Shown here: piece after piece, positions 1 through 64,000 of the stretch
Layout: each line of letters begins with the position of its first letter
Position numbering within the stretch: position 1 is the stretch's first letter
Assembly: GCF_030684315.1 (NCBI RefSeq)
Contig: NC_081375.1
Location: 35,019,073 to 35,083,072, forward strand
Length of the DNA: 64,000 nucleotides
DNA from: Stegostoma tigrinum
Lineage: Eukaryota
Reading direction: 5' to 3'
The notes under the pieces: model-generated
What the model saw: the letters and a program-made list of their open reading frames with translations, nothing else
What the model was told of the DNA's origin: nothing
Databases searched by the model: none
Translations under genes and position numbers: made by a program

Positions 1-499
1 CTGGAGCCAGAAGGGAGCTGGTGAGGGGCTTAAATCCTACACAGGCTCTAGTGGTTCTGTTGTAAATTGAAAGACATTTGCTGCAGAACATCTAGAAATG
101 GCTCTAAACATTTTGAGCAGCCACTAAGCAAAGGGTAAGGTAGAGTTGACTAGCTTTCTAATTCTCTCTGCTAGCCTCTGAGGAAATTCCCCTTCCACCT
201 GTGTCAATCATTAACAATAACTTACATTTTTACAGTATGAGAAAGATGTCTCAGGTTGCTGTGCAGGGGAAAGGGCACAAAATGCACACCAAGCTGGAGA
301 ACAAAGAAATTTGGAGCTAAAAGTAAAATGATGGGGAACAACATTTAAGGAGACAGCAACAGCAGCGATCAAAATGGAAGCAGAGTATCTAAAACAGCAG
401 ACAACAATGGTGAGTGGAAGGAAGGAGGTGCAAGCTAGACTCAAAGGAAGGGACAATATACAGAGTGACACATGATTGAAAGACATGACCATATAATGA

Positions 500-1070
500 C
501 AGACAAGGCAAGATTGTAGCAGGAATCTCGCCTGGAGTATTGAGTGCAATTTTGGTTTCTCTACCTAAGGAAGGATATAGTTGCCACAGACGGAATACTG
601 TCAAGGTTCACTAGACTGATACCAGGAATGGCAGGAGTGTCCTATGAGGAAAGATTGGTTCAACCAGCACTGCATTCACTGGAGTTACGAGGAGACTTGG
701 AATCAGTTTGAAAAGTGTAAAAATTTTAACAGGGCTGGACAAACTAATGCAGGGAGCATGTTTTTCCTGGGTGAGGAGTCTACAATTGGGGGTCACAGTC
801 TCAGGTTACCGAGTCGGCCACTTAAGACTGAGATGAGGAATAGTTTCTTCACCCAAAGGGTAGTGAACCTGTGGAATTCTCTACCACAGAATGCTTTGGA
901 GATAAGTCACTGAATATATTCAAGAAAGAAAGAGATAAATTTTAAAGGCGTCAAAGGGGAAAGGGAGGAAGCAGAAATATGGCCTTCACATAGGTGATCA
1001 CATGATATATTAAATGGATAAGCAATCCTGAAAGGTCAAATGGCGTAATCCTGTTCCTAGTTTCTATGGT
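500..1070 (+). mobile_element. CR1-clade LINE, decayed 3' fragment
   Basis: ORF 644-913 has EMRNSFFTQRVVNLWNSLPQ, the CR1 ORF2 C-terminal motif, followed by a CR1-like 3' tail. Confidence 0.8.
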
Positions 1071-1479
1071 CGAGAGAAAGAAGGTAGTGGAGTGCCAGGG
1101 GACGAATCATCTCTTCAGAGAATCAGCACAGACATAATGGGCCAAATGGTCTCCTTCCATGTTGTAACCATTCTGTAATTCCATGCTGTCAGTCTCTATC
1201 CTTCTATCTAATTGTCATTAAGATCGGAATCAGTTACAACGTCCCATTGAAAACAGAGCAATATGGTATTAAGCCGGTATGCAAGACAGTGACAAGATTT
1301 TTAAACACTCAATATTATAAAATATTTGTTGTAACACCTGATTCCTAAAGGAATATATCAAGAGACAAAATTTTGCATTTTTAGCCTGTATGCAGTTGCA
1401 AACTTCAGTCAAACAATGTCACTGCGGAGCTACTGAACTTTTCAATCTCCAGCGGCTATAAAGATCGAACTTCTCATTT

Positions 1480-1830
1480 TGTATTGTAACTTTCACACAC
1501 CAAGGACATCTGAAAGTGCTTCACAGCCAGGGGATTTTGTAATATTGTCATGGGTGTTACACAGCAATCAATTTGCCTACATCAAGGTCCTCAAAACAAC
1601 AAATGAGATAAGTGACTGCTTTGCCTGCTTCAACAGTTTTGAGTGGGAGATAAATGTGGACTAGAACACACTGAACTTCTTTAAATAATACTACGCAATC
1701 TCTTATGCAAATCCAATCAGAAAAACGTGACTTTGATTTAAGGTCTCATCTGAAACACAGCATGTCTGACAACACACTGACGCCAGTCCAGCTTATGCAC
1801 CCAAAAACTGGATTGAGATTTAAACCCAAT
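1480..1830 (-). mobile_element. Deu-domain SINE remnant (SacSINE1-like), decayed
   Basis: Reverse complement resembles the 8530-8965 copy (gtttgaggaccttgatgtaggcaaattg...gtgaagcactttcagatgtcc). Confidence 0.5.
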
Positions 1831-2520
1831 ACTTCAATTTCTTGCCTTGAAAGCAAGAGTTTCACTGCTGGGTAAATGAGGCGTGTAATTTTTCTTTAAG
1901 AAGTCATTTTTAAAAATTATTGCACCATTACAGAGCTCCCAACAGTGCTAACGGCATGTTGCAATCAAGCACTTCTCTCATATTCATAAATTTGCATTTG
2001 TACCTTTTCCACCTCTAAGTCACTACATCTTACTTTCCAGAGACTATGAAGCCTCTTACCTCATCCTATATGCTATAAAGGCACATCATATCCATAACTT
2101 TTAACTCTATAATTGTGCTGCTGTGCAAGCTTTTGGAATTTGCTTTTGTTCTTAAAAATTAACAGTAATGGGCTGAAAAAGATGGTCACTGAGGATATAG
2201 GAATGTTTCAATTTTGCCTACTGATTTCAGCTTAACTACAGAAGTGGGAAAACCCCTTCTTTCATCAGGCCTGAACCACTTTCTTTTCAAAACAAGCCAA
2301 TCACATCAGTTATGAACTGCTCTTTCTGAAGAAGGATTACTGGAACAAAATGTTAACTCTACTGTCACTCCACAGATGCTGTCAGACTTGCTAAGTTTCT
2401 CCAGCGATTTCTGTCTTTTTTTCCTAATTTAAGACTCCCCTATTTCCAATTCCCACCCAAAGTAGCATTTCAATAGTAATTGGCCCAATAAGCAGAACCA
2501 CCTCACCCATTCCTCCATAA

Positions 2521-2903
2521 TAATAAAATGTGAGGCTGGATGAACACAGCAGGCCAAGCAGCATCTCAGGAGCACAAAAGCTGACGTTTCGGGCCTGGAC
2601 CCTTCATCAGAGAGGGGGATGGGGGGAGGGAACTGGAATAAATAGGGAGAGAGGGGGAGGCGGACCGAAGATGGAGAGTAAAGAAGATAGGTGGAGAGGG
2701 TGTAGGTGGGGAGGTAGGGAGGGGATAGGTCAGTCCAGGGAAGACGGACAGGTCAAGGAGGTGGGATGAGGTTAGTAGGTAGCTGGGGGTGCGGCTTGGG
2801 GTGGGAGGAAGGGATGGGTGAGAGGAAGAACCGGTTAGGGAGGCAGAGACAGGTTGGACTGGTTTTGGGATGCAGTGGGTGGGGGGGAAGAGCTGGGCTG
2901 GTT
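2521..2903 (-). mobile_element. Penelope-like element 3' terminal fragment (family A) with hammerhead core
   Basis: Closely similar to the termini at 16177-16560 and 55204-55590; the minus strand of 2581-2610 reads CTGATGAAGGGTCCAGGCCCGAAACGTCAG. Confidence 0.85.
2581..2610 (-). ncRNA. Minimal hammerhead ribozyme motif (Penelope type)
   Basis: CUGAUGA, extra A, stem II GGGU/GCCC, then GAAAC-GUC; stem III is the loopless palindrome ACGU. Confidence 0.65.
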
Positions 2904-5116
2904 GTGCATCACATTCTTAACTCTATATCCATCTCAACCTTGATTAGTCAAACCCTTCCTTCCATAGCACACAACCGTTACGTCCAGACCTTCCCCTCCC
3001 CCACTGCGCAGGTAAATTTCAGTTCCTGTACCATTTCTTCCTCACTCCTCACTAAGTATAGCAATCACAGGCTTACTTCCACACTACTTTCATCAAGTAC
3101 CCCCTCAAAATCATTAAAATGAGGTCTGAGAAACCATTTCTTCCCAAAGACGAATTATCCAAACAACCTCCATCCCTGTGCCATCTGCATCCAGGCAGAA
3201 TTATACTGAGAGCATGCTCGAATGGCCACCAATTTACAATCACTTGTCATCCTGCTTCCACTTTTCTTTTAATTAACATTTTGAATCTTAAAGATAAACT
3301 GAAGTAACTAATAATCCCTGGCTATTATATGTGCTTATTGAAAGACACTGCAAATACTCTGCTCATTGATGTACATGAGATCAAGAGACAGATATTGAGA
3401 GGTCTGGACAGAGAAAAGTAGATCGGAAACACGCTAAAATAAAAGATAAATGTCTAGAAGCACTAATTATAAAGTTTGTAGAGAAACAAGACTGAAATAA
3501 TTCCCCACACCCACAGATTTAAACAGTCACCAGAAGTGACTACCACATTCCTCCTCACCCCACGCCAATTTCATTCTGCCAAATACACACTACCACCCCG
3601 CCCCCACAGCAATGTCAAAACAAATTATTTATCCCTATCTGTAAACTTCTTTAGAATCACCAAAGTGATGTCCTACTGAAGAGGTATGCTCCCCACACCC
3701 TGACAAATAAAACTATTTCAACTCAAACCAGATCATTCACAGGATTATCATACCACAGAATCACTTCCAACCCATCTAATCTCTATTTTCTTAGAATTAC
3801 TAAATACAAGAAACAAAACTCTGCTGTTTTTTCTTGACTTTCAAACTTGGGTAAGGAATAACAACGAATGTATAGAAAAAGGAATACAGTCCAGGAAAAA
3901 AGCCTTCCTCTTACAGAAAAATGGATAGGGTCCTGGAATTCAATCTAAAGCTCTCAAGCACCCAAAATAAAATTGAACTTTTGTATTAAGTTACAAGAAA
4001 TCAATTGGCACTGATGTTATTCTTAGAAGGTACAGGCATCCTTACAGCTAGAAAACTGCATATTTAACTTACTGTGAGCATCTCTAAGGGATTCTGCTGG
4101 TAAACAAAATCAATATTGTGTCATGTCCTATGAAGGCATGTCATATCCAGACCTGTTAAGCACAAACTTGTGCTGCTGTGCAACCTATTGGAATTGGTTC
4201 TTGTTCTTAAATGGATAATAGCTACAAATGATGGTCAGAGGACACAGGAATGTGTACAATTTTAGCCACTGAATTAACTTAAACTACAGAATCCTTTCTT
4301 CATTAGCCTGAACCATTTTATTTTCAAAATGAGTCAATCACATCAATTATGAATTGTTCTTTTCTTTATGTCTTATAAAAGTGTACTATTCTCTTTAATT
4401 ACACTTCCCTTATGTGTGACTAGACAGTGAATAGAATAGCATTAGATTTTCTGAACAAATGCATGAATGAACAGTCATCTTTATTTAAACCCACAAAAAG
4501 CTTGCTGCTTATCATGCAAATTGTCCATACACCGAGGGGATAAGAAACACGCACATTTCAAACACAATACTCATTATAGTCAGAAAGTGAAAAGAGGTTT
4601 TCCTCTCATCCTTCTGTAACAACTGGAAAGAGCAATGAATTCAAATTGAGAATGGCAAAACCATAACTTTCAGCATCTATGAGCTAAGAGTTTTAAACTC
4701 TTGATCTTTTCATTTGAATGATTTATAGATATAATTAAAAGTAGCTTTTGTTTTCACAATGCAGTTGAATTTTTTTTAACATTCCAAGTTACATTTTCTT
4801 CAAGCGTTATGATATATTGAATCTGCAGAAACTGTATTTGAATTGAATACATATGGGATGCTAATTATACAGCTGCAATGTACTATTTGGTCAACCCATA
4901 AGTGCAATACTATAGCCAACGCCAGCTTTATGTCATGACAGTGTATATTTAGGCACTGTGATAGGTCTAATAACTGAACGCACACAGCATTAACCATTGC
5001 AAATATTTGAGCTATTTTTAACTTGGTCTCATGAACAACACACAATTAAACTGAATTAGCCTTACAAAGGCTGTACAATTAAATTGAAAACAGAACTTTG
5101 TCATTGAATAATGTAC

Positions 5117-5331
5117 CTGGAAATCGCTTGTAATTTTCATAATCTTTGGAGCATGGTATCTCAAAAAATATTCCATCCAAAACATCAGCCTGGCGTGCAA
5201 GCACCTCTTTAAAATCGTTCTTGTGTAGATAATCCCAAAGCAAGACCACACAAAAAGCAATAAACGTGGTAGATGTCAGAATTATGAACCACTTCCACCA
5301 CAGTGCATGCGTGGATTTGTTCTTTCTCATA
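5117..5331 (-). CDS. OGFOD3: OGFOD3 coding exon 2 (TM segment and start of luminal domain)
   Basis: ttacAG acceptor and GTACAT donor. Encodes ..WWKWFIILTSTTFIAFCVVLLW..KEVLARQADVLDGIFFEIPCSKDYENYKRFPG, matching human EVLARRGEVVAGRFIEVPCSEDYDSHRRFEG. In phase with exon 1. Later exons were not found and probably lie left of the window. Confidence 0.92.
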
Positions 5332-6369
5332 CTGTAATTAAAAGAAAATATTGAATGCATCAATAAGCTTCCATTATTCTCTTTTCAAGTTGCTAGTTCT
5401 TATGCAATGATCAACTGTGTATATTGAATGTAATCATCAATCTTTAGCTTTATATGGATTCATTTTATTCATCATCTGCAGGACTTTGCTCTTAAGTGAA
5501 TAATAATTATAATAAAAAAAGGACAAACAAAAAGGGATGAGCAGAAATGGTCTTGGTGGGGGGGAGAGAAGGAGGGGGGTGGTGTGCGTGAAGCAGGGGA
5601 AGGTAGGAAGATAAAAAGACAAGGATCAATAAGATCCAAAAGGAGGAATGGCATGTGATTTTTGGAGGTTTATGGGAAAGAAGAAAAGTCTGGAGACAAG
5701 TAGTGAGACTGAAAACAAGAACAGTAGGTACAGACCCCTTAAAAAGAATGTAAATGAAATGGATGTGGGACATTATCAGCCTTCCACTCCATTTTCCTCA
5801 GTATCAGCTTATGTGGACATCCAATCAGAGCTGCACCAGACAAAACTGGGCTAACTCTAAAACTTCTAACGTTCAATGCACCTGCAAGGATCTAGGGCCA
5901 GCCTGAAGACTCTCCTCACGCGACTTCACCCAGTCTATTGGCAGAAGCTGATATGTCTCTTCTTTACCTTTTATGAAGGGACCATCGTTGTTCCTCTCAA
6001 CTATTCTGTGTAATATCAAATTCTACACCCTAGTTACTCCCTGGTTAAAGAAGATTCCTCAATATCTTTGCTGGGTTTATTATTTACTATTTTGTCCTTG
6101 TTGCCTCTTTTAGACTTTCCAAAGTACAAATATCTACATCCAAATTACTGCTGACATAAGGAAAGATGCCGATAAGAAGTAGCAATATCTGTGCTGTGAA
6201 CGTCACATTTTCCTGTGTGCATTTAAGTCGGGTGCTGAGTGAAGAGGAACACCAGACATCCCGCAATAATTATGTCATCAAGTATGATTTGCAGCCAATC
6301 ACATTGAAAGATTTGCATAGACATATAACCAGGAAGTAAAATTCATAATTATGCTTTATCGCTAACTGC

Positions 6370-7525
6370 TCTACACAAGAAAGGAGGGAGAGAATGCAGG
6401 ATACCATAGGCCAGTTAGCCTATTATTTATCATAGGGAAAACGCTGGAATCCATCATTAAGGAAGTTCAAGGCCAGGCATTTCAAAAATCTCAAAGCAAT
6501 CTGGCAGAGTCAACATAGTTTTGTGAAAGGCAAATCATTCTGGGCTGAGTTATCAGCATTCTTTGAGGGACTAACAAGCAACATCGATAAAAGAAAACCT
6601 GCAGCTGTGGTATACTTGGATTTCCAGAAGTTATTTGACAAGGTGTCACTTCAGAAGTTACCAAACTGATTAAGAGTTGCTAAATTTGAGGAATGCACAA
6701 AAGTAAGTAGGAAAGTAAGTTCTGAAGAGGATGTGCAAAGGGATACAGATAGGTTCAGTCAACATAATATTGGAGTGTAAAGTGGGAAATTTTGAGCTTG
6801 TCCACTTTGATATGAACAATAGAAAAACAACAAATCATTTAAATGGAGAGAAACTGCAGAATTCGGTTCCCTGGTACATGAATCACAAAATGTTACTATG
6901 CAGGTACAACACGTGATTACGAAGCCAAATGAAATGGTGTTGTTTGTTGCAAGAAAAATTAAAATAGAGAAGTTTTCCACTGTCATGCAGGGCATTGGCA
7001 TGATTACATTTTCAGCAATGCATAAATCTGGTGCCTTAATTAAGAACTGAGGTATTTGCATTAGAAGCGAATAGAAGGTTCAGTCAATTGCTTTCTGGGA
7101 TGAGGGATTTACCTGATGAGGAAAGGCTGGACAGGTTGGGGCTTGAATCCACTGGAGTTTAGAAGGATGAAAGGTAATGTCATTGAATCATTTGATCCTG
7201 AGAGGACTTGACAGGGAAGATGCTAAAAGGAAGTTTTCCCAGAACTAGGGGACAAAGTGTAAAATAAATAAATGAATAATTTAAAGTAGGGATTGGATTT
7301 TTTTTTCCTCTGGGAGGGTCACAGGTCTGTGGAATTCTGTTCTGAGGAATACTGGATGCGGGGATATTGGATAATTTTAAGGTGGATATAGAAAGATTCT
7401 TGACTAACAAGGGACTTGAAGGGCATTAACGGTAGTCAGAAAACGAGGGATAACAGCACAATCAGATCAGCCGAAAGTTGAATTGAGGGGCTGAATGGTC
7501 TACTCCTGTTGTTAACAAGTCTGTT
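6370..7525 (+). mobile_element. CR1-clade LINE, heavily decayed RT and 3' end
   Basis: tacttggatttccagaag..tttgacaaggtg (YLDFQKxFDKV), cagagtcaacatagttttgtgaaagg and a CR1 tail. Confidence 0.8.
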
Positions 7526-8529
7526 TTTATTTTTTGTAAGTTTGACTGGGAGCAAAATAAATACTGATTCATAGAGGTTGGTAGTTGCAATGCCGTAAAC
7601 ATATTTACAAAGAAAAACAATTAATTCTATTTGGAAAACAAAAAACTGTGGATTTAAATGGCCTTATTAACCAACAGAGTGACTTTTAATTCTTTATGTG
7701 TCTGCTTCCCCAAATCAATTTGCTCCTGTATCCCATTTAATATCTTTATTTGTGGCTTCCTTATGCTTCCTCCCAAACTGTACCATCTTGAACTGAACTT
7801 TATCAACAGTGGCCGATCCACCACTGCAGTATATATTTTTTTAAACTTGTTGCAGTCCACTCTGTATTAATCACACCAGTCCTTTCTTTCTTACATATGT
7901 CTGCGCATAACGTCACAAAGACCTCCCAGGTTTGCATGTGATTGTCATCCTGGTTTGAATTTGAGAGTTTGGTGCATATCACTTTAAACCAATGCCATCA
8001 AAATATGGAGTTTGGAAACAACAGCTCAGAATATTTGAAAATTAAATTATTCTACTTATGGACAGAAGGCAAAGTTAAACAGTGTAAAAAAAGACACAAA
8101 GTTGAATAAAGTAAGTCTTAAGCAGCTGCTTTACCGGCCATTATGATCAACAGTTTTTAACTAATTAGGAGTTGTTTCATTTTGAACCCTTTTGGAATGA
8201 ATAAATAAATGAAACACAAAAGTAAACACTCAATTTGATGTCATTTGAAAATTTGAGAACTATATCTATCTCGCGATGGGGAACCAAATCAACAATTTAA
8301 TTTGTTTCCACATTAACTCATTATTTATGGGTTCTGCAGTGCGTGCTTTTTTTTAGAACATCTCCCACTGGACCTGTTCTAATGCCTTTGCTACTCCTGC
8401 TAACTTTCTGTGCTGGACTGAAAGCATCACCTTTCCTCCCAGATTTGCTGAAATTTGCTTCATGTATTGTTCAGCTCAGCTACAGCGCCTGTGGGATTTG
8501 TAGATTAACCCACTTAGTCATCTCAGGAC

Positions 8530-8965
8530 CCACCATACTGGAGTGGAAGAAAGTCATCTCCAATCCCAAGGACTGTCTCAAAAAAGGAGAGGCTATCTCA
8601 CCTCCTGAGTTGAAAGGTGGTGAATTTAGGACTTGAGCGCAAAAACAGACTCAGGAAGCACTGCACTATATTTCGGAAGAGAGATTAAACAGAGGCCTCA
8701 TTTGACTTTTCAGGTACTCAGCCACAATCCCAAGGGGCTATTCTACAGAATAGCAGGGGAGTTATCTCCAGTGTCCTCACCAATATTTATCACTCAATTA
8801 ATATCACAAAAACTGGTTGGTCTCAACACATTGCTGTGTGCGAGCTTGCTGTGTGCAACTTGGCTACATTATTAGAATGACAACACTTCAAAAAATATTC
8901 CACTGAGTGCTGAACTCGCTGGGACCTCCGATGGTCATGAAATTGCTATATATCTGAAAGCTTTT
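8530..8965 (+). mobile_element. Deu-domain SINE (SacSINE1-like)
   Basis: gtcctcaccaatatttatcactcaa...cattgctgtgtgcgagcttgctgtgtgcaa...acacttcaaaa Deu-core and an L2-like tail. Confidence 0.6.
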
Positions 8966-9004
8966 TGTTTCTGCCCACTGTATTGACAGCTGTGTCAGCT
9001 CCCT

Positions 9005-9362
9005 GCAGTCATTCATGGGATGAAGGAGTCGCTGGCCAGGCAGCATCTATTGCCCATCCCAACCTGCCGAGAGGGCAGTTAAGAGTCAACCACATTGCTG
9101 TGGGTCTGGTGTCACATGTGGACCAGGCCAGGCCAGGTAAGGATGACAGTTTCCTTCCCTAAAGAATGTTAGTGAACCTGATGGGTTTTTCCGACAATCA
9201 ACAATGGATTCACGGTCATCATCAGATTGTGAATTCCAGATATTTATTGAATTCAAATACCACCATCTGCCATTGCGGGATTCGAACCCAGATCCCCAGA
9301 GCATTATCGGGGTCTCTGGATTAACAGTCCAATGATAACACCACTAGGCCATTGCCTCCCCT
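9005..9362 (-). mobile_element. tRNA-derived SINE (shark family), copy 1 of a tandem pair
   Basis: Minus strand has A box TGGCCTAGTGG and B box GGTTCGAATCC; homologous to 9420-9757, 19555-19885, 30360-30672, 38530-38740, 45110-45470 and 47905-48220. Confidence 0.8.
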
Positions 9363-9419
9363 GTATTTCTGGGATAAAGCTGAGAGTATTGCGGTGTTTC
9401 TCGCAGTAATATTTTAAAA

Positions 9420-9757
9420 ATTCATAGGATCTGGGCATCACTGGCTGGGCCAGTATTTATTGTCCAGAAGGCAGTTTAGTGTCAACCACATTGTCGTGGG
9501 TCTGGAATCACATGTAGGTCATACCAGGTAAGGGCAGCTGTTCCTTCCCTAAAAGACATCAGTGAACCAGATGGGTTTTTTTTTCCCTGACAATTGACAA
9601 TGCTTTCGTGGTTATCACTGGACTCTTCATTCCAAATTTTTATTGAATTCAAATTCTACCATCTACCATGCAGGATTTAAGCCTGCGTCCCCCAGAATAT
9701 TACCTGGGTCTTTGGGTTAATAGTCAAACTGTAACACCACCAGGCATCACCTCCCCT
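9420..9757 (-). mobile_element. tRNA-derived SINE, copy 2 of the tandem pair
   Basis: Colinear homology to 9005-9362. Confidence 0.8.
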
Positions 9758-10294
9758 AAAATGGAGTTCTGAACTGCGATGAGTGTTTTGAGCCATGACT
9801 GTAATATTATGTCTCACAGTCAGCATGCAATGTCCCTCATGGTGTTATCATTGTAATATGTCATGTGACCCAGGGCTAACAGTTCACAGAGACCATCTTA
9901 CTTGGGATCACTTGAAATATGATGGAAGCACAACCAAATAGCTTAATGTAAGTCCACAAGACCATCAAAAACAGGAATAGAAGTAGGCCATTCAGCCCAC
10001 TCTGCCATTCAATAGGATCATGGCTGATCCCACATTCCATGTGTCCACTTTCCTGCCTTTTCCCCAGACACTGGTGTTCCTTTAAATGTAATGTTTGTAG
10101 AAATAAATGCGGTGTAGTAAACATCTGTTGACTCTCTCAATACCATGCTATTCCTGCCTAGTTTCCTAGGTTACTAGAGACAAACTAAGAAGAGCCACAT
10201 CAGATAATGTCCTGCTGGAATCAACATCATGAGCAGTGGTACTCATCTATAAAACCCTCTAATCCCTTGGTGGGACATCGTTGGCAAACTAATT

Positions 10295-10995
10295 GCAATA
10301 GGAACGATATTATTAAACTGGAGAGGGTTCAAAAAAGACTTACCACAATGTTGCTCGGAATGGAGAATGTGAGTTACAAACAAAAAAGGCTGGATAGGTT
10401 CGGACTTTTTTTCATTGGAGCATAATAGCTTTAGAGGGATAGCCTTACAGAGGTTTACAAATGAAGGATATATAGATAATTCTGCTATAATGCATGTTTT
10501 GTTAATGCAAATGGGCTGTAACGCAATTGATGAATAGTAGACACTGTGTGGATGATGTGAATTTTCTGCTATACAGGTTTAGTGATTTTCCTCCAATGCA
10601 AATTTCTAAGGTCATTTTCTATAGGTCACACAAGAACGCACCCATTACATTATAGAGAACTATCTGTAGATAGGGTGAATAGCAAGGGTCTTTTCTGTAG
10701 GGTGGGGGGAGTTCAAAACCAGTGGACATATTTTTAAGGTGCGAGGAGAAAGTTCTAAAAAGGACACAAGGGGCAACATTTTTACATAGAATATGGCTCA
10801 TGTGTGCGATGAACTGCCAGAGGAAGCAGTGGATGCAGGAACAGTTTCAACAATTAAAAGACATTTGGATTAGTACATGAATAGGAAAGGTTTAGAGGGA
10901 TATGGGTCAAATGCAGCCAAGTGGGACTGGTTTAGTTTGGGAACATGTTCGGCATGGACTGGTTGGAAAGGTCTCTTTCCACGCTGTATGATTCT
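10295..10995 (+). mobile_element. CR1 LINE 3' fragment interrupted by a MITE
   Basis: DIIKLERVQKRLTTMLLGME motif; the CR1 3' sequence resumes at 10669. Confidence 0.8.
10473..10666. mobile_element. Tc1/mariner-pogo type MITE
   Basis: Imperfect ~18-bp TIRs (tagataattctgctataa / ttatagagaactatctg) flanked by TA, splitting the CR1 sequence atgaaggata-TA-gatagggtgaatag. Confidence 0.6.
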
Positions 10996-11520
10996 ATAAA
11001 TGAAGTCGAACCAAGCTACAGCTCTGGACAAAAAGTACAGTTTTGTCAACCTTTAAACAGCATTCATTTCTGTGAGCTCAGACTGCCACACAGATCTTTA
11101 GATAGGGCATTAACAAACAAGACAATGTTAATTTCTTTTCATTGGAATCTAAGTTATTTTGAGGCAAAATAAATGTTAAGGCTGACTCAATAAAAAAAAC
11201 TGCTGAAGCCAACCTTTTGTGCTGACAGAGCTAGAAACCAAGAATGCCATTCTTTCCTGACAGTTGATAAAAAGTAACAACCTTTCTCAAAACACCAGCT
11301 GCTGAATCTGTTCTTAAAGAAGGGACACTTTTAATGCCCACTAGCACTGTTTCGATGTACACTGAATTAAAAGGTTCAATATTTTTAATGCTGAGTCACT
11401 AATAGCAGGAAGCTTATTATGCAACTGCAAGTTATCCTTTACTGAATTACATCAATTCAAACAATATATGTAGCTCTAATTTACAAATCAAATAGATCTT
11501 GAGAAAAAAAATAGTGAAAG

Positions 11521-11610
11521 TCTGATGAAGGGTCTAGGCCCGAAACGTTAGCTTTTGTGCTCCTGAGATGCTGCTGGGCCTGCTGTGTTCATCCAGCCTC
11601 ACATTTCATT
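11521..11610 (+). mobile_element. Penelope-terminus monomer with hammerhead core, 13-bp TSD
   Basis: CTGATGAAGGGTCTAGGCCCGAAACGTT at 11522-11549; atagtgaaagtct at 11511-11523 and 11611-11623. Confidence 0.85.
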
Positions 11611-11689
11611 ATAGTGAAAGTCTTGTTTGCCATCAGCAAGAAGGGCCTTCACAGGAATAACGTCTGTTGTTTTCTGTGGCCGATCAGAA

Positions 11690-11880
11690 AGACCCAGAGA
11701 AGTTCTGGAGTTATCAAAGACCAGCTAACAGTAAGAAGTCACTTCAGGATTAATGGTCTCCAATTCATGTCACAGAGACAGCAAACCCGAGAGCCCATTG
11801 ACCAGTATGTCAGAAGATGCCGCAGCAAGGGGCAGGAGTGGGATTTTTCTACAGCAGTACTTCAGAGAGGTCTGTTAAAA
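11690..11880 (+). mobile_element. Probable Gypsy/Ty3 gag fragment
   Basis: Translates to FMSQRQQTREPIDQYVRRCRSKGQEWDFS, resembling the F-x-x-R-Q-x3-E-x-I-D-x-Y-V-x-R gag major-homology-like motif. Confidence 0.5.
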
Positions 11881-11894
11881 TTAATAATCATTTC

Positions 11895-12225
11895 TAGTGT
11901 TTGCAGCCCCAGTGCTGCCCAGTGTTTGAACCCTCACTGTTTAAATCCTTCGTATATTAAAACAAAAAACTGTTGATGCTGCAAATCTGAAACAAAAACA
12001 GAAATTGCTGGAGAAACTCAGTGGGTTTAGCAACACCAGCATTCCTTTGTGCCACTCAGTATTTGAATCTATGGTGTTTGTAATTTCAGTGCTGCCCAGT
12101 TTTAAATCCTCAATACTGCTGAGTGTTTAGATACTCAGTGCTGCCCCATGTTAAAATCCACAGTACTGCAGAGTGTTTGAATGATCAGCAATGAAACAAT
12201 GTTTGAATACTCAGTACTACCACTA
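11895..12225. repeat. Degenerate ~25-bp minisatellite (CAGTGCTGCCCAGTGTTTAAATCCT)
   Basis: Units start near 11910, 12087, 12111, 12136, 12161, 12186 and 12212. Confidence 0.7.
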
Positions 12226-12339
12226 TTTCTGCCTGCCTTCGCTGTGCTAATGTAGTACTGTTGCCTTGACCTGGGGAGTACCACATGCGCACTGTATAGC
12301 CTGTATCTACAGGGAGCAGCAGTGTTCGGTATGTAACTG

Positions 12340-12770
12340 CACAAGGAGTAGCAGCTCCGGCGCCCGGCCGCGAAAGCAATATCTTAGTGCCCGGTCCCAG
12401 TTTCTCTGCCGTGGCTGCAGTACCCAGGCTGTCTCCTACCTCGGGCGGCCTGACTCCTTTACTGGGCCGCCGCTGATTTTCTCTTCCGCCTTCCTGGAGG
12501 TTGCTCTCTTCAGGGCCGACATGGTGCATTAGGGAGGGGATGTGGAGCTACCGTTTGTACTGCCTACACCAGCCGTAATCAATCGAGCTGCTGCAGGGGG
12601 GATCTCGGGCAACAGCTGGAACCTAACCTCAGTTTTGCATCCAAATGAACGCAGCAGTTCACCCTGCAGAGCGACGGCTTTGTGAATGCAGCAAGCCTGG
12701 CTAATGACCATTTAATCTTGCTCATGCAGAATGCAAGTATTTAGCCTGGAGGGGCAACTGGGTAAACTTG
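12340..12770. promoter_or_regulatory. CpG-rich bidirectional promoter region, OGFOD3/HEXD
   Basis: Local CpG/GC peak around OGFOD3 exon 1; the HEXD ATG exon lies 1.2 kb away on the opposite strand and has an acceptor at 13671-13672, so a non-coding exon must lie upstream. Confidence 0.6.
12440..12522 (-). CDS. OGFOD3: OGFOD3 coding exon 1
   Basis: gcaccATG start, MSALKRATSRKAEEKISGGPVKESGRP, AG|GTAGGA donor; 83 nt, phase 2, joins exon 2 in frame. Confidence 0.8.
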
Positions 12771-12870
12771 GGCAGAACAAATGGGAATGCAAAACAAAAC
12801 AAAACTCTGGAACCTTTTCAGGGAGGGTAGAGCAATGTGCTTTGGGTAAAAATAGTACTTGTCAGTGACT

Positions 12871-13059
12871 GAGATAATGGGAACTGCAGATGCTGGAGAT
12901 TCCAAGATAATAAAATGTGAGGCTGGATGAACACAGCAGGCCAAGCAGCATCTCAGGAGCACAAAAGCTGACGTTTCGGGTCTAGGCCCGAAACGTCAGC
13001 TTTTGTGCTCCTGAGATGCTGCTTGGCCTGCTGTGTTCATCCAGCCTCACATTTTATTA
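12871..13059. mobile_element. Fold-back Penelope-terminus element (family A), 14-bp TSD
   Basis: Near-perfect ~75-bp inverted arms centred at 12982/12983; acttgtcagtgact at 12857-12870 and 13060-13073. Confidence 0.9.
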
Positions 13060-13706
13060 ACTTGTCAGTGACTAACTTGTAAACTATTTGGGCAGCCTTG
13101 ATTTGGATGGCTGGGTGCCCTTGCCCCAACCCTTACACTAGGTTTAAGATGCTACGGAGAGAGTGTGTCCTACCTGCAACCTGGGAGACCTTTAGCTGCC
13201 AGTTAAAGGCACAACTAAGACATACTGTGGCATAATCCTCAAAAATTGTTAGTGTTTTGTATTACCAGCTTGACATAATTGCTACAGTCACTCTGTCTAC
13301 TATACACCCAGAATTGGCATCAGCTTTAAAATAGGACCCATTTTTCCAATGAGAATCTTTACCAAGACTGATTGTATGTTGCATCTAGCCACTGCACAGC
13401 GCAGCGAATCTTGTTTCTGAGAACAGTTGAGGGTGCATCCACTGAACGGGTTTCAGATATAATTTGGTTGTGGTTGTATTGAAGCTTATTTTGTGTAAGT
13501 AATTACTGACAACAAATTTATTGAAGGCTTCTGCTACCTTAAGACCAATACATACATACAAAACATATTGCCAAATGCAAAATGTAGGTATTTATGGATG
13601 AACATTTATAAAATGTCACGAATAACAATATAAAAATATGATAATTCTGCTGTATCAATATTTTCTTCCCAGGTCTTACAGGCCACAGACTTTGTATGTT
13701 TGAAGA

Positions 13707-13841
13707 ATGGCAGATGGTCTTGGAGACAAGCCAATGGAGGCAGATAATGGGACGAATACACTTAAACCCCCACAGATGGGTTTGAAACTAGTACATCTGG
13801 ATTTGAAAGGAGCCCCGCCCAAGGTCTCCTATCTAGTAGAG
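13707..13841 (+). CDS. HEXD: Hexosaminidase D, coding exon 1
   Basis: MADGLGDKPMEADNGTNTLKPPQMGLKLVHLDLKGAPPKVSYLVE, with the conserved LVHLDLKGAPPKVSYL; donor GTGATG. Confidence 0.92.
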
Positions 13842-14254
13842 GTGATGTGAGTCACAATACTGGCATTTTAATATTTCTTCTCAGTGATTACATTTTAGAA
13901 CAAAATAAAGGTCACTTTAACCTGTGGGATGGCTTCAGTAACAAGATATTGACTGAATTTTTAAATCAAAGTTTATAACAATTATTTGCCTGAATCATTA
14001 ACCATAATTAATGAAGCTTGTAATACAAAGAATGTTAAATAAAGCGTTCATTAAGTTGGGTGTGTTTAGGAGGATAGCATGGCCAATGATAATATGCAGG
14101 AGAAATGTTTGTCCAGATTGAGAAACTTCAATATTGTGGATAAACCTTAGAAAAAGTGGAGCTCTGTCCATTTGGATAAATATCATGAAGAGAAAATTTG
14201 ATAGAAGTGTTTATGTTGAGGCTTTGATGTAATAAACAATATATAAACTAGGAA

Positions 14255-16172
14255 AGGAGCCATACAAGATCTGGTACTGGGGAATGTCCCTGGTCAGATG
14301 ATTGAAGTTTCAGAGGGGAAGCATTTTGGGCACAGTAATCATAATTATCCAAGTTTTAAGTTCATTTACAGATAAAGATAAAAGTAGTCCTCAGATGCAA
14401 GTACTAAGTTGGGTGAAGGCTAACTGCAACACTATTAGACAGGAACTGGTGAATGTAGATTGAAGTGACTATTTATTGGTAAATTCACAGCTGGCATGTA
14501 GAAATCCTCTTAAAGGCCATTTGATTAGATTTCGGGACTAGCATGTTCCTGTGAAGATGAAAAATAAGGATGGCAAGATTCAGGAATCTTGGATGGCAAG
14601 AGGAATTGAGAACTTAGTCAAGAAGAAAATGGAAAGATGCTTAAGGTTGAGGAAACTGAAGACAGGCAGTGCTCTTGAATAGTACAAATATAGCAGGAAA
14701 GAACTCAAAGACTGAGGAGGGCTAAAAGGAGTCATGAAGTAACTTTGGCAAACAAGATTATGAAACATCCCAAGGTATTTTATATGTAATTAAGGAGCAA
14801 GAGGGCAGCTAGAGAAAGGGTAGGTCCACACAAGGACAAAGGAGGGAATTTATGCTTGGAGCCTGAGGAAGTGGATGAGGTCCTTAATGAATACTGAACA
14901 TTGGTATTCTCTAAGGAGAAGGACATTGTGGGTGTTGAGTCTCGGGAGGGATATATTGATATTCCAGAGCGTGTTGATATTTAAAAAAAGGTGTTGGATA
15001 ATTTGAAAAGCATTAGGGTAGATAAGCCCCAGAACCTGGTGGGATCTATCTCAGAGTGCTGATGGGAAGTAGTTGACGAAATTGTTGGGGCCTTGTGTGA
15101 AATCTTTGTATCCTCTTTTTAGTCACAGGAGAGGTCCCAGAGGACTGGGGAATAGCCAATGTCATTCTGTTGTTTAAGAAGGGCAAGAGGGATAATATGG
15201 GAAAGTACAGGCCAGTAGGCCTTACGTCAATGGCAGAGAAGTTAATGGAAAAGACTCTTACTAATAAGATTTACTCACATTTGGAAAAATATGGACTTGT
15301 TAGTGATAGGCAGCATGGCTTTTTGAGGGGAAGGTAATATCTCACAAACTTGACTGAGTTTTAGAGGAAGTGACAAAGATGATTGAGGGCAGGGCAATAG
15401 ATATTGTCTGTATGGACTGTAGCAACATCTTTGACAAGGTTCCCCATGGCAGGCTGATATGAAAGGTGAAGTCACATGGGCACCACGGTCAGTTGGTAAA
15501 ATGGATACAGAAATGGCCCTATAATAGAAGACAAAGAGTAGTGGTGGAAGAGTGTCTTTTGACTGGTCATCTGCGACCAGTGGTGTTCTGCAAGGATCAG
15601 TGTTCGGACCCCAGTTGTTTGCGATGTACATATGTGATTTGGAGGAGAATGTAGATGACCTGGTTAGTAATTTTGTGGATGATGCAGAGATTGGCCAAGT
15701 TGTGGATAGTGAGGAGGATTACCAGAAGATAGATGGGCTGAGACTTGGGCAGAGCAATGGCAGATGGAGTTTATTCCAGACAAGTGCGAGGTGATACGTT
15801 TTGAAAGATTTAATGCAGGAGGGAGCTGTACAGTAAATGGCAGAACCCTTAGTAGCATCGACATACAGAAGGATCTAGATGTACAGGTCCACAGTTGCCT
15901 GAAAGTAGCAACAAAAGTTGATAAGGTGGTCAAGAAGGCATATGGCATGTTTGCCTTCATTGGTCAGGGCATAAAGTATAAAAATTAGCAAGTCATGTTG
16001 CAGCTGTATAGAACTTAAGTTAGGCCGTTTGGAATATTGCACACAGTTCTGATCGCCAAACTGCCAGAAGGATGTGGAGGCTTTGGACAGTGTCCAGGAA
16101 CAGTTTACCAGTGTGTTGCCTGGTTTGGAGGGTATGAGCTATGAGGACAGATTGGGCAAACATGGTTTGTTT
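14255..16172 (+). mobile_element. CR1 LINE ORF2 (decayed), 5' part
   Basis: SGVLQGSVFGPQLF..YICDL..FVDD RT motifs and KVVKKAYGMFAFI; interrupted by the Penelope insertion. Confidence 0.9.
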
Positions 16173-16176
16173 TAAT

Positions 16177-18360
16177 GAGATAACAAGGTGTAGAGCTGGA
16201 TGAACACAGCAGGCCGAGCAGGAAAGTTTGACGTTTTGGGTCGAGACCCTTCTTCAGAAATGGGACAGGGGAAAGGAATTCTGAAATAAATAGGGAGACA
16301 GGGAGAGGCGGATAGAAGATAGATAAAGGAGAAGATAGGGTGAAAGGAGACAAACAGGTCAAAGAGGTGGGGTTAGAGCCAATGAAGGTGAATGTAGGTG
16401 GGGTGCTAGGGAGGGGATAGGTCAGTCCAGGGAGGATGGACAGGTTGGGGAGAGGGGCGGGATGAGGTTGGTGGGTAGGAGATGGGGGTGGGGCTTGAGG
16501 TGGAAGGAATGGTTAGGGAGGTGGGGACTAGCTGGGCAGGTTTTGGGGCGCGGTCGGTGGAGGGGATATTTTGACGCTTTTGAAGTCCACATTGCCATCC
16601 TTGGGCTGCAGGGTTACCAAGCGAAATATGAGATGCTGTCCCTGTATCTTTCGGGTGGCATCATTGTGGCAATGCAGGAGGCCCAGGATGGACATGTCAT
16701 CCGAGGAGTTGTGGGGGGGAGTTGAAATGGTTCGCGACCGGAAGGTGTAGTTGTTTATTGCGAACTGAGCGTAGGTGTTCTGCAAAACAGTCCCCAAGTC
16801 TCCGCTTGGTTTCCCCAATGTAGAGGAGGCCACAACGGGAACAGCGGATACAGTATATCACATTAACAGATGTGCAGGTGAACATCTGTTGATTTGAAAA
16901 GTCTTCGTAGGCCCTGAGATGGGGGTGAGGGGGTAGGTGTAGGGGCAGGTGTAGCACTTGCTTTGGCTGCAGGGAAAAGTGCCAGAGGTGGTGGGACTGG
17001 AGGGAGTTTGGTGCAGATAAGAGAGTCACAGAGAGAGTGGTCCCTCCAGAAAGCACATGAGGATGGGGAGGGAAAAATGTCTTTGGTGGTGGGGTCAGAT
17101 TGCAGATGATGATGATGCATTGGATTTGGAGGTGGTACGTGAGGATGAGGGGGATTCTGTTTTGGTTATTATTGCAGGTAGTGGGTGTGAGGGATGAATT
17201 GTGGGAAATACAGGAGACACGGTCGAAGGCATTTTCGATCACTGTGGAGGGGAAGTTGCAGTTCTTGAGAAAAGAGGACATCTGGGATGTTCGGGAGTGG
17301 AATGCCTCATCTTGGGAGCAGATGAGGCGGAGGCAAAGGATTTGGGAATATGGGATGACCTTTTTACAGGACGGTGGGTGAGAGGAGGAATATTCTAGGT
17401 AGTCGTGGGAGTCGGTAGGCTTAAAATAGACATCGGTTTCCAGGTGGTTGCCAGAGATGGAGACAGAGGTGTCCAGGATGGAGAGAGAGGTGTCAGAGAT
17501 GGCCCAGGTAAACTTAAGGTTGGGATGGAAGGTGTTAGTGAAGTGGATGAACTGTTCGAGCTCCTCATGGGAACACAAGGTGGCGCCGAAACAGTCATAA
17601 ATGTAACGGAGGAAGAGATGGGGAATAAGGCCATTGTAGCTTTGGAAGAGGGACTGTTCCACGTACCCTACAAAGAAGCAGGCATAGCTTGGGCCCATGT
17701 GGGTACTCATGGCCACCCCACTTGTCTGTAGGAAGTGGTAGGAATTAAAGGAGAATTTGTTGAGGGTGAGGACAAGTTCGGATAAGCGGATGAGGGTGTC
17801 AGTGGAGGGGGCTTGTCAGGCCTGCGGCACAGGAAGAAGCAGAGGGCCTTTAGGCCATCTGCATAGGGAATGCAGGTGTATATGGACTGGACGTGCAAAA
17901 ACGAGATGTTGGGGACCGGGGAATTGGAAGTTCTGGAGGAGCTGGAGAGTGTGAATGGTGTCACAGACTAGGTAGGGAGTTTCTGGACCAAGGGGGAGAA
18001 AATGGAATCTGGATAGGTGGAGATAAGTTCGGTGGGGCAGGAACAGGTGGAGACAATGCGTTGACCAGGGCAGTCAGATTTGTGGATTTTGGGAAGGAGA
18101 TAGAAGCAGTCGGTGTGGGGTTGGGGAATGATGAGGTTGGAGAATGTGGGTGGGAGGTCACCTGAGGTGATGAGGTTGTGGATGGTTTGGAGATGATGGG
18201 TTGGTGCTTGGGGTTGGGGTAATGATCCAGGGGGTGGTAGGAGGAGGTGTCGGTGAGCTGGCACCTGGCCTCGGCGATGTAGAGGTCAGTGTGCCATACT
18301 ACAACTGCACCTCCCTTATCTGCGAGTTTTATGGTGAGGTCGGGATTGGAGGGGAGGGAG
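16177..18360 (-). mobile_element. Penelope-like retroelement (RT + GIY-YIG endonuclease), 5'-truncated and frameshifted
   Basis: FYLLPKIHK..PGQRIVS, AMSTHMGPSYACFFVG, LRYIYD (YIDD-like) and NVIYCIRCSRCGLLYIGETKRRLGDCFAEH; terminus with degenerate hammerhead at 16229-16257. Confidence 0.93.
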
Positions 18361-18361
18361 G

Positions 18362-18770
18362 TTTCACTTCAAGGTCAAATGATGAGAGGTGACCTGATAG
18401 AGGTTTTCAAAATTACGAGAAGAATGGGTAGTCCGAGTCTCTCTTCCCATGGTAGAAATGTCAGTCATTAAAGGGCATTAGTAAACTCGTTCTAAGGTTC
18501 AAGGTGGTAAGTTTAAAGATGTGAGAGGCACCATTTTTACACAGGGAGTGTAAGTGCCTGGAATGAGCTGCCAGGGGAGTGGTGCAGGTGGGTAGAATAG
18601 CAATGTTTAAGAGGCATCTTTCCAGATATATAAATTGGCGGGAATAGAGGGATATGGTCAGCATAAAGGCAAAAGGTTTTTAGTTTAGAAAGGCATCATG
18701 TGTTGATGCAGTCTTGGTAGGCCAAATGGCCTGTTCCTGTACTGTACTGTTCCTTATTCTCTTTGTTCTT
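18362..18770 (+). mobile_element. CR1 LINE 3' part, continuing 14255-16172
   Basis: MRGDLIEVFKI motif and tail cctgtactgtactgttc. Confidence 0.85.
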
Positions 18771-19349
18771 TAAATCTTGGGAAGCTATTTCCACTGGTCA
18801 GTGACTTAGTGACTCAAGGCATAAATCGACATAGGTAAACTGGACTAGGGAGCACTATTCACTTTTGTCGAATTCAAGTGATTAATGTGGCCAAATTGAA
18901 AATTGCAAAAGTACAGTGTAATCCCAATTCGTGCTTTTAAAAATTGCTGTTTACATAGTCCCAAGTCAATTCATGTAATATATTAAACAATAACTTACTA
19001 TTGCAATCACATGACATCTCAAAGAATTTTGCAGCTAATGAAGTACTTTTGAAGTGTTAAGGGCATGTTAAAGGAGAAGATTACATGTTATGCGGTAATG
19101 AAGTAAAATGTAATCAAATGGATTCTACTAACTTCCTTCGTACTTATTGAGCAGAGTTCTTGCGCAAGTGTGATTTCTTATACAGAAGCTGTTAGCGAGT
19201 TAAAAAAACCTTACAAAAAGTTAACTTGAAGTTTACTGTCTTGATATTTCCTGATTTAATGTGAAGATGAGTATTGTATCTATTCTGTACATCTTGTAAC
19301 TGAGCTTAAAAATGTCAAACTTTGCAATCTAACCTCACCACAATGGAAT

Positions 19350-19546
19350 CAGAGATAATAGGAACTGCAGATGGTGGAGAATCCAAGATAACAAAGTGTG
19401 GGGCTGGATGAACACAGCAAGCCAAGCAGCATCTTAGGAGCACAAGAGCTGACATTTCAGGCCTAGACCCTTCCCAAAACGTCAGCTTTTGTGCTCCTAA
19501 GATGCTGCTTGGCCTGCTGTGTTCATCCAGCCCCACACTTTGTTAC
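19350..19546. mobile_element. Fold-back Penelope-terminus element (family A), 14-bp TSD
   Basis: Inverted arms; caccacaatggaat at 19336-19349 and 19547-19560. Confidence 0.9.
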
Positions 19547-19554
19547 CACCACAA

Positions 19555-19885
19555 TGGAATGTGGGTGTTGCTAGCTTGGCCAACGTTAATTGCCCACCCC
19601 TATTGCCTAAGTGGCAGAAAAGCATCGACCACACTGCCATGGATCTGGAATCACAGACCAGGTAAGGATGGCAGATCTCCTTCCCTAAAGAGCATTAGTC
19701 AACTAGATTTTTTTTAAGTGACAACTGACACTGGTTACATGGTTGCCATTGGCTAACTTTTATTACAGATGTTCATTGAGTTTCAATTTCACCGTCAACT
19801 ATGTCAGAATTCTAACAAATGTTTCCACAACATTAGCCTGGCTTTCTGGATGCTAGCCCAATTACATTACCACTATTACCATCCC
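19555..19885 (-). mobile_element. tRNA-derived SINE, decayed
   Basis: Homologous to 9005-9362. Confidence 0.6.
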
Positions 19886-20233
19886 CAGAACTGGTGATCT
19901 GCACATTTATGCACAACTGATTGTCGAGTAATAATGCAACAACTAGTGAACCTGAGAGGTTGTTTAGATTTTTAACATGTAATTCTAATTTTAAAATAAC
20001 ACATTTTAGTTTAATTTTCTAGAATTTTGATCCTTTGACCTGCTGTTCTCACAATATTAGAGATCACCTTTCAATACTGAAAAATTTTGTTTCATAAAAC
20101 CAGAACTTGACATAGTCTACTTTTCAAGGAGCTAGCACAACAGCAATGGGCTAAGTGGCCTTCCTGTACTCTGTGATTCTATGAACTTCTGAAATTTGAA
20201 TTGAAACAGCTATATTTCAATTTCCTGTTGTAG

Positions 20234-20343
20234 ATCTTTCCTCTGCTTTCCCACCTTGGTGCAGATGGTATTTTACTGGAGTATGAAGATATGTTTCCAT
20301 ATGAGGGGAAGCTGCAGGTGTTAAGGTCTCCACATGCCTACAG
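20234..20343 (+). CDS. HEXD: HEXD coding exon 2
   Basis: [37 protein letters not shown]; AG/GT, 110 nt. Confidence 0.97.
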
Positions 20344-20905
20344 GTAAAAGTTTCATAAATGAATTAATGTATGACTACTCAAACTTACTTTGATTTTTCT
20401 TCTAATTCATGAGGTTCAGTGGAATTTTAATGACATCTTGTTTCACAGTTTCCTGGTTCATTGGGACACTGGTTGTTCTCTTGCTGCCTAAGCCTGCTTG
20501 CCAGTATTGTACTTTTTGAGCAATTAATCAGTGGTTTTCAAGCATGGTGAATGTTATCGTAAAATTCCATTTGCAGAATTACTGGTGAAGTCCATAGATT
20601 CTTGTTCCCGAGAGCAGTGTTTAATTTATTTTTGCACTGTGGTATATTTGTCCTCATAAGTGGATGGAATAAAAAAATTTAAAAATATTTATGAAAATCT
20701 AGAACAATGCAAGGATGCTAAGATTCAAACAATCTATATGACAAGAGAAAAGATTGTTTGGGAGGTTGATTTTGGTTAGGTAATACATTGCCATGAAGAA
20801 AGCAACAGGATAGTATAAGCTCTTCAAACTCCCAATAATGCCAAGAAATGTGTGAGGTTTAGAGATATCTTTTTTGCTTACAGAGAACAGAGCTCTCTTT
20901 ATGAA

Positions 20906-21803
20906 CAAAAATAGAAGTTGCTGGAAAAGCTCAGCAGGTCTGGCAGCACCTGTGAAGAAAAAAATCAGGTCTAACAACCCTTCCTCAGAACTGATAGTAG
21001 CTGGGAAAACGTCGACTTATATATGCAGAAAATAGGGAGGGGATTGGGGTAGGGAGTGAACAAAAGGATAGAGCCCGGAGAGAGAGAGAGGAGCAGTTGG
21101 ACACGCAAAGGAATTGATAACAATCTAGCTGGGAGGGTGAATAGTCCTTAATGGGGACAGTTAGTGACTAACAATAGGTCGAGTGTAATGGCAGGCTATG
21201 TGATAACAAGACCTGGTGTGTGGGGTAGGAAGCTAGGACATGGGAGAGTTTAGGCTCTAAAGTTAAAGATATTGAGCCTGGAAGGCTGTAGGGTCCCCAA
21301 GTGGAAAATGAGGTGTTCTTCTTCCAGCTTGTGTTGAGCTTTGCTGCAACGCTGTAGCAAGCCTGAGACACAGATGTCAGCCAGGGAGCAGGGTGGTGTG
21401 TTAAAGTGGCAGGCAACAGGTAGCTCAGGGTCTTTTTTGCGAGCAGAATGTAGATGTTCTGTGAAGGGGTCACCCAGTCTATGCTTCTTTTCCCCAATGT
21501 AGAGGAGACCACATTGTGTGCAGCGAGTGCAGTGGACTAGATTCTTGGAAGTGCAGGTGAAGTGTTGCTTCAACTGGAAGGTATGTTTGGGCCCATGGAT
21601 CGTGGGGAGGGAGTAGGTAAATGAGTAGGTTTTGCACCTTCACTAGTTCCAGGGGAAGGTGTCGTAGGGCCATGGGGGCTACTGGGGTTGAAGGTAGAGT
21701 GGACCAAGGTGTCCCAGAGGGAACGGTCCCTGTGGAAAGCGGACAAGGGAAGGGAATTATGTGCCTGGTGGTGGCATCTCAATAAAGGTGATGGAAGTGG
21801 CCT
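20906..21803 (-). mobile_element. Penelope-like element (family B), GIY-YIG and 3' terminus
   Basis: HFTCTSKNLVHCTRCTQCGLLYIGEKKHRLGDPFTEH..PVACHFN..LEEEHLIFHLGTLQP; possible TSD tcttt(a/g)tgaa at 20896-20905 and 21804-21813. Confidence 0.88.
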
Positions 21804-22799
21804 TCTTTGTGAATTGTTTTAACCATCATAAATAAGGCAATTTACAAGCTTGACTGATTATCTTAAATTGGTTGTCTTTTTCAACTGACAACAGTATCTT
21901 GCTGGTGGAAAACACTACCTGTGAAGCTGCTGGAGAGTGGTAGCATGAAACAGCCAACATAAAAGGCATACGTTCTCACCAGCCCAACTTGGCATTCGTC
22001 CATCCCCATGGTGACCTTACTTCTGCTCCCCACCCTCCTGCCTTTTTGTCAAGGTGGTCCAGCAAGTCGGGAAGTTTCACCTTGAAAGCGAAATTCTAGT
22101 CCAATATCTGTGCTTTTAACAATTCCTTTGATATCTTCCCCCATATTTTCTTTACTGTTAGAAGTTTCACTTTCTTTTCCCCCAGCCTGAATGTTAATAC
22201 AGTGTTGGCTATATATGTTCTTCCACCATTAATAAATGTTAGTTGGAACCCTTGTATGTACCAGCTAAGAAAACAAGCAAAAACTGATCAACAGACAATA
22301 TTTTAAAGAACAGCTGACAGCCTACCCAAAACAAAAACATACACATGATTCAATACAAGCCTAAACTGTGTTTAAAATTCCCCATGGCTTTGGTCTTCCT
22401 TGCCTCCATAACCATCTCCAACTTTACCACATTTTGAGAACTTTACATTTCACCAGCACTCTTTTGAACATCCCTACCCAGTTTAAATATCATCTGAAAT
22501 CATACATTCAGATGTTTAGCAGCTATGCTCTGCAATTTCATCCTTAATTTTTTTTTAACCTCTTCACCTCCTTCCTCACTTAAGACCATCTTGAAGTTCA
22601 CCTTCTGACTAGACCTATTCCAGGTTGGCCCACTCTTTTCAATGACTCATTCCACTCCCATGGTGAACGAACTTATGCTTCCCACCCTCCTGTCTTTTTT
22701 GTCAAGTTTGCTTAAGGCATTGTATTATACTACAACAGTAGTGTAAAAATGTTCAACAGTACTTTACTGGATGTCAGTGCTAGAGCTGGCAGAAAATTA

Positions 22800-23240
22800 T
22801 ATAGATTTGGTGTTATGAGAATACATTGGATAGCAACTTAAGTTGTTCACAAGGTCAATGCAATTAATATAATCAGTTTAGATTTTCAAAAAGCTTTCCA
22901 CAATGCTTTTAAAATTAGATTACAAGATAAGGAAAGATTAATGGAGTTATTGGCTCATTAGTTTATTGAATTGCAGGCGGATTTGACAACAGAAAGGAGA
23001 TGGTAATGACAGTGGAGAAATTATCTGTTGGAATTTCGCAGGAATTTATTCAGCATCTCTTGCTATTCAGTTATTTTATAAATGTTGTGGGGCTTGCAGT
23101 CAATCATTTGCAGTCGCATTAAACTTTGTGACTAGATGCTGAACAAAAGAATCAGCTTACTCAGACTCATAAGATCTGAACAGACGAGCTGAGGAGTGAT
23201 GGACTTTACTGGAGGGAAGGGAATGTCATGTAACATGTAT
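22800..23240 (+). mobile_element. Ancient CR1/L2 RT remnant
   Basis: ttagattttcaaaaagctttc (LDFQKAF) and cagttattttataaatg remnants. Confidence 0.5.
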
Positions 23241-23650
23241 GTAATTTCCAGACTCTGAGTTGTCACCATTAATATTGCAGCAAGGAATTTCTGCGGTACC
23301 TCACTGGCAGGTTTGAAGGTAAGGGCTCTAGAGAAGTGTAGTGCATGGTCTGCTCTCCATAATCCATCTCCCCTTTTTTAGGGGGTGTGGGATGGAGATT
23401 GTGGTTGGTACACCCATCCTTCAGTCTATTGAGATTGTCAAGTGGCCAGTTAGTGGCCACCAAAGTACCTTATCCTGCTCCACCAGAGTGCAGGTTTGTA
23501 CATATTCACTGAGTATAATTGTAGCTTTACCTGGTTTCTTCTCCCACTTAGCATCCTGAAAAAATTCAATCAACTATAGAGGAACCTGGAAATGGAGGTG
23601 TATTCAGAGCTGGTGTGATTGTTAATAACATTGTGCTTTCCTCATTGCAG

Positions 23651-23738
23651 TCCATCAGAAATCAGAGAAATCATGAATCTTGCCAGAGTGCTTCATTTTG
23701 AAGTAATTCCATTAGTGCAAACCATTGGCCACATGGAG
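23651..23738 (+). CDS. HEXD: HEXD coding exon 3
   Basis: [29 protein letters not shown]; AG/GT, 88 nt. Confidence 0.97.
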
Positions 23739-23853
23739 GTGAGTTCAGAAACACAGTAAAGCTGAAAGGCCACATGGGGCTAAATCTCATGAAATTTCCA
23801 AAAAGAATGCATGAGAAACTTTACTGTAAATAATGCTGCCTCACAACAGATTG

Positions 23854-24199
23854 ACGTGGAGGTGCCGGTTTTGGACTGGGGTGGACAAAATCAAAAATCA
23901 CATGACACCAAGTTATAGTCCAACAGGTTTATTTGAAATCACAAGCTTTCTAACGCTGCCCCTTTGTCAGATTCAGTGAGAGGAGAGCAGACAGGCACAG
24001 AGTTTATGGGCAGAGAGGTGAAGGGCAGAAAGTTCGAAGGATTATTTGATTTCTGTGCCCTTCATCTCTCTGCCTACAAACTCTGTTTCAATGTGCTCTC
24101 CTCTCACTGCACCTGACAAAGGAGCTGCGCTTCAAAAGCTTACACTTTCAAATAAACCTGTTGGACTATAACCTGGTGCCATTTGATTTTTGACTTGGT
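23854..24199. mobile_element. Fold-back element (family C) with degenerate hammerhead arms
   Basis: ~145-bp inverted arms (gttatagtccaacaggtttatttgaaa / tttcaaataaacctgttggactataac); ctgacaaaggagctgcgcttcaaaagct is a decayed CTGATGA-AGGAGC..GCTCC-GAAAGCT. Confidence 0.75.
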
Positions 24200-24593
24200 T
24201 CACAATAAAATGCACAAGAATGCGTTAATTGCTGTGTGACTGAAGCCATATGAACATTTCCTTAGAAGTTAGATAACTGATCAAAGCCAGTACATCTTGT
24301 CTCAAATACTTCGCGTAACTTTGCAATGTTGCTTCCTGTCTTAAATGTGGTATGTAAGTCCAAACTCTGGTTTTTTTTTGGTATTGTGATATTCTGTGCT
24401 TCAAAATGTGAATCAGTCTGATACCGTTCACTGTAGTTGTACCCCTGTCAGTGTGGGACCTGGGATGCATATCCACTTAGCTACTGGAGAATACAATAAC
24501 CCATGAGAGATTTCTGTATACTAAATCCAGAATATATCATTATTGATAAGTTGAATTACCATTGAATGATACTTTTAAATCTTGTTCCTACAG

Positions 24594-24758
24594 TTTGTGC
24601 TGAAACATAAAATGTTTTCCCATCTTCGCGAAATGAAAGAGTTTCCTAACAGTCTCATTCCTTGTAAGGAGGAGTCCATGGAACTGGTAAAATCCATGAT
24701 TGACCAGATCATGGCAGTACATAAAGACTTAAAATGGCTGCACGTTGGATCTGATGAG
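24594..24758 (+). CDS. HEXD: HEXD coding exon 4 (catalytic HxGxDE)
   Basis: FVLKH..HLREMKEFPNSL..MIDQIM..WLHVGSDE; 165 nt. Confidence 0.97.
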
Positions 24759-24890
24759 GTACTGCAACAATTACGTGGGAGATTTGATGAGCAGTTTACA
24801 AACATATTGTGTGTCCACAGGACACTAAGTTAATTGTGTGGTGTTTACATTTTCTGAAATAAAAATTGTTTTTTTCTATGTTATCTTTAG

Positions 24891-25074
24891 GTTTATCATC
24901 TTGGTGAAAGTGAAGAATCTCAGAAATTACTTGCACAAACCCAAAATACTGTAGACAGCCTGTTTCTGTCTCATGTGAGAGCTGTTGCAAATTACATCGT
25001 CACTAGCTACCCTAATGTGAAACCCATCGTTTGGGATGACATGCTCCGGAACATCAGTGAAGAGAAACTTAAAG
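24891..25074 (+). CDS. HEXD: HEXD coding exon 5
   Basis: VYHLGESEES..FLSHVRAVA..PIVWDDMLR; 184 nt. Confidence 0.97.
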
Positions 25075-25324
25075 GTATTGTTGCTTTTTCAGTGACACCA
25101 TTTAAACTAAGACAATGAAAAGGAAAGCTACGCTTTGTTTTAAGTTCAGCTTTTCAGATGACCTGATTCCCAGCACAGTGCGCATGGTGTAGATCAGTTG
25201 AAACATTGAAACCCCACAATAGGTTCAAACCAGTTTGTATTCTTAAGCAAATTCTTTATTTTAATTTTTTTTTATTTTTAATGTCGATCTTATTTAAACA
25301 TTTTTCCTTTTGTATCCCATTTAG

Positions 25325-25396
25325 AATCCATGTTGAGTCAATTTGTTGAACTGATGATTTGGGAATATAATGCCAATTTTAAGGTAGATGGCATGA
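25325..25396 (+). CDS. HEXD: HEXD coding exon 6
   Basis: SMLSQFVELMIWEYNANFKVDGM; AG/GTAAGT, 72 nt. Confidence 0.93.
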
Positions 25397-25861
25397 GTAA
25401 GTAAATATGCTTTGTTTTTGATATCTATAACCATTCATGGAAGTTTGAAATTAACCATGCAGTTTTTGGCATTTTTCAGGATCGCAGAAAGATCTCACGA
25501 TCTGGTACTTTTGTATATTACTACACTTGTTTTAGTAGAAGCAGTTCAAAATAAAGTCAAGCTGTACAAATCTTATTTGTAAATTAATAAGCTCATGCAT
25601 CTGGTAAGACAAGACATTCCTTTAACTTTGTATCTTGTCAGAATGTATCACATGGCAATGTATCAAAAACAAAATTGATTTAGGATGGCTATATTATTAT
25701 AAAAAGGAGTTCACAGAGGGTATTGAATTAATTTTCTGCACCAAGAAATACAAACTATTTCTACAGAGTGCTTCCACTGTTAATCTTTTGAAGAGCAAAA
25801 TACTGCAGATACTGGAACCTGATATAAAGTCACAAAATGCTGGAAATCCTCCAATAGCATC

Positions 25862-26550
25862 TTTAGTGCATAGTTCCTTGAAAGTGGAGTCACAGATAGA
25901 TAGTGTGGTGAAGAAGGCGTGTGGCATGTTTGCTTTCATTGGTCAGTGCATTGACGATAGGAGTTGGAAGTCATGCTGCAGCTGTGCAGGGCATTGGCTA
26001 GGCCACTTTTAAGATACTGTGTTCAATTCTGGTCTCCCTGCTATAGGAAAGATGTTAAACTTGAAATGGTTCAGAAAAGATTTACAAAGGCTATTGCTGG
26101 GATTGGAGAGTTTGAGATATAGGGGCTGAATAGGCTGAGGCATTTTCCCCTGGAATTTGGGGGGCCGAGAAGTGATCTTTATAGAGGTTTACAAAATCAT
26201 GAAGGGCATGGGTAGGGTGAATAGCCAAGGTCTTATTCCCAGGGTAGGGGAATCCAAAACTAAAGGGCACAGTTTTAATGTGAGGGGGGGAAAGATTTAA
26301 AAGGGACCTCAGGGGCAGCTTTTTCATGCAGAGGGTGGTACGTGTCCGGAACAAGTTGCCAGAGGAAGTGTTGGAGGCTGGTACAATTACAACATTTAAA
26401 ATATATCTGGATAGGTACATGAATAGAAAATGTTTAAGAGTGATATGGGCCAAATGCTGGTAAATGGGACTAGATCAATTTAGGATATCTGGTCAGCGTG
26501 GATGAGTTAGGAAGAAGGATCTGTATCTGTGCTAGGATCTGTATAAGTCT
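25862..26550 (+). mobile_element. CR1 LINE 3' fragment
   Basis: VHSSLKVESQIDSVVKKACGMFAFIGQ and a CR1 tail. Confidence 0.85.
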
Positions 26551-27143
26551 GAGTAGGACTTGTGAGAGAAAATGCTTACATTATTGTCCCCTTCTGATTG
26601 CATTTGTCTTTTAAAAAAATATCAGTTTTCTTCTTTCCCTGCACTAACCTTTATCCAATCTCTCTACTCGCTCAAACACTTGTGACATTTCTGACTTTTT
26701 CCAATTATGATCAAAGGTCATTAACCTGAAATTGTAACTGTTTATTTCTCTCCTGTTGTCAGACCTTCTGAGTATTTTACACTTTGATATATCATTATGC
26801 ATGGATTTTAAAGTGTAAAGTTAAAATTACTTTTACGATGTTTAGTACAATTTAATGATTTATGCATTTTGGTACATTTTCACTGACTTTGAAAATAAAT
26901 GAACCTCTTGGAGGTATGATTTCTGATGGCACTTGTAATAACAATACCTAATTTGTAATAAGAAATGTCAGTCACCCAGCAGTATCTGAAGTCATCATCG
27001 TACATGTTGTAATTGGCTGAGAACAGTTTTCCCTCAATAAGATTTCATGCTTGAAGATTTTAAAAATTTGTTTTCATATATGCAATTAAAATAAGACAAG
27101 TTATGTCTCATAGACTGATGATATTCTGTTTTTGTTCACTAAG

Positions 27144-27345
27144 TGCTTCAAATTCAAAAATACCAACGCTCTGGATTTTCTCATATGTGGTTTGCAAGTG
27201 CGTTTAAAGGATCCACTGGTGCAGCTCAGTCGCTAACACCCATTAGCTATCACTTAGCCAATCACCTGCAGTGGCTGAAGGTGGCAGAAGCTCTTTCAAG
27301 GGACTTTATACAGTTACATGGGATAGCACTCACTGGTTGGCAGAG
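27144..27345 (+). CDS. HEXD: HEXD coding exon 7
   Basis: IQKYQRSGFSHMWFASAFKGSTG..NHLQWL..GIALTGWQR; AAG acceptor, 202 nt. Confidence 0.96.
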
Positions 27346-27727
27346 GTATGTGAATTTGGGAAAAGGTTCATGAATGTGTTGCATTTTCACCACAGTCTAA
27401 TAAGTACACTTTTCATCCTTTTTGTTTAATTGTTCAGTTTATCTTTTCAGTTGATTTATTTTTACAGTCGAATAATGTTAAGGTATGAAATGAATCTAAA
27501 GGGCAAACAGTAGTTTAACAAATACATTTGGGTTGAAATTCCATTGAACAATATTAGTAAATATATTTGTACATAATTCTGCTGTCTACTATTTCAAAGT
27601 GCTCGACTCTTAACGAGCTAACCAAGTCACACAATTGTGCCAATTAGAATTGGGCAACAAATGCTGGCTTTGCCAGCGATCCCACATCCCATGAACTAAA
27701 TTTTAAAAAAAGCATTCAGCTGAATAT

Positions 27728-27775
27728 TGTGAGGCTGGATGAACACAGCAGGCCAAGCAGCATCTCAGGAGCACA
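27728..27775 (-). mobile_element. 48-bp family A Penelope-terminus insertion with TSD
   Basis: tgtgaggctggatgaacacagcaggccaagcagcatctcaggagcaca flanked by attcagctgaatat(tgtga) at 27714 and 27776. Confidence 0.8.
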
Positions 27776-28101
27776 ATTCAGCTGAATATTGTGATTGGCT
27801 CCACTTCCAAATGGTAATGAGAGGAACTTTGTATACTTGCATCAATGCTGTCTTCTGTACAAATGGATGCAATTTTGGTTGTCTGAAGAATCAATTTTAT
27901 TCCCAGATTATTGTGCATTTTACAGTTATATAAAAACAAAGCATTTAAAGAGACAAGTAATAGCAATTTGCAAAAGCATAGCATTGCTGTAATACACTTG
28001 CATCTGATAACATTTCATGACATAATATCTGGATCATTTTTATTATTTGTTGACTGTGATTAATGTTGATGTTTCCAAGAAGTAGGAAAATTTATCTATG
28101 C

Positions 28102-28956
28102 TGTGATGTAAATGTGTGATTTATATATAACTTAGTAACATTTATCTTAGAGTTTGTGCTTTGAATTCGTGGCATGTAGATTTGGTCTGTGCCTATGAAG
28201 GTGTTTTAGTGTTACCTTGTATTTCAGTAGCCATGACAATTTCTTTTAAAACACAGTATGATGGAGAGTATTAGGGTTTTGTTTATCTTGTAAGAGTTTT
28301 ACAAACAAAGTAAACAATGGTTATTAGGTTTCAGTTAGACAATTCTAGATTTGTTTTTAGATTACAGGAAACACCCATAGCTTGAAGAAAGTCCTATTGG
28401 TTCTGGTTTGCAGAGATCTTGGCTTCAGCTGAACATGTAGGACAGTTTCTACTAAAAAAGGAAATTGGTTCAGACCTGTTCAGAAATAGGTTAACTCAAT
28501 GGAAGGAATTTAGTTTGAAATTTTCAGACCAGAAGTGATCAGTTAAAATTCTGAAGGGGTTATTTGTAGCTTAGAAAGTTAAAGATTCATTGTAGAAAGA
28601 GGCCATTAGGTTCTCAAGACTGAGAATTGGAACCATAGTTAGTTCAAGCCATATAAATGTGATAGAGAAGAGAATTTTTCAAGGTGCGATTATTGTAAAG
28701 ATATACAATGGGAATTAATGAAATTGTGTTTTACTATGTGTTTTGAAATTATTAAACTTTCTTTATATGTAACTAGTTTGGTTTATTCTTATTTTTTTTT
28801 TGTGCAATAAACTAATTTTATTTTTAAAAGCCAGATCTGTGATATTGCATGTTTGTTTCAGTGATAGACCATGTCACTAACACAAAAGAAACTGGTAAGC
28901 TAGATTTCAGTTGGTATCTGACTTGTCTAGTAATAACATCAACTGGGATCGTAACA
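28102..28956 (+). mobile_element. Candidate solo LTR
   Basis: TGTGATG...CGTAACA ends, ATGC 4-bp flanking duplication (28098-28101 and 28957-28960), AATAAA at 28806. Confidence 0.5.
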
Positions 28957-29564
28957 ATGCATAAATCCTGGTTCCTTATTTTTCGCAGTTTCTTCAGACT
29001 GATGCAGAAGTTAGCTATTTTTAAGTGAAGAACCTTATTGTAGGCTATTGGCAAAACTGGTTATATTTTTTCAAAACAGCAATTAAGCTATTTGAGACAC
29101 AGTAAAGAATAATTTCATTGTCCCAACAGAGAGCTACATGAATGGCAAAGATCACCCTGCTCTTTTCACTCTCACCCTTGCTGGGCTTTGCCTGTCTGGC
29201 CCTGGTGATGTCATTCCCATCTACTGCTCCTCTATGACCTTCAGCTTCATTCTTGCCTCTGGATTGCTGTTGTCATGGCAGTGGCTGCCACTCCCAGTGG
29301 CTGTGCTGTCTCTGAAGAGCTGCTAGCCCTCTACTCTTGAGAGCGAAGTCCCCTTCGTGAAGGCTCTGGGAACCCTGACAGATGGCAGGGGAGTACCTGA
29401 ATAGGATTTAATCCCCTTGGGGCACCCAGCAACAACAGTGACACTGTTGTCTCACTGTATCCAGGTGGTGAATGGAGGAATTAAATTCATCACAAGATTG
29501 GAAAAACAAAGTAGACACAAAAAAAGCGATAATTCTTTCCATATTTTTTGGGTTTTTTTTCTAG

Positions 29565-29647
29565 ATATGATCATTTCTCCGTTTTATGTGAGCTACTTCC
29601 TGTGGGACTTCCATCCTTGGCTGTTTGTCTGCAAACTCTGAAAAATG
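29565..29647 (+). CDS. HEXD: HEXD coding exon 8
   Basis: [27 protein letters not shown]; 83 nt. Confidence 0.97.
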
Positions 29648-30359
29648 GTAAGGCATATTATATCTAAAATACTTGAAGATCTTCTAACAACCGTTGGCTT
29701 TCAAAGTTCTTCATTGTAAAGACCTTGCCATCTGATCTGCAATTGTTTGCCCATGTCCACACAGGGAATGAGTTGCTTTCCAAGGATAGATTATTAAATG
29801 TTGATCATTAGGAATGACGTATGTTCATCATGATATAATTACTGGTTCTTTATTCAGAATGAACAGCTCAGGTAACGCACTGTTCTAGGCTACATTTATC
29901 TGAGTTGCAAGCATAAGCTGTGGACTAGTAATTCTCTATTATCCTTGTATAGATTTTAACACCTTTAAGTAGACTTACAAAGGTTGCCAGTCCCACCAAC
30001 TGCCAGTGCTGTTTCAATCCTGGTTACTTTGGAAAGTGAAATAAATTTATGAGGAAGCCATCAACAACATACATTCCGTACCAGACATTTACAACTTAGC
30101 AAGTTAGCCCTTAACGTAGGACCACCTCAAATTTAAGGTACATATTTAGCAACAGTAAGGTTGGGAGCATGTTAGCACAAGAAAAGTACAATAACAATGA
30201 ACAAATGAAGGCAAAGCTGCATTAGGCGAACTGTGAGACCAGGTTAATAAATAGGTCAGTAGACTTAGTCGTAGATTTTTAGGAGATCTTTAACATTCTT
30301 TGCAGTGGATTATCCCCTGAGAAAGAAACACTGTTTGAGAAAAATGGATCTTTATTTTG

Positions 30360-30672
30360 TTCATTTATTGCCCATCCTTATTTGCCCAGAAGGCTGTTAA
30401 GAGTCAACCATATTGCTATAGGTCTGGAGGTGCATGTAGTCCAGACCAGGTAATGATGGCAATTTCCTTCCCTAAAGGACATTAGTGAACCAGATGGGTT
30501 TTTCCAACAATCAAAAATGAATTCACAGTCATCATTAGACCCTTAATTCCTGATATTTATTGAATTCAAATTCCAACATCTGCCAGAGCAGGATTCAAAC
30601 CCAGCTCCCCAGAACGTTATCTGGGCCTCTGGATTAACAGTCCAGAGATAATACCACAGGCCATTCCCTCCC
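30360..30672 (-). mobile_element. tRNA-derived SINE
   Basis: Homologous to 9005-9362. Confidence 0.75.
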
Positions 30673-30799
30673 CTGGAGCTAAATGAGGAAGATAAGGTTG
30701 ATTTTACTTTGAAAGAAGCACTGTAAAGTCTGAAAAGCTGGAGGCTAGGATAGACTGTTAGAACAAGCAAAGAACAAACACCTCTGCTTTCTGCCTCTA

Positions 30800-32420
30800 T
30801 CATATTTTTGGAGTGTGGGAAAAAGTTGAATAGCGGTATAAAAATAGATAGTAAAAGTTATTACAAATATTTGAATAGGAAAAAGGGGAGTATTTATTGT
30901 CCAGAAAAAGTGTCTGAGGAATTCATGATAGAAAATAAAGAAGTGGTAAAGATTTTGAACAGGTATTTTATGCCTTGCCTCAGCCAAAGCTAATTGAAAA
31001 TCAAAACAGTCCCCAGTGGATAAAGGGAAGCCAGTAGATGTGCTGTACTTGCAGTTATAAAAAGTGTTTGATAAAGTGTCACATTAAACATAACTGCACA
31101 CGAGCACATCATAAAGGGAGCAACATAATAAAATATATCAAGGAAGAATAGAGCATTGGTAAATTATTCTTTTTCAGGTTGACAGGCTGCAGCTAGTGGA
31201 GTGCCATAGGGATCAGTGCTGGATCTTCAGATATTTACAATCTTAATCAATGACTTGGAATAATGAGACATAGGTGGTTAAATTTGCCAATGACACCAAG
31301 ATACATAAGAGGATAAGTAGTCAAGAAGAGGTAGAGTCTGCAAAGGACAATAGATTGGACAAAGGACAAAGTTAATCAGCAAAGAATTTTGGCACATCAA
31401 ATATAATGCAAGTAAATATGAACTTGACTGTTTTGACAGGAAGAATAGAAATGTGGTGTTTAAATGGAAGGAGATTGCAGAACTAAGTGGTACAGAGGGA
31501 GCCAGGTATCCTTTTACATGAATCGCATAATGTTAATGTATAGGTACAAGAAATGATTGTGTAGGCAAATGGAATATTGGCCTTTATTGCAAGGTGATTG
31601 TACCATTACAGTGGGAACTTAATTGCAGTCACACAAGGTACTGTTGAGACAAAACTCTGGAGCAGGGTGTACAGTTATGAACGAACTCCTTATTTGATTT
31701 AAAAAAAAATGTTTTAGATGCAGATTAGAGAATGCTGACTCATTCCTGAAAGGATGAAAGGCTCACGATATGAAGAAAAGTCGAACACGTTTAATCTGTG
31801 TCCATTAGCATTTAGATGAATGAGAGGTGATCTTTTTGATGTGTAAGACCATGAGGGACTTTTTGGGTGGGTACACAGGGAATTTCTTTTTACTTTGAGA
31901 GAGATTAAAACCAGAAGACATTGTTTAAGAATAAGTGATCTCACTTTTAAAACAGAGATGAAGAGAATTTTGCTCTCAAAGTGCATTAGAATGTGAAATT
32001 CTCTTCTGCAGACATTAGTAGAGGCTGGTTTATTAAAGTATTCAGGGCTAAGTTAGATAGATTTTTGATAGACAAAGGAGCAATGGGTTATAGGCAGCAT
32101 TCGGGAAAGTGGAGTTGAAACCGCAGCCAGATCAGCTATAATCTTGTATCAGAGATAATGGGAACTGCAGATGCTGGAGAATCCAAGATAACAAAGTGTG
32201 GAGCTGGATGAACACAGGAGGCCAAGCAGCATCTCAGGAGCACAAAAGCTGACGTTTCGGGCCTCGACCCACCTGATGAAGGGTCTAGGCCTAAAACGTC
32301 AGCTTTTGTGCTCCTAAGATGCTACTTGGCCTGCTGTGTTCATCCAGCTCCACACTTTGTTATCTCAGCTATAATCTTATTGAATGATGGTGCAGGAGTG
32401 AAGGGTCAAATAGCCTACAC
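30800..32420 (+). mobile_element. CR1 LINE, old and decayed
   Basis: agtggagtgccatagggatcagtgctgg (SGVPxGSVL), aaatttgccaatgacacc (KFAxDT) and a CR1 tail. Confidence 0.75.
32146..32364. mobile_element. Fold-back Penelope-terminus element (family A), 14-bp TSD
   Basis: tcagctataatctt at 32132-32145 and 32365-32378; CTGATGA at 32273 with GAAA mutated. Confidence 0.9.
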
Positions 32421-33658
32421 CGCATATTATTAATAGAATGTATTATGTAAATAATAATTTTCTTACAGCAAGGATTTAAGTCCCACAGCATTTTCTTCCA
32501 ACCAAACTCTGAATTTTCCTTTGCCTTTTTAATCAATGACTTACATATTTTCTGTTTTTGCAACGGCATTAACTACAAAATTTAAACACAACTTACTCCT
32601 TTCAACATTTTTCATTTTATGCGTATCCTCATTATGAAACAATCTGCATTTCTACCAAAGCCTAGCTCATATGACAAACGAATATATATCAATTAAATAC
32701 ACTATTCTAAAAGTGTTATTTAAAGTATGCTTTAGTTGACTACACCTTCAACCTAAAACCTTTCCTCACATGTTTATGTACAGTGCTTCAAAGATGCAAT
32801 ACGTGCATTATTGCTTCCATGACAGTCAACAGAGTAGAGTAAAATACATTTCCGTTAAATAATAGGAACTGATTGTGTTGCAATTTGCCTGTGAGTGAGA
32901 CTAAATGAACTGTACACAAGCTTCTGTGCTGCAGAAGCAATTTTGCAGTCTCGACGGGACTTAAAAATCAAGCAGCTTATAATGAGTGATATAAAACAGA
33001 TCCTGACTTATTTTTACTTTGTGCACACTGTAACATAAGATAAAAGTAACATTTTCCCTTTAATTGTAAGCTAGCAATTGACTGACAAGATTTGGAGGAT
33101 AATTGGATGAATGAGAAAAGCTAAACTGTGTTGCTCCAAACCATAACACTAACGCATTGACAAAGTTGGAAACACAATCATGGGGGGAAAACAAAAGAGT
33201 AGGGTCTGGAGAGCCCCTGACTGTCAGCATCCTCAGTGCTGCTGAAGAACAATTTCAACTTCAAGCATCCAAACAAATAAATATTTGTCATAGCATCTAT
33301 ATCATGTTCTTTCCTAGTACAAAGGCAAGGTCTTTGGTATATTGTGCAACATATTATTTGGTGCAACATATATTTAGAATTATAGCAAGTGTGGGAGCCT
33401 GAAATGGACCATGGAGAACTACACAGCCTATTGTCAGATTTGAAAATGCCTTCCACTTTTAGATGGCTACACAAGGGGATTTTTGTTATACTCTCACTGT
33501 TCGGCAAACATGACTTTTAGGCGAATTTCGTACTTATAGAATTAACTCAAATCAAATTGTTTGAAACTGGCTGGAATGTTGCTCAAAGTTTTTTCATTTT
33601 GTAAAAGAATCGTTATTACCCCTTACTTTAAAACAAACCTTTTTGTGTTTCAAATCAG

Positions 33659-33734
33659 GTGTGTTCTCTGAAAAGGAAGAGGACTTTGTGAAAAAATGTC
33701 TAGGATTCAAAACATTGAGAGTTAACTTCATAAG
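33659..33734 (+). CDS. HEXD: HEXD coding exon 9
   Basis: GVFSEKEEDFVKKCLGFKTLRVNFI; AG/GT, phases 1/2 fit the neighbouring exons. Confidence 0.88.
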
Positions 33735-35700
33735 GTAACTGGCCAACAGACTTCATTCGAATACGCTGTTTCATTTCAAATACAGTAAGAAAATGTGAAA
33801 AATTAATTGTTAGCGACAATAATATATATGTGTGAAAAGTTACATCTTTCCCCTGATTTGACTTTAAAATTAAATTCACATAATTCATTAATGCTCCAGC
33901 AAACTCAAAGAGGCTAACATACGAACATCTATTATGAGAGAGACTTTTTTTTAAATTAAACTTGGGGGTGTAGATTTGCTATGATCTTACCAAAGCCTGG
34001 ACTTGCAATTTTGAGTTGGAGCCTTTTAATTTTGACTGGCGTGATTAAAAGATGGTTCAATAAGATGGTTTTTTGGTTATGAGGGCTTATGAAAAGACAG
34101 ATTGGTGTAATGATGTATTAGCCTCACTGATCAATAAGGTGATAACAAGAGAGCATAAGTTCAAGTCGATTACAAAAGAAATTAAAAAGGACCTAGTAAA
34201 ACATTTCAACATGGATGGTGATTAGGATTTGTAACTTTCTGCTAATAACAAAAAAAAATCAGACCCAAATGAAAGTTGTTTTAACATGGAACAGTGCTTG
34301 AAACTCTTTCATTTGGCACAAGATTTGCTACAAATTTCTGCTTAAGTGAATCCATTAATTACTTTAGAATAGAGCCAGGTGGTTGCTTGATTCAGAGTAA
34401 TATGAGAGTGGGTAAATAACCAAGAGAGTGAGAATAGAGAAGATGCGTCACTGAGAAAGATGTCTACACAGAGGTGGTAATTGAAATATGAATAGAATAT
34501 TTTACAGTTCTGAAGGTGCAGCTGATCTTTAAAAGTCATTCTGAATGAAACAAAAAGTTGATTATTATTATTAGAGCCAAAACAGGAGTTCTGGTCTGAT
34601 TATTCGACTTGTTTCAGTGTGTTGGAAGTTTGCAGTGATTTTAAAAAAAACTTGAGCTAATGAGGTTTAGGGCTGGATTTCCATTTCCAATTGGCAGGTT
34701 TGAAGGCTGTGGGAGTGGTGCAGAAAACCAAGAAGCTGGCAGGTCTGCTCCCAACCCTGGTCACCAGCCAGCTAGTGGGCGCCCACTCAATCAATGCCCA
34801 CTTAAGGGACTTAACTGCCACTTCTGGGAATTACCTGGTGGCAGCGAGGTCCATGTGGCCCACTCAGCACGTTTCCTTGCACGAGCTGTGTCAGGCAGGG
34901 AGGGTGCGCGAGTGGTCCTTCTTTAATGCATGCACTGGGCACACCAAGGACCCTCCCCAAGTGTTAATACCCACCAAGCTAATGCCAGCCCTTCTTGAAC
35001 TCTAGCACTGCCTCTCTCCCTCGCCAGGGTCTGGCAAGATTTTTACACACGTGCAAAATTCTGACCCATCTCGGCTCATCTCCTCAGATCCACAGTGCAG
35101 TACTCTCTGGTGGTGTTCATTTTTGGAGATGGGCTGTGAGGGGGTGAAAGTGCCATTTCAGACCTACTGACTATGGTCTGCCATTTCTCTGGTAGATGTC
35201 ATCCCCTTCCCTCCCCACTGCCCCCACTACCCCCACCACCCCCACCCCACCCCATCCAATTCCCCACAACTTCCCGCTCCCCACCCCCATACCAAAGCCT
35301 AATTTGTGAACTTTGATTTGGATTGGGGACTGACTGTAGTCCCCTGTAAAATCCCATTCAAAAATCATAGCTCTAAAATGTGAAAAACATTTGATAATGT
35401 TGCAGTTTGCCATTGAACAAAGTCGCAATAATGGTCTTCTGCCAAGTAAGATTGGTCAGTTTCTTTAAACACTTTTACAATGAACCATCTTGCACCGATT
35501 TCAGTAGAAGAGAGTCCAGGACCTGCTACACAAAAAAAGGTATAGTAATTATATTCCTGAACTCTTGCTACATCATATCAATACAATGCAGTATTAATTA
35601 GAAGCAGGACAAATTTATTGTAAAGAAATAAGACTTGACAAAAAAGTGAGTGCCGGCTAAAAGTTTAAATTTATTGGAAGCCATTGTGTTTCTCTTTCAG

Positions 35701-35805
35701 CACTGAAGATGCAGGCAGTTTTCCAGGCAGTGATATATTCAACCGTGTGACTCAAATAATCACCTACCTGCAGGAATCTGTTGATAAACTCCTTGAAGAA
35801 AATAT
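35701..35805 (+). CDS. HEXD: HEXD coding exon 10
   Basis: TEDAGSFPGSDIFNRVTQI..SVDKLLEEN; 105 nt. Confidence 0.95.
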
Positions 35806-36340
35806 GTAAGGGTTGGACCTTTGTTTTTTTTAATTCACACACATTGGCAGTGAACACATTGACGGAAACAGTGTAAACTGTAGCACCTTTATTTTCTTGG
35901 CAAGTTTAAGGTTTGAGGTTTCAGGCTGGTGGATTCTTTGGGGAGGTGGAATTTCTGTCCCATCACAAGAATACCTTCTGACCCTGACCAAGTTTCTGAA
36001 TGATTAACTGCATAAAAAATGTGGGACCTGGAGCCTTCACTGGTGCATTCCACCAGACTGTGGCTGGACTCCTGCTGAAGCCTACCCCAGGGAAATGTGG
36101 CTGCCCAGCTGCCTTTTTTGAAAAGGAATTTTTAAGATCTGTTCCTGAGGCTTAACATAGCATCACTCTTTGAGCAGTTTTCCCACATTCTTCTTGTGAC
36201 TTTTTTGCCCAAGATCATCTCTGATGATCACAAAATAGAGGATGCTGGGTCCTACGTTTACAACTGCTTGCAATGTAACAACATTGTAGATAACAAAAAG
36301 CATAAAGTATGTTTCAACCCTCCTACTTTTTCCTAATTAG

Positions 36341-36430
36341 ATACATAAAAGGATGGTTCAGTAATTACCACAGAAAGAGGAAATTTGTTCACCCCAGTAT
36401 AATTCAGCATTTTGAAGGAGAAGTCAGAAG
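36341..36430 (+). CDS. HEXD: HEXD coding exon 11
   Basis: [24 protein letters not shown]; 90 nt. Confidence 0.96.
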
Positions 36431-36580
36431 GTATGTGTGCAATAAGTGTGATAATTTTACATAATCGTCAAACATCTTGAAGTTCTAATTACTGGGCCGT
36501 GAACTAAAAGTGCAACACAACAGTTGTCTGATTGAAGTGATTGCTGTGATGGCTAATATTGGCTAATGACCCCCTTCTAG

Positions 36581-36755
36581 GGTCCATGCTCACTGGAAGG
36601 CTGGTGTAGGTGAGCTGAGTGCAGCGCTGGAGAAAATCTATTATCCAGATACTGTGGAGGAGTGGCTAGAAGAACATGTCCATCCAACCTTGACAAAGTT
36701 GCAACTGTTTGTGAAAGACATGGATGAAACTTTGGCATCAGAGCATTTGAAATAA
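36581..36755 (+). CDS. HEXD: HEXD last coding exon
   Basis: ELSAALEKIYYPDTVEEWLEEHVHPTL..EHLK-TAA; summed CDS 1485 nt, 494 aa, open throughout. Confidence 0.96.
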
Positions 36756-38155
36756 AAAGTGTCATTACATTTATTGACTTTTAGAGATTGTCACATTCAA
36801 GTCCTTAATTTGAATGCATGACCTCCTTTGATTTCTAATTAGCATCATTCAAGATGAAGCCTACTGTATGGTAACTAACAAGAACAAGAGATTTAGCATG
36901 AAACGAGAACAAAATATTTAGTTCTTAAAACCCACTGCATCCATATTGTTTACAATCCATCCTAGCTATTTTGCCTCTCTTGAGGTGGAGAGTCCTGCAT
37001 TGAAGCTTTAATACTAATTGAAGCTGTACACCACAACTCACTCCTCAGACAGCAATGCCTTGCTGTAGCAGCACAGACTATTGTGAGCAATGGGCAATTT
37101 GGTAATCTCAGAAGAACATTAGTAAGAACAGCAAAAGATCATTTGGCTATGTAAGTCTGTGTGCCATTTCATAATACCATGACTGACCTCAGTCAATACT
37201 TCTTCCTAAAAATTTCAATTATTTTGCCTGTTTTGTATTGAATAGTGTAAAGCCATGTCACTAATAGTTAAGTTATAAACTCTTCTAGATCATTGAAGAG
37301 AATTGGTTACTTTGGCTTATTTTGAAATGGATTAATTCTTTGAAGTATAACTGTGAAGTACAGGAACAGAAACTAGCTAGCAGCAGTAAAAACTGTCACA
37401 AAAATGTTTATGTAGACATTGTACTGATTTAACACATAATTAAAAGCATCTATGCAATCATTTTTTGTTTTTAAATTTACTTGTCTTATTGAACATTTAG
37501 TGTAGATAGGCCAAAGTAGGCCAGAATGGTTTGAATGGTCATAGAGTCTTTTCCACAGGGTAGATTCAAGCTGTGTACAGGGATTTTGTGGAAATATTGA
37601 TGCAGCTGACTCTGACAGAACTGAAATTTTGTTGAGGCACGCACTGTGTCTGGCACTCTCCAAGAAAGTCCCTTAGAGTCAGAGATTTCAGAGGCTTCCA
37701 ACTCACTTACGCCAAATAGTTACTCTGGAAATGTTCAAGGATTAAACAGCTTACTCAAACTCCTTGCTGTCTAATAAACTTCATCCCGAACTCACGAGTG
37801 TACCCCAACTATGCTCTGAACCCAGATACTCCTAAGACTAACACCTTCAGCCCTGACCAGATCTCACGGGACGCCCATCCCTAAAACAAAACCACTCACG
37901 CTACCCTGGTCCCACTCAATGCACCATGTGCTCCACTCATCCAGACAATACCTTCACGACTTGACACCTCACCCACTTTACTGTCACCCTCACACAACAT
38001 CCACCATAACCCCTTACCTACATGCCATCCTAACCTCTTGTTCACCTGCCACCTGGAACTCTATCCCATACCCACTGCCAGTCTAACCTCAGTGCTGCCC
38101 TACCCCCAACCCAGTTGGCACCCTAACCTCCTAACCCACCTTAAACCCTCACAGA

Positions 38156-38472
38156 AACTTCTGGAAAAACTCAGCAGGTCTGGCAGCTTCTGTGAAGAGA
38201 AACCAGAGTTAATGCTTAAGGTCGAGTGACCCTTCCTTAGAACTGATGAAAGCTAGGAAAATGTCGGTATATATGCAGATGATATGCAGAGTACTGAGGA
38301 GGAAGTAAGGAGTAAATGATGAGTGGGGTAGAGCCCAACGAGAAAGAAGAATAGGACAAAGGAGTGGATAACCACATAACTCTGATTTCTCTCCACAGAT
38401 GATTCCAGATCTACTGAGCTTTTCCAGCAGTTTTTATTTCTGATTTACAGCATCCTGCAGATCATTCAGTTT
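38156..38472. mobile_element. Family B Penelope terminus with inverted second arm, 15-bp TSD
   Basis: Homologous to 20906-21120; ttaaaccctcacaga at 38141-38155 and 38473-38487. Confidence 0.8.
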
Positions 38473-38529
38473 TTAAACCCTCACAGACCTAGCTATCTAC
38501 AACCTAATGCATTTGCCACTCCCAGCCAA

Positions 38530-38740
38530 CCCGCCTCCACACCCAAACCCCAATTTAGTTCACTAATGTTCTTTAAGGAAGGAAATCTGCTGTCCTTACT
38601 TGGTCTAACTACCTGTGACTCCAAACACTCAGCAATGAAGTTGACTCTTTCTTGCCCTCTGAAATGGCCTAGCAAGCCACCTAGCTTAAGCGCAATAAGG
38701 GATGGGCATTAAATGTGGCTGAGCCCACATTCCCATGAAA
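38530..38740 (+). mobile_element. tRNA-derived SINE 3' half
   Basis: gttcactaatgttctttaaggaaggaaatctgctgtccttac...gggatgggcattaaatg. Confidence 0.65.
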
Positions 38741-39879
38741 AATAATAAGCAAACTTCCTTCTACCTATCAAAGTGGCTGCAGGACTTTTAAACGACTGAA
38801 TACAGAGACAGTTAACACTTACTGCTGCAAAGGATGTGGTTTGCACGCCTGCTCCAATCTACTGCTGGCTGTGATATTTCCTGAATTGTTCTCTGCTCTT
38901 TCATAACGGGAAGTTCCAGGGTAGAGCTCATCAGAAGGTAAGTGTGCATTTTTTTTTAGTCTGATTAGTGTCATAAAAAAGGTTTCTGAAGCTGATCAGA
39001 ATTTGCGGACCAATATAAGTTATCAGAAATCAACTATTAAACTGAATTGTTTTCTTATATTTCTATCACATGCCTCGATAATGAAGTCGTATTTCATGGA
39101 TGCAAGCTCCTCGTGTGATCTGAAGGGTGACTGTTTACTAAAGTGCTGGTCATTTTGTTCAAAATTCAATTTCAGTAATATCTAGAAAGTTTCTACATTG
39201 AAATGACAGGTAAAATACCAAGGCATGAGTTGCAATTAATCATTTTTAAGGTAATAGCAATGTATGGTGGTTTATTCGCCCATTGAAGCAAAATGGAGAA
39301 AGCTGGGGAGAATACGCACACAGTAATATTTGTGGATTGTTATTTATTTATATGCAAATCAAAAAATGTTTCTATTATTTTCAATTTGTACTTTACTCAT
39401 TGTCTCCCGTCTTTCACTGTCACCTCTGTATGTTAAGGATTCTGTATCATTTTGTTGCAGCCTTTTGGAAACAGACTTGATCTAACACCCGTCTTAATCT
39501 GAAAATGGCTGCTGGGAAGGGCATAAGAAATTGTTTTGCCATAGAAATGGTATTTAGCCTCCTCTGGATACCTCCACAGATTGGTTCACAGCCATGTGAC
39601 AACTTGGTACCTGAGGTATTTGATCTCCAACCTGTGTTTTTGTGTCCTGCAAGGGTTCATTTATTTAACCAGTAAATGGGTGATGCTGCAGAGGCTGCAC
39701 TTGTTGCCTTGAGAAGGCTATGATGCTGGACCCAACTCTTGAACTGATGCAGTCCTTGTGATGATGGTGAGAAAGAGGCAATTCCCTGCCTTTAATCTGT
39801 ATGGAAGCACACTGGTCTTGTTTCTAAAACTGGGGAATCATCTAGTGAAGCTTGAAAAAACATCTGTATTAAACATGAA

Positions 39880-40192
39880 ATCCCTAGAGTTTACAAGCAG
39901 ACCGTTAAGCCTTTCGAGTTGACACGGATCTTCCAAAGAGCAACCCACACAGACCCAATTTCTGTAACCCTGAATTTCCCCTGACTAATCTACCTAACCT
40001 ACACATATCTGGACACTATGGGCAATTTAGCATGGCCAACTCAACCTGCACATCTTTGGACTGTGGGAGGAAACCAGAGCACCCAGAGGAAACCCACACA
40101 GACACGGGGACAATGTGCTAACTCCACACAACCAGTCACCCCAGGGTGGAATTGAACCCAGTCCCTTGCACTGTGAGTCATCTGTGCCACCA
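39880..40192 (-). mobile_element. V-SINE (HE1-like elasmobranch SINE)
   Basis: V-domain gtgtggagtt..cccgtgtctgtgtgggtttcctctgggtgctctggtttcctcccacagtccaaagatgtgcagg on the minus strand, with B box gggttcaattcc. Confidence 0.85.
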
Positions 40193-41018
40193 TCCTATTC
40201 AAATTTGGGCCATATGCAAAAGATAATCCTTAGCATAAAGAAATGCATAGTTATTAATACAGAATATAAGGCACATTTGAAACTCTGCTGAAGCTCACCT
40301 TTTATGAAGTGCTTCATGTTTGCCATAATGTGGCTGAGAAGTGGTACAGTGTAGAAGGTGGCCACTCAGCTCATTTTGTCTGCATTGGTTTGTTAAATGA
40401 GAAACATTGCCTCGATCTAATATGACCCTAACTTTATAAAGCTTAATCTTGCAGTACTGGAATAATATAAAACTGTGGATTCTGACAAAGAATCACTGGA
40501 CTGGAAATATTACCTATTTTTCTCTCCACAGATGCAGCGAGACCTGCTGAGTTTCTTCAGCAATTTGTTTTTGGTCCTGCTTTCGTGTACTTTTTTTTTA
40601 AAACAGTGTCTTTCATGACATAACAAGCAGGGAGTCAAGACCAAGTTCATATTCAGCTCATTGGCTGGGGAGGAATGACTAGCCCAACAAAGAGAAGCTG
40701 GGAGGAATGAGGGTGGAAGAATGACCAGGAATTGGGTGTGGAAAGTGTTACATGTGGACAGAGAAGAGAGGTGAGATAAATAGTGGCCTAGGGTTTGATT
40801 ATTGATGGGTGGGTGTGGAAGCTTCCATAAAATGAAATGTAGTGACGTCTTACTGGCCCCAAATTATATTCTACCAAACTATATCCAGCAAGCCTCAGGG
40901 CAATCATAAAATGAAGACAGAATATGCAACATGCTTAACTATTTACAGTACCTTTTTGTCAGGAATATACACCAGAGTGTACCACTTTTTAAAAAAGAAC
41001 TTTGTTTTTCTAAACTTT

Positions 41019-41354
41019 AGAATCACAGACTCCCTGCCATGTGGAAAGAAGCCATTCCGTCTATCAAGTCCAAAGAGCGTCCTGCCCCCGCCTTATCCCC
41101 ACAACCCTATCCCCATAACCTTGTATTTCCCATCACTAATCCACACATCCCTAGACTCTAAATGGGTAATTTAGCATGGCCAGTCCACCTAACCTGCCCA
41201 TCTTTGGACTTCGGTAGAAATTGGAGCACCCAGTTGGAAACTCAAGCAAACACAGGGAAAATGTGCAAACTCCACACAGACAATCACCCACGCTGGAATT
41301 GAACCCAGGTCCCTGGTACTGGGAAGCAGCATTGCTAACCACTGAGCCACCCAC
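41019..41354 (-). mobile_element. V-SINE (HE1-like)
   Basis: tggctcagtggttagc A box, gggttcaattcc B box and V-domain. Confidence 0.85.
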
Positions 41355-41397
41355 AAATAAATGAACTTGAGTCTGATAGGGTCCTTACTGAGACAGC

Positions 41398-41403
41398 TTT
41401 ATT
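41398..41403 (-). terminator. Candidate CYBC1 polyadenylation signal (AATAAA)
   Basis: TTTATT on the plus strand, ~1.8 kb downstream of the CYBC1 stop; an alternative lies near 41551. Confidence 0.35.
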
Positions 41404-43222
41404 GAAAAGTAACAGATATACACATTAGTTAATCAGAATGACAGTGAAAATAGCCAAGAGCTTTACAATGCAACTTGTTGTGGTGACTTTTAGACATTTC
41501 TTTTCCATGCCAAGGTTATTCATGTGCATTGGCAAATAGTATGAAATGTTTTTATTATTATTGCAGCTTTTGCAATTCAATCACATTTCATTGACATTTT
41601 GGGAAATGAATCGAGTTCCAGCATCAAGTGGGCTTTTCATCCATCCCCAGCAAGCCAGAATACTGAGATAGAGCTGTCCTGCCAGCATGCAAACTCATGA
41701 GTTTGAGTAGCTGGCTCCATTCCTCATTTTGTAGACTCCAAGTTTTCAATGACCTGAAAAACGTGACCCAAACTCTTACCTGCCAAATTCATACAGATTA
41801 ATTTACCTCTCTCCCATCATGAATATAACCAATGAATACATACAATGTGAAACCTAATGTACATCTATGCCAAACGGATAGATTAGGCCTTTACTGACAC
41901 TTAAGATTTATCAAATCAAGATTTCACTGTCTCCATCCCCTTCCCAAGGAGCAGATGTAATTTATAGTACATTTCATTTGTTTTTTTCATGACACATGGC
42001 ATTGCTGACAAAGTCAGCATTTATTGCCGGTGCCTAATTACCCTTCGAAAGTACTCATGAGTCACCTTCTTCATTTGCTGCTGTCCACACGGTGTGGAGT
42101 TTCTGGATATTGGCTCAGCGCCCATGCTGGAACAACTATATTAATTCACATCAGGATGATGTGGGGCTTTGAAGGGAATTTTGTAAGTGGTGGTGTCCTT
42201 TTGAGTTTGCTGGCCTTTTCCTTTTGGGTCGCGGAGATCACTGGTTTGGAAAGTGCTGCTGTGAACCTGGTGATAGTACACGATGCTGTTACTGCATTGG
42301 TGGAGAGAATCAATGTTTAATGTTGTTGATGAGGTCCCAATTGACAAAACTGCTTTGTCTGGATGCTGTCAAGCTTTTTGAGCATTGGTGGAACTGCACT
42401 GATCAAGGGAGTGTTCTATCATGTTCCTGAACTGTGAATTGTGTATGGTACACAGGCCGAGGTGATGAGGTGCTCAGTGTAATATTGTCAGCCTCTAATC
42501 TTTTCAGCAGGCCAATACCCAAACTGGAAAGTCTGCCAACGTCACATCTCTATGTCCCTTGCAAAATTAAGTTTCAGCTGGACAGGGTGTTCAGCATTGA
42601 ATCATGCTTTTACTCCATCTCTCTTAAATATAGTACCCTCATAAGACAATTGTGTACAAAATATATTTATCCAAACACACTTTTTGATATACTATGAAAG
42701 CTCTCAGCCTTTAAACACTAATGACTCCTTGTCTATGTTTTTGGTTTTACTGAAATATACAAATAATCTGCAGTTTTTCATTGCATTCTTTCATTTTATA
42801 CATAATCAATTGATTAGGTTTTGCTTTAGAAGAAAACACAAAGTGAATTGAAAAAGACAATAAACAGAAGACGCTTGTAAGGATAGTCACAACTGAAACA
42901 AAGGTTCTCCATTCAATATTTCAGACGTAACTAGTTATTGTATTTTAAAGCTTTTTTTGTGCATTTGATCAAAGTAGCGTTCTGCCAAAGCGTTACATCA
43001 GCAACACTGAAATACTAAAAATTATAGTGTCTTATTTCACCAGCAAAGAAGTTGGCATTGCAGCATGTAACTAAGAGCTGGACATTGCTTCCTGTGCAGT
43101 TTCACAGCCAGTTTGTTTAAGGCTGATTCTTTAATGTTCCTCAAATGTGCAGACTTTAAAAGCCCTGTGTTTACTTTTGGTTGTATGCTTAATGTCCGCA
43201 AAATGTTTCTCGCTAATAATCT

Positions 43223-43349
43223 TCAGTTCTTTTCATTATCACTGCCAGTGCCATCACTACTGTCTAGAGACAATCCCATTTTATCTTCAACGGATGGTTT
43301 GTTAAGGTTTAGAAAGTTAGTTATAAGTTGTGCTACAGCAGCAACATCA
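43223..43349 (-). CDS. CYBC1: CYBC1 (EROS) last coding exon
   Basis: SDVAAVAQLITNFLNL..SSDGTGSDNEKN-TGA, compared with human SDVEAIAKLITSFLEL; summed CDS 573 nt, 190 aa. Confidence 0.93.
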
Positions 43350-44748
43350 CTGTGAAAGGAAAGGAAAAGCGAGGCAAGTTAGAACTGCAGACATTTTCAA
43401 ACAACACAAACCATTTTCCCCCTATCTTCCACACCTGCATAATCTCAAATTCATATCACTACATAACATCAGCTTCAAGTCAGACATGTAGTAGATGGAA
43501 TCATTAATGGTCATCCTTCAAACCTGAATAGAGATATACTGATAAGGCAGTAAATCCTTTACTCTTTCCAATTTGCTTCAGCTTACATGGTATCAATATC
43601 AATTCTTCAAAATAATTTTATGGCAATGCTTTGGAACGCTGAATGAGCTAAAATGCTTGCTTTTCTTCCGTTACCCAACCATTCTATCTTCACTTTCCTC
43701 TTGTAAAATCATTTTTGTGTCATCTTTGCCTCTGAATTTCATGTTTTACTAAAGAGGAAGAACGTGTGCAATTTGCAGCCGGATTTCTCAGGCCCTGCAT
43801 TCAGATAAATGAGGCACAAGGACAACCTCAATTTTCTCCCCTTTTTCCCTCTGACGAATGGGATTGTGAAGCACTCGGCTCCAGGCTGACACTTTCAGAA
43901 TAATACAAAGATATGAGTGATCATGAAACCAGAACATCTTACTACTTTTTGGAAACACTTTTGAAATGATGCACATTGAAAGACATAAACAGTTATATTT
44001 CTGTAGTGGTGACTTCAATCTTTTATTAAGTAACCAGTGCCAAAATGCCAATGGTATTTAATGGGGAACAACTGGATATATAAACAAAATTTTATTCTGC
44101 TCCCACCCCCAGCTGACATAGTAAAAACTTCAGACAGTATCTTCATGATGAATTACACCATTAATAAAAATAGAAAGTACTAGTAAAGCTGAGCGTGTCG
44201 GACATCATTTCTCTCTTCAAGTATTTCAACAAGCCTGCTCAGCACTTTCTGCCTTTATTTCAAATCTCAGCAAGTATAGTATTTTATTCATATTTACATT
44301 ATTAGTGGTTGGTCGATGTACTTTTTTTTGTCACAGTTTGTAGTCAGAACCAATGAACAATGTTTAAAAATATGAACGAAAAGAACTGGGAGTGCTGCAA
44401 ATCAGAAACCAAAAACCAAAATTGCTGCCAGACCTGCTGACATTTTTCAGCATCGAAGCTATTGCTATGTAGACACTATAAGTCAGGCAGTATACTATCC
44501 AACTCGTCTATACTGTAATGTATGGTCTTTTGTTTCACTCCCCTTCATTTAACTCTCTTAGCATATCTTTCTATTCTTTTCTTCCTCACGTGCTGATTTA
44601 CCTTGCTTTAATATGAATCCAAACCAAATAGAGTGGTATCACTTCCACTTTGTCAGATTTTATAAAACATATGTATTTAATTAGTCTCTGGACTATGTTC
44701 ATTAATAAATCAAAACAAATCTCAATAGTTAAAAGTTTAATTACTTGC

Positions 44749-44893
44749 CTTCGATTACTTAACACTGCACTTTGAGTAATTGGGTGTGAAAACCCAGTTG
44801 CAAACCGCAGTACCACAAGGTATCCTTTTCCCAAATAGCGGACCCTCTCCTCCTCTACAGTAACGGCACGAATATGCTGGAGCTGTGCCACCA
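44749..44893 (-). CDS. CYBC1: CYBC1 coding exon 5 (GC donor)
   Basis: VVAQLQHIRAVTVEEERVRYLGKGYLVVLRFATGFSHPITQSAVLSNR; 145 nt; donor AG|GCAAGT. Confidence 0.96.
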
Positions 44894-45109
44894 CTATAAA
44901 TGGAACACAGTTATTTAAACGCTACTAGCAAAGCAAGTATTACACAAGATCATCAAACCAACATTGCATGAACACATTTTACAAGAAGACATAAGTGGTA
45001 GCACAACTCTATACCTGAAGATGTCGAAGCAGCCATGCAGAAGTAGAACATGCGAAATCTATCCTGCAAGACTGTAGCCAACATAATCAGACCGTTATTC
45101 AGGTTTTTT

Positions 45110-45470
45110 TAAATTCATTCATGAGGTGAATTTATCCTTGGCTAGGCAAGCTGATCACTAATTGCTGTGGAATTTATTGGTTTGCTAGGTCATTTCAGAG
45201 GGCAGTTAATAGCCAACCACATTGCTCTGAGTCTTGAGTCACATGTAGGTCAGCCCAAGTAAGGACAGCAAATTTCCTTCTCTACAGGACATTTGTGAAC
45301 AGATAGGCCTTTATCATAATCAACAAGTAGGTATTTCATTGGCATTAAGCCAGTTTTTTTTTTAATTCAAGATTTTTGTTGAATTTAAATTTTACCATCC
45401 ACCATGATGAATTTGAACCAGTGTCCCCAAAACACTTATAGCTTGGGGTTTTAGATTACTAGCCCAATCA
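45110..45470 (-). mobile_element. tRNA-derived SINE, decayed
   Basis: Homologous to 9005-9362. Confidence 0.6.
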
Positions 45471-46109
45471 CATTGGTACTGTCTATCTTTCTGTCTTACA
45501 CAAACTCTTGAATGGACCAAAGACTGCCACTTACAGACCTGGAAAATGCATAATCTGGCTCAGTTTAAATTGGAAAGACAAAGTACCTCAAAAATGTGAA
45601 CAAAGGGTTAGGGAAACCATTTCACTATGCAACAGGTACAGCAGGGGGATATTCCACTAATAGGAAGCTAACAATCCAAGGGATGTTCTGCCTACCACGA
45701 AATTGAATGATGTCATGTATGGAAGTTCAGTGCCAGTACGAAGCCAGTATGTAGGCTGTACATTCTACTGACCAGTTGATTTAATGAAAATGGCATGGTT
45801 TTTTGTTTTTTTTCTGAAGGTAGTACACAGACCATACCCAACCACCCAGCTTGGCAAAGTCCAAAACAAAACATTAATCGGGGGTGGGGGAGGTACCCAA
45901 CTTATGAGCCTCCAATTATGAACGCTCATAATTATGAACGTGATCTCATACAGGGGTGTGATTTTAAAGATCAGACATGTGAACATTTCCTGCACTTGCA
46001 AATAGCACCTTTATATTGTCCTGCATTGTCTTCTGACATGCGTGCAAATTGACTTGCAAACAAACCCCAGAATGGAACCTGTTCACAACCCTAGGACTGC
46101 CTTATTGTT

Positions 46110-46500
46110 AGATATGATTCTGTGATCAGGTAGCACTTGCTGAGCAACCCCAAGTGTGTTAATAGCTACACTGACACTGAATATAAAATAATCTGTCAAG
46201 CTAATGTTGTCAAACACTTACACTTTTCAGAGGCAACATGAATCCATACACAGGTACCCGTCCTCTGCCGCAAAAAGAATATTTTCATGTCTGCCCCTTT
46301 TTCAAATTACACGCAAGCTTGGTGAGCTTATAATCCCTCATTTCTTTCCCATTGGAATACCTCAACAAATCTGTGACAACTTGCCAATCAATCAGTACCC
46401 TTTACTAGTGTAACATAAATTGTTATCACCATTTGAAATTTGGCATTCTTAAATTTATCCTGAAAGTACATGATAACAAATTTCAGCAACGTCTACCTTT
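46110..46500 (+). mobile_element. Ancient Penelope GIY-YIG C-terminal remnant
   Basis: gattctgtgatcaggtagcacttgctgagcaacccc (DSxIxxHLLSNP) and ccgtcctctgccgcaaaaagaa (PxLCRxKE-like). Confidence 0.45.
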
Positions 46501-46865
46501 TCAGCAATATTCATGCTTGGTACTATCAAGTTTCCACCTCTCTATGTTACAGTGATATCATCATCTGCATGTGAAGTTTCATGTTAAGAAGCTAGCCTTT
46601 TCATGAAAGACTAAATCTTTGGTTTAACCTTATTCCTAAACTGAGCTATGGTTGAGTTTGAAAATGTTGATTTGTTGATCTCAGCCAAACCAGGTGATGG
46701 TGGCAATGTAGGAGAAATTAAAATTAATTTATAATTGGTATAAAGTAAATAATTATCCATTCCAGACAGTATGCTTTAGTTTGAGCTTTCTACCATCATG
46801 CTCACTATGGCCCCATGTCAACCTGAATGTTTTTGTGATTGACGAAATACAAATTTACACTTCAC

Positions 46866-46962
46866 CTTGTTCTTGACTTTTATTCCACATGGTCAATATC
46901 CTTGTATAAAGGTTAAAATTTTTAAGAACTGCATTCCCTTTATTCTTGTCAAATATGACTTC
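46866..46962 (-). CDS. CYBC1: CYBC1 coding exon 4
   Basis: EVIFDKNKGNAVLKNFNLYTRILTMWNKSQEQ; 97 nt. Confidence 0.95.
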
Positions 46963-47424
46963 CTGAAAAACAGAAAAACTACCTTTCAATGAATGAAAAT
47001 ATATAACGCTTCAGATTACAGTCCCAATTCTTAACAACGTATAAGCGTTCTACAACATGCTAATCTGTAATTCTCATTTCATAAATCAAAGTTTATAATG
47101 CTATGCCCAGAGTTTAAGTTTTCTGTAAGCATTGTGGGTTATTTTAATGCAATATTAGAATACATAATCAGGAATTGTAAAAGCATTCATGCTTTTCATG
47201 TTTACTTGTTTGTTTCTTATCAATATGAAAGTAGCATTTCAACACTACCATCTACTGCTAAATGTTAAGTTGGCAAACAGAAACCCAGTTGAGAGCTGAC
47301 AGAAGTCAAATGTTGGCCAACATTATTCAAGGAGGCAGAATTAGACTTGAAATCACGTTAGGGTTATTTGGCCTTATGAATGTGTCACCAATCCTGAAAT
47401 GAACATTTTTTTCCTCCTGTGAAA

Positions 47425-47764
47425 TTCACAGAATCCTTACCGTGTGGAAGCAGGCCATTTGTCCCATTGAGTGCACACCAACCCTCTGAAGAGCATCTCA
47501 GCGAGACGTACCATGGCTATTGAATCCCTGTAACCCTGCATTTCCCATGGTACACCCCTGGACACTATAGGCAATTTTAACAATGGCAATCCACCTATCT
47601 TTCACATCCTTGGACTGTGGGAGGAAACTGCAGCACCCGGAGGAAACTCAAGCAGACATGAGGAGAATGTGCAAACTCCATACAGACAGTTGCCTGAGGG
47701 TAGAATCGAACTCAGATCCCTGGCACTGAGAGGCAGCGATGCTACCCACTGAGCCACCGTGCCA
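47425..47764 (-). mobile_element. V-SINE (HE1-like)
   Basis: ggcacggtggctcagtgggtagc head and V-domain. Confidence 0.85.
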
Positions 47765-48597
47765 CTCTTTAATTCAGCTAACAAAAAGTTAAATCCACAC
47801 AACACTCCAAGCTTTTGAATTTATGGATTGTTCCAGGTAAAGATTCTGGCCAGGGGAGTTTCTCTTCTGTAATACATCCTAAGACTTTCTGTCAGTTTTC
47901 AGCATTTAGGGATTGCTGACAAGATCAGTATTTTTCCTCCATCCCTGGATACTGAGAAGACGGGCTTCTGAACTAAGACTGGCTAGGACACTTCAGAACA
48001 CAATTACAAGAGAATTATGTTTTTCTAGGACTGTAATTACATACAGGTCAGACTGGATAAGGACAGGATGCCTTCCGTGAAGAAAATTAGTAAACCACTT
48101 TTTATCTCCAACAACATCGAACAGTGTTTATATTGAATTGCATTTTTCAAGTTGTGTTGAATTCAAACTTCTACTGTGTGGAATTTTAATCTGGATGCAT
48201 GGATTACTACGCCAGCAATACACCCCTAAACACTGATTAAAGAGATGGTGGAGTTAAGACTTTCCAGTAACTATTCACAAATAGCGACTTGGAATAGTTC
48301 AATGCACATGAACCCAATGGGACAGACTGCCAGCACAGTAGCTGTCAGCGAGGCCCACAACTTGAGGAAGCAGGATCAAGTTTAATGGACATCTCAAAAG
48401 TTGAGAAGTGATGTTGACACCATGTTGGACTTCTACAGTGCAGCATTTCTTGAAAGATTTTCAAGATGAATACTAAATACTTGATAACATTCTATAATTC
48501 ACAAGTAGCCGAATAAATCATTTATAAACATGGATTCATGCTGTTGTAATATCATTACTACCAAAAGCAAGTTTTAAGTATGTAGCTACTTTCCTAC

Positions 48598-48671
48598 CTC
48601 CCAGTCTTCCAAGTTTTGTACGGCCACAAATAAACAGCCCACAACATAGAACAACTTCCATCCCAAATTGT
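48598..48671 (-). CDS. CYBC1: CYBC1 coding exon 3
   Basis: DNLGWKLFYVVGCLFVAVQNLEDWE; 74 nt. Confidence 0.97.
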
Positions 48672-49886
48672 CTGAAAACAATGAGTACACAACTTTTATT
48701 AATTCACTCATAACTACCCCTCACTTATAATAACAATTCAGTCAAAAGTTCAGTCACAGCACCTTATCGCCTTGATTTCACAGTTGGTATGCCAGCTGCA
48801 ACTCATACTAATATTTTAAATTCATAAAACCTCATGTCTAGGTGCAGATCTGCGTTCATTCTTTAAATAATTCTACCTGATTTAGGCCAATATTCTTTGC
48901 AGGAGTCCTGGTCCCATTTATACTGTGCAGCCATCATTTTGGAGGGTCCAACATTAGTCCAGAAAGAGTCACCGTCAATTTTTTTACTTCCTACTTTCTC
49001 TCTGTAGCAAGTTTCTTATTTCTAGTCCACCTCACTTGAAAATTAAATCAGTATCAGAAACTTCTGCACTGCTGGTACACTGACCACAATCGTTAATTTT
49101 GACAACTGTAAACTATCTTCATGCTCTGATGCAAATATATATTGTTATTATTTATAAACCCAGGAGACTGATTTTTTAAAGCTGTTAAGAGATGGACAAT
49201 TTTGTCCTTTCATTGTTTCATAATTCTTAAACTAGAAGTGGCTGGCAGGAGAGAAAATAAGTTTCAAGAAACTGCATCTTCCCAAGCAGTCATCAATTGA
49301 TTTGTCCCACTGGCAATATTTTGACACCACATGTATGCAGTTTATCATTTCTGTGATTATAATAAACTGCAAATTTGAGAATACAAATGAGTTGAGATCA
49401 ACCTGGACATGTACTCAGTCACATTAGACAATTTAAACACAAGATATATCAGAAAAGCAGGTAAGTCAGAATGCTTACTTGAAAAGAACTTTCAAGATTT
49501 TCCTGCATTTAAATCGAATTAGGTCTTGCTCACCAAAGCCAAAGAAGTTTTCATATTAACTCATTAGAATTCCACTGTTCACTTCCTTCACTCCTGAATC
49601 CAATATTTTAAAATGCTTTGTTTGCAAAGCATCAGCTTCCTTCCTGCTTTAGACCCCTTACTCATTTTTTTTCATATTTCTGCAACTTTGTCTATTTTGC
49701 CTAAGCTTATGGCTTTAATTATGTGAATTCAAACTGGCACATATGTGCATTGACTTAATCTTTCCAGGTCACTTTTGTTCAGAGATATTTCAGCAATTTG
49801 CAATTTACACACATTTTTTTAAAATCAGTAAAAGGAGCTACAGCAATCAGAAGGATGTGGAACAATTGCACTCTGAATGTTCCTAC

Positions 49887-49928
49887 CTGTACTATAGTAA
49901 GCAGCAGCTAAACCAATAGAGCCAATTC
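49887..49928 (-). CDS. CYBC1: CYBC1 coding exon 2
   Basis: GIGSIGLAAAYYST; 42 nt, AG/GT. Confidence 0.95.
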
Positions 49929-50418
49929 CTACAGGAGAGAAACAAGAATTTCTGTGTTAACTACTTTTATACAGCTCTGGTATTGGTGTCCTCAAGTAAC
50001 TTACATTAAATCACTTCATTTTTCCTCGTTACAGCCCAACATAAATTAATGTTTTGGAGCAAAACATCTCAAAAACATTCCCCACAATGAATTAAACTTA
50101 AAATGTAGAGGGATATCTGGCATTTGCACTGTGCCAATAATATTCCACAGGAAGACAATAACCACATGATTTTTTTTATTTTAGTGATAGTATTAAGGAA
50201 GAAACGTTGATCAGGATACCCAGAAAACTCTCTCCTCTTATTTGAATAAGCACATGAAACCCTTAATGTTCACCTAAACCGCCAGAGGGTGAAAATCAGA
50301 TTCTGGTTGAAATGTATTGTCGTCAACACAACCCAACAACGCAGTACTGATTCATGTTATGGATCTTAAGTCCATACACTTATAAAGCAGAAATGAGTGT
50401 GTCTACAATTAATTCAAA

Positions 50419-51849
50419 GAGGGATCTATGAACATGGACGCCCAGATCCCTCTGTTCCTCCACACTGCCGAGAATCCTGCCATTAACCCTGTATTCTGCA
50501 TTCAAATTCGACCTTCCAAAATGAATCACTTCACACTTTTCTGAGTTGAAGGAGACAATTCTGAGAGATAGTATTTATGATTGTTTGGAAAAGCACAGTT
50601 TGATTAGAAATAGTCAGCATGGCTTTGTGAGGGGCAGGTCATGCCTCTCAAACCTTACTGAATTCTTTGAGGATGTGACAAAACACATCGAAAGAAGTAG
50701 AGCAGTGAATGTGGTGTATATAGATTTTAGCAAGGCATTTCATAAGGTTCCACATGGTATGCTCATTCAAAATGTAAGAAGGTGTGGGATTAAGGAAAAT
50801 TTGGCTGTCTGGATACAAAACTGGCTGTCCGATAGAAGACACAGGGTGGTAGTAGATGTAAAGTATTCAGCCTGGAGCTTGGTGACCAGTGGTGTTCTGC
50901 AAGGATCTGTTCTGGGATCTCTGCTCTTTGTGATCTTTATAAATGACTTGGATGAGGAAGTGCATGGGTGGGTTAGTAAATTTGCTGACGACTCAAAGGT
51001 TGGTGGAGTGGTGGACAGAATGGAGGGCTGTTGTAGGTTGCATCAGGACATTGACAGGATGCAGAGCTGGGCAAAGAAGCAGTAGAGGCAATTCAACCTG
51101 AAAAAGTGTGAAGTGATTAATTTTGGAAAGTCGAATTTGAATGCAGAATACAGGGTTAATGGCAGGATTCTCGGCAGTGTGGAAGAACAGAGGGATCTTG
51201 GGGTCCACGTCCAAAGATCCCTCAAAGTTGCTACCCACGTTGATAGGGTTGTAAAGAAGGCATATGGTGTGTTGGCTTTCATTGGCAGGGAAATTGAGTT
51301 TAAAAGCCTCAAAGTTATGCTGCAGCTACATAAAACTCTGGTTACACCACACTTGGAATAGTGTGTTCAGTTCTGGTCATCCCATTATAGGAAAGATGTG
51401 GAAGCTTTAAGAGCGGGTGCAAAGGAGATTTACCAGGATGCTGCTTGGACTGGAGGGCAGGTCTTTTGAGGAAAGGTTGAGGGAGCTAGGGCTTTCTTTC
51501 ATTGCAACAAAGGAGAATGAGAGGTGACTTGATAGCCGTGTACAAGATGATGGGAGGCATAGATAGAGTGGATAGTCAGAGACTTTTTCCCAGGGTGAAA
51601 ATGACTATTATGAGGGGGCATAATTTTAATGTGATTGGAGGAATGTATAGGGGAGATGTCTGAGGTGGGCGTGAGGAATGTGCTGCCAGCAGTGGTAGTG
51701 GAGTCAGATAATTTAAAGACTTTTACGCGACTCTTGGGTAGGCACATGGTGGATAGTAAAATGTAAGTATGCAGGGTAGTTTGATCTTAGTAGGATAATA
51801 GGCCGGCACAACATCGTGGGCCGAAGGTCCTGTACTGTGCTGTACTGTT
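50419..51849 (+). mobile_element. CR1 LINE (RT to 3' tail) with 5' inverted duplicated segment
   Basis: SQHGFVRGRSCLSNL..YIDFSKAF..SGVLQGSVLG..KFADD; 50419-50550 is the reverse complement of 51092-51223. Confidence 0.92.
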
Positions 51850-51858
51850 AAAACTTAC

Positions 51859-51946
51859 CAACTAACACAGACCAGGACCTGATACCAGGAGATCTTTTAA
51901 GATGAAGGATTGAATCTGTTTGCTCCTCAATAACCATGTATGCCAT
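51859..51946 (-). CDS. CYBC1: CYBC1 first coding exon
   Basis: MAYMVIEEQTDSILHLKRSPGIRSWSVLVG, compared with human LHLKRAPGIRSWSLLVG; GTAAGT donor. Confidence 0.96.
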
Positions 51947-53099
51947 CTCCACGAAAAGCAGGATGTACGAGCAGAAGTACTGACGACAAGTTTTCAAAAG
52001 ATGCTTTCAAATGAATCTGCAATACGAAAATAAAATTACCTTGCAATGAATAATTAGAGAGAAAATATGATAAACACTAATTGCAATGAACGTTACACGA
52101 CTTTGCAATAACATTTGACATAAACTCTCTTACATTAGCAATATTAAATAATCCAAAATGTATTGCATTCTGGGAAATGGTTGTGAATGCTTCCAATAAG
52201 CCACTAATCTAACATTTCATGAATTTAACATTATTCTGCACCTTCTGAAGACATCCATACCAGTAAATCCAGTTCTAAAAAGCACATTGTACTAATACAT
52301 CATGTAGAATATGCAAAATAAAATTTCAATTCTCAAATCAATGCATTTTATCCCCTCCTGCAGTACTTACAAATTATACAGCAGTCCTACTCGATGTTTT
52401 TACATTAATGTTCTACTATATCCAAATGGTGTCATTTTTATAGATAATGTTTATATTACATTGAAGGAGTATTTCATGTCCACTACAAATGTGTATGTTC
52501 AGCATGCTATTAAGAGGTATAATCTTACATTCATTAACACAATTTGCTTCTCTTCTTCATTTCTCCATCTAAATAATGAAGCAGCCTGAAATCAGATTCA
52601 CTGACTGTACCAACAATCACATGTTTTATTTCTTGTACAGACTGACTGTCTGGTGTTTGGAACATTGTGCTTTATAGCTCTTTATAGAGGCACTAATGGA
52701 TCTCCTGGCACGTTGCTCATCTCGACAAGTCATTTTTGTTTAAATAATGTTTCCCTTTCTGCAACATTTCAGTCTGATCACAAACATTTTCTGCACCCCT
52801 CATGTTATTTTGTTGTTTACAATCTTTCTGTCTCGCTCTTTGTGACTCCAACATGCTTTTTCTCATTCGTTCTGAATTTCTGTCTCTACTTACTTCATTC
52901 TTCTCTGGTAATATGGAGGAAAATAATTGAATTAATTTACTTAACTATTTGACTCTGCTGTTTCCAGTTAGAATGCTGTGGCATTTTGTGAATGTTGCTG
53001 CAAAGGAATTTTTCAGCAAATGCATCCAAACACAAATGTTACTTTGCTTGATATCACTCTTGGATATTTTACAACTTATATACATATATGTTATAGGAC

Positions 53100-54650
53100 C
53101 TTCAATACAATAAAGCATAACAAAATGCTTCACAGAGTATGATGAATTTAAATCCAACAATGAACAACAAGGTTAACTTGGTCAAAGACCATGTTTGTAA
53201 GGAGGATCTTGAAGGAGGAAAGCAAGGTAGGGACATTACGTAGGGAGCTTCAAACCTAGGGTCCAGGCAGCTGAAGGCACAGACAACAATGGTGGAGGAA
53301 TTAAAAACTGTGGATGTTCAATAGGCTAGAATTATCGGTGCACAGATCTTTCAGGGTAGGTGTTAGAGGAGATGTGGAATCAGTGTAGATCAGTCCATAA
53401 GCGATGATGGTGGACAGGACTTAGCACAGAAAAGGATATGGGCAGCAGGGATTTGGATAGCCTCAAGTTTACAGAAGGTTGAATTTAGGACACTGTTCAG
53501 ATAGTCAGGTCTTGAGGCACATTCTAGGGTTTTAGCAGCAGATGACCTGAAGCAAGGTGGAACAGGACAATGTTACAGTGGTGACATTAGCCAATCTTAG
53601 TGATGGCAAGAATACGTGGCCCTGTGCTCATCTCATGGTCAAGTATTACACTAAGGTTCGAAACAACACAGGCAGTTGCTGGGAAGAGGGATAAAGTCAG
53701 TAGCCAGAAATAAAAGAGAGTTTGTTGTGGACACCAAAGACAACAGCTTCAGTCTTCCTGGCAATTAATAGGATGAAATTCTGCCCCTCAGATAAGCAGC
53801 CTCTTGAGGTGAAGCTGTGTGTTGTCGGCATAAGTGTGAAAACTAATGCAATACTTGCGGATGATGTCACTGAGGGGCAACATGTAGATGATAAATGGAA
53901 GGGGGGCAAGTTAGGAATGGGGAGTGTAGCCAATGTGGGTTAAAATCTTGATATGATTGGATTGAAAAGAAAGGAAACCAGGCTCACCCAGCTGGCAGCC
54001 CAGTGGAGAAGCCTCAGAGAAAGATGGTGAGGTGAATAATATCAAAAGCTGCAGACGGGTGGGGAAGGACAAAGAGCGATAGTGTATCTTTGTCGCAGTC
54101 ACATAGGATGTCATTGGTCTTCGTGGCTGTGGCAGGAGTGGAAGTCTACTGGGAAGGAATCAAACATAGACTTCTGATAAAGATGAAGAAAGAATTAGGA
54201 GGTGACAACAAGTTCAAAAACTTAAGAGAGAAGTTAATGATGGAGCTGTAACTTATAAGGATGGTGGAGTCAAGTGCTGGCTTTGAGGAGAGAGATGATG
54301 ACAGCAGACTTGAAGTGTGAAGGACAATATCTGAAAGAGAATTGTCGATACTATGTGTTAACATGGAACCAGAAAGGGAAGTTGGGTGGACAGTAGTTTA
54401 GTGGCAATAGGGACAAGAGTGGGACTCTTAGGCAAATGAGCTTTGAGAGGACATTTTAGGTGATAGTTTAAAAAGAAGAAAATTATACCTGTTTAGGGTT
54501 AGGGTGAGGTGAGCTTTAGAGAAAGCCGGGCCTGGTGAACTTGAGACAGGAAAGGAAGTTGCACAGGCAGCTGATCAAATTGTTTCAATCTTAGTGGAAA
54601 CAGAGTGTATGATAGATATTTTGTCACTGAGAGCTCCACACACTTAAGAG
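53100..54650 (-). mobile_element. L2-clade LINE, ancient
   Basis: Minus-strand remnants of SAAFD-I-H (tctgcagcttttgatattattcac), TLMPTTHS (frameshifted YADD region) and KTEAVVFG. Confidence 0.6.
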
Positions 54651-55203
54651 ATAAGACAAGATGGGGTGAGGGGTTCTAAAAAGATGGTGTGCAGTAATGG
54701 AGATACAGCAATCATGCCAACTGATTCATTTGAAAAGTTTCTTTTATTATTTTTCTGTTAATTTTACCTAACATGATGAGCACAATTTCATGCAAGATAT
54801 AGTGCATTATTTTCTGTCAGTTACTGAAGTTCCAATTGGTGCAATGCGATGCTGCAGTTTGTGATGTGCTTCAATTTAGGTTTACTATCTTAAGTTGTAC
54901 AATTACGTTTAAACATACAATTGTCAAATAAATTGGTCAACAGCTTTAATTTTTTGTAGAAGAATTTCCAGTATTCATTGTTAGCTTTCCATCAATACAA
55001 AGGCATAAATAGACTAATAAAGGGCTTTAATAATTTCCTTTACATTTAATGACTGGCTGCCGTTATTGTGAGCACTACTGCATTAAGTCCATATCTTCTA
55101 TCTCATCGGTCAAAAACTCCAGATATAAAAAATAAAATAGACTTGCTCATTCTTCAGTATGCAAGGGTTTTGGTTTGTTTAAACATTGAAGCCTAGAAGC
55201 TAA

Positions 55204-56156
55204 GATAAAGAAGTGTACAACTGGATGAACACAACAGGCCAAGCAGCATCTTAGGAGCACAAAAGCTGACATTTCGGGCCTAGACCCTTCATTAGAAAAG
55301 GGGAGGGGGAGAGGGTTCTGAAATAAATAGGGCGAGGAGGAGAAGATAGGTGGAGAGGAGAGACAGACAAGTTAAAGAGGCAGGGATGGAGCCAGTGGAG
55401 GTGAGTTGTAGGTGGGGAGGTAGGGAGGGGGATGGGTCAGTCCAGGGAGGATGGACAGATCAAGGGGGCGGGATGAGGTTAGTAGGAAGAAAATGGGGAT
55501 GCGGCTTGAGGTGGCAGGAGGGGATAGGTGAGAGGAAGAACAGGTTAGGGAGGCAGGGACGAGCTGGGCTGGTTTTGGGATGCAGTGGGGGCAGAGGAGA
55601 TTTTGAAGCTTGTGAAGTCCACATTGATACCATTGGGCTGCAGGGTTCCCAAGCGGAATATGAGTTGCTGTTCCTGCAACCTTCGGGTGGCATCATTGTG
55701 GCACTGCAGGAGGCCCAGGATGGACATGTTGTCTAAGGAATGGGAGGGGGAGTTGAAATGGTTCGTGACTGGGAAGTGCAGTTGTTTATTGCGAACCGAG
55801 CATAGATGTTCCGCAAAGCGGTCTCCAAGCCTTCGCTTGGTTTTCTGCAAAGCAGTCCCCATGCCTCACTCACCAAACCTACACTCACCTCTCCTGGCTC
55901 CATCCCTGCCTCTTTAACTTGTCTGTCTCCTCTCCACCTATCTTCTCCTCTATCCATCTCCGATCCGCCTCCCCCTCTCTCCCTATTTAATTCAGAACCC
56001 TCTCCCCCTCCCCTTTTCTGATGAAGGGTCTAGGCCCGAAACATCAGCTTTTGTGCTCCTAAGATCCTGCTTGGCCTGCTGTGTTCATCCAGCTCTACAA
56101 TTTGTTATCTCGGATTCTCCAGTTTCTGCAGTTCCCATTATCCCTGATACAATTTT
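55204..56156 (-). mobile_element. 5'-truncated family A Penelope with inverted terminus, 14-bp TSD
   Basis: KTKRRLGDRFAEH..RLQEQQLIFRLGTLQP; 55853-56110 inverts the terminus; agcctagaagctaa at 55190-55203 and 56157-56170; hammerhead core at 56018-56045 (+). Confidence 0.92.
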
Positions 56157-56339
56157 AGCCTAGAAGCTAATGTTGGTGATAATAGGAGATAGGCATTTAA
56201 CATGTTTATACAATATGTCTTGCAGAGGCTATAAATAGTTTAAAATGAAGGTGTTGATGCTAACATTATAGTGAAGGGTGAGGAAATCTTACACCAATAC
56301 AGCAAGAAGTCATTTGCTAATATTGGCAACATTAATTAG

Positions 56340-56880
56340 TTAGGCCACTTTTGGAAAACTGCATTCAATTCTGATCTCCCTGCTATAGGAAGGATGTTGT
56401 GAAACTTAAAAGCATTCAAAAAAGATTTACAAGGATGTTGCTGGTGTTAGAAGGTTTGAGCTATAGGGAGAGGCTGAATACACTGGGGCTATTTTCCCTG
56501 GAATCTGAGGGGGTGAACTTATAGAGATTTATAAAATCATGAAGGGCATGGATAGGGTAAATAGCAAAGGTCTTTTTCCCGGGGTGGGGGAGTCCAAAAC
56601 TAGATGGCAGAGATTTAAGATGAGTGGGCAAGGATTTAGAAGAGACCTAAGGGACAACTTTTTCACACAGCAGGAGGTGCGTGTATGGACTGAGCTGCCA
56701 GAGGAGGCAGTGGAGGCTGGTACAATTACAACATTTAAAAGATATTTGGATGGGTATATGAATGACAATGGTTTAGAGGGATGTGGACCAAATGGAATTA
56801 GATTTGTTTTGGATATCTGGTCAGCATAGACAAGTTGGGCTGAAGGAGCTGTTTCTGTGCTGTACATCTCTATGATTCTA
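56340..56880 (+). mobile_element. CR1 LINE 3' fragment
   Basis: NFFTQQEVRVWTELPEEAVEAGTITTFKRYLD. Confidence 0.88.
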
Positions 56881-58065
56881 ATTCCTGATTTGAACAATTG
56901 CCTACCATTACAAACAACAGCTGAAAATCAAGATCTGATCTTTCCCAATCTTCATGTGAATGCTGCCCTTTTAAGATATTATTTATGAAGAGGATTAATT
57001 ACATATGTATGTTAATAATATTCAATTTTAATCTCCTACTACTTTTCATTACTGACTCTTGATTACATTATGTGAAACTTCTTCAGCAAAACACATGGTA
57101 AACCAAAGACATCTTGCTTTTCTCCAAAGATCCTTTGTTTTCGATTCCACCCTTCTCCTCAAGCTTAATTAAATCATGTTCAGCATCAGTTTTCTGTTAG
57201 GCCCAGAGCTGAGCTTCAAATCCTACAAGTCTTTCTATCTCTAAAAGTCTACAACAGCTAATACTTTGAAAATATCATTACCTTGTCCTTTTGGTAAGCA
57301 TTTAAATGGCCCAACAAATGGAAGAAAGCCAATATGTTTGTTATTTCCTTTAAGTAACTGAAACTATACTGTGACTCCATAATCTCTTCCTACAGTGAAC
57401 AATAGAAGCATCACAGCACTACTCAGTTTAAATTTAAATTTTTGAACAAAATCAGTTAATGAAAGATGCAAAGAACTATGATATTACAAACACATACCAC
57501 AAACAGAAATTCATCTAGTTACCTGTTTAGAATGAGAACAGTAAATTTTTGCAGTCTGACACAAAACCATTACTTTGATTGCATGCAGTGACTCTGTTGC
57601 ATTATTTTCCAGTGTCTGATCCTAAGTACTCTACATTAACTTTCTACATAGATTCCAGTCAGCTTGACGCGCTTCTATAATTGAATCATGAAATTAAATA
57701 AGAGAAAAAATTACAAAGGATATGAGGAAAGCACTTAGCAGTCTACTCTATCCCAGCTCTTGTTATTGGCAATCCAGTTAGTCCCACTCCCCATTCCATG
57801 TCTCTCACCCAGCAAATCTCTTCTTTCAAGCAATTATCTAGGTCACTTTCAAAACTCACCACTCCTTTCAAGCAGTGTGTTCAAGATCGTAAATTCACAT
57901 TGAAGTGCTTTCCCTCATATTTCCATTGGTTCTTTTGCCCATCAAATTAAATTTGATGTTTGGATTACGGAGTACAGAAGCGGTCCTTCAGCTCATCAAA
58001 TCCTCTGGCTGTAGACCAAAAGGAACAGTCACTGTCCCAATCACTATATCTAACCCTCTCAAAGA

Positions 58066-59390
58066 GTCATAGAGCTGTACAGCACAGAGAAAGACCATTC
58101 AGTCCAACTCATCCATGCTGGCCAAACATCCTAAATTAATCTAGTCCCATTTACCAGCATTTGGCCCATAAACCTCCAAACCCTTCCCATTCAAATAGCC
58201 ATTCAGATGTCTTTTAAATGTTGTATTTTTACCAGCCTCCACCACTTCTTTTCACAGCTCATTCCATACACATACCATCATGTATGAAAAAATTGCCCCT
58301 TAGGTCCCTTTTAAATGTTTACCCTCTCACTTTAAACCTAAGTCCTCTAGTTCTGAACTTCAAAAGACCTTGACTATTCACTCTACCCATGCCTCTCATG
58401 ATTTAACTTCTAAGGTCATCCCTCAGCCTCCAACGCTCCAGGGAAAACAGCTCCAGCCTCTGCCTATAGCTCAAACTCTCCAACCTTGGCAACATCCTTG
58501 CAAATCATTTCTGAACCATTCCAAGTTTCAAAACATCTTTCCTTCTGCAGGGAGACCAGACGTGAGCACGGTATTCCAAAAGTGGCCTAACCAGTGTCTT
58601 TTACAGCCACAGTATGACCTCTCAATCCCTACACTCAATGCACTGACCAATAATGGCAAACATATTGAACGCCTTCTTCATTATTCTGTCTACCTACAAC
58701 TCCACTTTCAAAGAAATATGAACCTGCAGTCCAACTTTGTTCAGCAAAACTCCCCAGGACCTTACCAGTAAGTGTATTAGTCCTGCCTTGATTTGCCATA
58801 CTGAAATAAAGCACCTCTCATTTATCTAGATTAAGCTCCATCTGCCACTGCTCAGCCCATCTGACCAAGGTCCTGTTGTACTCTGAAGTAACCTTCTTAG
58901 TTGACAATTGCACCACCAATTTTGGTGTCATCTGCCATACCTCCTATATTCACATCCAAACCACTTCGATAAATGATGAAAAGCAGTAAACCTAGCACCG
59001 AGCCTCGCTGCACACCGTTAGTCACAGGCCTCCAGTTAAAAGAATCAACCCTCCACCGTCACCTTCTGTCTCCTACTTTCGAGGCAATTTTGTATCCAAA
59101 TGGCTAGTTCTCTCTGTATTCCATGTGATCCAGCCTTGTTAATCAGTGTACATGCAGAACTTTATCCAACACCTTACTGAAGTCTATATAGACAATGTTC
59201 ACCGCTCTGCCTTCATCAATCCTCTTCATCACTTCCTCAAAAAACACAATCAAGTTAGAGAGACACGTGTTCCCAGGCACAAAGCTACATTGACTATCAC
59301 TAATCACTCCTTGCCTTCCCAAATACATGTAAATCCTGTCCCTCAGGATACCTTCCAACAACTTGCCCTCCACCAATGTCAAACTCACTG
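58066..59390 (-). mobile_element. CR1 LINE RT to 3' end, decayed
   Basis: SLTLVEGKLLEGILRDRIY..CLSNL..VYIDFSKVLDKV. Confidence 0.88.
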
Positions 59391-59886
59391 ACCTTGATTT
59401 CGAACAGCCCTAGTAAATCTGTTACAACTCTTTCTATCATTTCAATATTCTGAAAATCAAACAAACACCTTATATATTAGAACAACTGTGACCACATTTG
59501 ACAATAACTTATTCCTCAACCCCTATTGTTGTCATTCTGCATTAGCTTCGTCTCCTAGTGCACCAAGTCTAAAACTATTGTTCTTATTTACAATTTCCAC
59601 CGCAGCCTTACTTCACTACTTGTACAATATCTATCAGTGCTTTTACCAAGCCATCTCTACAGCCCTCTGACTGATTCTGTGTTACCCACCTAAGTAGTTC
59701 TCATTTTTCAGATGGTAGATTTTTCAAGTACATAGGTTATACATTCTGCAATTAGTTCCTGAACCACCCCTCTACCACACATCTTTAAAAAGTCTCCTAA
59801 GAAAGTACCTTCTTGACTATGTTCTTTCTCAATTCTCCATACTAGCACTCGTTCCATTTTCTCAGATGTAAAATGTAAGCTACAAA

Positions 59887-60126
59887 GAGAATCCAAGATA
59901 ATAAAGAGCGGAGCATGATGAACACAGCAAGGCCCAGCAGCATCTCAGGAGCACAAAAGCTGATGTTTCAGGCCTAGACCCTTCATCATCATCATCTGAT
60001 GAAGGGTCTAGGCCCGAAATGTCAGCTTTTGTCCTCCTGAGATGCTGCTTGGCCTGTTGTGTTCATCCAGCTCCACAATTTGTTATCTTGGATTCTCCAG
60101 CATCTGCAGTTCCCATTATCTCTGAT
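59887..60126. mobile_element. Fold-back Penelope-terminus element (family A)
   Basis: ~105-bp inverted arms around a (cat)n spacer; CTGATGAAGGGTCTAGGCCCGAAATGTC at 59996-60023; flanks ctacaaa(g/c)agaa. Confidence 0.9.
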
Positions 60127-60567
60127 CTACAAACAGAAGTCTGTTATTTTTAAATTGTATTACAACTAACAGGAAAAGATTGTATCTTCAGCATCTAGAA
60201 ATTTCCCAATGGATGATTAGCTCATGCCATAATAATTCTTTGACAACTCATGTCGAACCAGGAACTGTACATGTCTTTAACCATTTTGTTTCTCTAATCT
60301 CCATCAAAGCACTCTTGACTTACATTGCACCTTTTAATAGCATGGATTACATTTTACATGTACTGAATATTAAGATGTCAATTAATTCACTGCTGTAAAG
60401 CAGATATTTCAATACAGTTCTTAATTCTAATCATCCTTGCTTGGAATAATCCGTTTTTTAATGCTTTGTGACTGTTGAGTTCATCATAAGAGGCTTCCAT
60501 CTTCACATAACAGCAATTTATGGTTTTCTATTAAGGTAATGGTCAAAACACCACTAACAGTGCAGGA

Positions 60568-60645
60568 ATAGTAGGAACTGCAGATGCTGGAGAATGTGAG
60601 ACAACAAGGTGCAGAGCTGGATGAACACAGTGGGCCAAGCAGCTT
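60568..60645 (-). mobile_element. Family A Penelope-terminus fragment
   Basis: gtaggaactgcagatgctggagaatgtgagacaacaaggtgcagagctggatgaacacag. Confidence 0.75.
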
Positions 60646-61349
60646 CAAATATTACTGATTTGCTGTTTACCAGTAAAATCTAAGGCTTTCCGAAGAACGT
60701 ACACAGCACTAAGACACTACATCATCAGAAGCTAATTTGTTGAATGCAATTAGTTAAACTCGTTTAAGACAAGAAAATATTAATATATTGAGGCTGAAAG
60801 TCAGCATGGTGATGATGACAATCAATGAGCACTTTCACGTGCAAGAATCCAACCTGCCTTTGGGACACTCATGGTCTCGAGTCCCAACAATGTGATGCTG
60901 AAAGACGAGACAGTTGAGTTTTATTTTGTGTTCGTTCTGCTGTCTCTTTCCTAATCTGCTCTGACTGACTGAATGAATGATGTGGAACTTGTGATTTCGA
61001 AAGCGCTGCTGGCATCAAGAAATCTGAAATCAGAACATCAACTTGAGATGTGTACAAACCAGCGAGGTATTGAATGAAACTTATTTACTCCTAATTTTCC
61101 ACAGTGCACAGTGAGCCTCACCTTAAAGACAAATATGTAAATGTTGAAGGAAGACCCATGTAGTTTTAAATCATGTTCGGTAACAAAGTAAGAAAAGCGT
61201 TTGTAATTCAGACGTACACGGAACTTATTGAATGGCGCGCTATCAGTTTTAGATGGAAATACACATCTAAAGCAACAACGATATACATTTACAGTTCTAA
61301 AGTAAAACCCCGATCTTTGGAGTATTTTTGTATTTAAAAAGATGAACAA

Positions 61350-62580
61350 AAGCCATACCACGCGTTCGGTAGCTCTTCCTCAACGCATTGAGTCACTTGG
61401 GAGGCGTGGAAGTTTGTGCATGTATTCTTCCTCTTCCTTCTTGGAGATCTTTCACTTCTCATTGGCTCAACCCCCGTGTGCCTTTTGTCCAATGGGGAGG
61501 TGAATTCAAATTAAATCTCCCAGCCTTCCGGGATGATCGCCATACAGGGCTTCACAAAAGCTTCCTTTCAGCCTATCTTCATGGTTAGAATGCCTGCCTT
61601 GTAATTAACATGTGGGAGTTTACAACAGGTCAGAGTTAGAAACCATTAAACTTTGATAGAAGGATGCCTCACTCTTATGTGAAAAGGCCAAGCTGAGGGT
61701 GGGTTCGCTCTGCGTTATTTCAACTTCATGCTTGTTTTTTTCTTTATTTGGAAAAGTGGCGCAAAAGCTGAGGGTTCAACCTGAAAATGTTTTCCTGAAG
61801 CTGTGTGAGACAGGCATCCAGGGAGGTACTGAAGCTAACTGCGGGGTGTGGGTGGGGAAGATATGCGGAAGGGAGGAGAACTGAAACCTCCCCCAAGTTG
61901 AGCTCTGCGGCCAATACGTGCTATTTGTCAGGTTCGCAATGTCGCTGCGGGGGGAGGCGGCTCCAGTCTCAACTGCGGCAGACAGATAGGCTGACTTCCT
62001 CAGAACGGGGGCTGTGCCGGAGACAGTGACACTGTACTCGGGGAGGGATTAGCAACTGAACGGAAGGAGGAAAAAAATGATATTTTAACAGCCGACGCTT
62101 CTTTCTGACATGTCGGTGCGATCTCTCATTTCTGGCGTTTACCTCCTGCAGATTGTAATCTGTGGACACGATCAGCTGGAATAATTTGGAAGTCCTCTAC
62201 ACGCGAAGGTAATTTCATTTTGTCCTTCGTGCGTCCATGGGATCTGACTAGTTATATGCGTCGGGCTGCTATGTGTGATGCATGCGTGTGTGTGTGTGTG
62301 AGTGTGTACCGGGGGAGTAGGGAAATGCTCACGGCCCCTGACCAGAGGACCATATCGGGGTAGTTACTACAATTTGCAGGTGTGTTTTGGGGGGGGCTCT
62401 GGGTCTTGTGGCTCCAGGGTTGAATACCAGCGCCGAGCTCTGGGAAACCCCGCGTGCGTGGTCCACAACTTCAAAGGAGTCTGTCTCTTTGTGTATCCGC
62501 AGGCTTGTGTTATTGAAGCCGACTCCTGCCAGATCCGCGTTGTGGTGGAGTGAGGAGGAAGAACAGGCCCGTCGGTAGAC
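61350..62580. promoter_or_regulatory. CpG-rich divergent promoter region, CYBC1/NARF
   Basis: CpG enrichment, CCAAT boxes (61461, 61489, 61911), AP-1, ETS and IRF-like motifs; lies between divergent genes. Confidence 0.6.
62286..62307. repeat. (GT)n microsatellite
   Basis: gtgtgtgtgtgtgtgagtgtgt. Confidence 0.85.
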
Positions 62581-62607
62581 ATGAAGTGTGATAAATGTAC
62601 TAAAAAT
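62581..62607 (+). CDS. NARF: NARF coding exon 1
   Basis: MKCDKCTKN|GTAAGA, compared with human MKCEHCTRK; probable acceptor at 62501-62502. Confidence 0.9.
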
Positions 62608-62737
62608 GTAAGAAAAATCCTTTGTCCTTGGCTTAGTTTGTTTTCTTGGCCTTTGACTTGTGGCGGTGCTGATATGAGTCGTTTAAAGGGGTTTCTGTAC
62701 GAAATATTGTTGAATTCTTATTCATGTTTTAATGTAG

Positions 62738-62818
62738 AAATGCACTAAAAAACAGAAAAATACTGAAAACGAAAGTCTGGTCAACGACTCGAAGAGTCCC
62801 ATCAGCGACAATGACGAG
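62738..62818 (+). CDS. NARF: NARF coding exon 2
   Basis: KCTKKQKNTENESLVNDSKSPISDNDE; 81 nt, AG/GT. Confidence 0.88.
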
Positions 62819-62914
62819 GTGAGGCCACACAGAGAAGTGAATATTTTGTCTTTTTTGCGGGGGGGGTGACTATTAAGATAGTTTTATTATCAAATGCGCT
62901 TTGTGTTTTTACAG

Positions 62915-63058
62915 GAAAGTGAATTTCACAAACTAGCAAATGCCAAAATATTTCTCAGTGACTGCCTGGCTTGTGATAATTGTGTGACATCAACAGAAGG
63001 TCTACAGATCGCCCGACAGTGTCAAGAGGCTTTCCTGTCAGTTCTCAGCCTGAACCAG
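62915..63058 (+). CDS. NARF: NARF coding exon 3 (Fe-hydrogenase-like)
   Basis: ESEFHKLANAKIFLSDCLACDNCVT..FLSVLSLNQ, compared with human EFHKLADAKIFLSDCLACDSC; the gene continues beyond the window. Confidence 0.96.
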
Positions 63059-64000
63059 GTAAAACAAATAAAATAAACAAAAAGCTGTTCTGCCCATTAA
63101 ACTGCGGAAGATGGAATTTGTCTAGTTGTTGGACCGGAATTTGCTAATAAAACACAGGCGGGTGAAATCCTACTGATCTGTGTAACGAAAAGTGCAACAA
63201 CTTGTCATAAGGCAGCGATGATGAGTTGCCAATTGTCGCAGTTTGGTGAACATTAATCTGTTTTTTCAGTCTGGTTGTGTATTTCAAACAGTTTCCGTCT
63301 GGTAAATACCATTTAATCCCCTCAAAGTTAGGGCTACAATTGCATAAACTAAGGGCCCCTTTTGGAAAAGATTTACATTCCTGCTATAACGTTCAACCTC
63401 AACATTCAGAAAAGGAGTAGGTAAATTTGTGTAGCTGCCTGTAGCTAATCAATTGCCTGTAAAGCTTTAAAAATATGTGATTGTTCTTACTTTCTCATTC
63501 TGTATTTTTCTCCAATCATCTATTTTCTTCTTTTTTGTATTAAATTTTAAATTCACTTTATCTGTTTATCCATTGTCCACTCAGTTTCTTTCTCTGTTCT
63601 TTGTTTAAGGGGTAAGTCTGTTAATTCCATCATTCGCAAAGGTCTCAGTTTCCCTCTTGCCCTTACCTTCACACTTCACACTTCAAAACTTCATTGGAAT
63701 TGGGAATGAGGGCAAAAAAAAATCCAGCCCATGATCAGTTGTGATGTAGTACTCCAACTTCCAAGCCATAGTGTTTTCAAACCTGTCTTGATGAAACTAA
63801 TGCTTGACAATTACCAGAGTACCCATCTAATATTTGAAGTACACAGCATTAGGCAGAAGTGACCTTTTGTAGACTTGCTGCAGTGTGGTTAATTTTGAGC
63901 TAAGAAAGTATTTTCTGAAATGGTATTGCAGTTTCATTGGCCAATTTGAGAAATTGACTATTTAAGTAGCAGATCATCTTTCCCCTCTGCAAAGTTACCC

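Follow-up and report, generated by a model that had tools for sequence, protein, structure and literature searches.

Published Penelope-like insertions may carry an inverted truncated copy together with a tail of 30-40 bp at one end (PMC8557442), and palindromes at the junction are known as well (PMC3846280). A CX2-5CxxC linker between RT and EN is a mark of Neptune elements (PMC8557442). For Poseidon, PMC11167929 describes that both strands are cut and extended in vitro, that two RT start sites bound the tail and that hammerhead mutants still insert in vitro. The origin of the inverted ends and one-sided tails of Penelope is named as an open question in PMC8557442 and PMC11167929.

Insertions in the window and a parent-type element

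The window analysed here is a stretch of 64 kb of Stegostoma tigrinum DNA. Six short insertions of one terminal sequence and a longer one at 55204, with four hairpins among them, had been predicted, and 7/7 were found where they had been placed. Three overlooked copies (2514-2879, 60563-60646 and 16177-18370, all on the minus strand) bring this family, called family A, to ten loci. The inserts form a continuum of lengths between 48 bp and 2.2 kb, to which the long two-armed insertion 55204 also belongs. Arm positions are counted on the hammerhead at 56018, and TSD stands for target-site duplication.

2514..2879, minus strand: 5'-truncated single arm of 366 bp, of the subfamily of 11521, 12871 and 27728
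11511..11623, plus strand: single-arm 3' end without tail, starting at hammerhead position 0
11511-11523/11611-11623: 13-bp TSD of the 11521 insert, with 2-3 nt common to the element at each end
12857..13073 with TSD: fold-back 12871-13059, left tail, exact 14-bp TSD
12978-12989: junction of 12871 with 3-nt overlap, hammerhead stem II in top-strand sense
16177..18370, minus strand: Neptune-type element of 2.2 kb, 5'-truncated and frameshifted, sister subfamily, RT/GIY-YIG relative
19336..19560 with TSD: fold-back 19350-19546, left tail, arm ends +6 and +19, exact 14-bp TSD
27714..27794, minus strand: single arm of about 48 bp (+34 to +84), 19-bp duplication
32132..32378 with TSD: fold-back 32146-32364, left tail, exact 14-bp TSD; arm ends +9 and +1 with 2 extra bases, hammerhead core of the right arm mutated
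55190..56170 with TSD: long two-armed insertion 55204-56156, exact 14-bp TSD; no-tail arm (minus) of about 650 bp extending to the GIY-YIG region, tail arm (plus) of about 300 bp, about 20 bp copied again at the junction
56018..56047, plus strand: minimal type I hammerhead, reference for +1 to +30, predicted cleavage after +28
59878..60138 with TSD: fold-back 59887-60126, right tail, marginal TSD of 11/12 (12/14); slipped 3-nt repeat between the arm ends +2 and 0
60563..60646, minus strand: older single arm with tail, starting at +50

The predicted density of roughly one per 8 kb holds when every insertion is counted; it does not hold for the short hairpins of family A, of which four per 64 kb, or one per 16 kb, were found. 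The intronic position is likewise supported in part, for 55204 and 59887 only. It is based on CYBC1, the two mapped exons of which were confirmed by Pfam on the minus strand (44745-44891 and 46861-46962). Further exon-like frames in the window presumably belong to HEXD, OGFOD3 and NARF; the Pfam search of host exons other than CYBC1 gave no relevant match.

Judged by its match to the element at 16177-18370, the terminal sequence of the inserts is the 3' end (pLTR) of a Neptune-type Penelope-like element, in agreement with the predicted Penelope origin. The order in this element is RT, C-x4-C-x2-C linker, GIY-YIG and 3' UTR, followed by the terminus as in the short inserts. The best homologs were found in Rhincodon (78%), Stegostoma (75%) and Chiloscyllium (63-66%), and homologs of the RT region contain PF00078/PF26215/PF01541. 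The linker was seen in the translation of 16177-18370 and in the homolog P0001. GIY-YIG was matched by Pfam with an E of 0.0027 and 18.4 bits, under the cut-off of 22.6, and RT fragments were not detected in the Pfam search of the element at 16-18 kb; the identification was made via homolog search. At sequence level all marks of the parent family are present, namely an RT followed by a C-terminal GIY-YIG, the Cys linker and a minimal hammerhead in the pLTR. Mobilisation by the Penelope RT/GIY-YIG protein, as assumed in the original prediction, is supported. Stray copies were sought in bacterial and archaeal genomes, with 0 matches.

Target-site duplications, arms and junctions

The predicted exact duplications of 13 bp (11511/11611) and of 14 bp (12857/13060, 19336/19547, 32132/32365 and 55190/56157) were confirmed. 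An exact match of at least 13 bp occurred in 4/3000 random pairs of 70-nt windows away from insertion loci. At 27728 the duplication (27714/27776) is present, but its predicted length of 14 bp plus 5 bp of microhomology becomes 19 bp when terminal microhomology is counted as at the other loci; compared with the usual end, this insert lacks about 10 nt on its 3' side and has 5-nt microhomology. The 11/12 match predicted for 59887 is also present (59880/60127; an exact stretch of 7 bp, extended to 11/12 or 12/14 if mismatches are allowed), but it is only marginal, the best score being reached by 15/600 null pairs. Thus, 6/10 family A loci have an exact TSD of at least 13 bp and 4/5 two-armed loci one of exactly 14 bp. 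Including family B, described below, the lengths are 13, 14, 14, 14, 14, 15 and one 19. The TSD length is tight, narrower than 'variable'. For 2514, 60563, the element at 16177-18370, 2326 and 11975 a TSD was sought and none was found. Decayed candidates of family C (10/13), 40482 (11/14) and 20906 (11/14) were left out of the counts, because equal scores are reached by 37%, 17% and 17%, respectively, of 600 random pairs. Of the bases preceding the inferred nicks, 11/12 are A or T, partly forced by microhomology. In accordance with the original prediction, we infer a staggered cut of about 14 nt.

The four short two-armed inserts are predicted to form hairpins of -135 to -165 kcal/mol with 77-89% of the bases paired. 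An extra stretch of about 35 bp had been claimed for one of the arms, and the full extension of about 35-45 bp (tail) was indeed found on one arm in 5/5 two-armed inserts; in 59887 about 8 nt of it also stand on the other arm. Insertions, four fold-backs, one-sided extension and duplications of 13-14 bp are far beyond chance. The inverted ends with near-constant TSD length would suit true MITEs, whose terminal inverted repeats are recognised by a DNA transposase that moves them. However, the tail makes the termini asymmetric, they are also ragged, the TSD of single-arm copies is no different, and a retroelement 3' end makes up the sequence. Hence the probability of MITEs is close to nil.

The arms of one locus differ by 5.9%, compared with 8.5% between loci, and 6/945 pairings are equally good. 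This similarity is expected if both arms copy the RNA of one subfamily; gene conversion could be an alternative source. The arms of 12871 show 0/69 differences, thus this insertion is young. It differs from the long non-hairpin copy 2514 at 1/78 and 2/76 positions, versus 4-9 differences from the other hairpins. The original prediction placed the hairpins in a retrozyme- or MITE-like class. In one form of this reading, many master copies of non-autonomous palindromic units would be transcribed, and the Penelope protein would remobilise them. The high local density, the clustering of ends at the hammerhead and the presence of the priming region of the element at both hairpin ends agree with such units. 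Furthermore, pLTRs are sufficient in cis for mobilisation in trans (PMC3846280), and retrozymes derived from pLTRs exist (10.64898/2026.07.22.740005). On the other hand, all four junctions are different, 0/6 hairpin pairs have one in common, the outer ends vary among the loci and 12871 groups with the long copy 2514. Known metazoan retrozymes are direct tandem repeats (PMC7229834). Four unique junctions rule out no more than one to three masters; by arithmetic, with ten equal masters the junctions of four hairpins would all differ in half of the cases. With the state of the hammerhead, given below, also speaking against it, we consider the palindromic-unit class improbable. In the original prediction, ordinary truncated insertions were expected to have unique junctions and broadly distributed TSD lengths; the junctions are all unique, and the lengths are not broad.

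The hammerhead and the origin of the fold-backs

The minimal type I hammerhead predicted for the terminus was read in copy 2514. By the definition of PMC4209133, the core boxes, the extra base after position 9, the G10.1-C11.1 pair and the palindromic 15.2-16.2 are all present; helix I has just 2-3 bp by eye. For the best-preserved copy of the 30-nt hammerhead (2581-2610, minus strand) one hairpin of -10.9 kcal/mol is predicted. The Rfam search with E up to 1 reported no hammerhead family; a match to MIR6457 (65.9 bits, cut-off 140) was rejected as due to the long hairpin only.

Units delimited by the ribozyme, as had been proposed, are not supported. With C3 as +1, 0/15 family A arms start at the cleavage site (+29); the starts are 0, +1, +2, +6, +9, +9, +18, +19, 0, +34 and +50, with four far upstream. 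The full catalytic core is kept in 1/8 hairpin arms (59887). In this sole hairpin tested, a core-compatible fold costs +38.6 kcal/mol, compared with +7 to +8 in single-arm copies, and the core is predicted to be sequestered in the duplex.

In 5/10 loci the 5' ends lie inside the 30-nt hammerhead hairpin (0 to +19), hence the truncation ends are not random. The excess over smooth truncation has a P of 1e-4 to 0.015 depending on the null, for an interval picked after viewing the data. Transcription start at the hammerhead as cause of this pile-up is not favoured by analogy to D. virilis, where helix I and the start are separated by about 120 nt, made up of 46 nt and an intron of 75 nt, with the start upstream (PMC4209133). 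A foreign upstream exon as sign of a spliced template was not seen on the arms.

Inverted arms with one-sided extension were also identified in two other families of the window.

23857..24203: fold-back of family C, the third family, one-sided extension, arms 80% identical
38141..38487: inverted arms of family B, a second Penelope family, right-hand extension, exact 15-bp TSD

The family B arm 38377 starts within 1-2 nt of the predicted cleavage site, and the family-B-like copies 2326 and 40482 start at the first bases of the hammerhead. Family C, which we take to be a Penelope family, has its centre about 60 nt upstream of a hammerhead-like motif, with a TSD of 10/13 that is within chance.

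The hairpins are very probably by-products, i.e. dead-on-arrival, severely 5'-truncated insertions of a shark Neptune-clade Penelope-like element, each made independently from element RNA. This is suggested by the parent-type element with its matching terminus, the continuum of lengths, the differing junctions and outer ends, the inverted arms with one-sided extension in the two other families and the published Penelope insertions of this architecture (PMC8557442, PMC3846280 and PMC11167929). The clustering of ends in the hammerhead, the narrow TSD range and the start of the family B arm 38377 speak against it, and the in vitro evidence comes from Poseidon instead of Neptune. Twin priming is the rather probable, though less certain, detail of this explanation. 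The RT/GIY-YIG protein would nick both strands about 14 nt apart, and both 3'-OHs would prime cDNA, often aided by a few bases of homology between target and RNA. The pLTR end (+90 to +94) would be the start of one cDNA, and the other would start 35-45 nt beyond it, giving the tail. Both would halt early, often within the 30-nt hammerhead hairpin, and would be joined head-to-head via microhomology or end joining. Priming at one nick only would result in a single-arm insert, and the unit would not be defined by hammerhead cleavage.

As a variant within the by-product explanation, one cDNA or antisense RNA could snap back at the hammerhead hairpin and prime its own copying, which would give the second arm. 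The region +1 to +30 is quasi-palindromic, the junction of 12871 is exactly stem II, and 19350 and 59887 are equally compatible with snap-back of a single cDNA; self-priming was also proposed for rotifer elements (PMC3846280). In 12871, 32146 and 55204 (3/5) and in the family B insertion 38155, however, the no-tail arm supplies the spacer with 5' sequence absent from the tail arm. Therefore, neither arm was simply copied from the other, and snap-back is strained at these four, because one self-copy needs an added template switch there. We regard snap-back as rather unlikely.

Later shrinkage of longer inverted insertions to short hairpins by internal deletion is very improbable. The insertion 55204, with the same TSD and tail, shows that long forms occur, but the single-arm 11521 and the family-B-like 2326 and 40482 likewise start at the first bases of the hammerhead, and 12871 is young. 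Deletions also tend to destroy perfect palindromes, not to create them.

It is tentatively proposed that the hammerhead of this Neptune family is a hot spot for truncation and joining, in whose quasi-palindrome the two cDNAs from a fixed staggered cut of about 14 nt would halt and anneal. It may thus be a structural stop-and-join signal whose main job is not RNA cutting. That, in addition, the fold-backs of about 200 bp, with priming sites at both ends, are partially remobilised as a non-coding palindromic class with many masters is doubtful and has little probability.

Comparison with known systems

The origin of inverted ends and tails can be addressed with the very short two-armed inserts, which are abundant, have clean TSDs and thereby form a natural dataset. 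They predict a stagger of about 14 nt with one start site per nick, and the arm supplying the spacer tells twin priming from snap-back. The pile-up of 5' ends may bear on the retention of a ribozyme that is not required to cleave in vitro. The near-perfect intronic hairpins of 70-95 bp could conceivably, and speculatively, be substrates for editing or small RNAs.

With the Neptune-clade EN+ elements (PMC8557442, PMC3846280, PMC2377424) the shark insertions share the pLTR/3' UTR terminus with minimal hammerhead, 5' truncation, head-to-head arms, a palindrome or overlap at the junction, a tail of 30-45 bp at one end and a TSD. In contrast, the shark insert often consists of just two pLTR ends (190-240 bp) and no ORF, the TSD has 13-15 bp instead of the 8-10 bp of rotifer Penelope-like elements, and the hammerhead is where 5' ends accumulate. 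In the papers examined, no description of the three features was found.

Poseidon of Anolis carolinensis belongs to another clade. It is comparable in the two RT start sites bounding the tail, the cutting and extension of both strands, the preference for AT-rich cut sites and the dispensable hammerhead cleavage; the parts of the report examined contain neither a stagger length nor an explanation of inverted products (PMC11167929).

Metazoan non-LTR retrozymes (PMC7229834; 10.64898/2026.07.22.740005) are also non-coding, pLTR-derived, equipped with a hammerhead, dependent on the Penelope protein and flanked by longer TSDs. They are direct tandem repeats with intact hammerheads releasing unit-length and circular RNA, whereas the shark hairpins are inverted, mostly lack the full core and do not have the cleavage site as their boundary. 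Unlike MITEs, the hairpins do not occur as homogeneous copies with identical symmetric termini, but with four junctions and ragged, asymmetric ends.

In twin-priming inversions of L1, two nicks prime two cDNAs, which are joined head-to-head inside the TSD. These inversions copy non-overlapping parts of the RNA, whereas both shark arms copy the same 70-90 nt, hence the hairpin.

Insertions, target sites and surroundings

The original prediction reported seven insertions of one terminal sequence (family A, named by insert start: 11521, 12871, 19350, 27728, 32146, 55204 and 59887), and sequence check and self-BLAST placed each where it had been reported. Self-BLAST of the window revealed three further, overlooked copies (2514, 60563 and 16177), for which no target-site duplication (TSD) was found in the flanks. 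Exact TSDs of 14 bp were confirmed at 12871, 19350, 32146 and 55204, and of 13 bp at 11521. For 27728, described as 14 plus 5 bp, the microhomology held, but the TSD is 19 bp when counted as at the other loci, since most TSDs already include 1-3 bases common to the element end. The flanks of 59887 share 7 exact bases, or 11/12 or 12/14 when mismatches are allowed, a score matched or beaten by 15 of 600 null pairs. An exact duplication of at least 13 bp is present at six of the ten loci; in a control of 3000 random window pairs placed outside these loci, just 4 shared at least 13 exact bases. TSD lengths of about 10-14 bp have been given for Penelope elements. Two target sites are themselves palindromic (27714-27725, perfect over 12 bp; 12861-12869, 9 bp around a central base); none of the remaining ones is.

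The four short two-armed inserts (12871, 19350, 32146 and 59887) are indeed hairpins, with predicted folds of -135 to -165 kcal/mol. Their density is one per 16 kb instead of the proposed one per 8 kb. At the junction of the long two-armed insert 55204, a stretch of ~20 bp is present twice (55815-55866), which suggests an RT template jump.

Of the proposed intronic location, two CYBC1 exons were confirmed by Pfam; the other gene names are our assumption. If these are right, most inserts are intronic. CpG-richer stretches lie near 12.3-12.6 kb and 61-63 kb. The LINE-like fragments, presumably of CR1 type, possibly represent LINE inversions.

Genes and LINE-like fragments
within 44745-46962, minus strand: CYBC1 exons (Pfam)
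5117-5331, minus strand: exon-like frame, presumably OGFOD3
20234-37150, plus strand: exon-like frames, presumably HEXD
62915-63058, plus strand: exon-like frame, presumably NARF
50419-51223, with RVT_1 matched at 50525-51082, and 56339-58591: LINE-like fragments that contain inverted segments

Parent element and control families

A Penelope-like element supplies the family A terminus, which is its 3' end. Two further families served as controls within the window; family C is taken by us to be Penelope as well.

Penelope-related features
16177-18370, minus strand: 5'-truncated, frameshifted relative with RT, C-x4-C-x2-C linker, GIY-YIG, C-rich 3' UTR and then the family A terminus
38141-38487: family B, second Penelope family; inverted arms, right-side extension, exact 15-bp TSD
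23857-24203: family C, third family; fold-back of ~340 bp, left-side extension, arms 80% identical
2324-2414 and 40480-40598, plus strand: diverged family-B-like single ends, homology starting two bases ahead of the hammerhead core, as at 11521
20906-21800, minus strand: family B fragment including a GIY-YIG-like frame (21250-21639)
11975-12022 and 44424-44450, minus strand: family B fragments

For the 16177 element 28 homologs were found among 795 candidates, the best in Rhincodon (78%), Stegostoma (75%, 84% of the query covered) and Chiloscyllium (63-66%), a set of hosts indicative of a carpet shark. Its Cys linker is a Neptune marker according to section 15 of PMC8557442 and parts of PMC3846280. 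The terminus differs by 9-24% from the other family A termini; judged by sequence, this copy is a sister subfamily of the inserts and not their direct parent. The terminus motif fits the minimal type I hammerhead as defined in a section of PMC4209133.

Numbered from C3 of the hammerhead (+1), 3' ends form two clusters, one at +90 to +94 and the other at +122 to +128 (for example in 32146-32190, minus strand), both at or just past one T-rich motif of 5-6 nt. In the tail, the one-sided extension of the arms, an 8-nt stretch is complementary to one upstream, and family B has a comparable stretch. These elements may represent an RT start signal and an RNA stem.

The TSD candidate of family C is one of three decayed ones in the window that were discarded because random pairs scored comparably. 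A diverged direct duplication of ~250 bp (2073-2325 and 4128-4362) was also observed, and a family-B-like end starts exactly where its first copy stops.

Arm ends and the hammerhead

The inserts had been proposed to be delimited by hammerhead self-cleavage, which is predicted after +28. The hairpin arms start at +18/+9 (12871), +6/+19 (19350), +9/+1 (32146) and +2/0 (59887), the single arms at 0 (11521), +34 (27728) and +50 (60563), and those of 2514, 16177 and both 55204 arms far upstream. Thus, none of the 15 family A arms begins at +29, and this explanation is not supported, although family B arm 38377 begins 1-2 nt or less from the predicted cleavage site. A full catalytic core is retained in one of eight hairpin arms (59887, right), where forcing a core-compatible fold costs 38.6 kcal/mol, compared with 7-8 kcal/mol in two single-arm copies. 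In a head-to-head insert the antisense arm would be made first in either transcript, so that the core would be paired as soon as it emerges.

Arms stop between 0 and +19 at five of the ten loci, four arms between 0 and +2. For this interval, picked post hoc, P was 1e-4 with a log-uniform or uniform null and 0.015 with the most favourable exponential. RT stalling with local microhomology is the likely cause, because +1 to +30 folds as a single predicted hairpin (-10.9 kcal/mol) behind a C-rich tract in most copies. The family-B-like ends at 2326 and 40482 likewise lose homology two bases ahead of the core, which could reflect subfamily divergence. Family C, with its centre ~60 nt upstream of its own hammerhead-like motif, is an exception to this pattern.

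Formation of the hairpins

All four hairpins have different junctions: two are overlaps, one of 3 nt at stem II and one of 1 nt, a third has two bases in excess, and the fourth is a slipped repeat. Outer ends are uneven on both the tail and the no-tail side. With CpG columns excluded, arms of one locus differ by 5.9% versus 8.5% between loci; 6 of 945 pairings were as good. Hairpin 12871 shows 1-2 differences in ~77 sites to the long single-arm copy 2514, versus 4-9 to the other hairpins. Arm differences within loci range from 0/69 to 9/97; hence the inserts differ in age. On sequence grounds, these data fit independent formation from several subfamilies; they exclude one to three masters, but not many. 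The feature is real and of a known kind, namely truncated, inverted Neptune-type insertions, and a separate mobile hairpin class is unsupported on this one window. Families B and C share the inverted arms and one-sided extension, so this layout is generic.

The inserts are very probably by-products of Penelope insertion. Two nicks ~14 nt apart would each prime one cDNA, one per RT start site, and both cDNAs would then be joined head-to-head. Such twin priming is rather probable. In the snap-back model outlined in PMC3846280, the second arm is copied from one cDNA. Both models fit 19350 and 59887 alike, but in 12871, 32146, 55204 and the family B insert 38155 each arm holds sequence missing from its partner; two cDNAs are therefore favoured. 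The combination of tight TSD, one-tail rule and hammerhead hot spot offers a cheap genome-wide handle on the insertion mechanism.

A search of mostly open-access literature returned no paper that covers fold-backs of Penelope elements in sharks, a stagger of 14 bp or twin priming by Penelope. For a Poseidon element, parts of PMC11167929 report that both strands are cut and extended, that RT starts at two tail-bounding sites, and that hammerhead mutants retain insertion. Inverted truncated Penelope copies with a 30-40 bp tail on one end (a passage of PMC8557442), junction palindromes, arms overlapping by 15 bp and TSDs of 8-10 bp (excerpts of PMC3846280), 34-bp end repeats and inverted termini (a portion of PMC2377424) and closely spaced hammerhead pairs on opposite strands (sections of PMC4209133) have been described. 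In contrast to the direct tandem repeats of retrozymes, as presented in parts of PMC7229834 and bioRxiv 10.64898/2026.07.22.740005, the family A arms are inverted.
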